Positions 1-64,000 of a stretch of 64,000 nt of DNA are shown here, piece after piece; positions within the stretch are counted from its first letter, which is position 1, and each line of letters opens with the position of its first letter. The translations under genes were made by a program, and so were the position numbers. The notes below the pieces were generated by a model. The model saw only the letters and a list, made by a program, of their open reading frames with translations. It made no database searches and was not told the DNA's origin. The stretch is from Candidatus Latescibacterota bacterium. Lineage in GTDB: Bacteria; Latescibacterota; UBA2968. Location of the stretch: assembly GCA_965204745.1 (NCBI GenBank), contig OZ242010.1, positions 4,096,001 through 4,160,000 of the forward strand. The letters run 5' to 3'.

Positions 1-1158
1 GGGTGACAGGCCGAGCAAGTCCGCGATACAACCCACGCACGCCGGGCCACTGAGACGCCCGGCATCGCCGATGAGGCGCCACATGCCCAAAAACGCGCTG
101 AGACCGTCCCGCGGTGCGAGGTCCGCGCCCAAGGTCATCATCGCGCCCGAACTGAGGCCATTGCCAAATCCGATCACACATGCCGCGAGCAACAGGGCCA
201 CAAACCCGCCGGTCGCGCCGGTGATGAGGCCAAAGGGCAACAGGGGCGCGACGTCCAAGTACGGGGCAAAAATTTGCGTGGCGGGAATGAGTGCCATGCC
301 AATGGCTTGCAGCGCGAAACTCGGCACATTGGCGAATTTGCGGCCCAAGCGATCCATAATCACGCCTGCGGGATAGAACATCGCCATGTCGATTGCGCCC
401 GAGATGCTGAGGATGAGGCCGATTTGTTCATACCCCAAGCCGAGCACCTCCGCGCCGTACAGGGGGATGATGAAATAGCGACCGCTGCGAATGGTTTGGG
501 CAAACAGTTGTCCAGTGCCCGCGGTGATCAGGTTTTTGCTGTGGGCGCGAAAGATGCCGAAAATGTGGCGCACATGCCCGTGTTGCGGCGGGGAAATGCG
601 TTTGGCAGAGGATTCGACTGCAATCGCAGCCACCACCGCGGCCATGAAAGTGATGACGCCGAACGCGAGGAACGGGCCTTTGACAGACGTGACCGCCGCG
701 ATATACCCCCCAATGCCCGGCCCTGCAAACGTGCCGATGCGGCTGATCCCCCCAAACACAGCCAGGGCGCGGCCCCTTTGGTGCGTGGCCGTGATGTCGG
801 TCAAATACGCATACCGCGAAATGTCCCAAAGCGCGCCGCCGAGTCCCCCCACAAAGCGCAGGATGAAGACCACGAGAACAGATGGCGCGACAAAGAGCCC
901 CGCGCCGCAAAGCGCGACCGTGAGCACGCCCAACAACATCGTTGCTTTTCGCCCAATTCGGTTGACCACGACCGCCGCGGGCAAATCCCCAATGAGATGC
1001 CCAAACCCATCTGCCGCGAGCACGAGCCCAATGAGGACGTAGGAAATGTCAAACGATTTGGCATACAATGGCAAAATCGGCATGAGCAACCCACTGCCCA
1101 ATCGGATCAGGAAGGTGGGAACAAAGACGGGAAGAATGAGGGGATTGCGGAGGATCAT
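1..1158 (-). CDS. MFS transporter (runs off the window start; not in the ORF track)
   Basis: My translation from ATG 1158 reads MILRNPLILPVFVPTFLIRLGSGLLMPILPLYAK...VVNRIGRK...QRGRALAVFGGISRIGTFAGP, with many TM segments and an MFS motif A-like loop. Confidence 0.85.
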   Translation of the reverse strand, partial: MILRNPLILPVFVPTFLIRLGSGLLMPILPLYAKSFDISYVLIGLVLAADGFGHLIGDLPAAVVVNRIGRKATMLLGVLTVALCGAGLFVAPSVLVVFILRFVGGLGGALWDISRYAYLTDITATHQRGRALAVFGGISRIGTFAGPGIGGYIAAVTSVKGPFLAFGVITFMAAVVAAIAVESSAKRISPPQHGHVRHIFGIFRAHSKNLITAGTGQLFAQTIRSGRYFIIPLYGAEVLGLGYEQIGLILSISGAIDMAMFYPAGVIMDRLGRKFANVPSFALQAIGMALIPATQIFAPYLDVAPLLPFGLITGATGGFVALLLAACVIGFGNGLSSGAMMTLGADLAPRDGLSAFLGMWRLIGDAGRLSGPACVGCIADLLGLSP

Positions 1159-1315
1159 AAGGCGGGAGTGAAAGCGACCACTGGCATGTCCCTGCGTGGT
1201 GTAAGCAGGGAGAAAAAAAATAAAAGGCGAGCAGGTAGCGGCGGGCCACTGTGCCCAAAGCACTAACATTACACGAGCGGCGCGGTATTGTCAAGATTGC
1301 AACTTGAGCTATCAG

Positions 1316-1493
1316 CCCTCACCTCTCCCGTCTCACCTCTCACCGAAGGGCGGTTGGGCGGGGCGGACTGACCACTGATCTCTTAATCGGGATAGCGCAG
1401 TTGCCTTCTCCCGTCTTGCCTCTCCCCTCTTGCGTCTTGCCTCTCACCTCTCCCGTCTCCCCTCTTACCGAAGGGCGGTTGGGTGGGGCGGAC
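1316..1493. repeat. Tandem duplicated intergenic unit built from CCTCTCA/CGTCTCA/TCTTGCC heptamers
   Basis: The unit ctctcacctctcccgtctc..accgaagggcggttgggYggggcggac..ctcttaatcgggatagcgcagttgcc occurs twice; the second copy is split by the MITE at 1494-1928. Confidence 0.75.
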
Positions 1494-1928
1494 TAGGTTG
1501 TGTTGACATTTCATTTTTTTCACGTTACGCACAGATTAGCAAGATTAGCAAATGTGTTGCTTGCTCATTTAAGGCGTTTGGTCCTTTGATGGCTTAGGTT
1601 GCTCTGATGGCGTTGCGCGAGGGGACCTATCCCCCGGCCCCTTTCCTACGAGGAAAGGGGAGTAAAGTCCTTTTGATGGCTTATATCTCTAGTTGCTCTG
1701 ATGGCATTGCACGAGGACATAAAGCGATTAAAAACCCCTCATCAATCCCCTCGCAAAACCGCTCACAGTTCCCCCCTTCCTCGCAGGAAGGGGGGCTAGG
1801 GGGGTAGGTCCCGATAAGGAGCGACTGTTCTAGTTTCTCAAACCGAGAGCATATTCTGCGATAGGGCTTGATCTTCTCGATAAGCCGCCTCATTCCGTTG
1901 CATGGCTCGCAAATGTCAACACAACCTA
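1494..1928. mobile_element. IS5-family-derived MITE with an internal REP doublet and a transposase remnant
   Basis: Perfect 18-bp inverted ends TAGGTTGTGTTGACATTT (1494-1511) and AAATGTCAACACAACCTA (1911-1928), including a probable TA target duplication. The minus-strand RRLIEKIKPYRRICSRFEKL resembles the IS5 (IS427/IS1031-like) transposase C-terminal motif. Confidence 0.75.
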
Positions 1929-2026
1929 CTGACTACTGACCACTGACCTCTTAATCGGGATAGCGCAGTTGCCTCTTGCCTCTTGCCTCTTGCCTCTCAC
2001 CTCTCACTTTCTCACGGAGGAACACA

Positions 2027-2869
2027 ATGCGCGATTTGTTGCCGAGAACCAATGCCGATGGGGTGCCCGTGGTGCCCATGACCGAGGAACAGAAGTATCT
2101 CTTCGATTTGAAAGGGTGGATTTGTCTGCCCGGCTTGCTTTCGGATGACCAAGTGGCGACCATCCGCGAGCATCAGATGAAGTTTCGGTTTGAACCCGAA
2201 TCCCTGCCGGTTGAAGAACGCAATTCCATGGGCGGCCCGTCGCAAATTTTGCTGGATCACCCGGTCATTGTGGGCGTCCTCAACGAAACCGTGTCGCACC
2301 AGAGCATCGCGTCTGAAACCTGCTACGGCTTTCGGTTTGAGCGCACCCGAACCGATTACCGCAAGGCCGGGCACGACAATTTCAGGCCGCACGGCGGGGG
2401 CGGGTATTTCAATTTTTGCGGCAACTCCCACCTGTACCAGATGTTGCCGGGCAAGGTGCATTCCGGCTTGACGCGCGTGGTGTGGGAAATCAACGAAGTC
2501 GGCCCAGGCGACGGGGGCACGATGTTGCTCTCCGGCAGCCACAAAGCCGCGTTCCCCCGGCCCGAGGCCCTGAGTGGTCGAGAGAGCGAAGTGTGGGATA
2601 CCTATACCTGCCCGCCCGGCTCCGCGCTGATTTTCACCGAGGCCCTGTGCCATACGGGCACGCGCTGGACCAATAAAAAACGCCCGCGCTTGAGCCTGTT
2701 CAACCTGTACAACACCGTGAACAGCAAGTGGGGCATGTGTTCTGTGCCGCGCGAAGTCATTGCCGCCATGCCCCCCCTGCGCCAAACCCTGTTTCGCGGC
2801 GCGTGGGTCGGCGCGGGCGACAAGATGCCCCGGAATATGTATTACGACGATGAGAATTACGCGATATAG
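2027..2869 (+). CDS. Phytanoyl-CoA dioxygenase (PhyH)-family protein
   Basis: GGAGG RBS before ATG 2027; QKYLFDLKGWICLPGLLS, GGTMLLSGSHK and PPGSALIFTEALCH motifs. Confidence 0.8.
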   Translation: MRDLLPRTNADGVPVVPMTEEQKYLFDLKGWICLPGLLSDDQVATIREHQMKFRFEPESLPVEERNSMGGPSQILLDHPVIVGVLNETVSHQSIASETCYGFRFERTRTDYRKAGHDNFRPHGGGGYFNFCGNSHLYQMLPGKVHSGLTRVVWEINEVGPGDGGTMLLSGSHKAAFPRPEALSGRESEVWDTYTCPPGSALIFTEALCHTGTRWTNKKRPRLSLFNLYNTVNSKWGMCSVPREVIAAMPPLRQTLFRGAWVGAGDKMPRNMYYDDENYAI

Positions 2870-2893
2870 GCAAAGCACGACGAAAGGCAAAAT

Positions 2894-3907
2894 GTGACAC
2901 ACACACCACGAGAACCCCCCCACGAAGCCGAAGCCAGCGCTCGGTTGCGCGATGGGCGAACGCGCATGGTCGCGGAAATTCGCAAGGTGATCGTCGGGCA
3001 AGAGGACGTCATCGAATCCCTGCTGATCGCGTTGTTCAGCGGGGGGCATTGTCTGTTGACGGGCGCGCCTGGGTTGGCGAAAACCCTGTTGGTGCGTACC
3101 ATTGCAAAAATTTTGGACTTGGATTTTAAGCGCGTTCAATTCACGCCGGATTTGATGCCGTCTGACATGACGGGCACGGAGATTATCGACGAAGACCGGG
3201 GCCGCGGGCATCGCGCATTGCGCTTTGTTGCAGGGCCTGTTTTTACGCAGATCTTGCTCGCCGATGAAATCAATCGCACCCCGCCCAAAACCCAGGCCGC
3301 GTTGTTGGAGGCGATGGAGGAAAAACAGGTCACTATCGGCGGCAAACCGCATCCACTGCAACAGCCGTTTTACGTGCTGGCAACGCAGAACCCCATTGAA
3401 CTAGAAGGCACGTACCCCCTGCCCGAAGCGCAACTCGACAGGTTTATGATGAACATTCGAATCGACTATTTGAACGAAGACGAGGAATTGGCCGTGGTGA
3501 CGCGCGAGACGGAACTCGAAGCGGTCGCGCCGGTGTTCACGGGTGCGGACATGCTCAATTTTGCCAAGTTGGTGAGCATCGTGCCCGTGGCCGATCCCGT
3601 GGCGCGTTATGCGGTGCAACTGGTGCAGGCCAGCCGCCCGCACGATGGTGCGCTGGAGTTTGTGCGGTCATGGGTCGGCTGGGGCGCGGGCACACGCGGC
3701 ACGCAAAGCCTGTTGCTCGGCGCCAAGGCGCGGGCACTCCTGCGCGGGCGATACCACGTTTCATTTGGCGATATTCGCGCCGTGGCCGCAGATGTGTTGC
3801 GCCACCGCATTTTGACGAATTTCAGAGCCGAAGCGGACCGCATCACCGCCGAAGACATCATCGACCGCCTGCTGACCACTATCGAACCGCCAAAAGCGGA
3901 TTTGTGA
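2894..3907 (+). CDS. moxR: MoxR-family AAA+ ATPase
   Basis: GAPGLAKT Walker A; RVQFTPDLMPSD, LADEINRTPPKTQAALLEAM and ATQNPIELEGTYPLPEAQLDRF. Confidence 0.95.
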   Translation: MTHTPREPPHEAEASARLRDGRTRMVAEIRKVIVGQEDVIESLLIALFSGGHCLLTGAPGLAKTLLVRTIAKILDLDFKRVQFTPDLMPSDMTGTEIIDEDRGRGHRALRFVAGPVFTQILLADEINRTPPKTQAALLEAMEEKQVTIGGKPHPLQQPFYVLATQNPIELEGTYPLPEAQLDRFMMNIRIDYLNEDEELAVVTRETELEAVAPVFTGADMLNFAKLVSIVPVADPVARYAVQLVQASRPHDGALEFVRSWVGWGAGTRGTQSLLLGAKARALLRGRYHVSFGDIRAVAADVLRHRILTNFRAEADRITAEDIIDRLLTTIEPPKADL

Positions 3908-3922
3908 GATGGGAGACGCGAG

Positions 3923-4693
3923 ATGGGAGACGCGAGACGCGAATGGGCCATTGAACTGCGCGATGTGCATAAGGTTTTCGCGATCGACAACGGGCGGGTG
4001 GAGGCGCTTTCGCGCATTTCCCTGCGGATTCAGCAGGGCGAATTTGTCAGCATGATCGGGCCGTCCGGATGCGGCAAAACGAGTTTGATGCGGATTGTGG
4101 GCGATCTGGAAACCCCGACTGCGGGCGCGATTCGCGTGTTGGGCAAAACGCCGGAAGATGCGCGCCGAGAGCGGTTGATAGGCTTTGTGTTTCAAAACCC
4201 CTCGCTGCTCGCATGGCGCACGGTACGAGAAAATGTGCGCTTGCCCGCAGAGGTTTTTGGAGATGCTGAGGTCGCCGGGCGAGTGCCCGAGATGATCGAC
4301 ATCGTGGGATTGGCGGGATTTGAACAGGCGTATCCGCGCGAACTTTCCGGCGGCATGCAGTCGCGGGTCGCGATTGCCCGCGTGTTGACCTTCCGCCCCG
4401 CGGTCTTGCTGATGGACGAGCCGTTTGGGGCATTGGATGAAATCACGCGGGAGAAGATGCAGATCGAACTGTTGCGAATCTATCAGGCGACCGGCGCGGC
4501 GATTTTGTTCATCACGCACAGCATTTCCGAGGCATTGCTCTTATCTGACCGCGTCTTGGTGATGTCTGCCCGCCCGGGCCGCATCGTGGATGATCTGACG
4601 GTCGGTTTTCCCCGTCCCCGCAAAAATGCCCTGCGCGCTGATCCGCGATTCATAGCCATGGAAACCCGCCTGCGCGCACAACTAGAAGGCTGA
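3923..4693 (+). CDS. ABC transporter ATP-binding protein (nitrate/sulfonate/taurine type)
   Basis: GPSGCGKT, LSGGMQSR, LLMDEPFGALD and FITHSISEA. Confidence 0.92.
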   Translation: MGDARREWAIELRDVHKVFAIDNGRVEALSRISLRIQQGEFVSMIGPSGCGKTSLMRIVGDLETPTAGAIRVLGKTPEDARRERLIGFVFQNPSLLAWRTVRENVRLPAEVFGDAEVAGRVPEMIDIVGLAGFEQAYPRELSGGMQSRVAIARVLTFRPAVLLMDEPFGALDEITREKMQIELLRIYQATGAAILFITHSISEALLLSDRVLVMSARPGRIVDDLTVGFPRPRKNALRADPRFIAMETRLRAQLEG

Positions 4694-4699
4694 TCCGCT

Positions 4700-5339
4700 C
4701 TTGAGTCATTTCTCCCATCTCGCGTCTCACTTGTGGAAGGGCGGTGCGGGGACTGACAACTGACAATGCGAATTAAGAGTAGAAAGCGAGTAAGAAGCAA
4801 GCCGCAACCCATCATCCAAAGACCTGAACGAGGTTCTGTTGACATTTTGTTTTTGAGCGATGAGCGTGACCGCAAAATAGAGAAAGCCTCGATCCTCACC
4901 TCGCCACCCTGCTGCCCGTGCGTGCCCATCCGCTCCGCCCTGCTACCCGTGCGGCCTCACCTCGCCACCCAACCGTGTCTGAATCGCGGATTAAACGGAT
5001 TAGGGGATTGCGCGGATTACCCCACACCGCCCTACCGCCATAGCCCTATCCCCCCGGCCCCCTTTCCTACGAGGAAAGGGGGAGCGCATGGCTTTCTTAA
5101 AGGTTTGCATCCAGGGCTGTTTTGATGGCTTTGGGCGAATGGATCACGCCATGAAAATCCAAAAACCCTTACACAATCCCTCGCACAACCTCTCGCCATT
5201 CCCCCTTCCTCTTAGGAAGAGGGCCAGGGGGTAGGTCCCCCTCGCAAAACCGCTCACAGTTCCCCCTTCCTCGTAGGCACAGGCGTAGCCTACAACGAAG
5301 CGTAGCGAGTAACGGGGCTAGGGGGTAGGTCCCAATTCC
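4700..5339. repeat. Composite repeat cluster: IS5-like end, AATCCGCG repeat and REP hairpins (CCCCTTTCCT-nnn-AGGAAAGGGG)
   Basis: AGGTTCTGTTGACATTT at about 4831. 4900-5240 is an inverted copy of blocks in 18330-18850, and 5047-5339 is an inverted copy of 36828-37125. Confidence 0.85.
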
Positions 5340-5385
5340 AAAAAGTAAAGCCCGAGTTCCCTGTGAACCCGGGCTTTACTTTTTT
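5340..5385. terminator. Intrinsic, probably bidirectional terminator of giant gene A
   Basis: AAAAGTAAAGCCCG...CGGGCTTTACTTTT hairpin with A/T tails on both sides. Confidence 0.8.
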
Positions 5386-5397
5386 GTTTTTCGTCGT

Positions 5398-5589
5398 TCA
5401 GCCTGTCGAGCCAAAGCCGGCGGCGGAGATGAGGAAAAGGGATTCGATCTCTTGCTTTCGCATATAGGCCAGTGCATTCACACTCGCATCGCCAAAGGAC
5501 GGTGCCACGTTCGCGCTGATGGTGAGGAAGAAACTCAGGGTGTTCTCATCGCCATCTTCATCTGTGGCGGTCAGGGAACAGGCTTTCAT
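5398..5589 (-). pseudogene. Vestigial C-terminal fragment (Ig-like piece plus dockerin-like tail) behind gene A
   Basis: SLTATDEDGDENTLSFFLTISANVAPSF...FLISAAGFGSTG*; overlaps the gene A stop by ATGA and is homologous to 36672-36773. Confidence 0.55.
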
Positions 5590-8500
5590 TGGAAGTGGGA
5601 GTCGGGATAGAGGCTTCGGATGTAGGGTTCAATGGCTTGAGCGGTCGTGCGCGTAGCAGTTGGCTCGATGACGTTCCCTCTGACGAGGGCCTCGTTCCGG
5701 AAGAAGAGGACGTATCGAATGATCAGGATTATATCCGAGAACAGCCTCACATCGCCATCGCCATCCACATCGAGAATGTTCTGATTGACCAACGTGTCGA
5801 GGTAGGGTTCAATTTCTTGAGCGGTCTTGCGCGTGGCAGTTGGCTCGATGACGTTCCCTCTGAGGAGGGCCTCGTTCCGGAAGAAGAGGACGTATCGAAT
5901 GACCAGGATTATATCCGAGAACAATCTCACCCGGCCATCGCCATCCACATCCAAGTTGGCACTCGGTATCGCGGATTGGAGTTGAAATTGCACGGTGGTG
6001 TCCATGCCGGCATACTTCAAGACCGGGTACTGATTCGTCGCGCCAAAGGTCCACGGATCATCGCCGCCGGGTTGTCCGTCAAGGTTGGCATTCCAAGTGG
6101 AGAAGATGAGGGTGTAGCCGGTGGGGGATTGGAGCGCGCTGGTCGTCTGGCCGGTAACGCCGCCACCGCCGGCGCTGGTTGTGCAACCGTTGCTGCCGCC
6201 GGATGTACAGCCGCTGGTTTGGGTGTCCCAGTAGCTTGCGGTGCCGCCCGTGCCGGAGCCTATCAACCCGCCGATGGTTGTTAGCGTTCCGCTGGAGCGA
6301 GTAACCACGCCGGTGGAGTAGGAGTTCGTTACGGAGCCGCCTTGGCTTGCTCCGAGCAGTCCGCCGACGTGCTCAGGGCCGCTGACGGATGCGGTGGAGT
6401 AGCTTGAGGTAATCGCGTTGGGCGTCCATCCGACCAACCCGCCGGCGACCCTAGTCGTCGCCGAAACGTTGCCGGTGGAGTAGCAGGCGACGACTGTGCC
6501 GCGCAGGGCGCCGACCAGAGCGGCGGCATATTGGCCTCCCGCAACACTGGCGTTGGTTACGCCGACGGACTCGATGCGGGAGGCGGTGTCGGCGTTGCCG
6601 AATAATCCCACTTCAGTGAGGGAGGGTCGGTTGATGGTCAGGTTGTCGATAGTGTAGCCGTTGCCCTTGAAATCGCCGGTGTATCTGGCGGCGTCTGTGC
6701 CGATGGGTAGCCAGCCGTCGCCGTTGTTCCAGTAGGTGGCGTCTGCTTGGGTGATTTGGTCGTCGCCATTCTCGTCAAAGTCGAGGTTGTTGAGCAGTTC
6801 GTAGCCGGTGCAGGTTCCGGAAGGGCAACCCATCCGGCCATTGCTGGTGATGTCGCGGTCGGGAAAGGCGGCGTTGTAGGTCATGGTATCATTATCGGCG
6901 ACGACCCCATCGCCGTTGAGATCCCAGCGGATGGCATGTAGTTGCGCCAGCGTCTCAATGTCGATGAGGCCATCGCCATCGCTGTCGTAATTGATCGCGT
7001 AGGGCGTGCCCATGACCTCGTCCGAGGGCGTGCTATCGGTCCCACCTGCCAGGGTGGCAAGGACGCGCACTGTGTAGGGTGTGCCTATCGTCAGGTTCTC
7101 TATCGTGTAGGTCGTGGTGCTCCCTCCAGAGACCGTCTCCTGGCGGGAAGAAGTGTTGTAGCTTTGTCCACCGGACTTCCACTGCACCTTGTATCCCGTC
7201 GCGCCGGTTGCCTCGGTCCAAGCCACAACGAGTTGGACCGGCCCCGGCGTCACGCGCACATTGGTGGGCCTGGTTGTCGCCAAGGTCACCATGACTTCCT
7301 CCGAAGGAGCACTGTCGGCTACATTGGTACGCGTGGCGATGACGCGAATCGCGTAGGTCGTCTCTGCGGTCAGCCCAGAAATTTTGTAGGTCGTGGTGCT
7401 CCCGCCAGCGATGGTGGCTTGCCCGTGCGTGGCGGACTCCTCATCGGCGGCGGGATAAGTCTCTGACCCGGATTTCCACTGCACCTTATACCCGGTTGCG
7501 TTGGACACCGCATTCCAAGTCACGGTCAGCGTGTCCACCTTCGCCGCCACCATCACAGTCGGACTGCCCAGCAGGGGAACGCCGGTCACTTCCTCCGAGG
7601 GGGCACTGTCGGCTACATTGGTACGCGTGGCGATGACGCGAATCGTGTAGGTCGTCCCTGCGGTCAGCCCAGAAATTTTGTGGATCGTGGTGCTCCCGCC
7701 AGAGATAGTGGCTTGCCCGTGCGTGGCGGACTCCTCATCGGCGGCGGGATAAGTCTCTGACCCGGATTTCCACTGCACCTTATACCCTGTTGCGTTGGTC
7801 ACCGCATTCCAAGTCACGGTCAGCGTGTCCGCCTTCGCCGCCACCATCACAGTCGGACTGCCCAGCACGGAAACGCCGGTCTGCTCTGCCGACGGCCGAC
7901 CATCGGGCGCACCGGTCTTGGTGGCAATGACGCGCACTGTGTAGGTCGTCCCGGCGAGCAAGTTGGCGATCTTGTAGCGCGTCCCCGTGACGGTCTCCTC
8001 ACGCGAGGCGTCGTAGCTCTGCGCGCCCGATTTCCACTGTACCTTGTACCCCGTCGCATAACTCGCCGCGCGCCAACGCACATCCAAGGTGTCCCTTTGC
8101 ACCGTCACGGTCACACTTGTCGGAATGCCCGGCGGTTGCAAGTTATACTGCACGGTGGTATCCATGCCGGCATATTTCAACACGGGATACTGATCCGCCG
8201 CGCCAAAGGTCCACGGGTCGTCATTGCCAGGCCTGCCATCGACATCCACATTCCAATTGGCGTAGATGTCGTTGTAATCCGTTTCTGACCGCAACGCGCT
8301 GGTGGTCTTGCCCGTGCCGCCAGCACTAGTTGAGAGACTGCTACTTTCCGTATCCCAATAGCTATCGGGGCCTGTGCCAGAACCGGTAGCGAACAGACCG
8401 CCTGTCAGGTCGTTCGAATCCCCAGTCGCCGTCCCCGTGGCGTAGCTTGCCGTAATCGTACCGGCATTCTGACCCACGAGACCGCCAGCCGCTGATCTGG

Positions 8501-11500
8501 TGTTGCTCCCCCCTTGTCCCGCCACCGGCCCGGTAGCATAGGACGCTGTCACTGAAGCACCGCTACCCAGGAGACCGACCAACCCGCCGACTTCATAGAG
8601 GACGCTACTCTCCCAACTTGGCCACTTTTGTGCGGTGGCATGGGAATAGCAAGCCGCGATGTGACCGGCCAGTGCCCGGCCGACCAAACCGCCTACGCCG
8701 TAACGGGCACCCTCAACAAAACCGGTGACATAACAACCCGTTATGCGCCCGCCGTTCTGAGTACCAACTAACCCACCAACGACGTCTGTCGCGTGTACAT
8801 TGACATTGAGCAATCCAACCCCAGAAATATCGCCACTCACGGTTGAAAACAGCCCAACATTGTTCCTTTGGCTTGGCCATCGGTAGGATATATACAGATT
8901 GGAGATGGTCTTGTTATTACCTTTGAACGTACCGGTGTAAGTCCCGATGGGTATCCAGCCGGCACCACTGTTCCAGTAGGTGGCGTCTGCTTGGGTGATT
9001 GCGCCGTCGCCATTCTCGTCAAAGTCCAAGTTGTTGAGCAGTTCGTAGCCTGTGCAGGTTCCGGAAGGGCAACCCATCCGGCCATTGCTGGTGGTATCGC
9101 GGTTGGGAAAGGCGGCGTTGTAGTTCATGGTATCATTATCGGCGACGACCCCATCGCCGTTGAGATCCCAGCGGATGGCATGCAGTTGTGCCAGCGTCTT
9201 AATGTCGATGAGGCCATCGCCATCGCTGTCGTAATTGATCGTTTGGGGCATGCCCATGACCTCGTCCGAGGGCGTGCTATCGGTCCCACCTGCCAGGGTA
9301 GCAAGGACGCGCACCGTGTAGGTCGTGCCAAAAGTCAGGTTCTCTATCGTGTAGGTCGTGGTGCTGCCTCCAGAGACCGTCGCCTGGCGATCAGATGTGT
9401 TGTAGGTCTGTTGTCCGGATCTCCACTGCACCTTGTATCCCGTCGCACCGGTTGCCTCGGTCCAAGCCACAATGAGTTGGACCGGCCCCGGCGTCACGCG
9501 CACATTGGTGGGCCTGGTGGTCGCCAAGGTCACCATGACTTCCTCCGAAGGGGCACTGTCGGCTACATTGGTACGCGTGGCGATGACGCGAATCGTGTAG
9601 GTCGTCCCTGTGGTCAGCCCAGAAATTTTGTAGGTCGTGGTGCCCCCGCCAGCGATGGTAGCTTGCCCGCGCGTGACCAACGCCAGATCGGAGGTGGGAT
9701 AAGTCTCTGACCCGGATTTCCACTGCACCTTATACCCAGTTGCATCGTCCACCACATTCCAAGTCACGGTCAGCGTGTCCACCTTCGCCGCCACCATCAC
9801 AGTCGGAATGCCCAGCACGGGAACGCCGGTCACTTCCTCCGAGGGGGTACTGTCGGCTACATTGGTACGCGTGGCGATGACGCGAATCGCGTAGGTCGTC
9901 CCTGCGGTCAGCCCAGAAATATCGTAGGTCGTGGTGCCTCCGTCAGAGATTGTGGCTTGCCCGTGCGTGGCGGACTGCTCATCGGCGGCGGGATAAGTCT
10001 CTGACCCGGATTTCCACTGCACCTTATACCCGGTCGCCCCGTTCACCGCATTCCAAGTCACGGTCAGCGTGTCCACCTTCGCCGCCACCATCACAGTCGG
10101 AATGCCCAGCACGGGAACGCCGGTCTGCTCTGCCGAGGGCATGCCATCGCGGACACCGGTCTTGGTGGCAATGACGCGCACTGTGTAGGTCGTCCCGGTG
10201 AGCAAGTTGGCGATCTTGTAGCGCGTCCCCGTGACGGTCTCCTCACGCGAGGCATCGTAGTTCTGCGCGCCGGATTTCCACTGTACTTTGTACCCCGTCG
10301 CATTACTCGCCGCAGTCCAACGCACGTCCAAGGTGTCCGCTTTGGGCGTCACGGTCACACTTGTCGGAATGCCCGGCGGTTGCATTGCAAATTGTGCGGT
10401 GGTGTCCATGCCGGCATATTTCAACACGGGATACTGATCCGCCGCGCCAAAGGTCCACGGGTTGTCATTGCCAGGCCTGCCATCGACATCCACATTCCAA
10501 TTGGTGTAGATGCCGTTGTAATCCGTTTCTGACCGCAACGCGCTGGTGGTCTTGCCCGTGCCGCCAGCACTAGTTGAGAGACTGCTACTTTCCGTATCCC
10601 AATAGCTATCGGGGCCTGTGCCAGAACCGGTAGCGAACAGACCGCCTGTCAGGTCGTTCGAATCCCCAGTCGCCGTCCCCGTGGCGTAGCTTGCCGTAAT
10701 CGTACCGGCATTCTGACCCACGAGACCGCCAGCCGCTGATCTGGTGTTGCTCCCCCCTTGTCCCGCCACCGGCCCGGTAGCATAGGACGCTGTCACTGAA
10801 GCACCGCTACCCAGGAGACCGACCAACCCGCCGACTTCATAGAGGACGCTACTCTCCCAACTTGGCCACTTTTGTGCGGTGGCATGGGAATAGCAAGCCG
10901 CGATGTGACCGGCTAGTGACCGGCCGACCAAACCGCCTACGCCGTAACGGGCACCCTCAACAAAACCGGTGACATAACAACCCGTTATGCGCCCGCCGTT
11001 CTGAGCGCCAACTAACCCACCAACGACGTCTGTCGCGTGTACATTGACATTGAGCAATCCAACCCCAGAAATATCGCCACTCACGGTTGAAAACAGCCCA
11101 ACATTGTTCCTTTGGCTTGGATATCGGTAGGATATATACAGATTGGAGATGGTCTTGTTATTACCTTTGAACGTACCGGTGTAAGTCCCGATGGGTATCC
11201 AGCCGGCACCCCTGTTCCAGTAGGTGGCGTCTGCTTGGGTGATTTGGTCGTCGCCATTCTCGTCAAAGTCCAAGTTGTTGAGCAGTTCGTAGCCTGTGCA
11301 GGTCCCGGAAGGACAACCCATCCGGCCATTGCTGGTGGTGTCGCGGTTGGGAAAGGCGGCGTTGTAGTTCATGGTATCATTATCGGCGACGACCCCATCG
11401 CCATTGAGATCCCAGCGGATGGCATGCAGTTGTGCCAGCGTCTTAATGTCGATGAGGCCATCGCCATCCCTGTCGTAATTGATCCTTTGGGGCATGCCCA

Positions 11501-14500
11501 TGACCTCGTCCGAGGGCGTGCTATCGGTCCCACCTGCCATGGTAGCAGTGACGCGCACGGTGTAGGTCGTGCCAAAAGTCAGGTTCTCTATCGTATAGGT
11601 CGTGGTGCTGCCTCCAGAGACCGTCTCCTGGCGGGAAGAGGTGTTGTAGGTCTGTTGCCCGGACCTCCACTGCACCTTGTATCCCGTCGCACCGGTTGCC
11701 TCGGTCCAACGCACAATGAGTTGGTCCGGCCCCGGGGTCACGCGCACATTGGTGGGCCTGGTTGTCGCCAAGGTCACCATGACTTCCTCCGAAGGGGCAC
11801 TGTTGCCGGCCGTTGTGGTGTGCGTGGCGATGACGCGAATCGCGTAGGTCGTCTCTGTGGTCAGCCCAGAAATTTTGTGGATCGTGGTGTTCCCGCCTGC
11901 GATAGTGGCTTGCCCGCGCGTGGTCAACGCCAGATCGGAGGTGGGATAAGTCTCTGACCCGGATTTCCACTGCACCTTATACCCGGTTGCGAGGGGCACC
12001 GCATTCCAGGTCACGGTCAACGTGTCCACCTTCGCACTCACCTCCACACCCGTCGGGCTACCCAGCGTGAGAAGGGTGATCACTTCCTCCGAAGGGGCAC
12101 TGTCGGCTACATTGGTACGCGTGGCGATGACGCGAATCGCGTAGGTCGTCCCTGGGGTCAGCCCAGAAATATCGTGGGTCGTGGTGCCCCCGCCAGCGAT
12201 AGTGGCTTGCCCGTGCGTGGCGGACTCCTCATCGGCGTTGGGATAAGTCTCTGACCCGGATTTCCACTGCACTTTGTAGCTGGTCACCCCGTTCACCGCA
12301 TTCCAAGTCACGGTCAGCGTGTCCACCTTCGCATTCACCTCCACACCCGTCGGGCTACCCAGCAGGGGAACGCCGGTCTGCTCGGCCGAGGGCCGGCCAT
12401 CGCGGACACCGGTCTTGGTGGCAATGATACGCACTGTGTAGGTCGTCCCGCCGATCAAGTTGGCGATCTTGTAGCGCGTATCCGTGGTGATGGCCTGACG
12501 CGAGACGGCGTAGTTCTGCGCGCCGGATTTCCACTGCACCTTGTACCCCGTCGCATTACTCGGCGCACGCCAACGCACGTCCAAGGTGTCCCTTTGCACC
12601 GTCACGGTCACACTTGTCGGAATGCCCGGCGGTTGCATTGCAAATTGTGCGGTGGTGTCCATGCCTGCATATTTCAACACGGGATACTGATCCGCCGCGC
12701 CAAAGGTCCACGGAGCGTCATTGCCAGGCCTGCCATCGACATCCACATTCCAGTTGGCGTAGATGCCGTTGTAATCCGTTTCTGACCGCAACGCGCTGGT
12801 GGTCTGGCTCGTGCCGCCAGAACTGGATGAGCGACCACTACTTTCACTATCCCAGTAACTATGGGACACTCCGGATCGTGCAAACCCGATCAATCCGCCT
12901 AGTTGGCTGGAGTCATGTCTGCGCCCAGTGACTGTCCCCGTGGCATAGCTGGTACTAACCGAACTAGGATAAATGTCCAACCTCCCCACCAAACCGCCGA
13001 CCCTGTTATTTCCAGTCACCGGCCCGATAGCGTAGGACGCTATCACCGTAGCTTTTAGTCTGCCCACCAAACCGCCGGCCCCGTCATGATCCCACCCTCC
13101 GGAGACCTCAGCATTGGCATAGCTGGCCGCGATGACGGTATTATTACCGTTTGATTCACCCGCTAAACCGCCCACATCGTGACCAGTACCCTCAACGCGA
13201 CCCGTGACATAACAGCCCAGGATGCGACCACCCACCTGATTACCGACCAACCCACCCACTTGATTTCTGCCTCTTACATTGACACTTTTCAGCCCCAGAC
13301 CGGAAATGTTGCCGCTGACACGGCCGAACAGCCCAACATCATCCTGACCACGGTTGATGTGCAGGTTGGAGATGGTCTTGTTATTGCCCTTGAACGTGGT
13401 TGAGTAGGTGCCTCCGATGGGCGACCAGTTGGGGTAGGTGTCGGCAGAGGTTACGCTCCCGCTCCCGTCGGTGTCGAAATTTAGGTTGTTGAGCAGTTCG
13501 TAGCCGGTGCATGTCCCGGAAGGACAACCCATCCGGACGTTGCTGGTGGTGTCGCGGTTGGGAAAGGCGGCGTTGTAGTTCGTGATATCACTATCGGCGA
13601 CGATCCCATCGCCGTTGAGATCCCAGCGGATGGCATTGAGTTGCGCCAGCGTCTTAATGTCGATGAGGCCATTGCCATCGCCATCGTAATCGATCCCTTG
13701 GGGCGTGCCCATGACCTCGTCCGAGGGCGTGCTATCGCCCCCACCTGACAGGGTAGCAGTGACGCGCACCGTGTAGGTCGTGCCAAAAGTCAGGTTCTCT
13801 ATCGTGTAGGTCGTGGTGCTCATCCCAGAAACCGTCTCCTGGCGATCAGATGTGTTGTAGGTCTGTTGTCCGGACCTCCACTGCACCTTGTAGCCCGTCG
13901 CGCCGGTTGCCTCGGTCCAACGCACAATGAGTTGGACCGGCCCCGGCGTCACGCGCACATTGGTGGGTTTGGTTGTCGCCGAGGTCACCATGACTTCCTC
14001 CGAGGGGGCACTGTCGGCTAAATTGATATTGGTACTCGTGGCGATGACGCGAATCGTGTAGGTCGTCCCTGCGGTCAGCCCAGAAATTTTGTAGGTCGTG
14101 GTGCGCCCGTCAGAGATTGTGGCTTGCCCGTGCGTGGCGGCCTGAGAATCGGAGGTGGGATAAGTCGTTGCCCCGGATTTCCACTGCACTTTGTAGCCGG
14201 TCGCCCCGTTCACCGCATTCCAAGTCACGGTCAGCGTGTCCACCTTCGACGCCACCATCACAGTCGGACTGCCCAGCAAGGCGAGAACGCCGGTCTGCTC
14301 TGCCGAGGGTGTGCTATCGTTCGCACCGGTCTTGGTGGCAATGACACGCACTGTGTAGGTCGTCTCGCCGAGCAAGTTGGGGATCTTGTAGCGCGTCCCC
14401 GTGACGATCCCCTCACGCGAGGCGGCGTAGCTCTGCATGCCGGATTTCCACTGCACCTTGTACCCCGTCGCATAACTCGACGCACGCCAACGCACATCCA

Positions 14501-17500
14501 AGGTGTCCACTTTTGGCGTTACGGTCACACTGGTCGGAATGCCCGGCGGTTGCAAGTTATACTGCACGGTGGTGTCCATGCCGGCATATTTCAACACGGG
14601 ATATTGATCTGTCTTGCCAAAGGTCCACGGCTCGTCGTTGCCGGGTTGTCCGTCGAGGTTGGCGTTCCAAGTGGAGAAGATGAGGGTGTAGCCGGTGGGG
14701 GATTGGAGCGCGCTGGTCGTCTGCCCGGTAACGCCGCTACCGCCGGCGCTGGTTGTGCAACCGTTGCTACCGCCGGATGTACAGCCGCTGGTTTGGGTGT
14801 CCCAGTAGCTTGCGGTGCCGCCCGTGCCGGAGCCTATCAACCCGCCGATGAGTGGAGAACTGCCGGTGCCGGTAACCATGCCGATGGAGTAGGAGTTCGT
14901 TACGGTGCCGCCTTGGCTTGCTCCCAGCAGTCCGCCGACGTGCTCAGGGCCGCTGACGGATGCGGTGGAGTAGCTTGAGGTAATCGCGTTGGGCGTCCAG
15001 CCGACCAGCCCGCCGGCGGTCCTAGTCGTCGCCGAAACGCTGCCGGTGGAGTAGCAGGCGACGACTGTGCCGCGCAGGGCGCCGACCAGAGCGGCGGCAT
15101 ATTCGCCTCCCGCAACACTGGCGTTGGTTACGCCGACGGACTCGATGCGGGAGGCGGTGTCGGCATTGCCGAATAATCCCACTTCAACGACGGCGGGGCG
15201 GTTGATGGTCAGGTTGTCGATAGTGTAGCCGTTGCCCTTGAAATCGCCGGTGTATCTGGCGGCGTTTGTGCCGATGGGTAGCCAGCCGTCGCCGTTGTTC
15301 CAGTAGGTGGCGTCTGCTGAGGTGATTTCGCCGTCGCCATTCTCGTCAAAGTTGAGGTTGTTGAGCAGTTCGTAGCCGGTACAGGTTCCGGAAGGACAAC
15401 CCATCCGGACATTGCTGGTGATGTCGCGGTTGGGAAAGGCGGCGTTGTAGGCGGTCGTATCGCTGGTTGAGGCACTTGCGTCTATGGCACCATCGCCGTT
15501 GAGATCCCAGCGGATGGCATTGAGTTGCGCCAGCGTCTCAATATCGATGAGGCCATTGCCATCGCCATCGTAATCGATCCCTTGGGGCGTGCCCATGACC
15601 TCGTCCGAGGGCGTGCTATCGGCCCCACCTGACAGGGTAGCAGTGACGCGCATCGTGTAGGTCGTGCCAAAAGTCAGGTTCTCTATCGTGTAGGTCGTGG
15701 TGCTTCCCATAGAGACCGTCTCCTGGCGAGAAGAGGTGTTGTATGCCTGTTGCCCGGACTTCCACTGTATCTTGTAGCCCGTCGCGCCGGTTGCCTCGGT
15801 CCAACGCACAAGGAGTTGGAGATGCCCCGGCGTCACGCGCACATTGGTGGGCTTGTTTGTCGCCGCAGTCACCATGACTTCCTCCGAAGGGTCACTGTCG
15901 GGTATATTGACATTGGTATTCGTGGCGATGACGCGAATCGTGTAGGTCGTCCCTGCGGTCACATTGGAGATTTTGTAGGTCGTGGTGCTCCCGCCAGCGA
16001 TAGTGGCTTGCCCGCGCGTGGCCAACGCCAGATCGGCGTTGGGATAAGTCGCTGACCCGGATTTCCACTGTACCTTATACCCGGTGGCATGGTCCACGGC
16101 GTTCCAAGTCACGGTCAGCGTGTCCACCTTCGCACTCGCCATCACAGTCGGATTGTCCAGCGTGGACGCGATAAAGATGGATTGCTCTGAGGGTGTGCCA
16201 TCGCGCACACCGGTTTTGGTGGCAATGACACGCACTGTGTAGGTCGTCCCAAACGTCAAGTTGGGAATCTTGTGGCGCGTCCCCGTGGTGGTGGCCTCAC
16301 GCGAGTCGGTATCGTAGCTCTGCGTGCCGGATTTCCACTGCACCTTGTACCCCGTCGCACCACTCACCCCACGCCACCGCACGTCCAAGGTGTCCGCTAT
16401 TATCGTCATGGTCACACTTGTCGGAATGCTCGGCGGTTGCAAGTTATACTGCACGGTGGTGTCCATGCCGGCATACTTCAACACGGGATACTGATCTGTC
16501 TTGCCAAAGGTCCACGGATCATCGCCGCCCGGTTGCCCGTCCAAGTTCAGGTCCCAATTCGTCATGTAGATGCCGGTATAACCCGTGGGGCCTTGGAGCG
16601 CGGCGGTGGTCTGGGGAGCACCGCGTCCGGTGTCGCTACGTCTGGTGGTGGTTCTATCGTAGTAGCTGTGGGTAATTGATGAATTATTGTTGGTACCGAC
16701 CAAGCCACCAACATGTGAATTAGCACTGACCGGGCCGATGGCATAGCTACCGGTTATCGTGCTGGAATAGAAGTTGGCACCGACCAGGCCACCGGTGGTA
16801 TTGTTGCCTCTGACTACGCCGGTGGCATAGCTGGCGCGTATGACGGCCTTTGGGTTGCCGGTGTTGCCGTGGAAGCCCACCAGGCCGCCGACGTAAGCAT
16901 TGCCGCTGACTGCGCCGGTAGCATAGCTAGCGATTATCGTGCCGTCACTCCAGCCCACCAAGCCGCCGGTGCTTAGATTAGACCCAGTGACGTCCACCTC
17001 GGAACGACAGGCGGTAATGGTCGAGTTGCCGTGCGCCAGCCTGCCCACCAAGCCGGCGCTTCGTGCAAACCCGCTGACCCGTCCGGTGACGCGGATGTGC
17101 ATGAGCTGTAGATTGTTGCCTTCGCCAACAAGGACTGCGGTTTCAGCATTGCCGGTCACATTGGCGTTCACCAGGCTCAAATTGCGGATCGTGTTGCCCT
17201 CGGCATAGCCGAACAGCCCGGTTTTGCTGGCGGCAGAGCGGTCGATAAACAGGTTGGAGATGGTATAGTCGTTGCCGTGGAAGGTGCCGGTGTATTTCGT
17301 CGCACTGCTGCCGATGGGCGCCCAGCCTGCGCCGCTGTTCCAGTAGGTGGCGTCTGCTGAGGTGATTTCGTTGTCGCTGTTCTCGTCAAAGTTTAGGTTC
17401 GCCATCAGTTCGTAGCCGATACAGGTGGTCTCGCAACCCATCCCCGGCGGCCGGTTGGAGAAGGCGGCATTGTAGGCGGTCGTATCGCTGGACGTGGCAC

Positions 17501-18008
17501 TTGCGTCTATGGCACCATCGGCATTGAGGTCCCAGCGCATGGCATTGAGTTGCGCCAGCCCGGTTTGCCCAGCACCGAGTTCAATGAGGTTGTCGCCGTC
17601 GGTGTCGTAGTCGGTAAAATTGCCGGCAGAGACCGTATAGGTCAGCGTGGTCGTTCCCATAGCGGGGGAAACCACGATGCGAATGCTGACCGGCGGGGTG
17701 GACACGTCGACTTGGTGGCCGCTGGCCGGGTTGGCATCGGCCGGCGTGATGGCGACAGTTGCCCCCGAATTGGTTGGGGTCGCGGTCACGGTGATCTCTG
17801 TCGCGCCGGATTGAACGGCAAATGCGTAGGTGGTTTTATCGGATGCAAATGTGGAAAGCAGGGTGCCCGGCGCGAGGGTCAGCGCGCTGAGGGTCGTATC
17901 GGTATTCGAGGGCGTCGTCTGCGCTGTCGCGGGGGCGATCAGCAAGGGCATGACCAACACGGCGATCCAGGTTGGAAGGGACAGAAAACGAAAAGTAAAG
18001 AGCACCAT
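5586..18008 (-). CDS. Giant secreted adhesin-like protein A: signal peptide, cadherin-like beta-sandwich, 6 GLUG-like beta-helix modules, about 18 fibronectin type III repeats, tandem dockerin-like C-terminus
   Basis: 4140-aa ORF with signal peptide ending ATA|Q. FN3 motif LTVTWNAV..ATGYKVQWKSG...YTIRVIAT; modules DYDxDGDGLI..LAQL.A.RWDLN..GC...C.GYEL with GGLVG repeats; C-terminal LDVDGDG.VRLFSD twice. Confidence 0.9.
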   Translation of the reverse strand: MVLFTFRFLSLPTWIAVLVMPLLIAPATAQTTPSNTDTTLSALTLAPGTLLSTFASDKTTYAFAVQSGATEITVTATPTNSGATVAITPADANPASGHQVDVSTPPVSIRIVVSPAMGTTTLTYTVSAGNFTDYDTDGDNLIELGAGQTGLAQLNAMRWDLNADGAIDASATSSDTTAYNAAFSNRPPGMGCETTCIGYELMANLNFDENSDNEITSADATYWNSGAGWAPIGSSATKYTGTFHGNDYTISNLFIDRSAASKTGLFGYAEGNTIRNLSLVNANVTGNAETAVLVGEGNNLQLMHIRVTGRVSGFARSAGLVGRLAHGNSTITACRSEVDVTGSNLSTGGLVGWSDGTIIASYATGAVSGNAYVGGLVGFHGNTGNPKAVIRASYATGVVRGNNTTGGLVGANFYSSTITGSYAIGPVSANSHVGGLVGTNNNSSITHSYYDRTTTRRSDTGRGAPQTTAALQGPTGYTGIYMTNWDLNLDGQPGGDDPWTFGKTDQYPVLKYAGMDTTVQYNLQPPSIPTSVTMTIIADTLDVRWRGVSGATGYKVQWKSGTQSYDTDSREATTTGTRHKIPNLTFGTTYTVRVIATKTGVRDGTPSEQSIFIASTLDNPTVMASAKVDTLTVTWNAVDHATGYKVQWKSGSATYPNADLALATRGQATIAGGSTTTYKISNVTAGTTYTIRVIATNTNVNIPDSDPSEEVMVTAATNKPTNVRVTPGHLQLLVRWTEATGATGYKIQWKSGQQAYNTSSRQETVSMGSTTTYTIENLTFGTTYTMRVTATLSGGADSTPSDEVMGTPQGIDYDGDGNGLIDIETLAQLNAIRWDLNGDGAIDASASTSDTTAYNAAFPNRDITSNVRMGCPSGTCTGYELLNNLNFDENGDGEITSADATYWNNGDGWLPIGTNAARYTGDFKGNGYTIDNLTINRPAVVEVGLFGNADTASRIESVGVTNASVAGGEYAAALVGALRGTVVACYSTGSVSATTRTAGGLVGWTPNAITSSYSTASVSGPEHVGGLLGASQGGTVTNSYSIGMVTGTGSSPLIGGLIGSGTGGTASYWDTQTSGCTSGGSNGCTTSAGGSGVTGQTTSALQSPTGYTLIFSTWNANLDGQPGNDEPWTFGKTDQYPVLKYAGMDTTVQYNLQPPGIPTSVTVTPKVDTLDVRWRASSYATGYKVQWKSGMQSYAASREGIVTGTRYKIPNLLGETTYTVRVIATKTGANDSTPSAEQTGVLALLGSPTVMVASKVDTLTVTWNAVNGATGYKVQWKSGATTYPTSDSQAATHGQATISDGRTTTYKISGLTAGTTYTIRVIATSTNINLADSAPSEEVMVTSATTKPTNVRVTPGPVQLIVRWTEATGATGYKVQWRSGQQTYNTSDRQETVSGMSTTTYTIENLTFGTTYTVRVTATLSGGGDSTPSDEVMGTPQGIDYDGDGNGLIDIKTLAQLNAIRWDLNGDGIVADSDITNYNAAFPNRDTTSNVRMGCPSGTCTGYELLNNLNFDTDGSGSVTSADTYPNWSPIGGTYSTTFKGNNKTISNLHINRGQDDVGLFGRVSGNISGLGLKSVNVRGRNQVGGLVGNQVGGRILGCYVTGRVEGTGHDVGGLAGESNGNNTVIAASYANAEVSGGWDHDGAGGLVGRLKATVIASYAIGPVTGNNRVGGLVGRLDIYPSSVSTSYATGTVTGRRHDSSQLGGLIGFARSGVSHSYWDSESSGRSSSSGGTSQTTSALRSETDYNGIYANWNVDVDGRPGNDAPWTFGAADQYPVLKYAGMDTTAQFAMQPPGIPTSVTVTVQRDTLDVRWRAPSNATGYKVQWKSGAQNYAVSRQAITTDTRYKIANLIGGTTYTVRIIATKTGVRDGRPSAEQTGVPLLGSPTGVEVNAKVDTLTVTWNAVNGVTSYKVQWKSGSETYPNADEESATHGQATIAGGGTTTHDISGLTPGTTYAIRVIATRTNVADSAPSEEVITLLTLGSPTGVEVSAKVDTLTVTWNAVPLATGYKVQWKSGSETYPTSDLALTTRGQATIAGGNTTIHKISGLTTETTYAIRVIATHTTTAGNSAPSEEVMVTLATTRPTNVRVTPGPDQLIVRWTEATGATGYKVQWRSGQQTYNTSSRQETVSGGSTTTYTIENLTFGTTYTVRVTATMAGGTDSTPSDEVMGMPQRINYDRDGDGLIDIKTLAQLHAIRWDLNGDGVVADNDTMNYNAAFPNRDTTSNGRMGCPSGTCTGYELLNNLDFDENGDDQITQADATYWNRGAGWIPIGTYTGTFKGNNKTISNLYISYRYPSQRNNVGLFSTVSGDISGVGLLNVNVHATDVVGGLVGAQNGGRITGCYVTGFVEGARYGVGGLVGRSLAGHIAACYSHATAQKWPSWESSVLYEVGGLVGLLGSGASVTASYATGPVAGQGGSNTRSAAGGLVGQNAGTITASYATGTATGDSNDLTGGLFATGSGTGPDSYWDTESSSLSTSAGGTGKTTSALRSETDYNGIYTNWNVDVDGRPGNDNPWTFGAADQYPVLKYAGMDTTAQFAMQPPGIPTSVTVTPKADTLDVRWTAASNATGYKVQWKSGAQNYDASREETVTGTRYKIANLLTGTTYTVRVIATKTGVRDGMPSAEQTGVPVLGIPTVMVAAKVDTLTVTWNAVNGATGYKVQWKSGSETYPAADEQSATHGQATISDGGTTTYDISGLTAGTTYAIRVIATRTNVADSTPSEEVTGVPVLGIPTVMVAAKVDTLTVTWNVVDDATGYKVQWKSGSETYPTSDLALVTRGQATIAGGGTTTYKISGLTTGTTYTIRVIATRTNVADSAPSEEVMVTLATTRPTNVRVTPGPVQLIVAWTEATGATGYKVQWRSGQQTYNTSDRQATVSGGSTTTYTIENLTFGTTYTVRVLATLAGGTDSTPSDEVMGMPQTINYDSDGDGLIDIKTLAQLHAIRWDLNGDGVVADNDTMNYNAAFPNRDTTSNGRMGCPSGTCTGYELLNNLDFDENGDGAITQADATYWNSGAGWIPIGTYTGTFKGNNKTISNLYISYRWPSQRNNVGLFSTVSGDISGVGLLNVNVHATDVVGGLVGTQNGGRITGCYVTGFVEGARYGVGGLVGRALAGHIAACYSHATAQKWPSWESSVLYEVGGLVGLLGSGASVTASYATGPVAGQGGSNTRSAAGGLVGQNAGTITASYATGTATGDSNDLTGGLFATGSGTGPDSYWDTESSSLSTSAGGTGKTTSALRSETDYNDIYANWNVDVDGRPGNDDPWTFGAADQYPVLKYAGMDTTVQYNLQPPGIPTSVTVTVQRDTLDVRWRAASYATGYKVQWKSGAQSYDASREETVTGTRYKIANLLAGTTYTVRVIATKTGAPDGRPSAEQTGVSVLGSPTVMVAAKADTLTVTWNAVTNATGYKVQWKSGSETYPAADEESATHGQATISGGSTTIHKISGLTAGTTYTIRVIATRTNVADSAPSEEVTGVPLLGSPTVMVAAKVDTLTVTWNAVSNATGYKVQWKSGSETYPAADEESATHGQATIAGGSTTTYKISGLTAETTYAIRVIATRTNVADSAPSEEVMVTLATTRPTNVRVTPGPVQLVVAWTEATGATGYKVQWKSGGQSYNTSSRQETVSGGSTTTYTIENLTIGTPYTVRVLATLAGGTDSTPSDEVMGTPYAINYDSDGDGLIDIETLAQLHAIRWDLNGDGVVADNDTMTYNAAFPDRDITSNGRMGCPSGTCTGYELLNNLDFDENGDDQITQADATYWNNGDGWLPIGTDAARYTGDFKGNGYTIDNLTINRPSLTEVGLFGNADTASRIESVGVTNASVAGGQYAAALVGALRGTVVACYSTGNVSATTRVAGGLVGWTPNAITSSYSTASVSGPEHVGGLLGASQGGSVTNSYSTGVVTRSSGTLTTIGGLIGSGTGGTASYWDTQTSGCTSGGSNGCTTSAGGGGVTGQTTSALQSPTGYTLIFSTWNANLDGQPGGDDPWTFGATNQYPVLKYAGMDTTVQFQLQSAIPSANLDVDGDGRVRLFSDIILVIRYVLFFRNEALLRGNVIEPTATRKTAQEIEPYLDTLVNQNILDVDGDGDVRLFSDIILIIRYVLFFRNEALVRGNVIEPTATRTTAQAIEPYIRSLYPDSHFQ

Positions 18009-18193
18009 TTTAGTCTCCCTCCGAGGGGGGGGGGGGGGGGGGGGTACACTGTACTGATCATCCTAACAGACTGTTTTGCAATAAAATAGAACCGCGCTCC
18101 AAGACGGGGATGGGCGTCATGAACGCCAGTTTTCGCGGTGGAAACATAGGACCAAATGAGGTTCAAACAGCGGCTGAAAATGGCGGTAATCAT
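17939..18193 (-). CDS. Leader ORF of gene A running through the poly-C tract
   Basis: AAAGGAGA RBS before ATG 18193; MITAIFSRC...FIAKQSVRMISTVYPPPPPP; paralogue of 28841-29029. Confidence 0.6.
   Translation of the reverse strand: MITAIFSRCLNLIWSYVSTAKTGVHDAHPRLGARFYFIAKQSVRMISTVYPPPPPPLGGRLKWCSLLFVFCPFQPGSPCWSCPC
18025..18044 (-). repeat. C20 homopolymer (coding strand), putative phase-variation tract
   Basis: 20 consecutive G on the + strand, 16 nt upstream of the gene A ATG. Confidence 0.85.
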
Positions 18194-18276
18194 CTGAAGT
18201 CTCCTTTGCAAAAGCTATCGCGCAGACCGGGCGCGGCTTTTTCTCTGCGTTCAAAATCGCTATGGTGAACGAGAAA

Positions 18277-18306
18277 AATATAGGGAATCACACTCTTGTT
18301 TGTCAA
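18277..18306 (-). promoter_or_regulatory. sigma70-type promoter of cassette A
   Basis: TTGACA-18 nt-TATATT; positionally conserved in cassette B. Confidence 0.65.
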
Positions 18307-18323
18307 GCGGTAAAATGACGATG

Positions 18324-19000
18324 GGAATTGGGACCTACCCCCTGGCCCCCTTCCTAAGAGGAAGGGGGAATGGCGAGAGGTTGTGCGAGGGATTGTATGT
18401 AAGGGTTTTTGGATTTGCATGGCGTGATCCATTCGCCCAAAGCCATCAAAACAGCCAGGGATACAAACCTTCAAGAAAGCCATGCGCTCCCCCTTTCCTT
18501 GTAGGAAAGGGGGCCGGGGGGATAGGTCCTGCGATGAAGGGGGAATGGCGAGAGGTTGTGCGAGGGATTGTGTGTAAGGGTTTTTGGATTTGCATGGCGT
18601 GATCCATTCGCCCAAAGCCATCAAAACAGCCAGGGATGCAAACCTTTAAGAAAGCCATGCGCTCCCCCTTTCCGCGTAGGCACAGGCGTAGCCTACAATG
18701 AGCGAAGCGAATAACGGGGGCCGGGGGGATAGGGCTTGCGGTAGGGTGGTGTGGGGTAATCCGCGCAATCCTCTAATCCGTTTAATCCGCGATTCAGACA
18801 CGGGCGGCAGGGTGAAGCGGATGGGCACGCACGGGCGGCAGGGAGGATGAAGCGGCGGTGGTGTGGTGTGGGGTAATCCGCGTAATCCCCTAATCCGTTT
18901 AATCCGCGATTCAGACACGGCGGGGCGGACGGCCGAGCACGGGGGCATCGCCCCTACACACACTGCTCACCTTTGAACTGGCTATCGCCAGTTGTACCCC
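18324..19000. repeat. Composite REP cluster (REP doublets, AATCCGCG repeats, GTAG-type REP, AACTGGC hairpin element)
   Basis: Two near-identical ~135-bp blocks (about 18360-18495 and 18537-18672) and two copies of gtaatccgcg..taatccgtttaatccgcgattcagacacgg. Confidence 0.85.
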
Positions 19001-19043
19001 TTTTGTGTTTTTGTGCCTCTTGTGGCTAAAATCCCATCTCATC

Positions 19044-20969
19044 TTAGACCTCCGACATATCCGGTCCCCACGGCTGAATGCGTGTGAGTTTTTTGTCCAA
19101 GGCGCGCATCAGGTCGGGCAGGTCAAAGGATGTGAGCACGCGCCGAGGGATGTTGGCAACGGGCCAACTGACCAGGGGCGTTTGCGTCCAGGCGTGGTAG
19201 GACGCGGGATAATTTTTGAGCGTGACTGCGGTGACAGCGGGATGGAGAAAGCCCGCAAAGAGGGCGTGGATAGCCCCTTGCCCGCGCCCGTAGAGCTGGA
19301 TGGATTCCGCGCCTTCATCCGCGAGCAAGTCCAGCGTGGACAACACATCGTGAACCCTGCGTCCCAAAAAACTTTGCCCGAGCATCAGGCCGTACCCATT
19401 GCACATGTAGTCATTGCCGTAGGGATGGAACAGATCGCGCTCATCATCGGCGAGCGACTCGCCCAAGCCGCGCACGTCAAGGGCATACAGCGGATATCGC
19501 TCTTTCAGGCTTCGCGCCAAGGGGTCTTCGATCAAATCGACTTCCGCAGAGATATGCGGCAAATACAAGTGGATTTCACGTTCCACATCCAAGGTGTGGG
19601 AATACGCCGGATTGGCCGGACGTTTCCGCATGATCGCGCGGATATCGCCCTCGGTTTCTATCGCGTATCGCGCCAAGCGCGTGCCGCCCTCGGTCGTGCC
19701 GCGCAGCCAGCGATGGTGCGGCACTTCGCGGTTGACCGACAGGCCGAGCGCGGTTTGCACGCACGCGATGAGTCGATCTTCGTCCAACTGCTCGCGCTTG
19801 CCGGCAAGGGCATTGGCCCTTTGCGCGATGAGGTCGTAGATGGGCACGGCGCCTTCGGGGATCACCTCGCCTTTTGGCGTGACATCGAGCGCGTCTGCGT
19901 CCAGGGTTTCCGTGGTTTGCACCCGCACGACCCGGTCAATGCCCGCGTGCATGGCAAAAAATTGCACCATCGCCTCTTGGTTGTGATGGGAATAGCCATG
20001 GCCTTCCGGGCCGATGAACAGATCAATCGCATTGCCCGGCGCGCCGATAATGTCGTAAAACCGGCGAATTTCCGAGTGGGCGCGTTTGAGCCCACGCCGA
20101 TCAAAATAGCAATGGGTTTGCCCGAGCAAGATGACCGGGGCCGGCGCGCGTGCGACAAAAAAATCGGCCATGTCCAAGCCCGCGCCGATGACCCTCGGCG
20201 GATATTGTTCGGCATCTGCCGGCAACTCATTTTCCAAATTGGCGGCAAATGTGGTGACAAAACAACTGGGCGCGGCCATTGTAAAACGCTCTTCTACGGG
20301 CCAGATCCAACTCGTCATCGTCCCGCCGCCCGAGTTGCCCGTCAGGCCGACGCGCGCGGGATCGACTTCGGGACGGGTGAGCAGATAATCGAGTGCGCGG
20401 ATGCCATCCCAGGCGCGCCACGCGCCAAACCATTCGCCCACGAGTTCGAGTTGCTTGCCCATCATGTTGTGGGCATGGGTGGATGAACGCACGCTTTCGC
20501 GGTCGCGCAGGGCGTAGTACTGATCCCGCTCGCCCTGGTTGAAGGGATCGTAGATCAACGCGACAAAGCCATTGCGCGCCAACCGCTGGCAAAATGCCTG
20601 ATAAAGCGGCGCGTTCTTGCCCTCGGCAGCATGCCCGCATGAGCCGATCACCCCAGGTGCGGGGCCATCGAGTTTGGCCGGCACGTACAGATGCGCCGTG
20701 ACCAAACACCCCGGGCGGCTCTCAAAGAGGACCTTTTCAATGCGGTAATCGCGGCGTTCAACAACCCCGACGACGCGCGCATTCAGCGGTGTTTTGCGCG
20801 GCCACGGGCGATACGCTCTGTCAATGGCCTCGCGCACCTCATCCCGGTACGCAAACGCCTCCCGCTTTGTGCGGATGGACGCCAAGCGTTTTGCGCGGTC
20901 CGCATTGATCGCCCGCACCTGCGCGACATAGTCGTCTAGCACCATGTGTCCATAACCATTTCGCGGCAT
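19044..20969 (-). CDS. Alpha/beta hydrolase (acetylxylan-esterase-like, two-domain)
   Basis: GGAG RBS before ATG 20969; EKVLFESRPG, WDGIRALDYLLTRPEVDPARVGLTGNSGGG (GxSxG nucleophile). Confidence 0.85.
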   Translation of the reverse strand: MPRNGYGHMVLDDYVAQVRAINADRAKRLASIRTKREAFAYRDEVREAIDRAYRPWPRKTPLNARVVGVVERRDYRIEKVLFESRPGCLVTAHLYVPAKLDGPAPGVIGSCGHAAEGKNAPLYQAFCQRLARNGFVALIYDPFNQGERDQYYALRDRESVRSSTHAHNMMGKQLELVGEWFGAWRAWDGIRALDYLLTRPEVDPARVGLTGNSGGGTMTSWIWPVEERFTMAAPSCFVTTFAANLENELPADAEQYPPRVIGAGLDMADFFVARAPAPVILLGQTHCYFDRRGLKRAHSEIRRFYDIIGAPGNAIDLFIGPEGHGYSHHNQEAMVQFFAMHAGIDRVVRVQTTETLDADALDVTPKGEVIPEGAVPIYDLIAQRANALAGKREQLDEDRLIACVQTALGLSVNREVPHHRWLRGTTEGGTRLARYAIETEGDIRAIMRKRPANPAYSHTLDVEREIHLYLPHISAEVDLIEDPLARSLKERYPLYALDVRGLGESLADDERDLFHPYGNDYMCNGYGLMLGQSFLGRRVHDVLSTLDLLADEGAESIQLYGRGQGAIHALFAGFLHPAVTAVTLKNYPASYHAWTQTPLVSWPVANIPRRVLTSFDLPDLMRALDKKLTRIQPWGPDMSEV

Positions 20970-21049
20970 GAGAAACTCCAATCGGTAAGAGGGGAGACGG
21001 GAGAGGGAAGACGTAAGAGGGCCGCCCAGCCACCCCAAGTGGTCAGTGG

Positions 21050-22093
21050 TCAGTCCGCTGTGTTCTGTATGTGGTTGCTTTTTTGAATCGCCAACTTGCT
21101 TCCCACTCGAATCGCCTGCATCATGTTCGCGGCTTTGGCGATGCCTTTGCCCGCAATATCGTAAGCCGTGCCGTGATCCACAGAGGTTCGCACGATGGGC
21201 AGGCCGAGGGTTATGTTCACGGCCTCGTCGAACGCGACCAGTTTTGCGGGCACATGGCCTTGGTCGTGGTACATCGCCACCACGCCGTCGTAGATGCGGT
21301 TATAGACCTTGAGAAAAGTCGTATCCGCGGGCAATGGGCCATCCACGCGCCAACCGTTGTACAATGCCCGTTCAACTGCGGGGCGGATGATCTCGGCATC
21401 CTCGCGGCCAAACAAGCCATTTTCGCCCGCGTGTGGATTGAGGCCGCACACCGCGAGCCGGGGATCGGACGCGCCCAAGCCGATCAGCGCGTCTCGGGTC
21501 AGGCGAATCACGTCGCAGATCAGATCGGACGTGAGCCTGTCGGGTACCTCGTGTAACGGAATATGCCCGGTGACGTGCGACACGCTCAGGCGGTCAGATG
21601 CCAGCATCAAATACGCGCGGCCCGCGCCCGAGTGCTCGGCCAACAATTCCGTGTGCCCCGCGTACGCGTACCCCGCCAAATTCATCGCTTCCTTGTTCAA
21701 AGGCGCGGTGACAATGCCATCTATGCGATTTGCTATCGCCAAATCAACCGCGTGAATCACCCACTCCGCCGCTGCTTTTCCGGCCTCGGCGCGCACCTCG
21801 CAGAGGACGATCCGATCCACATTCACTTCTAGCGGGCAGCACACATCCACGCATCCAAATTCAAACGCGCCATTTTCCGGGCGATCCACCATTCGCAGGT
21901 CCAACTGCACGCCGGCCATTGCCATATCGCGTTTTAATATGTCGGGATGGCCGATTACGAGCGGCCTGCACACGCGGTAGCTCTCCTCGCGTCCGAGTGC
22001 CTTCAAGATCACCTCGGGCCCTATGCCACCCGGATCGCCCATCGTCATCCCCATCAGCGGACGATTGCCCGACTCGTCTTTCCCAAGCATCAT
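21050..22093 (-). CDS. pdxA: 4-hydroxythreonine-4-phosphate dehydrogenase (PdxA/PdxA2 family)
   Basis: TMGDPGGIGPE, TAPLNKEA, GLNPHAGE, AMYHDQG and RTSVDHGTAYDIAGKG. Confidence 0.93.
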   Translation of the reverse strand: MMLGKDESGNRPLMGMTMGDPGGIGPEVILKALGREESYRVCRPLVIGHPDILKRDMAMAGVQLDLRMVDRPENGAFEFGCVDVCCPLEVNVDRIVLCEVRAEAGKAAAEWVIHAVDLAIANRIDGIVTAPLNKEAMNLAGYAYAGHTELLAEHSGAGRAYLMLASDRLSVSHVTGHIPLHEVPDRLTSDLICDVIRLTRDALIGLGASDPRLAVCGLNPHAGENGLFGREDAEIIRPAVERALYNGWRVDGPLPADTTFLKVYNRIYDGVVAMYHDQGHVPAKLVAFDEAVNITLGLPIVRTSVDHGTAYDIAGKGIAKAANMMQAIRVGSKLAIQKSNHIQNTAD

Positions 22094-22145
22094 TCGCTCC
22101 CAAAAAAAGTGGTGCCCCCAAGCCGCCACAATCGCGATTTTTTAC

Positions 22146-22730
22146 CTAAGCCAAGCCCGCGGCTTTCAGCAAAATTTTTTGCTCGTCCGCGTCGAGGTGC
22201 ATCTCGTCCATGTGCCCCATCAGTTTGTCGCGCCTGCGTGCATCTCGTTTCCGCGTCTCGGCAACGAGGTCCGTAAGCCTCGTGAAAGTCCCCTGTTGAT
22301 CGTTAGGTACGAGTTGGCCCGAATCCATGAACTTGATCCGCCCTTGCAAGTCTTCCGGCACGGTCCCGAGTGCTCGTTTTTTGAACTTCTCGACGTTTCG
22401 CGTTGCAATCTCTGTTCTGCCACAGGCCGCGGGCAGGAAGGGCTCGTTCATCCGCATTGCCGCGCCTTCCAGCAAGCAAGTCAACGCTTCGCGGCTCAAT
22501 GAACTCGCTTCGGGAACATCGAGAACGAGCCAACGATTTAGCGTCTCAATTTTTTTTCGTTCTCGCTCATCGGGAACGAGATTCACGGATGGCGAGTACG
22601 CGCAATTCACAGCGGGCCAAATCGTTTTTTCATGGGCGTTTTTTTTCGCCTGCCGCCTCAGCGACAAGTATATCAGGAAGAACGCCCCTGTTGTAATGAC
22701 CATGCCGATGAGTGTCATGACTGCTTCCAT
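22146..22730 (-). CDS. Hypothetical protein with an N-terminal membrane anchor
   Basis: 194-aa ORF with a hydrophobic N-terminus; coupled by TAATG to the reconstructed upstream gene. Confidence 0.6.
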   Translation of the reverse strand: MEAVMTLIGMVITTGAFFLIYLSLRRQAKKNAHEKTIWPAVNCAYSPSVNLVPDERERKKIETLNRWLVLDVPEASSLSREALTCLLEGAAMRMNEPFLPAACGRTEIATRNVEKFKKRALGTVPEDLQGRIKFMDSGQLVPNDQQGTFTRLTDLVAETRKRDARRRDKLMGHMDEMHLDADEQKILLKAAGLA

Positions 22731-22790
22731 TACTCATCCTGATACCTTTCTGTTGACCCTTATTAACAGCGTGAGCAAATCAATAAGTGT

Positions 22791-23933
22791 TCAACCAGTG
22801 CAAGTTGCATCCAAACAGTTCCGCAACTTGGGTGTATCCACCAAAGCACGGAGAAAAATACCCCGTGCGCCGTTGATATCTCGATCCATGACTTGACCAT
22901 CTTTTCTGCTACGAATGACTTTCGCTCCGCCCAAGTTTTTTACAATCTCACCTGTCCAACTGACTGTCTTGGATGTGTAAGCCTCGTTCACATCCAAGAC
23001 CAACTTGCCAGTTTCAAACGCCTTGTGCTTGAGAAACTGCTTGAAGCGATAATGGGCAAAAGTCAACATTGAGCGGACAGACTTACGGCGAAGGCAACGC
23101 TTACCGCGCACAACCATCTCGGTCGTCTCAAACGTGGGCAGAAGAATCACATCGTAGTTGTCCACCAGCCAGCGCGCAGTCTGTTTGTGCAGTTCATCGA
23201 TCAAGTCTCGGATGCGCCACCGCATGCGATGGCAGGCACGCTTCAAACGCACCTGGCGAAAGCCGATGGCCTTTGTCATGCGACCGATCAACCCGTCAAG
23301 ATGAATACACAAACGCTGAATACGACCAAAATCACCCTCGCCAATCTTACCGCAATCTGTTTCAGAAAAGAACGTCAAGAAACTGCGAATACCAGGATCA
23401 AGCGCCACGACACGCCCTTGGTTCTCGGCTACGTGCCGTGGACTTGAATGAGGCACGGTCACAGAGTACCGGCCATTGTAACTGACCAAACGGCCATCCT
23501 TCGGAACAACTGACAATGGCTCAGACAAACGCACATTGCCAAGGCTAAGAGGATAAAATGTCGTCAATGCCTTATTCCAAGCCACATGGCACAAATACAA
23601 GGACTGGATAGGGGCTTTACGACTACGGAACTGCAAGAGCACTTTCCGCTTTATCCCTTGCTTCTTGAATGCTTTACGCTTACGCCAGACCGCCTGGTTT
23701 GCCTGGTAAGCATCGGCTATCGCACCGCAAAGAATCTTGCTCGGCACATCGGCAAACCAGAAAGGACTCACCGCACGGACAACACGTCGCATATCGTATT
23801 CAGACAAAGAAAATCCCGCACGGTACAACGACACAGCCTCGTTATACCACCAGCGGGTAGCGACCATCCAATGCCTGAACTTTGCGCGCTGATCAGCGTT
23901 CGGATAGATTCTTATCTTCCTTGATTTTGTCAC
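22791..23933 (-). CDS. tnpB: TnpB RNA-guided nuclease, DPG-type RuvC (start uncertain; frame open to 24440)
   Basis: KIRIYPN..Q HTH, VVALDPGIRSF, VNEAYTSKT and MDRDINGARGI; in-frame GTG 1 nt after the tnpA stop. Confidence 0.9.
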   Translation of the reverse strand: MTKSRKIRIYPNADQRAKFRHWMVATRWWYNEAVSLYRAGFSLSEYDMRRVVRAVSPFWFADVPSKILCGAIADAYQANQAVWRKRKAFKKQGIKRKVLLQFRSRKAPIQSLYLCHVAWNKALTTFYPLSLGNVRLSEPLSVVPKDGRLVSYNGRYSVTVPHSSPRHVAENQGRVVALDPGIRSFLTFFSETDCGKIGEGDFGRIQRLCIHLDGLIGRMTKAIGFRQVRLKRACHRMRWRIRDLIDELHKQTARWLVDNYDVILLPTFETTEMVVRGKRCLRRKSVRSMLTFAHYRFKQFLKHKAFETGKLVLDVNEAYTSKTVSWTGEIVKNLGGAKVIRSRKDGQVMDRDINGARGIFLRALVDTPKLRNCLDATCTG

Positions 23934-23934
23934 G

Positions 23935-24468
23935 CTACTTGCGGAGGCCGGACAGCCTGCAAGAGAACGTATCCAGAAGGGATAAAATATCCTGTGTGAG
24001 TTCTTGTTCTGGACGACACTTTGACGCGTCGAGAACCACGACCGCGCCCCCGTTTTGCTTTGCCAGCCAGTCAACAAGTTCAAAGCCAAACCGTGCAAGG
24101 CGGTCTTGGTGGGCAACCACAATTCGCAACTTTTCTCCGCTGTGTAAGCGTTCCAGTAGGGCGACAAGGCCCTTCCGCTTTTCGTTGAGGCCTCCGTCAA
24201 TGTCTTTGACGACCTCTGCGCTGGGATAACCGGATTGAAGGAGCGCAACTTGCCCGCGCAAGTCGTCTTTTTGGGCATAACGACTGACCCGTGCATAGAG
24301 CACAAATTCAACGCCAACTTCTTCCCGCAAGAACGCATTGACATCGTAAAGTCTCCTTCCGCCTGGACTGCGAATATGCTCAATCCGACCGTCATTCGCC
24401 CACTTACGCAACGTATTCGGATGAACACCGAGCAAAGCAACCGCTTTGCGAGTATTTACATAAGGCAT
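23935..24468 (-). CDS. tnpA: IS607 serine transposase (MerR-like HTH + resolvase)
   Basis: LLGVHPNTLRKW..GGRRLY, YARVS catalytic serine and DRLARFGFEL. Confidence 0.93.
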   Translation of the reverse strand: MPYVNTRKAVALLGVHPNTLRKWANDGRIEHIRSPGGRRLYDVNAFLREEVGVEFVLYARVSRYAQKDDLRGQVALLQSGYPSAEVVKDIDGGLNEKRKGLVALLERLHSGEKLRIVVAHQDRLARFGFELVDWLAKQNGGAVVVLDASKCRPEQELTQDILSLLDTFSCRLSGLRK

Positions 24469-24496
24469 AGCAACTTACGGCTTTTGTGAACAAGTG

Positions 24497-24709
24497 TCAG
24501 CAATTTATTTCCAAGCCGCTATCTCCTTGTGCAATCAAAATGCACAACGCGCCTATCCCGATGCCCGTGGCAACCATGACAACATACGGAAATGGGGTCT
24601 CGGCCCGCAAGATGGGTGCGATAATCCCCCCGACAATCCACGCGATGCCGATGCCTTTTGCCGTATCTGCCAACAGCTTGATTTGGTCATTGCTCATCTT
24701 CATACCCAT
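24497..24709 (-). CDS. Small two-TM membrane protein whose last codons were replaced by the IS607 left end
   Basis: MGMKMSNDQIKLLADTAKGIGIAWIVGG...; the original end DSGLDE* is reconstructed across the IS. Confidence 0.6.
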   Translation of the reverse strand: MGMKMSNDQIKLLADTAKGIGIAWIVGGIIAPILRAETPFPYVVMVATGIGIGALCILIAQGDSGLEINC

Positions 24710-24713
24710 TTTC

Positions 24714-27700
24714 CTAATCGTCATCGGCGACGTCATAAGCCACATCGCGGCGGGCAAAGACCCCTGCACTCAGGCGGCGGAGGGCCAAGCGCAGATCGTC
24801 GAGCAAGGTGTAGAACAGGGGTACGACGAGCAGGGTCAGAAATGTCGATGCCAAAAGCCCGCCCATCATCGTGCGCCCAAGCGGCGCGTAGGGCACGCCC
24901 ATCACATTGCTACCGCCCACGGCCATGGGCAACAAGCCAAACACGGTCGTAAAGGTCGTCATCAAAATGGGGCGGAAGCGATTGCGGCCCGCCTCCAAAA
25001 TCGCGTCGAAGCGCGCCCTGCCATCGGCGCGCAGGCGGTTGATCATATCCACCAGCACAATCGCGTTGTTCACCACCACGCCGATCAGCACGATCACCCC
25101 GATAAACGCCATCGTATCCATGGGCGTATCTGTCAAATACAAGGTCCAGTACACGCCCAAAAAGGAAAACGGGATGGAGAAGAGCACGGAAAACGGCAAG
25201 ACGAACGACTCGAACAAAACGCCCATCAGCAAAAACACGCTCGTCACCGCCATCACCATGCCGATTTGCCCAGAGGTCTCGGTCTCTTGAAGTTGCTTGA
25301 ATCGCTCGCCTTTGTGCCACGAATACCCGCGCGGCAACTCGATCCCGTCCATCATTTTGTCTATCGCCTCGTACAACCTCCTGCCAGATTCCATCGTATA
25401 GGTCCGAATCCGCAACTTGACCCTGCCATCGTACCGGGCGATGCGCCCGGTGCCACGCGAGACCTCAAAGGAAGCGATCTCGCCCAGGGCCACTTCCGCG
25501 CCTTCGTCGGTCGAAAACGCGAAATTGCGTAACTGATTCAGATTTTGCCTATCCGCCCGCTCCAAGTACAGGCGCACCCTGACTTCGCCATCTTCGGATT
25601 GAAACCGGGGCAGCGAGACGCCTTGCAAGCCGTAGGCGATATAGCGTCCAATATCCCGTGCAGAAACGCCCATGCGGTTCGACCGTTCTCGATCAACTGC
25701 GACTCGCACCTCGTCATCGGCCCGTTCCAAATCCGTGTCGATGCTGACGATCGACGGGATTTGTTGCAGGCGCCACGTCACCTCATCCACGAGCCCGATC
25801 AGCACCTCGGTGTCCTCGCCTTCCAGATAGACCGATACGGACGACTCGCCGCTGATGCCATCGCCGTACCGCGCCAAGGAGTGCCACACGCCCACGTATT
25901 TCGGCGTGTGCTCGCCGATATCCGCGACCATCTCTTGCCGTTCCATTGGCCCATCAAGGGGGATGCCGAGTGCTTTGCGTGCGTTTTTGTACGCGATGAA
26001 CCACCACGGGTCCTCGCTTTTGAGGGGCATGTACATCCGCAAATACCCAAAGCCGGGGCGGTAGTACACGCGCAGGATTTCATAGCCGTATTCCGCGCGC
26101 TTCTCCTCTAAGAAGTGCTCGACTTCGGTCACGATGCGCGCGGTTTCTTCCAACGTAAAGTGGCGCGGCATTTTTAAGCGCACGCTCAAATCGTTCACCT
26201 TGCCGCCCCCGCGGTCCGCGCGCTTGAGATTCGCCAGGGGATTGGGCTGAAATTCGGGGTACATCCACATCGTCGCCGTCAGTGCGAGCGCGATCAAGAC
26301 CGCGTCCCGCCGGTGGTTTAATGTCCATGCCAACATGCGCGCATACCCCCCTCGCACCATGGCGATAGACTTGGGATCTGGGCGCACCTGCCCCTTGCCC
26401 ACTTGCACGGACGCCAACGGGATGAACAACAGGGCCACGAACAGCGAGCCGACTAGCGCGATGCAAACCGGCACCCCCATGCGCGTCATGTAAAAGTTCA
26501 TGAACATATTGCCGCTGAACAACATCATCGGCAAAAACACCACCACCGTCGTCAACGTCGCCATGGTGATCGCCAGCCCCACTTCGCTCGCGCCCCAGAT
26601 CGCGGCGTCTTTGGGGGTATCGCCATTGCCGCGCCTGCGGTAGATGTTTTCCAAAATGACGATGGCATTATCGACCACCAAGCCCACGCCGACCATGAGG
26701 CCCATCATGGTCACGACATTGAGGGACCAGCCGATGAAGTACAGCGCGGTCATGGTGATCATCACGCACAGGGGAATGGCCAGGGTGATGATGCCCGTCA
26801 TGCGGAAGGTTCTCAAGTAGAACAACAGCACCAGCGCGGCGAACAACCCGCCCCAAAGCCCGGTTTCTCGCAGGTTGCGGATGGATTCTTTGATGAAAAA
26901 TCCCTGGTTGAAGATCACGCGAAACGACACGCGCCCGGCCAAGCGCGGGTCTCGCTCGAGTTCGCGCAGCTTGGCCTCTACCCGGTCCGTGATCTCCACG
27001 ACGTTCGCGCCCGATTCTTGTTTGATGCCAAAGCTGATGCCGGGCTTGCCGTCGATGCGCTGAATCCACGACATTTCGGGCACGTCGTACACGACCCGCG
27101 CCACTTCGCCCAGGCGCACCTTGCCCGCTCGGGACAGGATTTGGATATCCTCGATTTCTCGCAGTGCGGTGTAGCGCGCCAGCGAGCGCACGTAAAATTT
27201 CTTTTCGCCCTCGCGCACGTACCCCCCGGCGAGTGCGAAATTGTCGTTTTTGAGGGTCGAGACGATTTCGCCGATCCGCACGCCGCGCGCGCGCATGCGC
27301 TCTCGATCCACTTCCACCATCACTTCTTTTCGTTGCACGCCGAAAAAGCCGATCTGACCCACGCCATCCACGCGCTCTAAGGGCCGCTGGATGTGCGTTT
27401 CGATAAACCGAAACTGGTCCGTGATGGTGGAGTCTATCGCCATCGCCACCCACATGACTTCCCACGAATCATCATCGTATTTGCGAACCCGCACGTCGTC
27501 CCGCGCTTCTTCGGGCAGGTGGGGTTTGAGGTGTTCGAGGCGGTCCGAGACCTGATTGTAAGCCGCGACCATGTCGGTGTATTGGCGAAATTCGATGATC
27601 GCCCGCGCCCCGTTCGATTCGCTGTAACTCCGCAGGCTCGCGATGCCCTTGACCGTGCGGAGCGTTTCTTCCAAGGGCAGGGTGATCAGCTGCTCGGTCT

Positions 27701-27890
27701 CTTGCGGCGTGGCATTGCGAAACCCCACGCGCACGCTCAAGATGGGCCGTTCCAACCCTTTGGGCATCAGTTTGACGGGCACGCGCCAATACGCCACGGC
27801 CCCCAGCACGAGCAACGCGATGAGGCACATGGTAATGGACACGGGCCGCAATACGGAAATGCGCGGGAGGAGTGAGGATTTGGGGGTCAT
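24714..27890 (-). CDS. RND efflux permease (AcrB/AcrD/AcrF family)
   Basis: GLVVDNAIVILENI, GVVVNNAIVLVD and RFRPILMTT; 1058 aa. Confidence 0.95.
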   Translation of the reverse strand: MTPKSSLLPRISVLRPVSITMCLIALLVLGAVAYWRVPVKLMPKGLERPILSVRVGFRNATPQETEQLITLPLEETLRTVKGIASLRSYSESNGARAIIEFRQYTDMVAAYNQVSDRLEHLKPHLPEEARDDVRVRKYDDDSWEVMWVAMAIDSTITDQFRFIETHIQRPLERVDGVGQIGFFGVQRKEVMVEVDRERMRARGVRIGEIVSTLKNDNFALAGGYVREGEKKFYVRSLARYTALREIEDIQILSRAGKVRLGEVARVVYDVPEMSWIQRIDGKPGISFGIKQESGANVVEITDRVEAKLRELERDPRLAGRVSFRVIFNQGFFIKESIRNLRETGLWGGLFAALVLLFYLRTFRMTGIITLAIPLCVMITMTALYFIGWSLNVVTMMGLMVGVGLVVDNAIVILENIYRRRGNGDTPKDAAIWGASEVGLAITMATLTTVVVFLPMMLFSGNMFMNFYMTRMGVPVCIALVGSLFVALLFIPLASVQVGKGQVRPDPKSIAMVRGGYARMLAWTLNHRRDAVLIALALTATMWMYPEFQPNPLANLKRADRGGGKVNDLSVRLKMPRHFTLEETARIVTEVEHFLEEKRAEYGYEILRVYYRPGFGYLRMYMPLKSEDPWWFIAYKNARKALGIPLDGPMERQEMVADIGEHTPKYVGVWHSLARYGDGISGESSVSVYLEGEDTEVLIGLVDEVTWRLQQIPSIVSIDTDLERADDEVRVAVDRERSNRMGVSARDIGRYIAYGLQGVSLPRFQSEDGEVRVRLYLERADRQNLNQLRNFAFSTDEGAEVALGEIASFEVSRGTGRIARYDGRVKLRIRTYTMESGRRLYEAIDKMMDGIELPRGYSWHKGERFKQLQETETSGQIGMVMAVTSVFLLMGVLFESFVLPFSVLFSIPFSFLGVYWTLYLTDTPMDTMAFIGVIVLIGVVVNNAIVLVDMINRLRADGRARFDAILEAGRNRFRPILMTTFTTVFGLLPMAVGGSNVMGVPYAPLGRTMMGGLLASTFLTLLVVPLFYTLLDDLRLALRRLSAGVFARRDVAYDVADDD

Positions 27891-27932
27891 GGGAGAATCC
27901 CGTAAAGAGATGGTGCGACCAAGTGCTTTCTA

Positions 27933-28193
27933 TTATCGAGGATTGGAACGGATTTGGCAAACAGAGTTTTCAATGCCCATTTCTGCCTCTCCATCCTCCG
28001 CAACAGCGATACCATACCTTTTCATCGCATCTACAATATCTTCATTCACCATGCTTTCAATAAACCACCTTTCACCTACATAATCTCCACCTGCATTCAT
28101 CCCTTCTAACAAAATATCAATATACTGAACAAGCGTTTCCGCCGTACCCAAACCCATCAAAGGATCAATAGGAACTGTTTTCGTTTTCGCCAT
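27933..28193 (-). CDS. Small hypothetical protein, low GC
   Basis: GAGGAGG RBS before ATG 28193; 86 aa, acidic. Confidence 0.55.
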   Translation of the reverse strand: MAKTKTVPIDPLMGLGTAETLVQYIDILLEGMNAGGDYVGERWFIESMVNEDIVDAMKRYGIAVAEDGEAEMGIENSVCQIRSNPR

Positions 28194-28247
28194 TGCAACC
28201 TCCTCACAATTCGGACGCCAACCTTTTTGCCCGTTCAATATCAAAAT

Positions 28248-28710
28248 CAGTAGTCAGTAGGTTGTGTTGACATTTGGGATATTTTTTGATCGTGTTGACA
28301 TTTCATTTTTTTCTGACGTTACGCACAGATTAGCAAATGTATTGTGTTGCTTGCTCATTTAAGGCGTTTGGTCCTTTGATGGCGTTGCGCGAGGGGACCT
28401 ATCCCCCGGCCCCGTTATTCGCTTCGCTCATTGTAGGCTACGCCTGTGCCTACGAGGAAAGGGGGAGCGCATGGCTTTCTTAAAGGTTTGTATCCCTAGC
28501 TGCTTTGATGGCGTTTGTGACCTATCCCCCGGCCCCTTTCCTACAAGGAAAGGGGAGTAAAGTTCCTTTGATGGCTTATATCAATGGCTACTCTGATGGC
28601 GTTGTGCGAGGGCATAAAGCGATTAAAAATCCCTTATCAATCCCCTCGCACAACCTCTCGCCATTCCCCCTTCCTCGCAGGAAGGGGGCCAGGGGGTAGG
28701 TCCCAATTCC
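28248..28710. repeat. IS5-MITE-like end plus REP cluster upstream of cassette B
   Basis: TAGGTTGTGTTGACATTT at about 28258, then sequence closely similar to 1500-1812. Confidence 0.8.
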
Positions 28711-28727
28711 CATCGTCATTTTACCAC

Positions 28728-28756
28728 TTGACAAATAATAGCGTAATTTTTAATTT
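28728..28756 (+). promoter_or_regulatory. sigma70-type promoter of cassette B
   Basis: TTGACA-17 nt-TAATTT. Confidence 0.6.
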
Positions 28757-28840
28757 TTTACCCATTCGCTATTTCGATTTTGAGCGCGGAGGAAAGGCCG
28801 TGCCCGGTCTGCGCGACAGCTTTTGCAAAGGAGACTTCAG

Positions 28841-29029
28841 ATGATTCCCGCCATTTTTCGACGTTGTTCAAACCTGTTTAGAGGCCACCGTTCTCCTGCG
28901 AAAACGGGCGTTCATGGTGCCCATTCCCGTCTTGGAGTGCGGTCCTATTTCATTGCAAAACAGTCCGTTAGGATGATCAGTACAGTGTACCCCCCCCCCC
29001 CCCCCCCCTCGGAGAGGGGGACAAAATGA
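28841..29029 (+). CDS. Leader ORF of gene B ending in poly-Pro; stop overlaps the gene B start (ATGA)
   Basis: AAAGGAGA RBS; MIPAIFRRC...FIAKQSVRMISTVYPPPPPPSERGTK*. Confidence 0.6.
   Translation: MIPAIFRRCSNLFRGHRSPAKTGVHGAHSRLGVRSYFIAKQSVRMISTVYPPPPPPSERGTK
28990..29008 (+). repeat. C19 homopolymer, putative phase-variation tract
   Basis: 19 consecutive C, 17 nt before the gene B ATG. Confidence 0.85.
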
Positions 29030-32000
29030 TGCCCCGCTACGCTCACTTGTTGGCCCTGGTCGCGCTGGGCATGCTGGTGGCATCGGGGCCTGCTTTTGCC
29101 CAAACCGACTACGACATGGACAACGACCGCCTGATTGACATCACCTCCTTGGCGCAACTGAATGCCATTCGTTGGGATCTCAATGGCGATGGTGTTGTGT
29201 CGAGCACCGACTCTACAAACTATTTCACCGCCTTCAGTAACCCCGCCTCGGGCATGGGGTGTCCGTCCGCCGGCTGTAATGGCTACGAACTGCTCAACAA
29301 CTTGGACTTTGACGAGAACAACGACAACTCAATCACCTCAGCAGACGCCACCTATTGGAACAACGGCGCCGGCTGGCTACCCATCGGCACAAGCGCCAAC
29401 AGATACACAGGCAATTTCAAGGGCAACGGATACACCATAAACAACCTGTTCATCAACCGGTCCAACACCGAGCACATAGGGCTGTTCGGCTATACTGGAT
29501 CCGGCTACAGGGTAGAAACCCTAGGCGTAACTAACGCCAATGTAACGGGGAAAAACTATACCGGCATTCTGATAGGCGCCGGTGAGAATGGAGGCACAGT
29601 CGTCGCCTGTTACACTACTGGCTCGGTCACCGGCACCGGTACTTCTACCGGTGGTCTGGTAGGATACATAGACGGAACTATCTCCACTAGCTACTCCACT
29701 GCATCCGTCAGCGGAAATCGCGAAAACGGCGGTCTGTTGGGATTTCGGTATGGCAACAGTACCTCTGTAACAAACTCCTACTCCACCGGCAACGTCAGCG
29801 GCACAGGAAGCAACATCGGCGGGCTAATAGGCAGCTTTGCCCTGAGCGGTAGCGTTTCCGCCAGTTACTGGGATACCCAAACCAGCAACCGGAATAGCAG
29901 CCCCGGCGGCGGCACAGCACAGACCACCGACGCGCTCCGATCTCCCACCGGCTACACCGGCATCTACTCCACATGGAACGCCAACATAGATGGCAACGCC
30001 GGCAACGACGATCCCTGGGACTTCGGAACGTCATCGCAGTATCCGGTGCTGAAGTACGGCGGTCATTCCCTGGTTGCCCAGGGCCGACCGGCCACCGACT
30101 ACGACATGGACAACGACCGCCTGATTGACATCACCACCTTGGCGCAACTCAACGCCATTCGCCACGACCTCAACGGCAATGGCGACGCTACCCACGCCGA
30201 TTATGGCGCCGCCTTTCCCCTCCGCAACACCAGCAATACCGGCCGGATGGGTTGCCCGTCCGGGACCTGCACTGGCTACGAGTTGCTCAACAACTTGGAT
30301 TTTGACGAGAACAACGACGGCGCAATCACCCAAGCAGACACCACCTACTGGAATGGCGGCGCCGGCTGGGCACCCATCGGCAGTAGCAACACCGCCCCGT
30401 ACACCGCCACATTTGAGGGCAACGGCAAGACGATCTCCCACCTGTACATCAACCGCTACGTCAACTATTCGGGATTTTTCGCAAGTACGGATACCACTGC
30501 CCACATCCGCTCTTTGGGGTTGGTCAACGCGGTGATCAATACGGGTCAGGGCACGGTGGGCGCGCTGGTGGGTCTGAACAAGGGTCGGATCGCGGCGAGT
30601 TACGTCACGGGGTCGGTCAAGGCGAACACCAATGTCGGCGGGTTGGTGGGCGCCGCTCAGAGGGGGTCGTACATCGTGGCGAGTTACGCCACGGCGTCTG
30701 TGGTGTGCAATCAGTCGGGGCCGTGGGGCACTGGCGGAGGGTTGGTAGGTGCCAATGGTTCGGGTGCGACGATCGCGTCGAGCTACTCGCTGGGATCAGT
30801 GACGGGGGCCTGCCTGCACAAGCATGGGCTGGCGGAAAACTCAGGTACAGTGACCGATAGCTACTGGGACACGCAAACAAGCGACATTGCCGATGATAGC
30901 GATACTGTTGCGCCGGAGGGCAAGCTGACTGCCGACTTACAATCGGTCACGTCTGCGAGCGGCATCTATGCCAACTGGGACGATCTGACCATAGATGCTT
31001 CGGGGGCCAACAATGATGATCCCTGGACCTTTGGCACGACGAATCAGTATCCGGTCTTGAAGTTTGCCGGCCTGGACACCACGGCGCAGTACGCTGCCCA
31101 ACCCGTGAATTACGACACGGATAGCGATGGCCTCCTCGAGGTCTCGACCTTGGCCCAACTGCATGCCATGCGCTGGGATCTCAATGGCGATGGGGTCGTC
31201 GCCGATAGTGATGCCATGACCTACAACGCCGCCTTTCCCAACGGGAACTTGTCAGCGAGCAAGGGGTGTCCTTCCACAGGTTGCACTGGCTACGAACTGC
31301 TCAACAACTTGGACTTTGACGAGAACAACGACGGCGCGATCACCCAAGCAGACGCCACCTACTGGAATGGCGGTGCCGGCTGGGACCCTGTGGGGCCTTA
31401 CGGCGGCACGTTCAAAGGCAACAACAAGACGATCTCCCACTTGTACATCAACCGGGGGTCTCGGCATAATACAGGATTGTTCCATGCGGTTGATGGCGAT
31501 GTTTCGGGGTTGGGGTTGTTGAATGTGAATGTGACCGGTGCTGACCGCGTGGGTGGTCTGACCGGTAATCAAGGTGGTGGGGGCACCATCTCGTCGTGTT
31601 ATGTGACGGGTCGCGTTTCGGGGTCGCGGTGGGGTGTGGGTGGTTTGGTTGGTCGGTCTTATCGCACTTCGGGCACTAATCGCATTGTGAGCAGCTACGC
31701 GCTCGTCTCTGTGCGGGTTCCTGCACATGTGACGAGTGACGGATTGGCCGGCGGTTTGGTGGGTTGGCTGACCGATCAGACCGAGGTGGTGGCGTCTTAC
31801 GCGCTGGGCTCTGTGTTCGCGGGACACAGCAACGCGGTGGCCGGCGGGTTGGTGGGTCAAATCGCGAGCGGCGGTGGCGTGACCGCCAGTTACGCGACGG
31901 GCGCAGTCACGGGTGCCGGCACGAAAGGCGGGTTGGTGGGCAGTTCGGCTGGTACAGTGACCGATAGCTACTGGGACACGCAAACAAGCGGCATTGTCGA

Positions 32001-35000
32001 TGATAGCGATACGGTTGCGCCGGAGGGCAAGCTGACCTCCGACTTACAATCGATCACGTCTGCGAGCGGCATCTATGCCAACTGGGACGATCTGACCATA
32101 GATGCTTCGGGGACCAACGATGATGATCCCTGGACCTTTGGCACGACAAAGCAGTATCCGGTCTTGACGTTTGCCGGCCTGGACACCACGGCGCAGTACG
32201 CTGCCCAACCCGTGAATTACGACACGGATAGCGATGGCCTCCTCGAGGTCTCGTCCTTGGCCCAACTGCATGCCATGCGCTGGGATATCAATGGCGATGG
32301 TGCCATAGACTCAAGTGCCACGACCGCCGATACGACCGCCTACAACGCCGCCTTTCCCAACGGGAACTTGTCAGCGAGCAAGGGTTGCCCTTCCAGCGGT
32401 TGCACTGGCTACGAACTGCTCGCCAACCTGGACTTTGACGAGAACAACGATGGCGCAATCACCCAAGCAGACGCCACCTACTGGAATAGCGGCCAAGGCT
32501 GGATGCCCATCGGCTCCGACGCCAGCCCAGCGTTACGATACACAGGCGATTTCAAAGGCAACGGCTACACCGTCCAAAACCTGTTCATCAGCCGCAACAC
32601 CGTTAGCTACCAAGCACTGTTCGGCGGCACCGGCACCAACTCCCGCATCGAGTCACTGGGCGTAACCGACGCCGATGTTACGGCAGACGACTTTAGTGGC
32701 ATTCTGGTCGGCGGCAATCGCGGCGAAATCGTCGCCTGCTACACCACCGGTCGCATGACGGGCGACAATGTCGTCGGCGGTCTGGTCGGCTGGACCGGAG
32801 GCTCCATTTCCACAAGCTACTCCCTCGCATCCGTCAGCGCAACTGAGAGGCTCGGCGGATTGGTAGGCTCAAAAGCCGCCGCCGGCTCCATAACAAACTC
32901 CTACTCCACCGGCGCGGTCAGCCTCTCCAGCGGGTCGATGACATCTATCGGCGGGCTGTTGGGCGAGTCGAATGCCGGCACAGGCACGGTTAGCGGCAGC
33001 TACTGGGATACCCAAACCAGCGGGCGCACAACCAGCCTCGGCGGTAGCGGCGCGGCGGGCAAGACGACCAGCGATCTTCAGAGCCCCACCACCTACGGTG
33101 CCACCAGCAACGACACCTACTACGGTTGGAACGCCAACATAGACGGACAACCCGGCAACGACGATCCGTGGACCTTTGGCGCGATGGATCAGTATCCGGT
33201 CTTGAAGTATGCCGGCCTGGACACCACCGTGCAATTTCAGCTCCAACCCGCGGTCGTGACGTTGGCACTGACGCCCTCGTCGATCTCGGAAAACGGCGGG
33301 ATGAGCACTGTGACCGCGACGCTGGCATACCCATCGAGCGCGGCGACGACGATCACGGTGCGCCCTGTGGCGGGGGCTTACACGGTGGCGGCGGATTCGA
33401 CGATCACCATACCGGCCGGGAGCACTGCGAACGTGTCGGATACGGTGGTCATCACAGCGGTGGACAATACCCAAGACGCGCCTAATCGCGACGTGGACAT
33501 GTCCGTTGTGGCGGGCAACGCCCAAGGCGCGGGCAGTGTGACCGAGGCGACTTTAACGATCACAGACGACGACCCTGCACCGACAGCGACGTTGGCGGCG
33601 TCACCGGCGTCGATTTCGGAGAACGGCGCGGTTTCGACGGTCACGGCGTCGCTCTCGCGTCCATCGAGCACGGCGACGACGATCACGGTGCGTCCTGTGG
33701 CGGGTGCTTACACGGTGGGGGCGGATACGACGATCACCATCGCGGCCGGGGACACGATTAACGCGTCGGACACGGTGGTCATCACAGCGGTGAACAATAC
33801 CCAAGACGCGCCTAATCGCGACGTGACCGTGTCCGGTGTGTCGCGCAACGCCCAAGGCGCGGGCAGTGTGACCGGGGCGGCTTTGACGCTGACAGACGAC
33901 GACGCTGCGCCGGACGTGACGATGGTTTTGTCGCCTGCGTCGATTACAGAGAACGGCGGTGTCTCGACCGTGACAGCGAGGCTGTCTCACACGTCGAGCG
34001 ATCCGACGACGATTACGGTGACAGTGGCACCTGTGTCACCTGCGGTTATGACCGACTACACGATAAGTACGCCGGCCACGCTGACCGTCGCGGCGGGGCA
34101 AACGATGAGCACGGGCACCGTGACGATCACAGGGGTGAATAACGCCGATGCTACGGGGAACAAGACGGTGACCGTGTCGAGTACGCTAACCAACAGCGTA
34201 GGCACGGGATCGGTCACTGATGTGACGCTGACGCTTACCGATGACGACGTGCCGAACGTGACGTTGGTTTTGACTCCTTCGTCGATTACGGAGAATGCCC
34301 AGGTTTCCACGATCACGGCGACGCTGGATCGCATCACAAACATGGCGACGACGGTCACGGTTTCAGCGACCGCGGTGGCCCCTGCGGTTGCGGGCGATTT
34401 TACGCTATCGACCGAGACCACGCTGACCTTCGCGGCGAATGTGACGACGAGCACGGGCGCCGTGACGATCACCTCGGTGAACGACACGACCGATGCACCG
34501 GACAAGCGCGTGACCGTGTCTGCAACGGTGACGGGTGGCAATGGGGCGTCGCTATCGTCTGCCGTGACCCTGACGATCACAGACGATGAGGCCGCGCCGG
34601 ATGTGGCACTGACGCTGTCGCCCGCGTCGATTGCAGAGACCGGCGGTGTTTCGACGATCACGGCGACGCTGTCGCATGCGTCGAGCGCGGCAACGACGAT
34701 CACAGTGCGTCCGGTGGCGGGTGCTTACACGGTGGGGTCGGATTCGACGATCACCATCGCGGCAGGGAACACGGCGAACGCGTCGGACACAGTAGAGATC
34801 ACGGCCGTGGACAACGCGACCGATGCGCCCAACAACGATGTGACCGTGTCTGTTGTGGCGAACAACGACCAAGGCGCAGGCAGTGTGACCGGCATGGATT
34901 TGACGATCACAGACGATGACGCCGCGCCGAACGTGACACTAATGCTGTCGCCCGCGTCAATCTCGGAGAACGGCGGCGTGAGCACGGTGAGCGCGACGCT

Positions 35001-36675
35001 GACACACCCATCGAGCGCGGCGACAACGATCACGGTACGCCCGGTGGCGAATGCTTATACCGTAGGGTCGGATTCGACGATCACCATCGCGGCAGGGAAC
35101 ACGGCGAACGCGTCGGACACGGTGGCACTCACCGCCGTGGACAACGACATAGACGCATCAGACAACGCGGTGATGGTGCAGACCGCCGCTGTGGAGAACG
35201 ACCACGGCGCGGGCACCGTGCAGGCTGCGACGTTGACGATCACCGATGACGACGAGGCGGCGATTGACGTGTCGGCGATGACCACGACGACGGTCAGGCT
35301 CCACACGACAGAGTCGGGCAGGGCAGAGACCTTCACGGTCACGCTCGCCTCCGAGCCGACGGGGAACGTAGCCCTCTCGGTGGTCAGTTCAGACACGACG
35401 GAAGGCACTGTATCGCCCTCGGTGCTGACCTTCTCATCGACAACATGGCGCACGGCGCAAACCGTGACCGTGACCGGGCAGGACGATACTCCCGCCGCCG
35501 TCGATGGCAACCAGAACTATACGGTCACCCTTTCGGTGAACCAGACGGATACGCAGGACACCAACTACGACGCGCTCACCGCGATCAGCGTGTACATGGT
35601 CAACCGCGATAACGATTTCGGCTTGGACATCAGCGCGCTGACCGGGCAGGCGACAGAGGCCGGTGCCTCGGCGACCTTCACGGTGGCCCTGCTGACGCAA
35701 CCCACGGCGGCGGTGACGATTTCGGTGACGAGCCAAGACCCGAGCGAGGGGCGGGTTGAGCCTGCGATGCTGACCTTCACGACGTCAGGCTATAACACGG
35801 CACAAACCGTGACCGTGACCGGGCAAGACGACATCATCGACGACGGGAACGTCACCTGGACGGTGCGACTCGCCTCGTCAAGCGGCGATGCCAACTACAA
35901 CACCCTTTCGGACGAGGATGTTCCAGTGACGACGACCGACGATGAAGATGCGCCGACCGTGACGTTGGTGCTGATGCCCTCGTCCATCTCGGAAAACGGC
36001 GAGGTTTCCACGATCACGGCGACCCTATCGCACCCATCGAGCGCGATCACGACGATCACGGTCTCTGCTACGCCTGTGTCCCCTGCGACTGCGAGCGACT
36101 TCACGCTATCGAGTGCAGACACGCTGATCATCGCGGCGACGACCACAACGAGCACGGGCACCGTGACGATCACCGCAGAGGACAACAACGACCAGGCAGA
36201 CGAGAAGATGGTCAGGGTGTCTGCAACCGCAAACAACGCCCAAGGCATCACCGATCCTTCGCCCGTGACCCTGACCCTGACCGATGACGAAACACCGAGT
36301 GCCAACTTGGATGTGGATGGCGATGGCCGGGTGAGATTGTTCTCGGATATAATCCTGGTCATTCGATACGTCCTCTTCTTCCGGGAAGAGGCCCTCCTCA
36401 GAGGGAACGTCATCGAGCCAACTGCCACGCGCAAGACCGCTCAAGAAATTGAACCCTACCTCGACACTTTGGTCGGTCAGAACATTCTCGATGTGGATGG
36501 CGATGGCGATGTGAGGCTGTTCTCGGATATAATCCTGATCATTCGATACGTCCTCTTCTTCCGGAACGAGGCCCTCGTCAGAGGGAACGTCATCGAGCCA
36601 ACTGCTACGCGCACGACCGCTCAAGCCATTGAACCCTACATTCGAAGCCTCTATCCCGACTCCCACTTCCAATGA
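29026..36675 (+). CDS. Giant secreted adhesin-like protein B: signal peptide, 4 GLUG-like beta-helix modules, Calx-beta/cadherin-like Ig repeats, tandem dockerin-like C-terminus
   Basis: 2549 aa with signal peptide ending AFA|Q; VTL.L.P.SISENGG...LTITDDD repeats; C-terminal ~126 aa nearly identical to gene A. Confidence 0.9.
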   Translation: MMPRYAHLLALVALGMLVASGPAFAQTDYDMDNDRLIDITSLAQLNAIRWDLNGDGVVSSTDSTNYFTAFSNPASGMGCPSAGCNGYELLNNLDFDENNDNSITSADATYWNNGAGWLPIGTSANRYTGNFKGNGYTINNLFINRSNTEHIGLFGYTGSGYRVETLGVTNANVTGKNYTGILIGAGENGGTVVACYTTGSVTGTGTSTGGLVGYIDGTISTSYSTASVSGNRENGGLLGFRYGNSTSVTNSYSTGNVSGTGSNIGGLIGSFALSGSVSASYWDTQTSNRNSSPGGGTAQTTDALRSPTGYTGIYSTWNANIDGNAGNDDPWDFGTSSQYPVLKYGGHSLVAQGRPATDYDMDNDRLIDITTLAQLNAIRHDLNGNGDATHADYGAAFPLRNTSNTGRMGCPSGTCTGYELLNNLDFDENNDGAITQADTTYWNGGAGWAPIGSSNTAPYTATFEGNGKTISHLYINRYVNYSGFFASTDTTAHIRSLGLVNAVINTGQGTVGALVGLNKGRIAASYVTGSVKANTNVGGLVGAAQRGSYIVASYATASVVCNQSGPWGTGGGLVGANGSGATIASSYSLGSVTGACLHKHGLAENSGTVTDSYWDTQTSDIADDSDTVAPEGKLTADLQSVTSASGIYANWDDLTIDASGANNDDPWTFGTTNQYPVLKFAGLDTTAQYAAQPVNYDTDSDGLLEVSTLAQLHAMRWDLNGDGVVADSDAMTYNAAFPNGNLSASKGCPSTGCTGYELLNNLDFDENNDGAITQADATYWNGGAGWDPVGPYGGTFKGNNKTISHLYINRGSRHNTGLFHAVDGDVSGLGLLNVNVTGADRVGGLTGNQGGGGTISSCYVTGRVSGSRWGVGGLVGRSYRTSGTNRIVSSYALVSVRVPAHVTSDGLAGGLVGWLTDQTEVVASYALGSVFAGHSNAVAGGLVGQIASGGGVTASYATGAVTGAGTKGGLVGSSAGTVTDSYWDTQTSGIVDDSDTVAPEGKLTSDLQSITSASGIYANWDDLTIDASGTNDDDPWTFGTTKQYPVLTFAGLDTTAQYAAQPVNYDTDSDGLLEVSSLAQLHAMRWDINGDGAIDSSATTADTTAYNAAFPNGNLSASKGCPSSGCTGYELLANLDFDENNDGAITQADATYWNSGQGWMPIGSDASPALRYTGDFKGNGYTVQNLFISRNTVSYQALFGGTGTNSRIESLGVTDADVTADDFSGILVGGNRGEIVACYTTGRMTGDNVVGGLVGWTGGSISTSYSLASVSATERLGGLVGSKAAAGSITNSYSTGAVSLSSGSMTSIGGLLGESNAGTGTVSGSYWDTQTSGRTTSLGGSGAAGKTTSDLQSPTTYGATSNDTYYGWNANIDGQPGNDDPWTFGAMDQYPVLKYAGLDTTVQFQLQPAVVTLALTPSSISENGGMSTVTATLAYPSSAATTITVRPVAGAYTVAADSTITIPAGSTANVSDTVVITAVDNTQDAPNRDVDMSVVAGNAQGAGSVTEATLTITDDDPAPTATLAASPASISENGAVSTVTASLSRPSSTATTITVRPVAGAYTVGADTTITIAAGDTINASDTVVITAVNNTQDAPNRDVTVSGVSRNAQGAGSVTGAALTLTDDDAAPDVTMVLSPASITENGGVSTVTARLSHTSSDPTTITVTVAPVSPAVMTDYTISTPATLTVAAGQTMSTGTVTITGVNNADATGNKTVTVSSTLTNSVGTGSVTDVTLTLTDDDVPNVTLVLTPSSITENAQVSTITATLDRITNMATTVTVSATAVAPAVAGDFTLSTETTLTFAANVTTSTGAVTITSVNDTTDAPDKRVTVSATVTGGNGASLSSAVTLTITDDEAAPDVALTLSPASIAETGGVSTITATLSHASSAATTITVRPVAGAYTVGSDSTITIAAGNTANASDTVEITAVDNATDAPNNDVTVSVVANNDQGAGSVTGMDLTITDDDAAPNVTLMLSPASISENGGVSTVSATLTHPSSAATTITVRPVANAYTVGSDSTITIAAGNTANASDTVALTAVDNDIDASDNAVMVQTAAVENDHGAGTVQAATLTITDDDEAAIDVSAMTTTTVRLHTTESGRAETFTVTLASEPTGNVALSVVSSDTTEGTVSPSVLTFSSTTWRTAQTVTVTGQDDTPAAVDGNQNYTVTLSVNQTDTQDTNYDALTAISVYMVNRDNDFGLDISALTGQATEAGASATFTVALLTQPTAAVTISVTSQDPSEGRVEPAMLTFTTSGYNTAQTVTVTGQDDIIDDGNVTWTVRLASSSGDANYNTLSDEDVPVTTTDDEDAPTVTLVLMPSSISENGEVSTITATLSHPSSAITTITVSATPVSPATASDFTLSSADTLIIAATTTTSTGTVTITAEDNNDQADEKMVRVSATANNAQGITDPSPVTLTLTDDETPSANLDVDGDGRVRLFSDIILVIRYVLFFREEALLRGNVIEPTATRKTAQEIEPYLDTLVGQNILDVDGDGDVRLFSDIILIIRYVLFFRNEALVRGNVIEPTATRTTAQAIEPYIRSLYPDSHFQ

Positions 36676-36773
36676 AAGCCTGTTCCCTGACCGCCACAGA
36701 TAAAGATGGCGATGGCAAAATTGGATTCGACGATTTCCTCATCTCCGCCGCCGACTTTGGCTCGACAGGCTGA
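36672..36773 (+). pseudogene. Vestigial dockerin/EF-hand tail
   Basis: Translates as MKACSLTATDKDGDGKIGFDDFLISAADFGSTG*. Confidence 0.55.
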
Positions 36774-36788
36774 ACGACAAAAAAAAAC

Positions 36789-36827
36789 AAAAGCCCGGGT
36801 TCACAGTGAACTCAGGCTTTACTTTTT
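36789..36827 (+). terminator. Intrinsic terminator of gene B
   Basis: AAAGCCCGGGTTCAC-A-GTGAACTCAGGCTTT followed by ACTTTTT. Confidence 0.75.
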
Positions 36828-37128
36828 GGAATTGGGACCTACCCCCTAGCCCCGTTACTCGCTACGCTTCGTTGTAGGCTACGCCTGTGCCTACGAGGAA
36901 AGGGGGAACTGTGAGCGGTTTTGCGAGGGGGACCTACCCCCTGGCCCCCTTCCTAAGAGGAAGGGGGAATGGCGAGAGGTTGTGCGAGGGATTGTGTGTA
37001 AGGGTTTTTGGATTTTCATGGCGTGATCCATTCGCCCAAAGCCATCAAAACAGCCCTGGATGCAAACCTTTAAGAAAGCCATGCGCTCCCCCTTTCCTTG
37101 TAGGAAAGGGGGCCGGGGGGTAGGTCCC
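36828..37128. repeat. REP cluster, inverted copy of 5047-5339
   Basis: Near-identical reverse complement by direct comparison. Confidence 0.85.
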
Positions 37129-37189
37129 AATGATGAACTGGCCCGATCCGTAGATTCGTAGATTCGTTTGTAGGCCGTGGGGAATCGCC

Positions 37190-38779
37190 ATGCGTGTTGA
37201 AACGGAATATGATGCGGTTGTGCTCGGCGCGGGGCACAACAGTTTGATTTTGCAGGCTTATTTGTGTCGTGCGGGGCTGAAGGTGGTTTGTCTCGAGCGA
37301 TCACACACACCCGGAGGCGGGTTGGCTACGGTTGAAGACCCCCGCTATCCGGGTTTTTTGCACAATACGCATTCCTTTTTTCACCGCGGTGTGACGCACA
37401 TGCCGTGGTTTGATGATTTGGACCTCGAGCGGTATGGCGCGGAGTATATCGAACCCGAACTGAATGTAGCCCTGGTGCTCAAAAATGGCGATGTGCTGAA
37501 ATGGTGGACGGATTTTGATCGCACGGCGGAGAGTTTTGCCCGATTCAGCAAACGGGATGCGCGCACGTTGCGGCGATGGCGCGATGCGTTTGTGCCCATT
37601 GTAGAAAATATCCTGTCCGCCGAGGCACAGGCCCCGCCGATGCCGCCCGGGTTGCGGCGAGAAATTTTGTCGCAGACCCGAGAGGGCAGGTTGTTGCTCG
37701 CTGTCAGTGCGTTGTCGCCCCTCGAGTTCGTGCATCGGGAGTTTGAGCATCCGGTCGTTCAGGCCGGGTTGTTGTTTTTCAATGGGTTGCGCGAGGTCGA
37801 TTTGCGTGCGTCAGGGTTTGGGCATCACATTCCCGCGCTGTTGGCGAGCAAGGGCAAGGCGCAGATGTGCAAGGGCGGGTCCGGGAATTTGGCGCGGGCA
37901 TTGGTCGCTGCGGTGCGCGATATGGGCGGCGAGATTTGGTTGCAAACCGAGCCGAAGCGCATTGTGGTGGAAGGCGAGCGCGTGCTGGGCGTGGAGACCG
38001 CAGGGGGCGAGTTCATCAAAGCACCCATCGTCGTTTCGGGCTTGAATCCGCACCAGACGTTTTTCGATTTGATGGACCGCGAGGTGTTGCCCGAGTCGTG
38101 GCAACAGCGGGTTGAGGAGTTTCAGTACAATGTGCTGGCGCCGCTGTTCGCGTTGCATGTGAATTTGGACGAGCCGCCGCATTATCGCGTAGCGCGAGAG
38201 CATCCGGACATCGAGGACGCGCTGATGGTCATTTTGGGGCTGGAACGTGCGGATCAGTTTTTGGATATTGTGGCGCACCACGAGCGGGGGACAATGCCGC
38301 CGATTGTGATGTGGGGCGCGTGCCCGACGCGCTTTGACCAAACGCAGGCCCCATCGGGAAAGCACGCGGCTTTTATGTGGCAGAAGTTGCCCTTTGATTT
38401 GGCGGGCGATGCGACAAACTGGGATCGACAACGCGATGCGGTGGGGCGGGATATGCTGGCGATGTGGACGGAGTACGCGCCCAATTTGCGGGATTGCATC
38501 ATCGATTCGTTTGTCCGCAGTCCCTTGGATGTGGCACGCGCATTGCCCAATATGCAGCGCGGCGATTTGCTCATCGGCGCGTTCACACATGGGCAGGTGG
38601 GCTACAACCGCCCCTTTCCCGGCGCGGGACACTACCGCGGGTGTTTTGATGGGCTGTACCTTTGCGGCTCGTGTTGCCACCCCGGCGGCAATGTGACCGG
38701 CCTGCCGGGCTACAACGCCGCACAGGTCATTCACAGCGATCTGGACATCGCCGCTTCATGGCTACCCGTGTGCGATTGA
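37190..38779 (+). CDS. FAD-dependent oxidoreductase, phytoene dehydrogenase-like
   Basis: DAVVLGAGHN Rossmann motif; GLYLCGSCCHPGGNVTGLPGYNAA. Confidence 0.9.
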   Translation: MRVETEYDAVVLGAGHNSLILQAYLCRAGLKVVCLERSHTPGGGLATVEDPRYPGFLHNTHSFFHRGVTHMPWFDDLDLERYGAEYIEPELNVALVLKNGDVLKWWTDFDRTAESFARFSKRDARTLRRWRDAFVPIVENILSAEAQAPPMPPGLRREILSQTREGRLLLAVSALSPLEFVHREFEHPVVQAGLLFFNGLREVDLRASGFGHHIPALLASKGKAQMCKGGSGNLARALVAAVRDMGGEIWLQTEPKRIVVEGERVLGVETAGGEFIKAPIVVSGLNPHQTFFDLMDREVLPESWQQRVEEFQYNVLAPLFALHVNLDEPPHYRVAREHPDIEDALMVILGLERADQFLDIVAHHERGTMPPIVMWGACPTRFDQTQAPSGKHAAFMWQKLPFDLAGDATNWDRQRDAVGRDMLAMWTEYAPNLRDCIIDSFVRSPLDVARALPNMQRGDLLIGAFTHGQVGYNRPFPGAGHYRGCFDGLYLCGSCCHPGGNVTGLPGYNAAQVIHSDLDIAASWLPVCD

Positions 38780-38835
38780 TGCAAAGGAGAGGGTGAACGC
38801 GGGGATTGGAGAGAATGGAGGAAGGGAGAAATTTT

Positions 38836-39060
38836 TCAAGACGCGTCGTTCCCATAAGAGCGACCGCCTTCGAGGATTTTGAGTTGTTCTGCGTTTGTGG
38901 GTTCGCATTTTGATTTGGGTCGTTCAAAATTTGTGATCAACACTTCTTTGTTGAGTTTGCGCGAGGTGTCGTGTTTTTTGACCCTCATCCCCGAGTAAGA
39001 TTGCACAAAAAAATGTTGTACCCGGCGTTTTGAGTCATTGAATTTCCTCTTCGTTACCAA
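38836..39060 (-). pseudogene. Possible C-terminal remnant of a Dam-like DNA adenine methylase
   Basis: AT-rich patch; YSGM...KLNKEVLITNF resembles the E(V/L)LITNY end of D12-class methylases. Confidence 0.35.
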
Positions 39061-39066
39061 GAGGTG

Positions 39067-39891
39067 TCAAGACCAGAGAAAGTGAAAGTGGGTTGCGATA
39101 GAGAGGACGAAGCCGAGGAGGGTGAGCGTGAGGCAGAGGAGGGCGATGAGGATGGTGAGGCGGCCTTCGCGGTATTGCGCGTTGGAGATGAGGGCTTGCG
39201 CGGCGAGCCAGCCGCCGATGAAGCCGCCGAGGTGCGCCCAGTTGTTGACGCCGCTCATGAGGAAGCCCATGACAAAGAGCAGAATGGCCCATTGCCATAT
39301 CTGCCGGGTCATAAGGGCGGAGATGTGGGTTTTTTGGTTGCGACCGTACACGATGAGCGCGGCAAAGAGTCCGAAAATCGCGCCGGACGCGCCCACTGTG
39401 GGATAGCCGGAAACGAGGTTGGAGAGGATAAAACCGACCGCCCCTGCGACCGTGTAGATGATAAAATAGCGCGCGGGGCCAAAGAGATGCCCCACATCCG
39501 GGCCGAGTTGCCGAATCCAAATCACATTGAACAAGATGTGGAGGAGGCTACCGTGCAAGTAAGTCGCGGTCAATACGCTCCACCACGGCGCATCGCGATA
39601 TGTCATGCCGAGTACGACCAAGGGGCGTTGGCCCGGGCTGAGCATGCCGAAAAGCCCACCGGACATCGACAGCGCGGCTTTGAGGTCGAGCAACAGGCTG
39701 ATGGCGTACAGGGCAATGCAAGCGGTGGGGATCAAGGCGAGGACGTCGATGCGACCGCCGAACAGCCGGTTCAGCGCGGGGCCGAGTCCCCAAAGATTGG
39801 GCTGATACGCGCCGCAATGCGGGCAGCGTTTCTCGTCGGTGTTGATGAGATAGCCGCAACCCGGGCAGATCATGGAGGTGCGAGGAGGCAT
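39067..39891 (-). CDS. Rhomboid intramembrane serine protease with an N-terminal zinc ribbon
   Basis: CPGCG..CPHCG; HGSLLHILFN, GASGAIFG and AHLGGFIGG. Confidence 0.92.
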   Translation of the reverse strand: MPPRTSMICPGCGYLINTDEKRCPHCGAYQPNLWGLGPALNRLFGGRIDVLALIPTACIALYAISLLLDLKAALSMSGGLFGMLSPGQRPLVVLGMTYRDAPWWSVLTATYLHGSLLHILFNVIWIRQLGPDVGHLFGPARYFIIYTVAGAVGFILSNLVSGYPTVGASGAIFGLFAALIVYGRNQKTHISALMTRQIWQWAILLFVMGFLMSGVNNWAHLGGFIGGWLAAQALISNAQYREGRLTILIALLCLTLTLLGFVLSIATHFHFLWS

Positions 39892-39895
39892 GGGA

Positions 39896-41035
39896 TTACT
39901 CGAGTTGTGACCAGTTGGCGAGCAGGAGCGAGAGGCCCTTGAGCACGCGCTGCATGTCGCGTTCAGCCGTGTGCCCCATCGCCGCGATGCGGAAGGCGCG
40001 GTCTTTGGTGTCGCCATAGCCCGCGCCGAGTTGCACGTTGAGCAATGCCCGTGCTTTGGCGACGAAATCCGATCCGGGAATATGGCGCGGCAAATAGATG
40101 GCACTCACGGTCAGGCTCTCGTATCCCGGTTGGGCCATCAAGCGCAAACCATGCGCGGTGGCCCACTCGCGTTGCATCAGGGCGAGGTTGCGATGGCGTT
40201 GGAAGCGTTGGGCGCCCTCGCGCTTCATTTCTTCGAGGCGTGCGATCAGGCATTGCAAGGTCAGGTCCGCGACGGTCATCGGGGTTTGGGCCGTTTCCGC
40301 ACGCTCGCGCCATTCGATGAGGTCGAGGACATACCCGCGTTCTGGCGTTCTGGCGGCCACCTCAAAGGCGCGGTCAGATGCGATCATCACGGAGCCGATG
40401 GTCGGGCACGCAAAGTCTTTTTGCAAACTCCAAAAATAGTAATCCGGGCGCAGGGTTTTAATCGGCGTATCTACCGCGCCCGCACTGCTCACCGCGTCAA
40501 TGGCGATCAGGGTTTGGGGGGATATGTGCCGCACCGCGTCGCACATTCCTTGGATGGGCAACATCACGCCTGTGGAGGTTTCGTTGTGGGTCAGAAGGGC
40601 CAGGTCGTGGGATTTGGAAAGGGCGTCAGACCAAGTTTGGGCGTCAATACCTTTGCCCCAGTTGGCTTTTACGACGTCGATTTGACGCCCGCGACTTTGG
40701 AAGACCTGGGTCCATTTCTTGGAAAACGCGCCGATGTCCATGCCCAAGGTGGTGCGAGAACGCGGGGTATTGACCGCGACCATTTCCCAGTTGTAGCTAC
40801 CGGTGTGACCAAAGATGAGCGGGGTAAAGCCGGGGGGGATGTGAAAGACTTCGCGCAACAGGGCCGCGGCTTTTTGATAGCGGGCTTTGAAGGCAGTGGA
40901 CCGGTGCGAATAGGTCGCCCGATACGTTTGCAAAACGCGGCGAACCGCCGGGGTGAGCATGTGCGGGCCGGGTGCCCAAAGCGCGAGATTGGGCAGGCGT
41001 AGGTCCGCGATTTCTCGGACAAGGGCAGGGGACAA
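39896..41035 (-). CDS. Class V PLP aminotransferase (serine-pyruvate/alanine-glyoxylate type)
   Basis: PGP, HNETSTGV, IDAVSS, SLQK (PLP lysine) and FRIAAMG. Confidence 0.88.
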   Translation of the reverse strand: MSPALVREIADLRLPNLALWAPGPHMLTPAVRRVLQTYRATYSHRSTAFKARYQKAAALLREVFHIPPGFTPLIFGHTGSYNWEMVAVNTPRSRTTLGMDIGAFSKKWTQVFQSRGRQIDVVKANWGKGIDAQTWSDALSKSHDLALLTHNETSTGVMLPIQGMCDAVRHISPQTLIAIDAVSSAGAVDTPIKTLRPDYYFWSLQKDFACPTIGSVMIASDRAFEVAARTPERGYVLDLIEWRERAETAQTPMTVADLTLQCLIARLEEMKREGAQRFQRHRNLALMQREWATAHGLRLMAQPGYESLTVSAIYLPRHIPGSDFVAKARALLNVQLGAGYGDTKDRAFRIAAMGHTAERDMQRVLKGLSLLLANWSQLE

Positions 41036-41048
41036 GCGGTTTGCTCCA

Positions 41049-41082
41049 TAAAAAAAACCCGTTAAATTAACGGGTTAAAAAA
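41049..41082 (-). terminator. Terminator downstream of the tRNA
   Basis: AACCCGTTAA-A-TTAACGGGTT hairpin with an A-run on + (U-run on -). Confidence 0.75.
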
Positions 41083-41159
41083 TGGAGCGGGAAACGGGAT
41101 TCGAACCCGCGACCTTCTGCATGGCAAGCAGATGCTCTAGCCAGCTGAGCTATTCCCGC
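41083..41159 (-). tRNA. tRNA-Gly(GCC)
   Basis: GCGGGAATAGCTCAGCTGGCTAGAGCATCTGCTTGCCATGCAGAAGGTCGCGGGTTCGAATCCCGTTTCCCGCTCCA; cloverleaf with encoded CCA; upstream TTGACA (41196-41201)-17 nt-TAGGTT. Confidence 0.97.
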
Positions 41160-41435
41160 TCGTTCAATGCTAAACCTACACAAAGGGCTGTGGCTTGTCA
41201 AGGTCAATTTTTCGGGAGATGTGTTGATAAAGGACGGGTTCTTTGTTATATTGGGGTTGCAATGGAGGCAAGAGGGGAGCCGGAAGAGGCGAGAAACGGC
41301 TCCAAGTGGTCAGTGGTCAGTCCACCCAACCCCAAAAGCGGATCGCGGATGAAATGCGAAATGTAGGGACAGGCCCCTGTGCTCGCCCGAAGATACAAGG
41401 GGAGAGGTCATCATTTTATTTGGAGGTATGGTTTG

Positions 41436-44183
41436 ATGCGAAATGGGCTTTTTGTTCTGATGATGAGTTTTTGTTTGTCCAGCGCGGTGTGGGCGCAGGC
41501 GCAACGTATATCGGTATCGGCTGATTTTGATGGCAATGGCGCGGTTGATTTCCGCGATTTCTCGAAGTTGATGAACCACTTGGGGCAGGCGGAACTCGAC
41601 CGCGGTTTTGATCCTGCGGTGGATTTGAACAACGATGCCAAGATAGATGGTGAAGATGCGTTCGTATTTGCCGATGTGTTTTCAGTCGACGCCTCCGAGG
41701 CGTTTTTGACGACCCGTGATGGGGAAAACGCCCAGGCCAAGTTGCGCCTGGATCCAGATGGCAATGGTTATTTGATCTCTTTGGAAGATACCGTTCACAT
41801 TGGTGGGTATCGCATTGTCTTTTCCATGCCCGCAGGGGTTTCCGTCAGCAAGGTACACGATCTCATAGGCATTGGGCTGTTGCCGGTGCGCCGGACAAGT
41901 GATGGCGTGGAGATCGTCGGATTGACCTTGGGCAACAAGCCCATCGCGCATTCGGGGTTGATCGCAAAAGTGACCTTCAAGGGCGATATAACGGGTATTG
42001 ACATTGAATCCGCGCATTTGCGCGGCACTCGGTACAAACAGCTCAACCACGAATACATCGGCGAGCGCAATGAAATCGCGAGCGGCGACATCAGCAAGGT
42101 GATCGCGCTTGGAGATGTGGAGGTTTCGCACCGAATTTTCGATTTCGGCCATCTCGCACTTGGCGAAGCAGTCTCGGACACCTTTTCGATTAAGAATACA
42201 TTTGATACGCAACAAGTGCCGCCCGGCACGACGCGCAAACTCTCATTTGAGTTGACGACATCGGGGCAGGAAATAGCCGTTTCCCCCCGAAGCGTAGGGG
42301 TGCTGACCGACTCGACCAAGGGCCTGAGTGCGGGCAGGATGCAAACGATTAAGTTGACTGTCACCCCCATGCAACCGGGGGGTTTTTCGGGTTATGTCGA
42401 CGTGAAGACCAATCGGAAAGAACGCGAAATTATCCGCATACACGTTATGGCGCGCGTGCGGGAGGGCGATGAAGCATTGACGCGCGTTATCGCGGATTTT
42501 GATACCAATGGCACGGTGGATTACGGCGATTTTGACCAGTTGATCACGCGGTTCGGGCAAACGCTCAGGTCGAGCAAGTACGATTTGGACCGCGATGGGG
42601 TTGTGGATGCAGACGACGCTTTTCTGCTCGCCGATGTGCTCGGCGGCGGGGTTGGCCTCGCGTATCTCGACTGGGTAGATGTGATTTCCGGCATCAATGG
42701 GCACGCGGCTGTGCGGGTGCAGGGCGAGGGCGAGGAGTTGAAAATTTTTGCGCGCGAACTCGAGCGATTGGGCGGGTATCGGATCGTTTTGAAGTACAAT
42801 CCGAATGATGTGGATTTGCGCTGGGCGCGGGATCGCACGGGCGGCGGGATCTTGCCCATTCACAAAACGAGCACCGGCGCGGAAATTGTGGGGATGGGAT
42901 TTGGCGCGTTGGTAAATACCCCCGATTATTTGGATCTGGCTGAAATCAGTGTGCGGCCCCTCAAAGGGCAATCCAATGTGCAATCCCTAATTTCGATAGG
43001 CGATGTGACCTTGCGCGGCAGTCGCGGAGAACGCGATTCTATCGAGGCAGAGCGCATTGGGGCGAACGGCCTTGACGCCATTCCCCGGGCAATTGATTTT
43101 GGCACGCTGCGCCAGGGCACGACTGTGGAAGACACTGTGCATGTTTTTAATATGAGCGATGAGAAGGCCGGTTTTATGGCTGTTTCGTCAGACTCGACAG
43201 TGCTGACAAACAGACCGCGTGCAGTCGGCCATTTGAACCCCGGCCGCGGGTGGGCTGTGCGCGTGACTTATACGGCGACTGGGATTGGCCCGTTTTCTGG
43301 CACCCTGACGATTGCCTCGAATACCGACGACCCGACGCCCGTTGTGGTGCAAATTCGGGCTTCTGTGACGGGCATCGTCCGGGCCATGCCCGATTCGCTC
43401 GCGTTTGGCGAGGTTCTGTTGGGACAAAGCGATTCTCTGTCCGTGCGCGTGACCAATCCCAATGCGGATGCCCTGCGGATCAGCGCGATTGATTTTGCGC
43501 GTTCCGATAGCAATTTTGTAACCGATGTGGCATTGCCCCTCACTGTTGCAGGGCGCGATAGCGCGGCGATAGGGGTGCGCTTCAATCCGCGCCTGCGGGG
43601 TATGATTCGCGATACGTTGCGAATCGCTACCGGGGATACGACGTTCTCGATTCCACTTTCCGGGCGCGGCACTCAATCGCTGCCCAGGGTGGATTACGAC
43701 GAGCTCGATTTCGGAACGGTCAGGCAGGGCAGAGACAGCTTGCAAACCGTGACGGTTTCCAACGATGGGAATATCGCGCTAATCATTTCTAACGTGATGG
43801 TGACGGGCGATGGATTCGCGCTCGCATCTGCGGCCGAATTGCCCGATATAGCGTTGCCCGATACGCTGAACGCGGGAGACACGCACGCCATTCGCGTTCG
43901 ATTCGCGCCGGATATGGCGGGCGATCACCAAGGCACGTTGCGGATTTTGCTGATGTCCGAAACGCTCGAAATTGGCTTGTCTGGCACGGGTCGCGTTTCC
44001 AATCCCGATTTTGATGGCGATGGGGAAGTTGACTTCGACGATTTTATTTTGTTTGCAAGGGCGTTTGGCACGTCATCGAATGATGAACAATTCGATCCGC
44101 GCTACGATCTCGATGGCGATGGGGAAGTCGGCTTTGCCGATTTTATCGCCTTTGCCGAGAAATTCGGGCAACGGGTCGGGTAA
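41436..44183 (+). CDS. Secreted surface protein: 3 dockerin/EF-hand pairs, 2 cohesin-like domains, about 4 ASH-type Ig domains
   Basis: Signal peptide ending VWA|Q; DFDGNGAVDFRDF, DFDTNGTVDYGDF and DFDGDGEVDFDDF; (I/L)DFG.V..G...V.N Ig repeats; GGYRIV twice. Confidence 0.8.
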   Translation: MRNGLFVLMMSFCLSSAVWAQAQRISVSADFDGNGAVDFRDFSKLMNHLGQAELDRGFDPAVDLNNDAKIDGEDAFVFADVFSVDASEAFLTTRDGENAQAKLRLDPDGNGYLISLEDTVHIGGYRIVFSMPAGVSVSKVHDLIGIGLLPVRRTSDGVEIVGLTLGNKPIAHSGLIAKVTFKGDITGIDIESAHLRGTRYKQLNHEYIGERNEIASGDISKVIALGDVEVSHRIFDFGHLALGEAVSDTFSIKNTFDTQQVPPGTTRKLSFELTTSGQEIAVSPRSVGVLTDSTKGLSAGRMQTIKLTVTPMQPGGFSGYVDVKTNRKEREIIRIHVMARVREGDEALTRVIADFDTNGTVDYGDFDQLITRFGQTLRSSKYDLDRDGVVDADDAFLLADVLGGGVGLAYLDWVDVISGINGHAAVRVQGEGEELKIFARELERLGGYRIVLKYNPNDVDLRWARDRTGGGILPIHKTSTGAEIVGMGFGALVNTPDYLDLAEISVRPLKGQSNVQSLISIGDVTLRGSRGERDSIEAERIGANGLDAIPRAIDFGTLRQGTTVEDTVHVFNMSDEKAGFMAVSSDSTVLTNRPRAVGHLNPGRGWAVRVTYTATGIGPFSGTLTIASNTDDPTPVVVQIRASVTGIVRAMPDSLAFGEVLLGQSDSLSVRVTNPNADALRISAIDFARSDSNFVTDVALPLTVAGRDSAAIGVRFNPRLRGMIRDTLRIATGDTTFSIPLSGRGTQSLPRVDYDELDFGTVRQGRDSLQTVTVSNDGNIALIISNVMVTGDGFALASAAELPDIALPDTLNAGDTHAIRVRFAPDMAGDHQGTLRILLMSETLEIGLSGTGRVSNPDFDGDGEVDFDDFILFARAFGTSSNDEQFDPRYDLDGDGEVGFADFIAFAEKFGQRVG

Positions 44184-44351
44184 GGCGCGAAATACAACCG
44201 CATAAGAACACATGAGAATGTAGGGCCGTGGCCCCTGTGTCCGGCCAAAAGTACGAGAAGCGAAGGTTAAGCGGTCTGCCCTACTCTTGTCTCGCGTTTC
44301 CGGCGGGTTTTTTTTGGGCAGACGCGCTTTGTTTTTTGGGGGCATCTTACA

Positions 44352-46424
44352 ATGGGCGATAAGACGCTGGCGATAGATATCGGGGGCACGTTCACGGATG
44401 TGGTGTTGCGGGATCGGGCTTCGGGGGCGTTGTCCGTGGCAAAGGTGTTGACGCGCTATCCCGATCCGTCCGTGGGTGTGTTGGAGGGCGCAAAAAAGGT
44501 GCTCAAGGATGTGTCGCCCGATGAGATTTCCCGAGCGGTTCACGGTACGACGCTGGTGACAAACGCGCTGATCGAGCGCAGGGGCGCGAAGACCGGGTTG
44601 ATTACCACAGCGGGTTTTCGAGACGCGCTGGAAATTGGGCGCGAGGGTCGCTACGATATTTACGATTTGTTCCTCAAATTGCCCGAACCCTTGGTTGAAC
44701 GGCGGTTGCGCTTGGAGGTGCGCGAGCGGGTGTACGCGCGTGGCGACGTGATGTTGCCGCTGAATGAGGAAGATGTGGTCAAGGCGTGCGACGGGTTGCG
44801 CGAGGCCGAGGTGCGTGCAGTTGCCATTGTGTTTTTGCACGCTTATGTCAATCCCGACCACGAGCGGCGCGCCGCAGAAATTGTGCGCCGCGAGTTGCCG
44901 GAGGTGGCGATTTCGGTTTCGCACAGGGTCGCCGCCGAGTTGCGGGAATTTGAGCGCGCCTCCACCACTGTGGCAAATGCGTACGTGCAACCCTTGGTAG
45001 AGAAATACCTGTCGCGCTTGGCGCGGGGATTAAAAGCCCTCGGCATTGCGGCACCGTTGCACATTATGCTCTCAAACGGCGGGTCGTGTTCCGTGCAAAT
45101 AGCTGCGGAGTTTCCGGCGCGCCTCGTAGAGTCTGGGCCGTGCGGGGGCGCGCTCGCTGCGGCGCATTGCGGGAATCGGGCCGGGTATCAACGGGTGCTC
45201 GCATTTGACATGGGAGGCACAACGGCAAAGGCCATTTTGAGCGACAAGGGCGCGTTTCCCATTACGACCGAGTCCGAGGTGGCGCGGGTGTACCGGTTCA
45301 AGCGCGGCAGTGGCTTGCCCTTGCTCATGCCGGTGCTCGACATGATAGAAATCGGCGCGGGCGGGGGTAGCATCGCGCATGCGAGTGAACTCGGCCTGCC
45401 CGCGGTGGGGCCCGAGAGCGCGGGGGCAGAGCCCGGCCCGGCGTGTTATGCCCGCGGGGGACGCTTGCCCACGGTGACGGATGCGGATATCTTGCTCGGG
45501 TATTTGAATGCCGAATATTTTTTGGGCGGGCAGATGGCGTTGGATGTGGATCGGGCCGCGCAGGCAGTTGATGAATTTGCCCAATCCGCAGGACTAAATC
45601 GCATGCGCGCCGCACAGGGCATTTGCGAACTCGTAAATGAAAACATGGCGAATGCCGCGCGCGTCCACGCCGCAGAGCGCGGGGTCGATCTGACGGGATA
45701 CGCACTCGTCGCCACCGGGGGCGCAGGGCCCGTTCACGCCTGTGGCGTTGCGACTCGCTTGGGCATTGACCGGGTGATCGTGCCGCCGGCAGCGGGCGTG
45801 GGGTCCGCGTGTGGCTTGATGCTCGCGCCCATTGCGTTTGATTATGTGCGGAGTTTTGTGTCGCGCATCGAGGGATTGGATTTCGATATCGTGAACGCGC
45901 TCTACGTGGAGATGGAAACCGAGGGTCGCGCGTTGATGCGAGAAGCAGGAGTGGCGGAATCCGAGATCAGCATCGTGCGAACAGCGGATACGCGCTATGT
46001 GGGACAGGGCCATGAGATCAGCGTGCCCGTGCCTTTGGGCACACTCACGGAAGAATCCGATGCGATGCTCCAAAAGGCGTTTGATGCGTCCTATCGCAAA
46101 ATATACGGACGGATATGCGAGGGCGTGCCGGTTGAAGCCATCCATTGGCGCGTGACGGTTTCGGGGGCGAAACCCGAGATTTGCGATCCCCGGCCCGAAA
46201 GAGAACCCGATGTTGGGCATCTGTCTGTGGAACGGCGAAAAGTGCTTTTTGATCAACGCGAACGAGAAGTTGCGGTTCACAAGCGGCAAACCCTTGCGGG
46301 AGGCATGGTTTTGCCAGGGCCTGTGATTGTCGAAGAAGTCGAATCCACGACGGTTGTGCCGCCCGGTTGGGTGTTGCGCGTGGATGACATGGGCAATCTC
46401 ATTCTCGGCAGGGAGGGCACATGA
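44352..46424 (+). CDS. Hydantoinase/oxoprolinase subunit A
   Basis: IDIGGTFTD, HGTTLVTNALIER, FDMGGTTAK and IGAGGGSIA. Confidence 0.95.
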   Translation: MGDKTLAIDIGGTFTDVVLRDRASGALSVAKVLTRYPDPSVGVLEGAKKVLKDVSPDEISRAVHGTTLVTNALIERRGAKTGLITTAGFRDALEIGREGRYDIYDLFLKLPEPLVERRLRLEVRERVYARGDVMLPLNEEDVVKACDGLREAEVRAVAIVFLHAYVNPDHERRAAEIVRRELPEVAISVSHRVAAELREFERASTTVANAYVQPLVEKYLSRLARGLKALGIAAPLHIMLSNGGSCSVQIAAEFPARLVESGPCGGALAAAHCGNRAGYQRVLAFDMGGTTAKAILSDKGAFPITTESEVARVYRFKRGSGLPLLMPVLDMIEIGAGGGSIAHASELGLPAVGPESAGAEPGPACYARGGRLPTVTDADILLGYLNAEYFLGGQMALDVDRAAQAVDEFAQSAGLNRMRAAQGICELVNENMANAARVHAAERGVDLTGYALVATGGAGPVHACGVATRLGIDRVIVPPAAGVGSACGLMLAPIAFDYVRSFVSRIEGLDFDIVNALYVEMETEGRALMREAGVAESEISIVRTADTRYVGQGHEISVPVPLGTLTEESDAMLQKAFDASYRKIYGRICEGVPVEAIHWRVTVSGAKPEICDPRPEREPDVGHLSVERRKVLFDQREREVAVHKRQTLAGGMVLPGPVIVEEVESTTVVPPGWVLRVDDMGNLILGREGT

Positions 46425-48163
46425 GCGGACGTGCGATTGATGCGGTTGAATTGGAAGTCCTGTGGAACAGGCTCATCTCCATTGTCAATGAACAAGCCGC
46501 GGCTTTGATGCACGCTTCTTTTACCACAGTGGTGCGCGAGGCCGGGGACTTGTCTGCCGGGGTGTTTGACCGCGCGGGCAACATGTTGGCCCAAGCCGTG
46601 ACCGGAACGCCTGGGCACATCAATACGATGGCGAATTGCGTGCGGCACTTTGTCAAACAACATCCGATTGATACGCTGAAGCCGGGGGATAGTTTGCTGA
46701 CCAATGACCCGTGGCTGGGATCCGGGCACTTGCACGATATCACCGTGGTCACGCCGGTTTTTTATCGGGGCAAGGGCGTGGGGTGGTTTGCCAATACCTG
46801 TCATGCGATGGATATCGGCGGGCGCACCTTGGGCGCGGGCGCGCGGCAGGTGTACGAGGAGGGGTTGAATATCCCGATTATGAAGTTGTTCCGCGGAGGT
46901 GCGATCAACCGGGATTTGATCGCGATTGTGCGGGCGAATGTGCGCGTGCCGGATCAGGTCGTTGGCGATCTGTACGCGCAACAGGCCGGCAATGACGTGG
47001 GCGCGGTCAAGCTGATTCAGGCACTTGGGGATTACGATCTCGCGGATTTAGAGGAGCTGTCGGCGCGAATTTTGGACCGCTCGGAAGCGGCGACCCGTGC
47101 GGCCATAGCGGAAATCGCAAATGGCGTTTATGAAGACGAGGTGGCACTCGACGGGTACGACGCGCCGCTCATTATCCGCGCAAAAATCACGGTGGAGGAC
47201 GACAGCCTGATCGTGGATTACGCGGGCACGTCGCCCCAAGTGGGACGCGGGATCAATGTGGTGTACAATTACACGCACGCCTATACGACCTATCCCCTCA
47301 AATGCGCGATCAGCCCGCACATTCCCAACAACGAGGGCAGTTTTCGGCCCATCGCGGTCACCGCGCCGGAGGGGTGTATCCTAAACGCGCAATTCCCATG
47401 CGCGGTGGGCGCGCGGCACTTGGTCGGGCACTTTCTGTCGCAACCCCTGTTTGGCGCGCTGGCTCAGGCGATTCCGGACCGCGTGATCGCCGATGGATCG
47501 GCCGGGCTTTGGAACACGCAGTTGGAGGGCATCGACCGCCAGGGCGAACGCTTTGCGTACATCTTTTTTTCCGCAGGGGGCATGGGCGCGCGGCCCAATG
47601 ACGATGGCATTTCCGCGACTGCGTTCCCCAGCGGGATCAGGGGCGTGCCCGCCGAGGCGATTGAGTCTGTTTCGCCGGTGATCATGCACAAGCGCGCTCT
47701 GATTCCCGATTCGGGCGGCGCGGGCGCGTTTCGCGGGGGCTTGGGGCAAGAGATGGTTTTGTCGGTCGATTCCGATCATCCCGCGCTGCATTCGTGCATG
47801 TACGACCGCACGCACTACGCACCGCGCGGCTTTTTGGGCGGGCGCGACGGGATGTGCGGAGAACTCTTTTTGTCGGATGGCTCACGCCTGCCGCCCAAGG
47901 GGCGTTACGAACTCCAACCCGGGCAATGCGTGACCCTGCGTATCCCGGGCGGCGGCGGCTATGGCTCGCCCTTTGAACGCGATCCACAAAAGGTGCTAAA
48001 AGACGTCAACCAAGGCCGCGTGTCCCAAGCGGTTGCGCGCACGGATTACGGCGTGGCGATCTCGGCAGATGGACAGGTGGATGCCGAAGCCACAGAGCGG
48101 TTGCGAAAAAAGCAACCACCTAAGAACAAGGCAAAGAGGCAAGAGGTAAGACGGGAGAGGTGA
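46421..48163 (+). CDS. Hydantoinase B/oxoprolinase subunit
   Basis: NDPWLGSGHLHD, DSGGAGAFRGG and PGGGGYG; ATGA overlap with subunit A. Confidence 0.95.
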   Translation: MSGRAIDAVELEVLWNRLISIVNEQAAALMHASFTTVVREAGDLSAGVFDRAGNMLAQAVTGTPGHINTMANCVRHFVKQHPIDTLKPGDSLLTNDPWLGSGHLHDITVVTPVFYRGKGVGWFANTCHAMDIGGRTLGAGARQVYEEGLNIPIMKLFRGGAINRDLIAIVRANVRVPDQVVGDLYAQQAGNDVGAVKLIQALGDYDLADLEELSARILDRSEAATRAAIAEIANGVYEDEVALDGYDAPLIIRAKITVEDDSLIVDYAGTSPQVGRGINVVYNYTHAYTTYPLKCAISPHIPNNEGSFRPIAVTAPEGCILNAQFPCAVGARHLVGHFLSQPLFGALAQAIPDRVIADGSAGLWNTQLEGIDRQGERFAYIFFSAGGMGARPNDDGISATAFPSGIRGVPAEAIESVSPVIMHKRALIPDSGGAGAFRGGLGQEMVLSVDSDHPALHSCMYDRTHYAPRGFLGGRDGMCGELFLSDGSRLPPKGRYELQPGQCVTLRIPGGGGYGSPFERDPQKVLKDVNQGRVSQAVARTDYGVAISADGQVDAEATERLRKKQPPKNKAKRQEVRRER

Positions 48164-48179
48164 GACCGCTCCGCCACCC

Positions 48180-48450
48180 GTAGGAACAGGCCCCTGTGCC
48201 TGTCCTCAGTCAGTGGTCAGTCCGCCCAACCCCCTTCGTAAGGGCGTTGCCCCCGTGCTCGCCTTTTGTGTTTTTGTGCTTTTGAACTGGCTGTCGCCAG
48301 TTGTACCCCGCTCGTGGCTAAACTTCCATCTTACGTCTCACTTGCGGAAGGGCGGTGCGGGGACTGACAACTGACAACTGACAACTGACAACTGACAACT
48401 TGGGGTGGCTGGGCGGCCCTCTCCCGTCTTCCCTCTAACGTCTCACTTTT
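48180..48450. repeat. Repeat cluster: GTAG REPs, AACTGGC hairpin and (ACTGACA)x5
   Basis: GTAGGAACAGGCCCCTGTGCCTGTCCT at 48180; heptamer array at 48363-48400. Confidence 0.8.
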
Positions 48451-48465
48451 TTTAGGAGTTATTCG

Positions 48466-49365
48466 ATGGACAAAATTGGATTTGTCGGGCTGGGAATTAT
48501 GGGCAAGCCGATGTGTCACAACTTGCTGAAGGCCGGGTTTGACGTGACATTTTATGCGCGAAAAGCCGATGTTGTAACCGAGATGAAACGCGCAGGGGCA
48601 ACTTACGCGCCGTCGTCGCGGGCCGTGGGCGAGGCAACGGATATCGTCATTACGATAGTGACGGCCGATCCCGAAGTGCGCGAGGTCATTTTGGGGAAAG
48701 AGGGCGTTTTGGAGGGGGTGTCCGAAGGCGATCTGATTGTGGATATGAGCACGATTTCCCCCCTGACCATTCGGGAGGTGGCAGTGCGTGCCGCGCAAAA
48801 AGGGGTTCGCGTGATGGACGCGCCGGTCAGCGGCGGGGATATCGGGGCGATCAACGGTACGCTGACCATTATCGCGGGTGGGGAACGGGTGGATTTTGAT
48901 CGCTGTGAGGGTCTGTTTGACGCGATGGGCAATAGCGACAATGTGTTTCACGTAGGCGCTGTCGGCGTGGGGCAAACCGTGAAGATCGTCAATCAGTTGC
49001 TCGGCGGCATCGCGATGGTGGCGATTTCCGAAGCCCTCACTTTGGGCATTAAAGCAGGCGCGGATCCGGACGTGATGCGGCAGGTGATCGGCGTGAGTTC
49101 GGGCAATTCATCAACTTTTCAGTCGCGCGTTGCAGACTTTTTGCTCAAGGGCCAGTTCGCGCCGGGGTTTATGCTCGATTTGATGAAAAAGGACGTCGGC
49201 ATCGGCGTGGAGATGGGACGCGCCCTGAACGTGCCCGTGCCTTTGGGCGCTGTGGCCTATCAATTGTACGCTGCGGCGAGCAACTCGGGCGCGGGCGAAC
49301 TTGATTTTTCAGCCGTGGCCAAAGCCATCGAGACCTTGTCCGGCGTTCGGATCAGCGAGGCATGA
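48466..49365 (+). CDS. Beta-hydroxyacid dehydrogenase (2-hydroxy-3-oxopropionate reductase / HIBADH family)
   Basis: IGFVGLGIMGKPM, DAPVSGG and VKIVNQ. Confidence 0.92.
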   Translation: MDKIGFVGLGIMGKPMCHNLLKAGFDVTFYARKADVVTEMKRAGATYAPSSRAVGEATDIVITIVTADPEVREVILGKEGVLEGVSEGDLIVDMSTISPLTIREVAVRAAQKGVRVMDAPVSGGDIGAINGTLTIIAGGERVDFDRCEGLFDAMGNSDNVFHVGAVGVGQTVKIVNQLLGGIAMVAISEALTLGIKAGADPDVMRQVIGVSSGNSSTFQSRVADFLLKGQFAPGFMLDLMKKDVGIGVEMGRALNVPVPLGAVAYQLYAAASNSGAGELDFSAVAKAIETLSGVRISEA

Positions 49366-49564
49366 GAGCTATGGGCCATCCACTTTCAGCGGTCAGCCAC
49401 CTCGGCGACTTGCTTTGCTAACCGCTTGGACTGCGCGATTGGGCGGGGAATAATTAAAACTGGACAACGCGGTTTTTCTGCGTTATTTTTTGTCGAATCA
49501 AAAGATGAACGCCACCTTGCGGACTATTGGGGTTGGCAGAGAAGGGAAGTGAAGAGAGGTCGTT

Positions 49565-50551
49565 TTGCCTAAAATCACGCAGACCGTTTCAAGACTTATC
49601 CAAAGAGCACTCACCTTCGTCAAAGAAGTGATCTGGCATATTTTGTTTTTCGTTGTGGTGGTCATCGGCTTTGGATTCCTTTATACCCGATTCACCCCAA
49701 CGGGTCACGGCATTGGGCAAAATCTCAAGCCTCTTTCCGACATTACACTTTTCACAGGCATATACTTTAGTATTATCACGATCTCTTCTTTGGGGTACGG
49801 CGACATGCATCCGATGGGCTTTTCTAAGGCCCTCATTTGCGTCGAAGTTCTCCTGGGACTGGGAGTGATAGGTAGCATGATCGCCAAAGTAACTTCGCGC
49901 CGCCTGTCATACCATGTTTCGCGTCTCTTCAGTTTTGATGCCCAAAAACGACTTGAAGATTTCGCCACGCAATTCGATACCGTTCGGGGAGATCTCGATG
50001 CAATTATGCAGAAACTTACGACAGCTTATCAGAGTACGCCCCGTCAGATACCTCCGCCTGCCGAGGATAAGAGGGCATTGATCTCAGACTTCCAAAAAAT
50101 TATCAGTGATTTAAAATTAAAATGTATCGAGTTGCGAGATTATTTTTTGGACGAGATTGCACAGGAAAAAAAATATTTTCAGATTGCTCCATCTAGCGCA
50201 ATGGTGCGGGTAGGTAATGCTGTTGATGACACATTTTTTTCTTTGGGTCAACTCATCACAAGCATGTCGCCACAAGCGAGAGCCGAAACACTTGATCAGC
50301 ACAATAGACAGGGAATTTCAGAGGCGATTGACTCACAGAAACAGGTGTGTAACTCGGTTGATCAAAATGCGACTGATAAGGAGACTCGAGTAGTGTTCCA
50401 GCGCATTGAGGAGACTTGCAAAGGGATTACAGCAAGCTACTTTTCAGTTCCGGAAGTTCCGGGAGAATCGCAACCGGACCAAGTTCTACAAGGTGCTGAC
50501 GAACCACAACAATTTTCAGGAGTGGACAATGAGCATACGGATTCCTCATAG
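49565..50551 (+). CDS. Two-TM potassium-channel-domain protein with a helical C-terminus (low GC)
   Basis: YFSIITISSLGYGDMHP selectivity filter between two TM helices. Confidence 0.85.
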   Translation: MPKITQTVSRLIQRALTFVKEVIWHILFFVVVVIGFGFLYTRFTPTGHGIGQNLKPLSDITLFTGIYFSIITISSLGYGDMHPMGFSKALICVEVLLGLGVIGSMIAKVTSRRLSYHVSRLFSFDAQKRLEDFATQFDTVRGDLDAIMQKLTTAYQSTPRQIPPPAEDKRALISDFQKIISDLKLKCIELRDYFLDEIAQEKKYFQIAPSSAMVRVGNAVDDTFFSLGQLITSMSPQARAETLDQHNRQGISEAIDSQKQVCNSVDQNATDKETRVVFQRIEETCKGITASYFSVPEVPGESQPDQVLQGADEPQQFSGVDNEHTDSS

Positions 50552-50918
50552 ACACGCACAATCGCTACGCCTTAACTGGACACAGTGCTATGGCGATGTC
50601 TGGTGCAAGCTCAATTTCGTAAATTTGGACCACGAGCATTTCGACAATGAACCCCGTGGTGTTTATATCATTTGGCACGGGGGGCCAAATCCCGCGGTTG
50701 TGTACATTGGGCAAGGGAATATCAAGGAACGCATCGCTGAACACCGGAAGAATCCGGAGATACAGCAATACGAGTATCTGGATCTCTATGTAACTTGGGC
50801 AGTAGTACATGAGTATGACCGAGATGGTGTGGAAGCATATTTGGCTGATGTTTGGAAACCGATTGTCGGCACGCACCACCCCCAAGCCCCTCCCATAGAA
50901 GTAAATCCCCCGTGGTAG
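50529..50918 (+). CDS. Small GIY-YIG nuclease-like protein
   Basis: RGVYII...VVYIGQGNIKERIAEH...GVEAYL; overlaps the end of the channel gene. Confidence 0.7.
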   Translation: MSIRIPHRHAQSLRLNWTQCYGDVWCKLNFVNLDHEHFDNEPRGVYIIWHGGPNPAVVYIGQGNIKERIAEHRKNPEIQQYEYLDLYVTWAVVHEYDRDGVEAYLADVWKPIVGTHHPQAPPIEVNPPW

Positions 50919-51067
50919 TTATTTTGCAAAAGCGGGATAGTCGAAACGCGTATCATTCACCTGCCGACAGAGGGACAGACGCCGGCCAAATATCTGTCCG
51001 AAGAATTTCTCATGCCGCGAAACTGACAGAGGGCCTTGCACTCAAAGACGCCCGGAGAAACAACGCC

Positions 51068-51292
51068 ATGCAATTCACGATTACCATAGATAGAGATGAG
51101 GATGGAGTTTGGGTTGCCGAATGTCCATCTATCCCGGGTTGCGTGAGCCAAGGGCAAACAAAAGAGGAAGCCCTTGCCAATATTGAGGAAGCGATCCAAC
51201 TGTGTTTGGAAGTCAGAGCCGAGCGCGGTATGCCTTTCTCAAACCGGGATTTGTCATTTCATGCTTCACTTCACTTAAACCCGTGTTTTTGA
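51068..51292 (+). CDS. hicB: HicB-family antitoxin, orphan and probably altered at the C-terminus
   Basis: DEDGVWVAECPSIPGCVSQGQTKEEALANIEEAI. Confidence 0.85.
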   Translation: MQFTITIDRDEDGVWVAECPSIPGCVSQGQTKEEALANIEEAIQLCLEVRAERGMPFSNRDLSFHASLHLNPCF

Positions 51293-51313
51293 CACACACT
51301 TCAAGGAGGAAGA

Positions 51314-53620
51314 ATGGCGATACAACAGGAAGATTATTTGGGCATTGCGGATTACAAGGTCGTGGGGACGCGGCCCGTGCGGCACGATGGCACGGACAAG
51401 GTGACGGGCAGGGCGATTTACGGCACGGACCTCAACTTGCCCGACATGCTCTATGCCAAAGTCTTGCGAAGCCCGCATGCACATGCGCGGATCGCGTCTA
51501 TCGACACGCGCAAAGCCGAAGCCCTGGACGGGGTGCGCGCCGTGGTCACGGGCCAGGATTTGGCGCGAAATGCCGAAGAGCAGTTGGCCGATTTGGGCGA
51601 AGAGGTGGTGCGGATTAAGGATTTGTGCGCGGCGGTGCTGGCACGCGAAAAGGAGAAGGTGCTCTATCAGGGCTATCCGGTCGCGGCGGTCGCGGCGGCC
51701 AATGTCCACATCGCCGAAGAAGCCTTGGACTTGATCGAGGTCGAATACGAGGTGTTGCCCCATGTGCTGGATGTGCAGGAGGCGATGAAGGATGACGCGC
51801 CGCTGGTACACGAAGATCAAAAGACCAAATCGATGGGCGAAACGAGCGATAAGCCCAGCAATATCGCGTCTCATTTTCGCACGGAATTGGGCGATGTCGC
51901 GCAGGGGTTTGCCGAGGCCGATGTGATTGTCGAGCGCGAATTTCGCACGGATATGGTGCATCAGGGCTATATCGAACCGCAAAATGCCACGGTCTTGTGG
52001 AATGCCGATGGGATGGTGACGATTTGGTGCAGCAACCAGGGCGCGTTTGGGGTGCGGGATCAGACCGCGAAAATTTTGGGCATTCCGGTGTCGCAGATCA
52101 AGGTCGTCCCCCTGGAAATTGGCGGGGGCTTTGGGGGCAAGATCAAGGCGTATTTGGAACCCATCGCCGCGCTGTTGTCGCGGAAAACCGGGCATCCGGT
52201 CAAAATGATCATGACCCGCACCGAGGTCTTGCAGGCCACAGGCCCCACGTCCGGGTCTTGGATTCGCGTGAAAATGGGCGCGACCCAAGATGGCAAACTC
52301 GTCGCCGCAGAAAGCGAACTCGTCTATGAGTCCGGGGCCTTTTCGGGAAGCCCGGTGAGCGCGGGCGCGCGCAATATGCTGGCGCCCTACGTCATCCCAC
52401 ACGTCTTGGTGGATGGGTATGACGTGGTGGTCAACAAACCCTCGACATCGGCCTATCGCGCGCCGGGCACGACCAATGCGGCGTTTGCCGTTGAAACCGC
52501 GGTGGATGAACTGGCCGAGAAATTGGACCTCGATCCCCTAACTTTTCGGCTGGACAATTCCGCAAAAGAAGGCACGCGCCGCGCCGATGGCCCGATGAAC
52601 AAACGCATTGGACACGAGGAATGCGTGCGTGCGGCGGCCTCTTCCGACCACTATCTGACCGCGCTCAATGGCAAATACCGCGGGCGCGGTGTGGCGTCTG
52701 GTTTTTGGGGCAATGGGGGCGGTGTTTCGAGCGCGGCGGCGAGTGTGAATGACGATGGCACGATCAATTTGGTGGAGGGGTCAACCGATATTGGCGGCAC
52801 GCGCACGTCGGTCGCCATGCAGATGGCTGAGGTCTTGGGCATTTCCGAACAGCAGATCCGCCCGCAGGTCGGCGATACGGATTCGATTGGCTACACGGGC
52901 GTGACCGGCGGGTCGCGCACGACCTTTGCCACGGGTTGGGCCGCTTACAAGTGCGCGCAAGACATCAAAGAGCAGATGATGGCGCGCGCCGCGATCATGT
53001 GGGAGATTTCAGAGGACGATATCGAGTTTGACCAAGGGGTGTTTCGGTCGAAGTCCGATCCGTCCAAGTCGATCACCTTTAAGGACTTGGCGGCGCGGCT
53101 CGATTCCACGGGCGGCCCCGTGATGGGGCGCGCCACGGCAAAGCCCACGGGCGTTGGCGGGGCGTACGCGGTGTCGATAGTGGATGTGGAAGTCGATCCG
53201 GAAACCGGCAAAGTCGATATTTTGCGCGCGTCCATTTTCCAAGATGCGGGCAAGGCGATTTATCCGCCTTATGTGGAAGGGCAGATGCAGGGCGGCGTGG
53301 CGCAGGCGATAGGCTGGGCACTCAACGAAGAGTACGTCTATGACGACAACGGCATTTTGCGGAACGACAGTTTGTTGGATTACCGCATGCCGACGTGCCT
53401 GGACTTGCCGATGATCGACGCGCACATCGTCGAAGTGCCCAATCCCGGACACCCCTACGGCGTGCGCGGCGTGGGCGAGGTGCCGATTGTGCCCCCCACC
53501 GCAGCGGTTGCCAATGCCATTTATGACGCGGTTGGCCTGCGCCTGACCGAGTTGCCCATGTCACCTCCGCGCGTGTTGCGTGCCCTGTGGCAGAAAAACG
53601 GCGGCAATGGCGCAGGGTAA
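51314..53620 (+). CDS. Xanthine dehydrogenase-family molybdopterin-binding subunit
   Basis: KVTGRAIY, RSPHAHARI, IGGGFGGK, AYRAPG, EGQMQGG and RGVGE. Confidence 0.95.
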   Translation: MAIQQEDYLGIADYKVVGTRPVRHDGTDKVTGRAIYGTDLNLPDMLYAKVLRSPHAHARIASIDTRKAEALDGVRAVVTGQDLARNAEEQLADLGEEVVRIKDLCAAVLAREKEKVLYQGYPVAAVAAANVHIAEEALDLIEVEYEVLPHVLDVQEAMKDDAPLVHEDQKTKSMGETSDKPSNIASHFRTELGDVAQGFAEADVIVEREFRTDMVHQGYIEPQNATVLWNADGMVTIWCSNQGAFGVRDQTAKILGIPVSQIKVVPLEIGGGFGGKIKAYLEPIAALLSRKTGHPVKMIMTRTEVLQATGPTSGSWIRVKMGATQDGKLVAAESELVYESGAFSGSPVSAGARNMLAPYVIPHVLVDGYDVVVNKPSTSAYRAPGTTNAAFAVETAVDELAEKLDLDPLTFRLDNSAKEGTRRADGPMNKRIGHEECVRAAASSDHYLTALNGKYRGRGVASGFWGNGGGVSSAAASVNDDGTINLVEGSTDIGGTRTSVAMQMAEVLGISEQQIRPQVGDTDSIGYTGVTGGSRTTFATGWAAYKCAQDIKEQMMARAAIMWEISEDDIEFDQGVFRSKSDPSKSITFKDLAARLDSTGGPVMGRATAKPTGVGGAYAVSIVDVEVDPETGKVDILRASIFQDAGKAIYPPYVEGQMQGGVAQAIGWALNEEYVYDDNGILRNDSLLDYRMPTCLDLPMIDAHIVEVPNPGHPYGVRGVGEVPIVPPTAAVANAIYDAVGLRLTELPMSPPRVLRALWQKNGGNGAG

Positions 53621-53832
53621 GCGGTTGGGGGCCTTCTCCCCTCTTGTATCTTTGGGCGAGGAGCATCGTCACTGCTCACCTTTGAACTAGCTGTCGCTAG
53701 TTGTACCCCGCTCGTGCCTTTTGTGCCTTTTGTGCCTTTTGTGGCTAATAAACTCCCATCTCCATCTTACGTCTCACCTCTTGCTTGCTGGCAGGCAACT
53801 GACAACTGATCCTCGAAACAGGAGTTATAGAC

Positions 53833-54114
53833 ATGCCCGAAGTGTGGATTCCGTCGCTGATGCGTAAATTGACCAATGGCCGGGAAAAGGTGATCGTGGA
53901 AGGGCAGACCCTGCGCGAGGTGATCGAGAATTTGGACGCGCAATTTCCCGGCGTCAAAGATCGGGTGATTTACGAAGATTACCGGATCGCACCGGGGTTG
54001 GCGGTCGCCATCGATGGCGTTGTCACCGAGGAAGGCTTGCGAACCCGAGTGCCGCCCAATAGCGAGGTGCATTTTGTGACCTCCATTGCAGGCGGGTCAG
54101 GTGCTCGGCATTGA
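53833..54114 (+). CDS. MoaD/ThiS-family ubiquitin-like protein
   Basis: AGGAG RBS; VWIPSLMR...SEVHFVTSIAGG. Confidence 0.85.
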   Translation: MPEVWIPSLMRKLTNGREKVIVEGQTLREVIENLDAQFPGVKDRVIYEDYRIAPGLAVAIDGVVTEEGLRTRVPPNSEVHFVTSIAGGSGARH

Positions 54115-54179
54115 CCACGTGCCCGTATAGATCGGCGAACCCACGAGGAAACCACGTGCCCGTATAGATCGCACATGAG

Positions 54180-54215
54180 AACGGCCCCGCGATAGAGCAA
54201 TCGCGGGGCCGTTTT
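54180..54215. terminator. Intrinsic terminator
   Basis: AACGGCCCCGCGAT...ATCGCGGGGCCGTTTT. Confidence 0.85.
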
Positions 54216-54229
54216 GTTGGGGTGTGGAT

Positions 54230-55861
54230 TTATCGCGCATTCCGCAACCGCTTTCTCAGAGTTTCAATTTTCAAGCCATCCTCTGATAGCTCGGATGTCG
54301 GTATCATCTCTAAAATGCGACGCGCTTTTGTCGGTTGGTTTTTGTCGATCAATGCTTCGGCATAGACCACATAGGGTTGGGCGGTTTCGGTTTTTGCGGG
54401 TTGGGCATCAAATCGCATCAGAACGCGCTGGGCAGTTTCGAGGTCATCCGTCGTCATCAGGTAGTTTATGAGTTGGCTCGCCAACGCGCCCGAATTGGGC
54501 AGGGCCTCAAAAGCCATCGCCAAGTGTGACAATGCTGCTCGCCGGTCGCCGGTCGACCACAGCAACGCGCTTTCGCGCACCGCATGGATCACCCTGTGGC
54601 GCGGATGGGCGAGCAGGGTGACGCGAAAATAGGTGCGCCCCTCATCGTAGTCGAATTGGGGTTCTGGCGATCCGTTTTCAGCCATGCGCCTGCGGATTTT
54701 GGGCAACCCGGTTCCGCGGCCTTCGGCCAGTCTCAATTCTTTCAAAAATTCGCCTATCCGCCGATTGCGTGCAGGGACAGGGGGCACGACACTGCCCGGC
54801 GCGAAATGGCGCGCCTCAATGCCGTGAAGGGGCCCCGGATAACTGATGATTTCCAGGCGATCCGGATACACGTATATTTTTGTGGGCTCGAGCAGATTAT
54901 CATAAGAACGGTGATACACGGCGTTGACCACCGCTTCCTCTATCGCCTCGTAGGGATAGGCGACCACGCGCTCTACTTCGGCCTTTCGCGGTTGCTTTTT
55001 CAGGATGACCTCGGTGAGTGAATTGAGGTGAGCCAAGGTGTGGCTGACCTGATCGTTGAGCGGGCCCGCAATCGTTCGCTCGGCGATTAAATCGCCGCCT
55101 GCGTGGTCCGCAAATTGCACGATCTCGATTTGCGCGCCGGGAAAGAAACGCTCCGGGGTCTCGCTGAAGAACAGAAGGGCTGCGTTGCGCGGGGCAAAGT
55201 GATCATTGATCTGGACGACAATTCGCATTCGCCGATACAGGTCGCTGTCTGCGATGTTCGTTTCGGGCGGTATCAGGTCGCTTTGCACCTGGGAAAGGAA
55301 TCGGCGAACCAACGTCGGAGAGATGGCATCGACTGTGGCGCGCAGGTTGCGGCGGTCGTCGAACGGTATTCGCGCGGTTTGCGCGATGAGTTGCGTGCGT
55401 ATTTCCCCTCGCGCTTCAACAGTGCTAGAGCCTTGCCGCACGTAGTATTCCCGTTCGCCACCGCGGCCGCGTTTTGGGGCTTGATAGGGCCGGTTATCGC
55501 CGCCGGGTGCCCAGATAATCAGGATGGTTTTATCGCAGTGCGTTTCGGGAAACACGAGCGGTTGGTACATGGGATCGATGCGGTTGCACTGCCCGCGGAT
55601 CTCGCATTGAAGCTGATCGAGGTCGAGATGCCCGAGGCCGCACGGCGGCAGGATGGGCAGGCCGCGTTCATCGGTGTCAATGCCCAAGATGATGTACCCG
55701 CCGTTCAGGTTGTGCAAGTCATTGGCAAATGCACATACGCTCCGAACAACCGATTCTTTTACCGCGTCATTCCAAGTCGCCTTGAATTCGCGGCGGTTGT
55801 CTTCCACTGATCTGGCGTGGATCAGATTGTCGATGTTGATTGGCGAGTTCTGCATGGGCAT
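54230..55861 (-). CDS. Schlafen/AlbA_2 + HATPase_c_4 protein with a TPR-like tail
   Basis: EDNRREFK..VCAFAN..GGYIILGI; EAIEEAVVNAVYHRSY; RNRRIGEFLKELRLAEGRGTG. Confidence 0.85.
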   Translation of the reverse strand: MPMQNSPINIDNLIHARSVEDNRREFKATWNDAVKESVVRSVCAFANDLHNLNGGYIILGIDTDERGLPILPPCGLGHLDLDQLQCEIRGQCNRIDPMYQPLVFPETHCDKTILIIWAPGGDNRPYQAPKRGRGGEREYYVRQGSSTVEARGEIRTQLIAQTARIPFDDRRNLRATVDAISPTLVRRFLSQVQSDLIPPETNIADSDLYRRMRIVVQINDHFAPRNAALLFFSETPERFFPGAQIEIVQFADHAGGDLIAERTIAGPLNDQVSHTLAHLNSLTEVILKKQPRKAEVERVVAYPYEAIEEAVVNAVYHRSYDNLLEPTKIYVYPDRLEIISYPGPLHGIEARHFAPGSVVPPVPARNRRIGEFLKELRLAEGRGTGLPKIRRRMAENGSPEPQFDYDEGRTYFRVTLLAHPRHRVIHAVRESALLWSTGDRRAALSHLAMAFEALPNSGALASQLINYLMTTDDLETAQRVLMRFDAQPAKTETAQPYVVYAEALIDKNQPTKARRILEMIPTSELSEDGLKIETLRKRLRNAR

Positions 55862-55884
55862 CCCAACCGGGCATTAGGTGATCG

Positions 55885-56997
55885 CTAAGTGCAAAACCGG
55901 CGCACCAGTTCCGAAAAGGTTTCGACAGCGCGGTGGAGTTGGTCGATTTCGATCCATTCGTCGATGGTGTGGGCTTGTTGGATGTTGCCGGGGCCGAGGA
56001 CGACGAGTTCCATTGTTTTGCCGAAGATCATGCCATCCGTGCCATAAGCCACGGTTTTGGGCGCGCGCGTTTGCGTGACACCAAGGGCTTCGCGCACGAT
56101 GCGGGAATCCACTGGCGTGGCGAGTGGGAAGAGGTCGTCATGGATTTCGATGTCGATGCCATGGGTTTGCGCGAGGGATCTGATTTTGTCGAGCACGGGG
56201 TCGAAATTTTGCCCGGGCATCGGGCGCATGTTGATGGTTGCCCCGGCTTCTGGCGCGGTGATGTTAGACGCTCGTTCCCCCCCGTGAATGACGATGTTGA
56301 GCGTGGCGTGCGGCGGCGTGAACGCGGGGTTGAGGTACTCTGCGTCGGTTTGGAGCGTGCGGTCAATGGCGAGCATGGCGTTGAGAAACGGGATCAACTT
56401 GTGATTGGCGTTGACGCCTTGGCCCGTGCTGCTGTGCGCGGCTTTGCCCGTGGCCGCAATGCTGATTTTGACCGAGCCTTTGTGCGCGTGTACCACCTCG
56501 AGCAGGGTCGGCTCGCCAATAATGCCGTAGCGCGCATTAGAGGTTTTTAAGACCTCTGATTTTTCGGCGACGACCGCGGCCCCGCCGCAGTTGATTTCCT
56601 CGTCTGCGGTGACGACCACGTAGATGGGGTGCGCGAGTTCGCTTTCGGTGAAACGATTCGCGGTGGCGATCATGCACGCGACCGAGCCTTTCATGTCCGC
56701 GACGCCGCGGCCGTAGATTTTCGATCCCTTTTGCACGACCTGAAAGGGATCCCACGCCCACCCCTCGGCGGGCACTGTGTCGTTGTGACCCATCAGGGCA
56801 AGCCCGCCTGTGCCGCGGCCTTTTTTGCCCACGAGGTTCAACTTGGGAATGCCATTGGGGTCCGCGTATGGAATGCGTTCAACAGCCAGGCCGGCCTCGC
56901 GCATTTTTGTTGCCATGGCATTTGAACAATCGACATTGCTCAAAGAACTGGCCGAGTTGAAGGAAACAAATTCTCGCGTGAGTTGTACGGGGTCCAT
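55885..56997 (-). CDS. argE: M20 metallopeptidase / acetylornithine deacetylase-like
   Basis: GHNDTVP, GRGVADMKG, ADEE, IGEPT and QAHTIDE. Confidence 0.8.
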   Translation of the reverse strand: MDPVQLTREFVSFNSASSLSNVDCSNAMATKMREAGLAVERIPYADPNGIPKLNLVGKKGRGTGGLALMGHNDTVPAEGWAWDPFQVVQKGSKIYGRGVADMKGSVACMIATANRFTESELAHPIYVVVTADEEINCGGAAVVAEKSEVLKTSNARYGIIGEPTLLEVVHAHKGSVKISIAATGKAAHSSTGQGVNANHKLIPFLNAMLAIDRTLQTDAEYLNPAFTPPHATLNIVIHGGERASNITAPEAGATINMRPMPGQNFDPVLDKIRSLAQTHGIDIEIHDDLFPLATPVDSRIVREALGVTQTRAPKTVAYGTDGMIFGKTMELVVLGPGNIQQAHTIDEWIEIDQLHRAVETFSELVRRFCT

Positions 56998-57182
56998 AAA
57001 ATCCCTTTCTCAGAACAAGTGGGAATGCGGCGATGAACGGGATTGAGCGCGGGCAATATACGTCGGTGTGGCGAATGGGGCAATCAATTCCCCAATGGAT
57101 GGTTAGACGCTGTGGTTGTCAATTTTGCCGGTCGGACTTAGATTGTGGCGTCAATACAAACCCTCTAACCGAGAATCCTACT

Positions 57183-58811
57183 ATGGCTTTTTCATCACAT
57201 GGCATAACACACAGATCCACGGTGACGGGCACGCGCGGGATGGTGGCTTGCGCGCATCCATTGGCCGCGCTATCGGGGGTGCGAATCTTGCTCGACGGGG
57301 GCAATGCGTTTGACGCTGCGGTCGCGGTTGCCGCCGCGCTCAATGTGGTCGAACCGTATATGTCCGGCATTGCGGGCGTGGGCTATGCCATGCTCTACGA
57401 CGCGAAAAATGACCGCGTGCGCGTGTTGGATTACTGCGGGCGAACGCCTTATGAAGCGCGTGCCGAGTTGTTTGACGCGATGGCGGACAAAGATGCCGGG
57501 CCGCGCTCGTGCCTGACGCCTGGCGCGTGTGCCGGGTGGTTGGCACTGTTGGAACGCCACGGCACGATGTCGCCTGCACGGGTTTTCGCGCCTGCGATTG
57601 AATTGGCAGAGCAAGGCTTTGCCCTGACCGTGAAGAACAGCGCGTTTATGGGCAACAGCGGCGGGCGGCTGAACGAAAATGCCGCACAGGTGATTTTATC
57701 GCGTGGTCGCGCGCCATTGCCGGGCGAAGTGCTCGTCCAAAAGGATTTGGCGCGCACGTTTCGGCGGGTCGCCGAGGGCGGCGCAGAGGTGTTTTATCGC
57801 GGGGATTTGGCCAGGGAGATGGCGGCGTGGGTTCAAGCCCAAGGCGGGTGGTTGTCCGAGCGCGATTTTGCGGCGTTTGAACCGGACTGGGTCGATCCCA
57901 TCGCCACGCCCTATCGGGGCTATGCGGTGATGTGCCCGCCGCCGCCGAGTGCGGGGTTTCAGATTCTCGAAACGCTCAATATGCTCGAGGGCTATGACCT
58001 CGCGGAGATGGGCCATCACTCGGAACTCGGCCTTCATGTGTTCATCGAAGCCGTGCGCTTGGGCAATGCGGATCGGATAGAATACGCCGCCGCAGCGCGT
58101 CCCCCCATTCGGGGCTTGCTGTCCAAAGGCTATGCCGCAGAACGCCGAAAGCAGATTGGAAACCGCGCGGGGGTGCATCGGGGCGAGTGGTATCCAGAGA
58201 CCAAATTGCCGGATGAAATCGCGCCGGGAGATCCCACGGCTTGGATCGACGAATGTACCACGCACTTTGACGTGGTCGATGCCGAGGGCAATGCCGTGGC
58301 GATCACGCAGAGCTTGGGGTCGGGTTTTGGATCCGGGATGATGATGGGCGATACGGGCATGTTTTTGAACAATTTTATTCGGTGGGGCGATCTCGTTCCG
58401 CACAGCCCGAATTGCATTGCGCCGCACAAAAAATTGGATATGTGCTTGTCGCCGCTGTTGGTGTTTCGAGACGGCGCGCTCTTTTCCGCGCTGGGCACGC
58501 CGGGCAGTTGGGGCATTCAACAGACGTCCGTGCAATTTTTGACCCATGTGTTGGATTACGGAATGAACATTCAGGCGGCGATAGAAGCCCCGCGGTTCCG
58601 CATCGAAGGCGCGGGCACACAAGTGTCCATTGAACGGCGCGTGCCGCGATCTGTTCGGCGCGCGCTGATGGCGCGAGGGCACGACGTGAAGGTGTTGCCC
58701 GAGTACTCCCCAGTTTGCGGCGGCGCGCAGGGGATTGTGGTCGATAGCGAAACCGGCGCGCTGATGGGCGGCGCAGATCCGAGGCGCGATGGGTACGCGA
58801 TTGGGATTTGA
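57183..58811 (+). CDS. ggt: Gamma-glutamyltransferase family protein
   Basis: GGNAFDAAVA, TTHFDVVD (catalytic Thr) and GADPRRDG. Confidence 0.92.
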   Translation: MAFSSHGITHRSTVTGTRGMVACAHPLAALSGVRILLDGGNAFDAAVAVAAALNVVEPYMSGIAGVGYAMLYDAKNDRVRVLDYCGRTPYEARAELFDAMADKDAGPRSCLTPGACAGWLALLERHGTMSPARVFAPAIELAEQGFALTVKNSAFMGNSGGRLNENAAQVILSRGRAPLPGEVLVQKDLARTFRRVAEGGAEVFYRGDLAREMAAWVQAQGGWLSERDFAAFEPDWVDPIATPYRGYAVMCPPPPSAGFQILETLNMLEGYDLAEMGHHSELGLHVFIEAVRLGNADRIEYAAAARPPIRGLLSKGYAAERRKQIGNRAGVHRGEWYPETKLPDEIAPGDPTAWIDECTTHFDVVDAEGNAVAITQSLGSGFGSGMMMGDTGMFLNNFIRWGDLVPHSPNCIAPHKKLDMCLSPLLVFRDGALFSALGTPGSWGIQQTSVQFLTHVLDYGMNIQAAIEAPRFRIEGAGTQVSIERRVPRSVRRALMARGHDVKVLPEYSPVCGGAQGIVVDSETGALMGGADPRRDGYAIGI

Positions 58812-58911
58812 GGGACAGTTCCGGCCTCGCCATCCCAAAGGCGGATGGAACGTAGAGCCGATGCCCCCGCGCTCGGTCAAAGCGTGGTCGCTTTTGAATC
58901 GAGGAGAAGAT

Positions 58912-60087
58912 ATGGCAGATTTCGATCTTGCGGTTGAGCAGATCACATTCGGTCCCAAACATCACTTTTTTGGATACATAGGCCAATCGCAGACCATCCC
59001 TTGGAATCAAAGTGGTCGCTATATCGTGGCGTTGCAAAGCGCGTTTCAGGATCACATGCCCGGGCCTGGCGAGGCCGCGGATGTGATTTTGATCGATGTG
59101 GAAAATGACCATGGGATCCGCGTGGTCGATCAGTCGCAGGGGTGGAATCCACAGCAGGGCACGATGTTTTACTGGAATCCGGAATCGCCCGAGACGCAGT
59201 TCTTTTTTAATGACCGCGACCCCGACACGCAGAAGGTTTTCACGGTGTTGTTCGACATTGCAAGGGGCGAGCGCGTCCGCGAGTATCGGTATGCGGATAC
59301 GCCGTTTGGCAACAGCGGCGTGGCGCAAAATGGCGGGTATTTTTTGGGCTTGAATTACGCGCGGATGGCGAGGTTGCGCCCGGTGACCGGCTATCTCGGC
59401 GCCGCGGATTGGACCGAGGGCGTGGCGCATCCGGAGGACGATGGGATTTTTAAGGTCGATGTGCGTACGGGCGAAAAGGCGTTGATCGCGTCGTTTGCCC
59501 AACTGCGGGATGCCCTGCGGGACGATCATCCGGGGGTGGAAGACAAGCATCTGTTTATCAACCACACCCTTTGGAGTCGGGATGATGATCGGATTTATTT
59601 TTACGCACGGGGCAATTTCAACAGACGTGCGGAGCGGCTCAACGTGCCTTTTACAGTGCATCCCGATGGCAGTGGCTTGACGATTCAAGAGGTGTTTATC
59701 GGGGGGCATCCCGAATGGTTGGAAGGCCACGAGATGCTCGGGCACAATGCGGATGAGTTGGTGGTGTACGACGCGGATCAACAACGCATTGTGAGGACCT
59801 TGGGGGACCGCTCTGTTTTTCCCGATCCAGGCGGCGACAATGCGTTTTCCCCAGATGGAAAATGGATCGTCAATGGTTCGGGGCCAAAAGGCGGCACGAT
59901 TTACGTTATGTATCGCATGGGCGATGGCGCGTGGGCACGAACCGAGCGATACGATCAAGGGGCGTGGCTATCGGGCGATTTGCGGAGCGACCCCGCGCCC
60001 TGCTGGAATCGCACGAGCGATCAGGTGTTGTTCCCATCTGTTTCCAGCGATGGCACGCGCCAGTTATTCGTCATGACCCGGCAATAG
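58912..60087 (+). CDS. TolB-like beta-propeller protein
   Basis: GAGGAG RBS; HHFFGY, WNPQQG, AFSPDGKWI and DPAPCWN. Confidence 0.7.
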   Translation: MADFDLAVEQITFGPKHHFFGYIGQSQTIPWNQSGRYIVALQSAFQDHMPGPGEAADVILIDVENDHGIRVVDQSQGWNPQQGTMFYWNPESPETQFFFNDRDPDTQKVFTVLFDIARGERVREYRYADTPFGNSGVAQNGGYFLGLNYARMARLRPVTGYLGAADWTEGVAHPEDDGIFKVDVRTGEKALIASFAQLRDALRDDHPGVEDKHLFINHTLWSRDDDRIYFYARGNFNRRAERLNVPFTVHPDGSGLTIQEVFIGGHPEWLEGHEMLGHNADELVVYDADQQRIVRTLGDRSVFPDPGGDNAFSPDGKWIVNGSGPKGGTIYVMYRMGDGAWARTERYDQGAWLSGDLRSDPAPCWNRTSDQVLFPSVSSDGTRQLFVMTRQ

Positions 60088-60097
60088 GAAGGACATT

Positions 60098-61132
60098 ATG
60101 AACAAAAGCGAATCGCGTTGTTTTGCGGGATTGGACATCGGCGGGACGAGTGTGAAATCCCTGCTCGTAGATGCGTCTGGCAATCGGTTGGGCGAGATGG
60201 TGGAAGTGTCCAGCCGCGTCAAGGAGGGGTACGCGGCCACGTTTGACCAACTCGAAAAAGCCCTGGCGTTGCTGACAGAGCAAGCCGGGCGCAGGCGGTC
60301 TGATATCGCGGGAATCGGCTTGGATGTGCCCGCGCCGAGCAGTGGGGGCATCATTCGGGTGCAGGCCAACTTGGGCGGGGATTGGGTGGGTGTGAATATC
60401 CGCGAGTCATTTGCCGCGCGCGTGGCCGCGCCCGTGTACATGACGAATGATGGCAATGCAGCGGCAGCAGGGGAATACGCGGCCCGACCGGATACCGAGG
60501 ATGGCTTGTTGCTCATCGCGCCCGGCACGGGCCTAGGCGGGGGATTGGTCTTGCCCGGCGGGCAGATTTACGAAGGTGCGAATGGTCTCGCGCTAGAGGT
60601 GGGCCATGCGTCTGTGCCATTTCGGGAAGCCGATGGCGCGTTGCCAGTGTGCTCGTGCGGCCTAAAGGGCTGCGCGGAGACCTGGGTTTCCCTGATGGCG
60701 TTGCGGCGGCGATTGGGCATTGAATTGACCAAGGACAACTGGCGAGGCCACGCGCTGAACACCTCGTCCGCGTCCATTGAAGAGAAGGCGTATCAACTCC
60801 GCGATTACGCCGAACGGGGCGACGCGCTCGCCATGTCGCTCTTTTTGGAGCAGGCGTTCATTCTCGGGCATGCCATCGCCAGTTGGGTGCGCCTGTTCGA
60901 TCCGGGGCTCGTGGTGCTCGGCGGGGGCCTTGCCGAGACGTCTTTCCGCGACCGGTATATGGCGCGGGTGATCGAGGGATTCGAGGATGGAAGTTGGCCG
61001 ATCTACCTCACCAGTCCCTCTGATTCACAGGCCATTGCAACGCGATTTGAATGGGCACGCGAAGGAGATTCCGCCGCCGCGCTGGGCATGGCATTTGTCG
61101 CACGCGCGGTGTTTGGAGAAAAACTCGTCTGA
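60098..61132 (+). CDS. ROK-family sugar kinase
   Basis: GLDIGGT, NDGNAAAAGE, GTGLGGG, EVGH and CSCGLKGCAE. Confidence 0.92.
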   Translation: MNKSESRCFAGLDIGGTSVKSLLVDASGNRLGEMVEVSSRVKEGYAATFDQLEKALALLTEQAGRRRSDIAGIGLDVPAPSSGGIIRVQANLGGDWVGVNIRESFAARVAAPVYMTNDGNAAAAGEYAARPDTEDGLLLIAPGTGLGGGLVLPGGQIYEGANGLALEVGHASVPFREADGALPVCSCGLKGCAETWVSLMALRRRLGIELTKDNWRGHALNTSSASIEEKAYQLRDYAERGDALAMSLFLEQAFILGHAIASWVRLFDPGLVVLGGGLAETSFRDRYMARVIEGFEDGSWPIYLTSPSDSQAIATRFEWAREGDSAAALGMAFVARAVFGEKLV

Positions 61133-61208
61133 ATCGCGGATTTGGGGATTGCGCGGATTACCCGCTACCCCGCATCTGCTACATTCTTTTTTTAGCCATC
61201 AAAACATC

Positions 61209-61252
61209 GCCCCATCCGAGGTCGCCTAAGCGATTTCAGATGGGGCTTTTTC
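61209..61252 (+). terminator. Probable intrinsic terminator
   Basis: GCCCCATC...GATGGGGC followed by TTTTT. Confidence 0.6.
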
Positions 61253-61287
61253 TTCTCTATCCGCATTGCCTACGGGGATGGTAAGGC

Positions 61288-61833
61288 TCAAAAGAAGAAT
61301 TTGAGGCCCGCATAGACGCGGTCGATGTCTGTGGTGCGGTTGTCGGAGAAGACGAAATCGTGCTTGTAGTCGAGTCCGATACGCACCCTTTCGTGCAGGA
61401 TGATGTCGATGCCCGCGCCTGGGGCCAGGCCGAAGTTGCGGTCGCCCTGTTCGGGTGCGTACAGCCCGGCGTTGAGGGAGACGTGGTACACAAATGGGTC
61501 GAACACGTACGCAAAGCGCGAGCCGAGGCTGATGATGGACATGTTGCGGTCAGAGAGGTACGCATATCCCGCTTGAATGCCGAGCCATTCGTCCATTTCA
61601 ACACCGAGTTCGGCCCCGTAGAGAAACCCCGTGCGCGTGTTGTTGAGGTCCGTTTTGTCGAAAAAGCCAGAGCCAAAGGCCGTGTTGAGATAGAAGCGAT
61701 GGCGTTGCTCGCCGAAGGGATAGCCTCCTTGGCCAAATTCGCTTTCTTCTGCTCCATCCGTGCGCCCCGTTTGCGCGCTGGCTCCGCCCGTCAACAGCAG
61801 GGCGATAGCGAGTGTGAAAAGCATGCGTTTCAT
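61288..61833 (-). CDS. Small outer-membrane beta-barrel protein
   Basis: Signal peptide, alternating beta-strand pattern and terminal YAGLKFFF. Confidence 0.8.
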   Translation of the reverse strand: MKRMLFTLAIALLLTGGASAQTGRTDGAEESEFGQGGYPFGEQRHRFYLNTAFGSGFFDKTDLNNTRTGFLYGAELGVEMDEWLGIQAGYAYLSDRNMSIISLGSRFAYVFDPFVYHVSLNAGLYAPEQGDRNFGLAPGAGIDIILHERVRIGLDYKHDFVFSDNRTTDIDRVYAGLKFFF

Positions 61834-61976
61834 GGTGTTGCTCCTTTCCGGAATGGCGTTGTGCCAAGCCTGTGCCCGTTTGGGTGTCAGGCTTTTTGAT
61901 TTGTGTTTCGGGCGATCACGGGAGCATCGCCCCTACGGTTTTGATCTACGGCCAGCCGCGAGCCTTTGGGCGGCCT

Positions 61977-62042
61977 TCTCACCTCTCCCGTCTCACCTCT
62001 CCCGTCTCACCTCTCCCGTCTCACCTCTCCCGTCTCACCTCA
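61977..62042. repeat. Tandem 14-mer (TCTCACCTCTCCCG)x4.6
   Basis: Read directly; same unit as at 1316-1460. Confidence 0.9.
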
Positions 62043-62630
62043 TCACAACCCAATGCTGCGTTTTTTGTACGCTTTGCGGATTTCCTTTTCGTCTGTCCAG
62101 ATGATTTCAGACGTGACCAAGTCCGTCAGTTGGAAGGTGGCTTTGTAGTACACCAACTTTTCCTTGCCGACTTCCTGCACGTTCGCGCTAAGCGTGCCGG
62201 TCAAAATCATGTCTGACCCGGTCTGTTTGCCGGGGGCTTTGGCCTGCGCGGGATCCACATAGCCAGACTGCTGATACTCGTATTCCGAGGCGATGTCTCG
62301 GCGGTTGGTCACATCGACAAAGCGCACTTTGCCGCTCTGGATCAATGCGGTTTTGATTTTGTCAGACAGGGCCACCATGTCGATGTGTTCGGTGGTGCGA
62401 TTCCGCATTTTGCCGATCATGATGGCGGGTTGCTCCCCCTTCAGCGGAGCCGTGAGGATCGAGTTGACGACCTTTTTGGCGATGAGTTGCATGTCGTTTT
62501 CGTTGAACCGGTCGTCCAGCAAGGCGATGGTTTTGGGATCTTCGTACGTCCCTTTGGTAAAGGCCCTGGGCCCAGCGCATCCGGTTGCGATGCCGAACAG
62601 GGCAATGGCGGTCCAAATGGTGAATTTCAT
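62043..62630 (-). CDS. lpoB: Penicillin-binding protein activator LpoB-like lipoprotein
   Basis: Lipobox ATGC; NRTTEHID, SGKVRFV and EIIWTDEKEIRK. Confidence 0.85.
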   Translation of the reverse strand: MKFTIWTAIALFGIATGCAGPRAFTKGTYEDPKTIALLDDRFNENDMQLIAKKVVNSILTAPLKGEQPAIMIGKMRNRTTEHIDMVALSDKIKTALIQSGKVRFVDVTNRRDIASEYEYQQSGYVDPAQAKAPGKQTGSDMILTGTLSANVQEVGKEKLVYYKATFQLTDLVTSEIIWTDEKEIRKAYKKRSIGL

Positions 62631-62699
62631 GGCGTGTCTCCTCGTTGAAAAGTGGGGTTGATGAACGGTCTTAGAAGCGGTTTGATGACCCGCCCCGAT

Positions 62700-62820
62700 A
62701 GCTCGGTGTGTTTTGCTCCCCCGCCTCGTGGGAAGGGTATAAGGTCGAGCGGATCAAGCGGTCACAAGGCGATGTGTTTTGCTCCCCTTCCTCGTAGGAA
62801 GGGGCCGGGGGTAGGTCCGA
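62700..62820. repeat. REP-like hairpin pair
   Basis: TGTGTTTTGCTCCCC twice; CCCCTTCCTCGTAGGAAGGGGCCGGGGGTAGGTCC. Confidence 0.7.
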
Positions 62821-62821
62821 C

Positions 62822-63790
62822 TCACCGCCACTCGCATTCCATGCGCGCAGCGTTCATGTGCCATTTGTCGGGCAACATCACGTCTTGCTTGTAGCGGATG
62901 TACGCGCGGCAGTCTTGAATGGGGGAACTGACTGGGTAGTGCATGGCGTACGTTTGAACGCGGCCGAGGTCTGTTTTGGGTATCTCGTGGATGCGATAGA
63001 CGCCCGGGCGCGAAGAGGTGAAAATCCGAACGGTTTTGTCGCCGTGCGTTTTGAGGGGCACGGTGCCCGAAAAGGTGACGCGCCGGATTTTTCTCGGCAA
63101 CAAGGGATCGGTCGCGTCGATCAACGCATCCCGTTGCCACTGCCCGGCGAGCACGGTGTTCAAGTCCGCGGTGAAGACGCGCTCGATCTCGCCGTCTGGA
63201 ATGATGACGTAGAGAAAGCGATGGCGCGCGGTTTGGGACGTGCCATCAAAAGTCAAATAGACCGTGAAGGTGAGCGACTGGTTGGGCGCGAGCGCGTGTT
63301 TGGAAATGGCTTGGATGACCACGGGCGCGAGCCCGGCTCTTTTCAGCGCGATCAGACCTTCGGCAGACGCGTCGCCCGCGTACCGCCGCTCGGAGATCAT
63401 CAGCGCGATTTGATCGGGTTCAAAGCCGCTTTGCACCAGTTGCAACACGTCCTCGCGGGTGAAGGGGAGTTGCGCCGTGCGTTCATAGACCGCGGGCAAT
63501 TCTCCGCCATCCCATTCGACGAGGTTGACGACAATGCCCCGCGTGGGCGGCAAGTTCGCGTGTTCCGCGTCCGCGGTGGCAACGGATCGGGCCGTGCCCG
63601 ACATGACAACTCTGCGGAGGGGAGACTCCGCGCTCGCTGTAGAAACGATCAGCAAGCCAAAAAGGACGACCCACACCGGGTACTGATGTGAACCTTGCAT
63701 GCGTTCCTCCTTGTGGATTGGGGTGAAAACTCTCCGATTCGAGACGAGGTGGATGATGCGTTTCATTGTGATTCCTCCATCCGCGTTCAT
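62822..63790 (-). CDS. Hypothetical exported protein
   Basis: 322-aa ORF with ATGA coupling to the upstream gene; signal-like segment ending ASA|E (alternative start 63703). Confidence 0.65.
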   Translation of the reverse strand: MNADGGITMKRIIHLVSNRRVFTPIHKEERMQGSHQYPVWVVLFGLLIVSTASAESPLRRVVMSGTARSVATADAEHANLPPTRGIVVNLVEWDGGELPAVYERTAQLPFTREDVLQLVQSGFEPDQIALMISERRYAGDASAEGLIALKRAGLAPVVIQAISKHALAPNQSLTFTVYLTFDGTSQTARHRFLYVIIPDGEIERVFTADLNTVLAGQWQRDALIDATDPLLPRKIRRVTFSGTVPLKTHGDKTVRIFTSSRPGVYRIHEIPKTDLGRVQTYAMHYPVSSPIQDCRAYIRYKQDVMLPDKWHMNAARMECEWR

Positions 63791-64000
63791 TGATAGACCC
63801 TGTGATTCAAGAACGTGCGCTGGCCGGGGTGGATTTCGACAGTGCTAAATGTCTCGATTTCGATGATCCGACCGTTGGCGTCAAGGGCTTCGAGGGTGAT
63901 GGCGTGCGTGCCCGGCGGCAGTTCGATGCGGCCGATTTGGATGTTGTGCGGGAGGGAGACCCAACTGCGCGTGTCCGCGATTTCAGTGGCGACATTGAGC
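63787..64000 (-). CDS. C-terminus of a COG3014-like lipoprotein (partial; not in the ORF track)
   Basis: My translation: LNVATEIADTRSWVSLPHNIQIGRIELPPGTH...RVYQ*; the ADTRSW motif and lpoB context fit. Confidence 0.7.
   Translation of the reverse strand, partial: LNVATEIADTRSWVSLPHNIQIGRIELPPGTHAITLEALDANGRIIEIETFSTVEIHPGQRTFLNHRVYQ

Follow-up and report, generated by a model that had tools for sequence, protein, structure and literature searches.

REP/REPIN-RAYT systems consist of palindromic repeats arranged in inverted doublets, together with a RAYT. Among the mobile insertion cassettes (MICs) covered in the accessible part of PMC4337579 are those of the Xanthomonas TALE genes, in which a repeat-protein passenger lies between inverted repeats related to insertion sequences (ISs). 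These carry no transposase of their own, 5-bp target duplications are seen at some copies and solo ends beside others, and cognate intact elements are present in the genome (PMC4337579). The available text of PMC6542083 mentions MICs at the level of definition only, and the main text of PMC12993501, as far as accessible, mentions FN3 proteins, whereas the terms transposase, dockerin and phase variation are absent from it. Among the matches listed in our literature searches there was no published account of the system described here; the combination of poly-C slippage, leader peptide, translational coupling and phase variation gave no match, and neither did that of DUF559 with repetitive extragenic palindromic.

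The window analysed, a 64,000-nt stretch of Candidatus Latescibacterota bacterium contig OZ242010.1, contains two giant genes, A and B. The initial annotation had described both as units mobilised or recombined through REP-derived ends, a form for which it knew of no described system; MICs, however, had already been described (PMC4337579, accessible part). The best explanation, and in our judgment a probable one, is that A and B belong to a set of IS-framed cassettes which are shuffled by homologous recombination and equipped with a poly-C leader switch.

A dispersed family of surface-protein cassettes

Genes A and B are two members of a family of some 40 self-contained gene cassettes dispersed around the chromosome. 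The family comprises 41 paralogues with a common C-terminus, its coding sequence amounts to ~270 kb (roughly 5% of the chromosome), and distant loci carry near-identical whole cassettes (95-97.5% over 5.6-7.0 kb). The proposal that promoter-leader-CDS-terminator units exist and relocate was thus borne out, by the number of paralogues, by these distant copies and by the empty sites described below. Along both A and B the best-matching paralogue shifts, which indicates mosaic coding regions. Within the units checked, the longest ORF encodes the surface protein and no transposase is found. The encoded proteins appear adhesin-like, judging by their domains: that of A has a signal peptide-like start, GLUG-motif units, 18 FN3 stretches and the C-terminal double repeat of the family, and the C-terminus of B gives a weak dockerin-like match. 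The final 382 nt of gene B are 92-99% identical in most paralogues. Near-identical DNA occurs in sponge metagenomes, and no RNA data set was among the matches listed.

At and beside the gene A cassette the following features are present:

4766-4831, + strand: solo remnant of an IS982 right end, its first 40 nt identical to the intact IS982 end; its insertion target is an ACTGACA heptamer repeat
4832-4847, + strand: IS5-family terminal inverted repeat fused to the IS982 end (hybrid)
5043-5239, unstranded: hairpin-REP doublet with a degenerate left arm (left edge approximate)
5240-5339, - strand: REP half adjoining the terminator; the 14-mer at 5326-5339 is part of it
5340-5384, - strand: terminator-like hairpin of gene A (z -9.0; no call in the strict scan)
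5586-18008, - strand: gene A, 4140-aa secreted mosaic repeat protein
17939-18193, - strand: leader ORF of A with its own Shine-Dalgarno, read through the poly-C run
18025-18044, - strand: C20 run ahead of the ribosome-binding site of the main ORF of A
18277-18306, - strand: sigma-70-like promoter of A, TTGACA-18-TATATT (11/12 match)
18324-18735, unstranded: REP doublet (cores 18330-18529) that opens with the 14-mer at 18324-18337, then a second doublet (right edge approximate)

Those at and beside the gene B cassette are:

28260-28303, + strand: two IS5-family terminal repeats directed at gene B (28260-28275 and 28288-28303)
28394-28710, unstranded: REP doublet terminating in the 14-mer at 28697-28710
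28728-28733, + strand: -35-like TTGACA of B; the -10 box is under the scan threshold, and the strict scan gave no full promoter match
28841-29029, + strand: 62-aa leader ORF of B, with 4 nt (ATGA) common to its stop and the main start
28990-29008, + strand: C19 run ahead of the ribosome-binding site of the main ORF of B
29026-36675, + strand: gene B, 2549-aa secreted mosaic repeat protein
36779-36827, + strand: terminator-like hairpin of gene B (z -3.5; no call in the strict scan)
36828-37128, unstranded: 14-mer at 36828-36841, REP half and REP doublet

An Rfam search of the window returned one tRNA only.

Exact copies of the 14-mer GGAATTGGGACCTA were found at all four positions around A and B at which the initial annotation had placed them: 5326-5339 (-), 18324-18337 (+), 28697-28710 (-) and 36828-36841 (+). 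With up to two mismatches allowed the window holds five matches as against 0.28 expected, a number reached in none of 100 shuffles. The arrangement was also as claimed: on the 3' side of both genes the hairpin is followed by a directly abutting 14-mer, on the 5' side TTGACA (18301-18306; 28728-28733) is found 17 nt inward of the motif, and the REP copies at ~1812, 5240 and 37128 lack the AATTCC extension. The outward orientation of the 14-mers reflects their position as outer ends of the hairpin-REP doublets that adjoin A and B. Beyond them, common flank DNA runs on for 300-680 nt on three of the four sides, and the 3' flank of B (36828-37128) is 98% identical over 298 nt to that of A.

Genome-wide, 17 of the 20 copies of the 14-mer are located at the ends of this one family of secreted mosaic repeat-protein genes, a distribution at odds with the independent placement that had been considered as an objection. 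The expectation that the motif accompanies surface-protein genes therefore held as regards location; as regards pairing it did not, since exact copies on both sides were found in only three of the 41 cassettes. This rules out the 14-mer as an obligatory cassette terminus, and most likely it is an inner passenger of the cassette rather than its mobilising end.

Insertion boundaries and the spread of the cassettes

The cassettes have most likely spread by means of leftover IS ends and recombination between copies. Inverted IS982 ends are present on both sides of seven of the 41 cassettes and 11 more have one such end, approximately half of the family being devoid of any. The paired frames use two right ends, together with cassette-specific modules that are rare elsewhere. 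Four of the seven display an exact 5-bp duplication (one base is mismatched in the other three), as do 10 of 12 intact IS copies examined; these matches are weakly informative, since most targets are a heptamer repeat with only two common 5-mers. The genome holds 15 full copies of IS982, the transposase of which scores above the NF033520 cut-off, nine of the IS5-family element and ~260 IS5-type ends. Cassette 4597022 is bounded by IS5 terminal repeats, measures 7950 nt and shows a TA duplication; over 7019 nt it is 95.7% identical to cassette 416281, which has an IS982 frame. Every one of the 14 genomic copies of the IS982+IS5 hybrid end adjoins a cassette, and so do 11 of the 13 copies of the 3' module. 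A 1.3-kb IS with 52 full copies, which we take to be IS110-like, is located near a few cassettes. Candidate mover genes that we assume to be Rpn-like gave no Pfam or NCBIfam match; they were rejected as movers in this genome, only one of 26 matches lying within 2 kb of a cassette end.

The search for empty sites in relatives, suggested by the initial annotation, was successful for three of the 13 cassettes tested (A, 4597022 and 1712054) and yielded none for the other 10. The site of A is empty in 19 of 20 congeners, as read in relatives of 77-87% identity only, and this supports the cassette idea. For 4597022 an exact empty site exists in the congener G018, and the filled copy carries the TA duplication. 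No classical empty site was found for B, the immediate flanks of which lie far apart in the relatives searched. The readable insertion boundaries consist of IS982/IS5 terminal repeats accompanied by target duplications and lie 220-680 nt beyond the promoter or terminator; at the two sites that could be read the boundary is an IS end, and none was seen there at a REP or 14-mer end. Among the matches listed for 17500-37450 in public contigs from four runs, pieces end at repeats and no joint spans a cassette. A cassette flank fused to the opposite flank of another cassette was observed in seven of 39 looks in G016 and G018 (five distinct junctions), with an expectation of 3.7% per look; the looks are non-independent, and two were chosen after the adjacency had been noticed. 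For the 10 cassettes without an empty site, 14 of 20 flanks are unexplained by such swaps, and gene-order breaks are also frequent away from cassettes.

Genes A and B themselves lack inverted paired IS ends. A has a single hybrid end (4766-4847) and no IS end on its 5' side (18324-18735); the IS5 ends of B are on the 5' side only, both in the same direction, and no IS end follows its 3' REP doublet. With no paired frame and no readable target duplication at either gene, A and B are solo-end derivatives at best. According to the explanation that we favor, the cassettes would be non-autonomous transposons that entered new sites within a frame of leftover ends, either from IS982 (5-bp duplication) or from the IS5-family element (TA duplication), presumably mobilised in trans by the cognate transposases of intact copies; the evidence for this step comes from other family members, and A and B would have followed the same route. 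The hairpin REP and the 14-mer would be carried inside the frame, beside promoter and terminator. Homologous recombination at the common leader, the C-terminus and the REP arrays, to which the products observed point, would then exchange coding modules, outer ends and chromosomal flanks; the solo or mismatched ends seen at A and B, for example, would result from this.

The REPs themselves invite another reading, namely that DUF559 cuts hairpin-REP doublets and that whole REP-cassette-REP units move or recombine there; we take DUF559 to be a PD-(D/E)XK-type family. The genome contains 436 REP cores in 246 clusters, and among 244 adjacent pairs 149 face inward and six outward. Of 39 family ORFs, 17 have outward-facing cores on both sides, as compared to 10 of 2971 other long ORFs, four of which are family-like; A and B are flanked by REPs on both sides in the absence of paired IS ends. 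The 3' flank of A changes to a 5'-type module within the REP hairpin, so that REPs probably act as recombination substrates, and the common 3' flank of B ends at a doublet end. The single DUF559 gene of the genome is itself bracketed by these REPs in the same orientation, and the gene is REP-flanked in G018, G008 and G009 as well. REP enrichment at family ORFs is, however, expected from common descent, no boundary at a REP end was found whereas the two readable ones are IS ends, two-sided 14-mers are rare, and REP abundance tracks DUF559 poorly: G016 has 34 cores and no stand-alone DUF559 gene, whereas G008 and G009 possess the gene and have six and eight cores. In G018 the family is flanked by other repeats, with no IS982 end at the four loci examined. 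The RAYT/HUH gene that REP-driven movement had led the initial annotation to expect was not found in the genome (97.65% complete, one contig), which gave no match to PF01797 or NF047646; a RAYT or Y1 transposase was rejected as the mover on the basis of these two profiles. What stands of that proposal is probable recombination at REPs, as on the 3' side of A; mobilisation through REP ends appears unlikely. Similarly improbable is a DUF559-driven, REP-addressed system which, after or alongside IS capture, moves and reshuffles 8-13-kb cassettes with poly-C switches; if true, it would represent genome-wide surface-protein diversification in a probable sponge symbiont, with A, B and the 3' switch of A among its products.

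Mosaic coding regions and swapped flanks would also be accounted for if no transposition took place at all. Homologous recombination or gene conversion into arrays of REPs, MITEs and IS remnants that were already present would then be the sole means of spread, and the IS ends would simply belong to the homology arms. Landing pads are plentiful, given the numbers of REP clusters and IS5-type ends, many cassettes have no IS982 end, and at 4597022 an earlier MITE may have occupied the site into which the cassette later recombined. We nevertheless consider this reading unlikely, in view of the two right ends and rare cassette-specific modules of the IS982-paired frames, and of the exact empty site and TA duplication of the 4597022 unit. 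That the pattern is a coincidence of ordinary tandem or ectopic duplications, with REPs independently inserted beside strong promoters and terminators, is highly improbable: REPs are indeed abundant, and lie within 60 nt of five of 30 similar non-family terminator hairpins, but the figure for family terminators is 27 of 33, which also have the junction sequence and the module downstream in common. These common junctions largely refute it, and the concentration of 14-mers at cassette ends speaks against it as well.

Leader ORF and poly-C run

The frame of the leader ORF is interrupted by a stop in none of 28 copies, as compared to 28 and 26 of 28 in the other two frames, and its synonymous share is 0.44 (0.23 expected). 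A slippage-prone repeat lies inside a leader ORF with a Shine-Dalgarno, which we infer to be translated. As assembled, the leader ORF of A extends 70 nt past the main start. This anatomy suggests that the leader ORF with its poly-C run probably switches each gene: translation of the leader would pass through the run, the length of which would set the outcome as a stop on the main start (coupling), a fusion to the main ORF or an overrun, and each cassette would thereby have its own slippage switch. The state of any single switch is unreliable, since a lone assembly may misstate the length of homopolymers.

Comparison with known systems

As far as the accessible part of PMC4337579 shows, the TALE MICs are the closest known system, and the family matches them in passenger, ends, duplications, solo ends and cognate elements. 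At the family level there are inverted IS-derived ends, no internal transposase and cognate ISs elsewhere, as well as target duplications and empty sites (4597022, four of the seven IS982 frames, and the empty site of 1712054). The ends are those of IS982 (two right ends) and the IS5 family, whereas those of the TALE MICs are of Tn3; moreover, the frame here also contains REP doublets, a promoter, a terminator and a poly-C leader that is probably translated, and ~41 dispersed copies exchange flanks among them (PMC4337579, same part). Passenger genes between IS-derived ends are likewise found in transporter ISs (tIS) and composite transposons (PMC9330008, available text), but the cassettes have neither an internal transposase nor two intact flanking ISs. 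The inward-facing palindromic doublets, and the one nuclease gene bracketed by repeats, are reminiscent of REP/REPIN-RAYT systems; unlike these, the bracketed gene is DUF559 and the genome has no RAYT/Y1 transposase match.

One surface-protein family would thus join IS-end framing, module and flank exchange between dispersed copies, and a slippage switch for each gene. If this is correct, an uncultured bacterium runs combinatorial surface variation of a type for which pathogens have been the main object of study, and the cassettes act as drivers of chromosome rearrangement as well. The proposed switch itself resembles that of pil1 in Streptococcus gallolyticus, in which, according to the available part of PMC3894217, a slippage-prone repeat in an upstream leader ORF likewise controls a surface-structure gene. 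Here, unlike in pil1, the repeat is a mononucleotide C run; instead of attenuation at a terminator, the apparent outcomes are coupling, fusion or overrun where the main ORF starts, and no fewer than 28 genes have the proposed switch (PMC3894217, same part).

Genes A and B and the REP-derived 14-mer

The 14-mer, by which the initial annotation proposed that two giant cassettes are mobilised or recombined, is found exactly at 5326-5339, 18324-18337, 28697-28710 and 36828-36841, and five matches at up to two mismatches were obtained compared to 0.28 expected. The bracketed genes are:

5586-18008, minus strand: gene A, 4140 aa, bracketed by 14-mers
29026-36675, plus strand: gene B, 2549 aa, bracketed by 14-mers

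The gene A protein contains GLUG motifs and 18 FN3 stretches; no Pfam family was found for the whole gene B protein, the C-terminus of which has a weak dockerin-like match. Both proteins start with a segment judged from sequence to be signal-peptide-like. The 14-mer does lie outside a terminator-like structure, as strong hairpins directly precede the 3' motifs of A and B (a strict terminator scan did not call them); its position outside a promoter was borne out by a TTGACA 17 nt inward of the 5' motifs, but the promoter scan was positive for A and negative for B. The 3' ends of the two genes (5547-5967 and 36294-36714) match at 98% over 421 nt and their leaders (18002-18391 and 28643-29032) at 84% over 390 nt, both inverted. 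Since A and B are mutually inverted, the intervening 10-kb or 31-kb segments could invert via these repeats; no inversion joint between A and B was seen among the public-contig matches listed.

The genome around the window (5.48 Mb, a single contig) holds 20 exact copies of the 14-mer, and the GGAATT extension is present on 18 of its 436 REP cores. As family-type genes have 17 of the 20 copies at their ends (13 identified from motif distance, four added from other comparisons), the motif is tied to surface-protein genes and not placed independently of them. Inverted 14-mer pairs around such genes were present at three of 41 cassettes, but the others have variants or different repeats. Among 244 adjacent REP core pairs, 149 face inward, six outward and 89 are tandem; REP cores thus form mostly inward-facing doublets and the 14-mer is the outer end of a doublet abutting the gene unit, which accounts for the seemingly inverted cassette ends. 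Outward REPs on both sides were found for 17 of 39 family ORFs versus 10 of 2971 other ORFs measuring 200 aa or more, four of these ten being family-like. REP bracketing of family ORFs is strongly enriched, yet not independent of descent.

REPs were also seen within IS-derived elements. Window 1496-1926 is a complete IS5-derived MITE with an internal REP doublet, and the genome has about 60 IS5-derived terminal-repeat pairs spaced 200-600 nt. The left end of IS982-derived MITEs of 250-390 nt continues straight into a hairpin REP, pointing to repeated REP capture inside IS ends. Examples on the window's contig are:

335918-336252: IS982-derived MITE
745477-745834: IS982-derived MITE
1781392-1781726: IS982-derived MITE

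The cassette family and its IS ends

A common C-terminal DNA ends 41 loci in this genome; the 320-nt promoter-leader gave 44 BLAST matches, part of them short, and the family ORFs sum to 272 kb. Complete cassettes from distant loci share 95-97.5% identity across 5.6-7.0 kb, and cassette 235547 matches gene B at 95.4% over 6630 nt. The closest paralogue changes from one segment to the next along A and B, indicating mosaic coding regions. No substantial match to the C-terminal DNA was found among 40 relatives; related genes in the congeners G018 and G016 end in an older dockerin-like tail, of which a remnant appears, by sequence, to be kept in the window genome's cassettes as part of their 3' untranslated region. 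Four family genes (276179, 4171138, 4491909 and 5306571) have early stops or frameshifts in the assembly, either as genuine lesions or as homopolymer errors.

The IS982 element (988 nt, 15 full copies, above the NF033520 cut-off) shows a 5-bp duplication at 10 of 12 copies examined. Its right end forms an inverted pair around seven cassettes and is present on one side only of 11 more, 220-680 nt beyond the terminator or promoter; duplications at the seven paired frames are exact in four cases and have one mismatch in three. Of 265 terminal repeats of the IS5-family IS (818 nt, nine full copies), 236 are bordered by TA on the outside. Two such repeats enclose cassette 4597022, a 7950-nt unit; TTA borders it on the left, TAG on the right, and the empty site in G018 reads TTAG. 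All 14 copies of a hybrid end (IS982 tip plus IS5 repeat) adjoin a cassette. Of these, 13 are on 5' sides and one, at 4766-4847, is on the 3' side of A, which thus bears a 5'-type end there. On that side the changeover from the usual 3' module falls inside a REP hairpin; the 5' side of A is without an IS end. For B, the 5' side carries two IS5 repeats; the 3' side carries none, and the DNA in common with A ends there at the end of the REP doublet. The G018 members retrieved have a downstream REP, which we take to be of the GTAG type, and no nearby IS982 end, so the hairpin-REP frame looks specific to the lineage of the window's genome, as does the IS982 frame.

Several family cassettes of G018 and G016 have genes just upstream that we take to be Rpn-like; in the window's genome one only does. 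No family match was obtained for these genes, whose positions open the list below; the other entries are features of the window, among them an element with at least eight related genomic copies that sits between genes adjacent in relatives:

L016:8722-9699, L020:7100-7600 and L102:182-1165 (retrieved stretches): presumed Rpn-like genes
22740-24530: TnpB-family element
27933-28244, minus strand: small AT-rich ORF, 103 aa, with AcrB on one side and cassette B's IS5 repeats on the other
41086-41159: tRNA gene, adjoining the next
41379-44183, plus strand: 934-aa protein with dockerin/EF-hand and HYDIN-like Ig domains

Part of the conspecific contigs continue past 22713-22740 into different sequence, which suggests that the TnpB-family element is missing from some conspecifics. 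The 103-aa ORF is covered by conspecific contigs and had no family match.

Empty sites, exchanged flanks and the leader

Empty sites in relatives were found for three of 13 cassettes tested (A, 4597022 and 1712054). The left neighbour of A, an ABC ATPase gene, and its right neighbour, an S9 peptidase gene, are spaced by at most about 150 nt in 18 of 20 congeners; the spacing is 668 nt in G016 and 92 kb in G018. Ten of these gaps, retrieved and 33-145 nt in length, contain no hairpin-REP core. The other ten cassettes are at gene-order breaks, and order is often broken elsewhere in the genome too. In G016, the site of cassette 4597022 (L095, G016:C1:1472800-1477700) is occupied by another insertion and carries a local duplication, which suggests a reused target. 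In G016 and G001, 5 nt lie between the gene ending at contig position 4094057 and that starting at window 37190; in the window's genome these two genes are collinear and 39 kb apart, separated by:

contig 4094058-4133183 (starting some 1.9 kb ahead of the window and reaching window 37183): intervening block

Within this block are cassettes A and B, along with genes that relatives have at several unrelated locations; an IS5-type repeat lies near its start, and its other end falls just past the REP doublet of B.

Neighbours of broken cassette flanks were retrieved in G016 and G018 (39 looks, 20 flanks). In seven looks, covering six flanks, the neighbour was placed no more than 2.5 kb from another cassette's end, zones that make up 3.7% of the genome; the binomial tails are 0.0005 and 0.003, with looks non-independent and two picked after adjacency was seen. 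The five distinct junctions are:

3194777/235547
3378031/4165847
2613714/3194777
2396727/2252688
5294070/280466

All five join a 3' flank collinearly to a 5' flank, the pattern predicted by crossovers between cassettes. No such swap accounts for 14 of the 20 flanks. The 5-mers beside IS982 tips agree across the swap in three of four testable pairs, weak evidence as two 5-mers dominate.

A filter on start codon, Shine-Dalgarno and two motifs was passed by 28 leaders, in each of which an ORF some 50 codons long runs into a C run of 12-25 (23 leaders) or 4-6 (five leaders). Stops before the run occur in none of the 28 in the leader frame versus 28 and 26 in the other frames. Six copies deviate in length by 12 nt and one by 1 nt; the synonymous share in 21 equal-length leaders is 0.44 versus 0.23 expected, an expectation uncorrected for transitions. 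As assembled, with homopolymer lengths from one assembly being unreliable, 12 leaders are in frame with the main ORF, eight (including B) have a 4-nt ATGA overlap, two stop just before the main start and six (including A) overrun it by 70-130 nt. Two G018 copies have the same design. We infer that leader and C run may act as a slippage switch via translational coupling.

Origin of the cassettes and known systems

IS-end frames, duplications, empty sites, mosaic coding regions, exchanged flanks and the structure of the leader, all directly seen, make it likely that cassettes would have been inserted within frames of IS ends, presumably mobilised in trans, and would then have undergone homologous exchange through leader, C-terminus and REP arrays, each gene, a putative adhesin, being switched by its poly-C leader; A and B may have had such a history. 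Spread by recombination only, in keeping with the swapped junctions, is improbable. That the arrangement is a coincidence is hardly credible.

Movement of cassettes by active REP ends with DUF559 is unlikely. The single DUF559 gene of the genome is bracketed by hairpin REP:

contig 4675056-4675430 (L024): DUF559 gene, immediately next to the outer end of the REP

Stand-alone DUF559 genes of G018, G008 and G009 (L021-L023) are REP-flanked too; no account of a DUF559-REP link was found in open-access papers. Beside the single DUF559 gene of the window's genome lies a family-type cassette with LRR-like repeats. The readable boundaries of moved units are IS982 or IS5 ends further out. The self-contained units proposed in the initial annotation are retained, but the 14-mer or REP as their mobilising end found no support at the readable sites.

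A profile search of the genome for a REP-end mobiliser found no RAYT or Y1 transposase, and the REP-RAYT system was rejected as a model. No paper describing this combination of features was found in the open-access literature. The family parallels the Xanthomonas TALE mobile insertion cassettes (PMC4337579), solo ends included: as a whole it has the sequence characters of such cassettes, while A and B themselves lack paired ends. The cassette leader, in turn, resembles the pil1 switch (PMC3894217).

Follow-up and report, generated by a model that had tools for sequence, protein, structure and literature searches.

Two giant genes with inverted shared ends belong to a dispersed surface-protein family in a Latescibacterota chromosome

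Two giant genes and the block between them

The window (the whole 64,000 nt stretch analysed here) contains two giant genes in opposite orientations. Gene A (F32; 5586..18008, minus strand) encodes 4140 aa and, from domain and sequence analysis, is predicted to consist of a signal-peptide-like start, a cadherin-like domain, six GLUG beta-helix modules, approximately 18 FN3 spacers and a type 1 tail; the Pfam domains detected are FN3, GLUG and cadherin-like. The tail cassette (5586..5967, minus strand) specifies two 60 aa dockerin-like repeats. Past the stop codon is a relic coding sequence (5390..5585, minus strand) that includes an Ig-like fragment and a relic dockerin-like end, followed by a terminator-like hairpin (5332..5392, minus strand), which was missed by a consensus terminator scan and detected by folding (z = -8.4), and, from sequence comparison, by a REP-like cluster (5045..5340). 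At the 5' end, a leader ORF (17939..18193, minus strand) runs through a C20 tract (18025-18044) in a frame that differs from that of A, and a further REP-like cluster is found upstream (18325..19039). The neighbours are an ABC ATPase gene on the left (3923..4693, plus strand) and an alpha/beta-hydrolase gene on the right (19044..20966, minus strand), the latter oriented as in relatives. In 4 of 5 relatives these two genes adjoin in the present orientation, at a site without gene A. When metagenomes were scanned with the hydrolase gene, 57 loci were returned, none of them conspecific; the best (86%) was on a fragment.

Gene B (F33; 29026..36675, plus strand) encodes 2549 aa. By the same analysis it includes a signal-peptide-like start, four GLUG-type modules, an Ig-like stalk, judged to be Calx-beta-like from its motif and relatives, and a type 1 tail (36294..36675, plus strand). 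The tail cassette differs from that of A at 6 bases and is identical to that of F9, which is 2.5 Mb away. The leader ORF (28841..29029, plus strand) contains a C19 tract (28990-29008) and its stop codon overlaps the start codon of B; a REP-like cluster lies upstream (28258..28709). Downstream are a terminator-like hairpin (z = -4.2) and a REP-like cluster (36780..37131, plus strand), then an FAD oxidoreductase gene (37190..38779, plus strand). The gene that precedes it in 4 of 5 relatives is found here approximately 2 kb to the left of the window. Gene B is at a synteny break.

The interior of the block holds a PdxA-family gene (21050..22129, minus strand), whose neighbour in 19 of 20 congeners is the AcrB-family gene, an IS607-type element (22791..24468, minus strand) made up of tnpB and a serine-recombinase tnpA, and an AcrB-family transporter gene, an ordinary interior gene (24714..27890, minus strand). 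The initial annotation had seen no dedicated invertase. None was found in or beside the locus, the two tyrosine recombinases and 56 IS110 matches in the genome being located elsewhere, but a serine-recombinase gene is present inside the block. It is the IS607 tnpA (23935-24468), which has an early stop and six matches across the genome. IS110 is not the agent here, as one end of its copies abuts a 7 bp tandem repeat rather than the REP clusters of A and B.

That approximately 32 kb is bounded by inverted repeats of two paralogous giant genes was confirmed by self-BLAST and alignment of the window, and both products are giant secreted proteins whose paralogy is supported. The near-identity reported between 5047-5966 and the reverse complement of 36295-37125 resolves into two blocks, 5547-5967 with 36294-36714 (421 bp, 98.3%) and 5045-5437 with 36734-37124 (396 bp, 96%), which are separated by a net 90 bp indel, close to the approximately 90 bp originally noted. 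The mirroring of 18010-18380 by 28650-29025 was recovered as a longer match, 18002-18528 with 28519-29032 (530 bp, 80.6%), and the module caps said to be common to A and B at the DNA level give inverted matches of 68-91%. These matches are far above chance level. The predicted terminators at both 3' ends are borne out by the hairpins described above. The indel falls inside the relic of A, and its extra bases read as the remains of an Ig-like domain that is still intact in five other genes; the sequence after the stop codon of A had therefore been correctly read as a vestigial tail. Exact inverted stretches at the 3' ends of A and B measure 165, 104 and 91 bp, and the longest exact match between the bodies is 38 bp.

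A dispersed family with a common tail

The 381 bp tail forms the 3' end of 43 giant secreted-protein genes, all in one contig and accounting for 5.4% of the genome, and 37 copies of the 5' leader were found in the same contig. With this many tails and leaders in the genome, the inverted repeats are not particular to the locus. Across the genome, inverted matches that reach 300 bp and 95% identity number 870; 25 are within 60 kb of each other, and 18 of these are longer (1.0-1.4 kb) than either arm of the A/B repeat. Among opposite-strand pairs of family genes, 273/450 share at least 95% tail identity, with 9 within 70 kb. The A/B inverted repeat is real, yet not specific to the 32 kb locus, and is probably a by-product of the opposite orientation of two family genes. 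Long inverted repeats between paralogs are no evidence of an inversion switch, a caution for genome scans.

The family proteins are modular fibres of 1200-6400 aa, and poly-C runs that vary in length among copies precede most of the genes. High-copy repeats are present on both sides of 30/43 family loci, compared with 8% of 1496 other ORFs and 7/50 large ORFs. The tail resembles a dockerin. It scored 23.1 bits against Pfam Dockerin_1 (cut-off 22.9) and has the duplicated Ca-binding-loop/helix repeat, its aspartates are conserved in an alignment of 42 sequences, and its best PDB sequence matches are dockerins (E 0.007 and 0.015). A single-sequence fold prediction was unusable (pLDDT 46); the tail model used has a pLDDT of 95.6, and its best Foldseek match is a dockerin, at a weak E of 0.71 and TM of 0.35. 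A search of the genome for a cohesin partner found three ORFs with cohesin matches, none of them a long cohesin array. The tail domain is widespread, with 3071 representatives at 50% identity; a genome-collection scan with the tail found no confirmed relative. No Pfam family of Helicobacter Hop outer-membrane proteins was found in A or B.

Among 36 standard tail copies, a count that omits seven non-standard tails and the row F29, a duplicate of F28, the median difference is 10/381 bp and divergence is independent of chromosomal distance (rho 0.02). Divergence is approximately 24% for leaders versus 3% for tails, and across 28 loci the leader and tail distances show hardly any association (Mantel p 0.09). 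To judge by these distances, the tails are far younger than the bodies and leaders, synonymous sites included. Identity at the 3' ends had been taken to suggest gene conversion or recent duplication. The 3' ends are homogenised and chimeras occur (see below); a duplication burst combined with selection is not fully separable from conversion in one genome. In such a burst, modules would have been shuffled at birth, the tails would be alike because they are young and under purifying selection, conversion would now play little part, and other tail types would mark separate lineages that exchanged bodies horizontally. Consistent with this, the expansion is limited to this species among those searched (only 2/30 other genomes of the family gave a match, a single one in each), and the gene is missing from its site in G016 or other relatives for A and for no fewer than three further loci (F15, F22 and F40). 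Also in its favour, 18 of 42 variable tail codons vary synonymously only, and the type 2 and type 4 proteins discussed below have no strain assignment. We nevertheless consider a burst unlikely, as it does not account for tails younger than bodies and leaders also at synonymous sites, for proteins of a 99% identical strain that carry blocks of other paralogs, or for a hybrid tail.

We conclude, with a probability of roughly 70%, that A and B belong to a set of 43 giant surface-protein genes, dispersed over the chromosome, which have the same tail cassette, are mosaics of one another and evolve in concert by RecA-type ectopic gene conversion, with no programmed inversion. Such conversion would likely keep tails alike within a strain and shuffle body modules. 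New copies may spread as leader-gene-tail-terminator units between REP-like clusters, and exchanges would mostly be resolved without crossover. Family searches found RecA, MutS and MutL; the last two should restrain exchange between diverged sequences. Selection may hold the tails uniform, as all of the proteins would have to engage the same partner through the dockerin-like tail, either to be anchored or to be exported. Putative on/off variation would come in addition from the poly-C leader.

Shuffled bodies and the orientation of the block

Exact tracts shared between bodies extend across the genome. Among 903 family pairs, 173 share at least 100 bp, 35 at least 200 bp and 4 at least 500 bp, and F3 and F39 have an exact tract of 4534 bp in common with different 5' ends. 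A and B fall into separate subfamilies; each has exact tracts of 200-800 bp with genes megabases away. Gene B combines F1-like and F9-like blocks as a mosaic, and its exact tracts in common measure 792 bp for F9 and 616 bp for F1. A 5,279,007 bp contig, in which housekeeping proteins are 98.7-99.2% identical to those of the present genome (G000), encodes 20 family proteins, some of which switch parent blockwise, for example P0006 between F1 and gene B and P0036 between F38 and F18. The painting covered 46 proteins, with other contigs compared at the protein level and G000 at the DNA level, and in runs tests none of 2000 shuffles matched the observed blocks in any of the seven comparisons. Some contigs in the mosaic and tail comparisons are frameshifted, and repeat-rich metagenome assemblies can yield artefact mosaics. 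On the strength of these tracts and blocks, chimeric family members exist, and the shuffling is real but genome-wide rather than specific to the 32 kb block.

It is very improbable that the near-identity and mosaics are assembly or polishing artefacts of metagenome repeats. The genome is apparently from a metagenome, and in independent runs the contigs end at these repeats, which leaves the junctions unconfirmed. Against this, the tail copies carry distinct, patterned variants, the summed contig depth over the tail is tens-fold that of unique flank in 4/4 runs from four studies (a rough sign and not a copy number), the second large contig has 20 family proteins, and tail types 2 and 4 are each coherent and recur on different bodies.

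The initial annotation proposed an inversion or shuffling locus, with crossover fusing A to B into chimeric adhesins. In favour of a working invertible locus, in which the interior would be flipped by RecA or by the resident serine recombinase to give promoter swaps or A/B chimeras, are exact 3' stretches long enough for RecA, a serine-recombinase gene inside, and GC skew that is negative in the interior and positive in the right flank. Moreover, in the approximately 300 bp past the terminator, and in no other stretch, A has its unique best match in B and B in A; this match ranks 17th of 903 pairs, and no other of the 24 close pairs reaches such a rank, a sign that A and B have exchanged sequence at least once. 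However, the repeat is family-wide, and the left junction is oriented as in 4 of 5 relatives. No exact body tract shared by A and B reaches 40 bp, and the counterpart of A in another assembly retains the body of A and shows no chimerism with B. Each of the two genes has its own leader, so there is no one promoter common to them, and a flip in the 3' block would be nearly silent for both proteins, since each gene would move with its own promoter and a few tail residues would change at most. The recombinase is the IS607 TnpA with its early stop, elsewhere in the genome there are 18 longer inverted pairs whose members are no more than 60 kb apart, and the genome-wide skew is scrambled, with no reliable tie to family loci. 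An invertible locus is accordingly quite improbable.

The short contigs of four runs over positions 1200-7000 all end at the repeats, none of them spanning a junction; no sign of a flipped state was found at the locus. Rare RecA-mediated flips of the block may occur in the population. GC-skew switches were also considered as traces of family inversions and rejected: 2/18 statistics gave p < 0.05, none with a gap-matched null. Similarly, reciprocal crossovers through family genes were not supported, as none of 256 adjacencies broken relative to G016 (2.4 of its 5.66 Mb covered) has family genes at both ends. Counting against the preferred reading, synteny breaks coincide with family gene ends more often (24/35) than with REP sites (224/521; p 0.004).

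Tail types in other assemblies and known systems

The counterpart of A, P0078, is 98.8% identical in its body over 4014 aa and 57.4% identical in its tail. The same was seen for F22 (body 94.6%, tail 59.0%), F36 (95.2%, 58.2%), F7 (97.0%, 55.7%), F26 (98.5%, 49.2%) and F20 (95.7%, 48.3%). The counterparts of A and of five further genes, matched by protein sequence, retain bodies of 94-99% identity and carry other tail types (48-59%). Six type 2 tails have a mean identity of 91% and two type 4 tails are 98.3% identical, type-specific changes are present in both internal repeats, and the tail of P0246 is a type 2/3 hybrid. In G000, with F12, F28, F29 and F44 omitted from the clustering, 38 tails are type 1 and two are type 3 (n = 40). 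It seems that tail types distinguish assemblies and do not occur side by side as groups in a single genome. By the identities above, no other part is as uniform as the tail within the genome or as divergent between assemblies.

With gene conversion as the preferred reading, a new tail type may be able to sweep the whole repertoire of a strain. This would be a natural, testable case in which concerted evolution replaces a protein-interaction tag, and would hint at an anchoring partner for a widespread tail domain. More tentatively, the tail could be a strain-level docking code, in which approximately 40 giant adhesins are tagged with one type and an imported type is driven through the repertoire by gene conversion while bodies remain 95-99% identical. 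If so, co-resident sponge strains would keep private anchoring or export of common adhesin bodies, and bacterial molecular drive would switch the interaction specificity of dozens of unlinked genes.

In Helicobacter pylori, babA, babB and babC are described as three dispersed loci for outer-membrane proteins, genes of approximately 2.2 kb with similar 5' and 3' ends, in which intragenomic gene conversion generates chimeras and a 5' simple repeat confers phase variation (PMC4552749). The present family likewise has dispersed paralogs, conserved ends and chimeric alleles, but differs in having 43 loci, fibres of 1200-6400 aa, poly-C in a leader ORF and alternative tail types. Adhesin paralogs that undergo gene conversion were already known in pathogens, with a handful of loci each; in the present uncultured sponge-associated bacterium, 43 recombining giant surface genes take up 5.4% of the chromosome. 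No account of this adhesin family or of tail replacement was found in the literature searched, which includes few subscription papers.

The sap S-layer genes of Campylobacter fetus are clustered paralogs with common ends and one invertible promoter, rearranged without a dedicated invertase. Paralogous surface-protein genes and common ends are features of both systems; here, unlike sap, the copies are dispersed, each gene has its own leader and no flipped state was seen. In gene-altering programmed inversions and shufflons, inverted repeats lie in or beside opposed paralogs and neighbouring invertases are enriched (PMC9881135). The repeat in this chromosome is instead a long family-wide homology, and the only recombinase inside the block is the IS607 TnpA. 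Cellulosomal dockerins form sequence groups that differ in cohesin specificity (PMC5301203). The tails resemble them as duplicated Ca-loop/helix modules that are found on many secreted proteins and fall into sequence groups, and differ from them in having 60 aa repeats with extra helices, a weak structural match and no scaffoldin found in this genome. At rhs loci, C-terminal displacement replaces the C-terminal module on a conserved body, and the tips diversify within a genome. The tail described here exhibits the reverse pattern, being uniform within the genome and different between assemblies.

The inverted match between genes A and B

Genes A (5586–18008, minus strand, 4140 aa) and B (29026–36675, plus strand, 2549 aa) are giant ORFs in divergent orientation and, by inspection, both have signal-peptide-like N-termini. 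The A protein includes one cadherin-like domain, six GLUG modules and approximately 18 FN3 domains. A Pfam search with the whole B protein returned no match; four GLUG-type modules and an Ig-like stalk are present, and Calx-beta is precomputed for many relatives. The poly-C tracts and reading frames of the leaders (5′ cassettes with a poly-C ORF) were confirmed for both genes. The host has been found in sponge and marine metagenomes, and one cluster mate is labelled Gemmatimonadota at NCBI.

The inverted repeats described in the initial annotation were confirmed. At the 3′ ends, 421 bp (98.3% identity) and 396 bp (96%) are separated by a net 90 bp indel, and the 5′ regions share 530 bp at 80.6% identity. 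A vestigial tail had also been noted, and the additional bases in A are indeed a relic reading frame. The terminator hairpin is strong. In the family gene F12 (G000 2222045–2222713; G000 is the source genome) and in P0247, a family protein from another assembly, a second, shorter dockerin-like end comes after the type-1 tail. Beyond the stop codon of A lie relics of this longer end, which suggests that the family ancestor carried both.

However, the A/B repeat is far from unique to this locus. A 381 bp 3′ cassette, the tail, terminates 43 loci in G000 (44 matches, with one ORF counted twice), which make up approximately 295 kb or 5.4% of the 5.48 Mb contig, and the leader is present in 37 copies. 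Tails of standard length (36 copies) differ from one another by a median of 10 of 381 bp, and how similar they are is independent of chromosomal distance. The A and B tails differ at six positions, 16% of the 630 pairs are equally close or closer, and the tails of six other genes are nearer to that of A than B's is. The B tail is identical to that of F9, 2.5 Mb away. Tail identity is at least 95% in 273 of the 450 opposite-strand family pairs (9 within 70 kb), and 18 of the 25 inverted matches of at least 300 bp found within 60 kb genome-wide are longer than either A/B arm. High-copy repeats flank 30 of the 43 family loci on both sides, compared with 8% of other ORFs. When 30 further genomes of the family were compared with a tail profile, only 2 gave a match, one apiece. 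The family genes F18, F24, F34, F38, F42, F43 and F44 appear to be frameshifted or split, with the frame opening inside the body or the tail interrupted.

The proposed inversion of the A–B block

The approximately 32 kb block enclosed by the A/B repeats had been put forward as a candidate inversion locus that would generate chimeric adhesins. The part between the two genes is ordinary in content, with a hydrolase gene, pdxA, an IS607-type element and a gene for an AcrB-family transporter. Though no dedicated invertase had been seen, a serine recombinase gene does lie inside; it is the IS607 tnpA, one of six in G000, and has an early stop. The IS607-type element (22791–24468) and a hypothetical gene separate pdxA from acrB; in 19 of 20 congeners these two genes stand side by side.

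In four relatives (G001, G006, G019 and G016), the ABC ATPase gene found left of A adjoins the hydrolase gene found to its right, in the present orientation and, in G016, with a 670 bp insert. The distance between the two in G018 is 92 kb. The four thus have A's site without A, and the interior does not remain in a flipped state. This site may be an insertion hot spot. In G016 a different, short ORF occurs there together with a REP-like unit (L021 4560–5270). Gene B lies at a break in synteny: in 4 of 5 relatives, its right neighbour follows a gene found here approximately 2 kb beyond the left edge of the window, so that some 39 kb does not belong to this junction. The block (window −1945 to 37180; G000 4094055–4133180) consists of core genes that show no linkage in relatives, and spacers of 16–25 bp without a repeat join some of them (PhyH, MoxR, ABC ATPase); in G018 the junction holds 6.5 kb of other sequence.

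G000 is heavily shuffled overall. Relative to G016 (88% identity; 2.4 of its 5.66 Mb compared), 256 of 721 adjacencies are broken, and the share of broken ends is higher beside family genes (24 of 35) than beside REP-like repeats (224 of 521) or beside neither (247 of 849). None of the 256, however, has a family gene at each end, the pattern expected after reciprocal crossovers. The GC skew of G000 shows no two-replichore pattern. High-copy repeats form approximately 1246 clusters, which take up 4.9% of bases, and an expanded IS110 family gave 56 matches, with a 7 bp tandem repeat abutting one end in the copies that were inspected.

Geometrically, crossing over within the 3′ block would carry both genes along with their leaders and be nearly silent. 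Chimeras require crossovers in the bodies, where the longest exact A/B match is 38 bp and no common tract of 40 bp was found. A locus that fuses A to B was not supported. Given that the repeat is family-wide, that the left junction has the orientation of 4 of 5 relatives and that a 3′ flip would be nearly silent, inversion is an unlikely reading of the A–B block, though rare flips may occur. On the features tested, the block does not belong to the class of invertible loci.

One result speaks for the initial annotation. Over approximately 300 bp past the terminator, A has its single best match in B and B in A. The pair ranks 17th of 903, and of 24 close pairs it is the only one placed above 150. 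The two genes have therefore probably exchanged DNA at least once.

Shuffling across the family

Shuffling, also proposed initially, is real, but it is family-wide rather than confined to the A–B block. Exact body tracts of at least 100 bp are shared by 173 of the 903 family gene pairs. B has such tracts in common with F9 (792 bp) and F1 (616 bp), and the partners of A are F43, F26, F27 and F37. The longest tract, 4534 bp, is shared by F3 (G000 416281–423363) and F39 (G000 4597022–4603630), which lie at least 1.3 Mb apart and differ at their 5′ ends; it stems either from conversion in the very recent past or from a collapse in the assembly. A 5 279 007 bp contig, with AcrB and FAD oxidoreductase 99.2% and 98.7% identical to those of G000, codes for 20 of the family proteins examined, and several change parent blockwise, e.g. 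P0006 (F1/B) and P0036 (F38/F18). RecA, MutS and MutL are present in G000.

Clustering of 78 tails gave four types. Type 1 comprised 68 (38 from G000, 19 from the 5.28 Mb contig and 11 others), type 2 six, type 3 three (two from G000) and type 4 one, to which P0269 was added. Type 2 is borne by counterparts of A, F22, F36 and F7 and by B-like and F2-like proteins, and type 4 by counterparts of F26 and F20. Compared as protein sequences alone, bodies of counterparts with other tail types are 90–99% identical and their tails 48–59%; P0078, the counterpart of A in another assembly, is 98.8% identical over 4014 residues, with a tail identity of 57.4%. Type-specific changes occur in both internal repeats, and a type-2/3 hybrid tail suggests short conversion tracts. 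We infer that types 2 and 4 are each uniform strain-wide; the type-2 search spanned only 829–2641 aa, and the type-4 tails came from searches with other queries. Judged from these sequences, the tail is a replaceable unit. Tail swapping in such proteins was not described in the literature searched. The bab family of Helicobacter pylori (PMC4552749) works in a similar way, and the copy number here is more than 10 times higher. Gene conversion across the whole family, with tails of alternative types, is the likely reading.

The tail domain

The two 60 aa repeats of the tail score barely above the Dockerin_1 cut-off. The tail belongs to a large family of domains that are often C-terminal, and Dockerin_1 is found on 12–16% of the members of its atlas neighbours, with a recognition value under the tool threshold. 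The model folds confidently, and its match to solved dockerins is weak. Binding to a common partner is proposed to explain tail uniformity within the genome. Cohesin matches were found in three G000 ORFs, none with a long cohesin array. The most scaffold-like candidate among the sequences seen is a secreted-looking 1900 aa protein (L209; G000 3220380–3226526) that matches cohesin at its N-terminus and has another cohesin-like stretch, detected by eye, as well as long internal repeats. A separate set of approximately 30 G000 ORFs, including window 41379–44183, terminates in the shorter dockerin-like tail, in which two motifs lie close to positions −57 and −24 relative to the end.

Follow-up and report, generated by a model that had tools for sequence, protein, structure and literature searches.

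Giant surface-protein genes of this bacterium carry at their 5' ends a cassette in which a Shine-Dalgarno (SD) sequence and ATG open a 50-codon leader open reading frame (ORF), followed by a run of cytosines, a second SD and ATG, and a signal peptide. I propose that this poly-C cassette is a portable 5' switch and that the length of the tract, modulo 3, sets the fate of the ribosomes that reach it, a view that is probable without being secure. The tract, presumably hypermutable, would lie inside a translated leader only a few bases upstream of the SD of the surface protein, and slippage would alter its length and so switch the state of the gene within a population. The leader would always be translated into the tract, because runs of C encode proline in every frame; length modulo 3 would then decide the next destination of the ribosomes. 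In the coupled state they would stop on or beside the adhesin ATG, and termination-reinitiation would then give the native protein, which starts with a signal peptide of its own. In the fusion state they would enter the adhesin in frame, and the product, begun at the strong leader start, would be an N-terminally extended protein. In the overrun state they would read on, out of frame, over the first 70-130 nt of the gene, leaving a start that is neither coupled nor free, so that expression would probably be lowest. If about 24 loci vary independently, a population could display many combinations of surface proteins.

Two copies lie in the window, the whole 64,000-nt stretch of DNA that was analysed, where C runs of at least 14 nt are not expected by chance (none in 100 shuffles, against two tracts). 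Copy A, on the minus strand, has a promoter-like site (TTGACA, 18 nt, TATATT; 18277..18306) that agrees with the consensus at 11 of 12 positions, a consensus match only. Its TTGACA aligns with the identical hexamer of copy B (28728..28733, plus strand), where a promoter scan called no full promoter, the -10 being weak. Just 5' of the leader SD, in the 5' untranslated region, there is a small terminator-like G+C hairpin of 5 pairs with a weak T tail (18219..18235), kept in copy B with one G-U pair. The leader SD, AAGGAG (18201..18206), stands 7 nt before ATG 18193, in the AAAGGAG(G/A) context found in most cassette copies. As assembled, the leader ORF has 84 codons (17939..18193): 50 conserved codons ending in TAC, whose last C is the first of the C20 tract (sense strand, 18025..18044), the proline run, and 28 further codons that overrun the adhesin start out of frame. 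GGAGGGAG, the second SD, is 6 nt before the ATG at 18008 of adhesin A (5586..18008, 4140 aa), which has its own signal peptide, MVLFTFRFLSLPTWIAVLVMPLLIAPATAQ, and 18 fn3 stretches, Cadherin-like and GLUG domains.

A reading made earlier from the sequence alone had described copy A as a strong ribosome-binding site and ATG 18193 opening 50 codons into C20, and these coordinates are confirmed. So are its claims that the adhesin has a ribosome-binding site of its own (the second SD, at 18022-18015) and that with C20 the leader runs out of frame over the adhesin start: its stop falls at 17941-17939, 70 nt past the adhesin ATG. The same reading had calculated fusion with C18 or C21 and a stop 1 nt before the ATG with C19. 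That arithmetic is upheld by paralogues with A's own spacer, in which C15 gives fusion, C19 a stop 1 nt before the ATG and C20 overrun.

Copy B, on the plus strand, is assembled in the coupled state. Its leader SD AAGGAG (28828..28833) precedes a leader ORF of 62 codons (28841..29029), whose TGA at 29027-29029 overlaps the adhesin ATG as ATGA (gap -4). Inside the leader ORF lie the tract, C19 (28990..29008), and the second SD, GGAGAGGGGGA (29011..29021); the distance from tract end to adhesin ATG is 16-17 nt in A and B. Surface protein B (29026..36675, 2549 aa) has the signal peptide MMPRYAHLLALVALGMLVASGPAFAQ and repeats of a Ca-loop module of roughly 125 aa, and a search of Pfam and NCBIfam with it matched no family.

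The sequence-only reading had confined the element to these two adhesins. The element is real, but it proves to be a portable, multi-copy cassette not limited to A and B: the genome search for further leader copies that the reading had recommended found about 35-37 in this 5.48-Mb genome, 24 of them with C12-C25. A leader profile matches 37 places there, none interrupted by a stop and 35 beginning with the conserved M[IL]xx[IV]FxxCxN. Genome-wide there are 33 C/G runs of at least 10 nt, and 24 of these are inside the cassette, with C always on the sense strand. The cassette serves at least three signal-peptide types. Behind it are about 35 giant adhesin-like genes comprising about 84,000 codons, 4.6% of the 5.5-Mb genome, and the Ca-loop module of surface protein B, a client, occurs 136 times. 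Three of 21 genomes of the genus have the cassette (37, 15 and 1 strong leader-profile matches), which is rare elsewhere: among 1.84 billion public proteins the leader matches only 24 representatives. In 21 of the 24 the match starts no later than residue four of the predicted protein, as it does in all 19 with an E-value of 1e-10 or better. DNA of the organism is present in sequencing runs labelled sponge and marine metagenome, and this uncultured bacterium is apparently sponge-associated. Its genome contains mutS, mutL, rho and efp; with mutS and mutL present, loss of mismatch repair does not account for the tracts. At an orthologous locus outside the family, an unrelated leader ORF reads into a long poly-C tract, C19 in one case and C23 in the other.

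That the leader is a real ORF, selectively maintained, is supported by the way its sequence has evolved, as is the earlier claim that it is translated. The leader frame contains no stop in 38 copies (31 own and 7 related), a count biased by the choice of copies through their open N-terminal motif (1 of 35 is degenerate), while the shifted frames contain 108 and 49. Given 403 parsimony changes, neutrality would predict 13.6 stop-creating events, and the probability of seeing none is about 1e-6. In the leader frame the ratio dN/dS is 0.47, in the shifted ones 0.83 and 1.30; indels come in threes, with insertions 12 and 33 nt long. No conserved RNA fold was found in the leader (alifold -3.5, shuffles -1.15 +/- 1.6). 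Among the 7 related copies alone, in-frame dN/dS is 0.86, so that conservation across species is limited to the openness of the frame and to both ends of the peptide. The segment Y-x-I-A-K-Q-x-V-R-x-I-x-T-x-Y stands directly before the proline run and is conserved across three species, which keep long tracts at about 73% leader identity. The earlier reading had drawn its support for translation from the comparison of A with B. The particulars stand: there are no indels over 150 nt, the segment YFIAKQSVRMISTVY is identical, and at least seven synonymous changes had been claimed where seven synonymous codon differences are counted, alongside 13 non-synonymous ones (28 of 150 nt are changed, 9/6/13 at the three codon positions). 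The pair by itself, however, argues only weakly for coding, because the 120 nt upstream differ as much (23/120); the family of about 35 copies argues strongly.

All three configurations that the earlier reading had envisaged, fusion, stop-at-ATG coupling and overrun, occur naturally. The 23 long-tract copies comprise 10 in-frame fusions, 9 coupled copies (gap -4 or +1) and 4 overruns, the coupled ones mostly with the ATGA overlap and otherwise with a stop 1 nt before the ATG. In the congener, nine classified copies divide 3/3/3 among the states, and all have ATGA. Tract length, predicted to vary, does so: from C12 to C25 among the paralogues of this genome, from C9 to C31 in the congener, and in other assemblies, where four of four non-self leaders 98% identical to a copy of this genome (orthology unproven) have another proline-run length and frame. 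Tract lengths are consensus-assembly calls, and any single locus may be off by one base. Public contigs did not span the tracts. The earlier worry that both tracts of the window had been systematically under-called by one C is not supported, since all three predicted configurations occur (10 copies in frame, 8 one C short, 5 one C over). A chi-square test does not separate the state counts from a uniform distribution (p 0.44), a result that free switching would predict, and noise equally. Eight copies have collapsed tracts (C4-C6) with only 1-2 prolines. One of these, an overrun copy with C6, still has an intact ORF of 3756 aa, a poor fit with overrun as a dead OFF state. Judged by its sequence, the cassette combines what would be expected of a contingency locus, a repeat of slippable length so placed as to alter the outcome, with what would be expected of a coupled upstream ORF, an SD and start of its own and a stop at or adjoining the downstream start. 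The suggestion in the earlier reading that the adhesin SD could pair with the C-run is not supported. Pairing probabilities predicted for the SD range from 0.43 to 0.93, but the SD hairpins of A and B gain no stability over shuffled sequence (z -0.34 and -0.63), so that any dependence of the inner start on translation of the leader is conjectural.

Could the cassette be simpler than this, an opa-like frame switch with two states? The true start would then be the leader ATG, the tract would lie in the N-terminal coding region, the inner ATG would be a mere methionine, and the gene would be ON at the in-frame length only. The leader ATG does appear to be a working start. Its SD and ATG are strong and conserved, and nine derived genes without a tract use no other: in four of four copies with the tract deleted, the leader is in frame with ORFs of 1795-6972 aa, and in five further genes leader codons 1-7 are joined directly to the core of the signal peptide, without inner SD or ATG. 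The 10 of 23 long-tract copies in frame fit as well, as do the 7 of 24 public representatives that gene callers predict as leader-first fusions (306-2446 aa). But the inner ATG appears to be a working start too. Canonical signal peptides of three unrelated types begin precisely at it, and in each case a GGAG-type SD precedes it; the GGAG core lies 6-9 nt upstream and is retained by all spacer subfamilies, although the rest of the spacer has diverged. All subfamilies, and the congener, also retain in one frame a stop no more than 4 nt from the inner ATG. Four copies with collapsed tracts (C4-C5), locked in the non-fused, coupled state, retain intact ORFs of 1543-3765 aa, and in one paralogue the leader start is missing altogether. 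It would be atypical for the core of a signal peptide to lie 65 residues from the N-terminus; a Pfam search with two leaders, to an E-value of 1, matched no family, and two fused N-termini gave only sub-threshold noise for ESPR or any other Pfam entry. I consider the two-state switch unlikely.

The three-state switch might also be elaborated. It is possible, but doubtful, that the leader is a length-tunable polyproline arrest peptide that parks a ribosome on the adhesin SD, with the poly-C serving as a Rho-loading site. The conserved N-terminus, the tunnel segment YFIAKQSVRMISTVY and the mutable proline run would together hold the ribosome. If so, what a locus inherits, its tract length and frame, would be combined at each of about 24 loci with a physiological input, either EF-P activity or secretion load, and an uncultured animal symbiont would have a surface coat both combinatorial and condition-sensitive. 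The unrelated leader that likewise reads into a conserved poly-C tract hints that this lineage uses translation into poly-C more generally.

Poly(C) is the best activator of Rho, a point in favor of a quite different and rather improbable view, that the C-run in the mRNA acts independently of frame, as a Rho loading site or the target of a G-rich small RNA. Ribosomes pausing on proline codons would shield or expose the Rho site, and length would tune expression by degrees. Both rho and efp are in the genome, and tracts up to C25-C31 far exceed what a frame switch needs. In E. coli without EF-P, rut sites are reported to lower translation of polyproline mRNA about 30-fold, ribosomes on upstream ORFs mask rut sites in tnaC, speFL and cruR (PMC12360218), and in H. 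pylori the leader of tlpB has a variable G-repeat that the small RNA RepG targets (PMC8295292). Such a rheostat is compatible with the frame model and not exclusive of it, but it leaves unexplained why a stop is conserved at the inner ATG, why the ends of the peptide are conserved and why the deletions are in frame. Nor is there a terminator-like site between tract and gene start in A or B, so the terminator of pil1-type attenuation is missing there.

It takes more to believe that the tracts have no regulatory role, being slippage-prone relics spread with a duplicated 5' region, their frames the product of drift and long-read homopolymer error. The uniform frame counts would suit such relics, and so would eight collapsed tracts and several deletions, two downstream ORFs of merely 59 and 128 aa, and a cassette that travels with a family so massively expanded. 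Yet long tracts persist in three species despite the divergence of their leaders, neutral decay does not predict C19 against C23 at the orthologous non-family locus, the leader frame is open where 13.6 stops were expected, and mutS and mutL are present. I regard the absence of any role as very unlikely.

Slippage of RNA polymerase or the ribosome at C15-C25 could mix frames within one cell, and CCC-C sites are prone to +1 shifts, which EF-P and tRNA modification suppress. That recoding of this kind yields a fixed mixture of three products at each locus, with DNA tract length of little consequence, would give each frame its interpretable outcome and can point to transcriptional slippage at bacterial homopolymer runs (PMC1088944), but that study analysed A and T runs and has no bearing on C runs, and eight collapsed tracts (C4-C6) and precise in-frame deletions suggest that selection sees the state of the DNA, making this the least credible view.

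If the three-state switch is correct, the cassette family looks like a genome-wide switchboard for the cell coat, and a testable handle on how a symbiont varies its surface towards its host or phages. The tract explains why gene callers split, fuse or frameshift-mark cassette genes, a warning that homopolymer calls in long-read metagenomes carry biology.

Several known systems bear comparison. Neisseria opa genes are a multi-copy adhesin family with a repeat tract in the signal-peptide region of every copy, switched independently and in combination. The cassette likewise gives each member of a surface family its own 5' repeat, but the CTCTT repeats of opa lie within a single two-state ORF, with neither the separate leader stop nor the second start after the repeat that the cassette has. 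Mycoplasma hyorhinis vlp and Bordetella fim also have a conserved 5' homopolymer cassette for variable surface proteins with a common signal peptide, but there the homopolymer lies between promoter hexamers and acts on transcription initiation; in the present cassette about 230 nt separate the tract from the promoter-like site upstream, and the tract is inside an ORF. Arrest peptides control the genes of the SecM, MifM and VemP systems. In tnaC, speFL and cruR, according to PMC12360218, the position of a ribosome on a short conserved leader peptide controls the gene behind, the last 15 residues before the pause are conserved, and prolines occur at the pause site, features that the cassette would share; those leaders answer a ligand or secretion force, whereas the cassette, a candidate for stalling, would depend on a mutable tract. 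H. pylori tlpB (PMC8295292) shares a variable homopolymer in the mRNA leader that modulates downstream translation, but acts gradually through a trans small RNA on an untranslated tract.

The closest precedent is the pil1 leader peptide of Streptococcus gallolyticus. A second pil1-type locus is known. At pil1, a change of repeat length in the leader-peptide gene controls pili (Danne et al. 2014, PMC3894217). Pil1 and the cassette have in common a simple-sequence repeat (SSR) in a translated leader-peptide gene upstream of genes for a surface structure; at pil1 the repeat number is reported to govern how far ribosomes travel on the leader and, stochastically, downstream expression, as it would in the cassette. 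Pil1 has GCAGA pentamers and a stem-loop transcription terminator, where the cassette has a C homopolymer abutting an SD and, in A and B, no terminator. Fusion and ATGA coupling are states of the cassette only, and against the single locus described for pil1 there are about 35 copies here. Almost all known simple-sequence contingency loci come from pathogens with small genomes. The cassette would extend SSR phase variation on an unusual scale, in an uncultured candidate phylum, and its repeat, in a leader read one ribosome footprint before a second start, would produce three outcomes rather than ON and OFF.

The poly-C cassette is real, and far larger than first noted. It consists of a Shine-Dalgarno (SD) sequence and ATG, a 50-codon leader ORF, a poly-C tract, a second SD and ATG (the inner ATG), and the signal peptide of a giant surface protein. 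The sequence-only reading saw it in front of two adhesins, a scope that proves too small, as the loci number about 35. In the 5.48-Mb genome (G000), 40 places match the 322 nt that precede adhesin A, and the search for further leader copies gave a family: 37 matches to a profile built from 14 leader peptides (alignment A2), none with a stop inside the match, and 35 copies, in a motif scan of the genome, of the start motif M[IL]xx[IV]FxxCxN. Among the latter, 23 have C12-C25, eight have short or interrupted tracts (C4-C6), three have lost the tract, and one is degenerate; one more long tract, C25, stands behind a leader without its 5' end. The genome has 33 C/G runs of at least 10 nt, and 24 of them are part of a cassette, with C always on the sense strand, whereas A/T runs reach 12 nt at most. 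The ORFs behind it are mostly 838-6292 aa long and make up 4.6% of the genome, with about 84,000 codons in total. Since it serves three unrelated types of signal peptide (MMPRYAHLLALVALG..., MVLFTFRFLSLPTW... and MTMFSRIYPVFIVLFG...), the cassette is modular.

Its distribution is narrow. Three of 21 genomes of the genus have it: G000, G018 with 15 matches, and G016 with a single strong one. Only the last two turn up as relatives in a pattern-limited scan of 185,579 species, each represented by one genome. An exhaustive comparison of the leader profile with 1.84 billion representative proteins gives 24 matches, 17 of them short and seven of 306-2446 aa, with the match starting at residues 1-4 in 21. 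In JGI metagenomes the exact 23-nt pattern of leader end plus tract gave no match and the leader profile no relative, and Pfam has no known family for the peptide. The portions of the literature available describe neither the cassette nor phase variation in Latescibacterota; the sole paper with both "Latescibacteria" and "phase variation" concerns flagellins, as far as its available text goes.

Two copies lie in the window. On the minus strand, the leader of copy A has the SD AAGGAG (18206-18201) and an ATG at 18193, followed by 49 codons and TAC, whose last base is the first of 20 C (18044-18025). TCGGAGGGAGACTAAA separates C20 from the ATG (18008) of adhesin A, an ORF of 4140 aa with 18 fn3 stretches, Cadherin-like and GLUG domains; as assembled, the leader is out of frame with the adhesin and stops at 17939. 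Copy B, on the plus strand, has its leader ATG at 28841, C19 at 28990-29008, and a leader stop, TGA, that overlaps the ATG of surface protein B (29026-36675, 2549 aa). This protein matches no family in Pfam or NCBIfam and is built of a Ca-loop module of about 125 aa, of which there are 136 in G000, 22 in G018, 1-3 in four other congeners and none in the remaining 15. No C run of at least 14 nt arises in 100 shuffles of the window.

In each cassette the leader may run in frame into the surface protein (fusion), stop at the inner ATG, either as an ATGA overlap or 1 nt ahead of it (coupled), or pass it out of frame (overrun). The 23 long-tract copies divide into 10 fusion, 9 coupled and 4 overrun, the eight collapsed C4-C6 copies into 3, 4 and 1, and the nine classified copies of G018, where all spacers end in AAATGA, into 3, 3 and 3. 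Overrunning leaders end inside the gene, after 70-119 nt in the four copies with a long tract and after 130 nt in the collapsed C6 copy. The frame arithmetic proposed for copy A is correct, and paralogues with A's spacer realize it naturally: C15 gives fusion, C19 a stop 1 nt before the ATG, and C20 overrun. A and B are both one C short of fusion, which raised the concern that a systematic under-call of one base hides universal fusions. The family rules this out: 10 of the long-tract copies are in frame, 8 are one C short and 5 are one C over (chi-square p 0.44).

Is the leader translated? The sequence-only reading argued so from A and B, and its count stands: no indel and seven codons synonymously changed, to which 13 non-synonymous changes must be added. 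Between the two leaders 28 of 150 nt are different (9, 6 and 13 at the three codon positions), and the 120 nt upstream diverge equally, at 23, so this pair alone is a weak guide to translation. The family says more. Across 31 own and 7 related leaders, the leader frame contains no stop and the shifted frames 108 and 49; under neutrality 13.6 stop events are expected (403 parsimony changes, 3.4% of possible substitutions being stop-creating), and the probability of none is about 1e-6. The copies were selected through an open N-terminal motif, yet only 1 of 35 is degenerate. Insertions in the leader are of 12 and 33 nt. Pooled Nei-Gojobori dN/dS is 0.47 when read in the leader frame and rises to 0.83 and 1.30 in the other two; for the 7 related copies taken separately the leader-frame value is 0.86, and by codon position the leader changes number 140/116/147, only a mild enrichment at the third. 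What is conserved across species is openness and both leader ends, MxxAIFxRCxN and YxIAKQxVRxIxTxY. No conserved RNA fold was found in the leader (RNAalifold -3.5, column shuffles -1.15 +/- 1.6).

Certain variants of the cassette speak to its two starts. Where the tract is deleted, the leader reads on, in four cases of four, into an uninterrupted frame (1795, 1915, 2496 and 6972 aa). Five short-form genes, near 2619988(-), 3152201(+), 3988377(-), 3793145(+) and 5088362(-) of the genome's contig C1, have leader codons 1-7 followed at once by the signal peptide's hydrophobic core (MIxALFRSRLLALVALG...), without tract, inner SD or inner ATG. Because all five share one junction, they probably descend from a single deletion, though possibly they are the ancestral form. 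For these nine genes no start other than the leader ATG is plausible. By eye, the leader N-terminus loosely resembles a type-2 signal peptide. The inner ATG looks like a working start as well: it heads canonical signal peptides, with a GGAG core upstream, in all subfamilies; one paralogue retains only the final ~35 nt of the leader and no leader start; and four tract-collapsed copies are non-fused, with the leader stop at the ATG and intact ORFs of 1543-3765 aa.

Tract lengths range over C12-C25 in G000 and C9-C31 in G018. Among 31 short leader-ORF proteins predicted in other assemblies, four non-self leaders, putative orthologues, are 98% identical to G000 copies, and all four have another Pro-run length and downstream frame. 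Seventeen public runs in 9 studies contain the locus, all as Logan contigs and, among those listed, none of RNA; the four aligned to 17500-29500 (X1, X2, X3 and X10) have only short contigs that end at the tracts or jump between them (joint 18046 to 28989). One public protein of another assembly, P0025, has a near-identical leader that stays in the fusion frame as far as MMP; the frame then changes, apparently at a CCCC run in signal-peptide codons 3-4, owing either to a sequencing error or to a further slippery site. Loss of mismatch repair is ruled out as the origin of the long tracts, as mutS and mutL are present. Nor are the tracts an assembly artefact, since three closed genomes, and other assemblies too, have them at homologous sites.

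Outside the window, another short ORF, unrelated to the leader and preceded by an SD of its own (MSRLDLFGRGFYVYKKQQLT followed by prolines), enters a C19 tract (1833000-1833018 of contig C1). A secreted protein of 289 aa starts 15-40 nt beyond the tract. At the orthologous locus of G018 the ORF (MSRFNSFLRGRYVYTKQQLT) is kept, with C23. This suggests that translation into poly-C has been used more than once in the lineage. Further C20-C24 tracts outside the leader family lie at 732472-732492 of contig C1, close to the 5' end of a frame exceeding 1029 aa, and in three other genomes (L015 in G010, L016 in G023, L045 in G018); several have upstream an ATG-initiated ORF that stays open into them, and many come directly after the dinucleotide TA. 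Another cassette copy, m5306714 (about 5293900-5306850), heads a 1752-aa ORF from its inner ATG, and the adjoining frames of 2023 and 2458 aa contain further modules. In the window, the cassettes are flanked by interspersed repeats with a CCCCCTTCCTCGCAGGAAGGGGG hairpin (family D15; 18302-19103, 28327-28727 and 36929-37137), whose summed word depth in contigs of X1 is 12,000-21,000, compared with ~57 for unique DNA. An Rfam microRNA match on one of them (18328-18532) reaches 35 bits, where the gathering score is 230, and is taken as chance; a search of 17000-30000 gave nothing else. Segment 22741-24528, with a TnpB-family ORF (22791-24440, minus strand), is absent from contigs of two runs, which join 22740 to 24529 with 24 other letters between, and its depth is ~20-fold above its flanks, which indicates a multi-copy element with insertion polymorphism.

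The best-supported reading, I propose, is a contingency system of many loci, the length of each tract setting what leader ribosomes would do at the second start. They would terminate and reinitiate at the inner ATG, read through to make a fusion, or overrun the inner ATG. The sequence agrees well with such a three-state mechanism. Pausing at prolines and loading of Rho at the tract may plausibly play a role, since poly-C is C-rich and encodes proline in every frame, and since there are precedents in the available parts of published work: in E. coli without EF-P, rut sites lower translation of polyproline mRNAs about 30-fold, and rut sites masked by uORFs are known. The genome has both rho and efp. 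Pairing of the inner SD with the C-run is predicted with a probability of ~0.5-0.67 in two subfamilies (in another, the SD pairs with codons 2-4), but the hairpins of A and B do not stand out from shuffled sequence (z -0.34 and -0.63), so the pairing is not taken as evidence that the SD is masked.

The opa, vlp and fim systems share only single features with the cassette. The same holds for RepG/tlpB, going by the part of that work available. The closest precedent, on similarly partial sources, is pil1 of S. gallolyticus, in which a leader peptide becomes longer or shorter with the number of GCAGA repeats, and a terminator is in turn destabilised by ribosomes. No such terminator lies between tract and gene in copies A and B. 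The cassette differs also in that its repeat is a homopolymer, that its tract adjoins the SD, that its states include fusion and ATGA coupling, and that it occupies about 35 loci. What would be new here is a variant of repeat-mediated phase variation.
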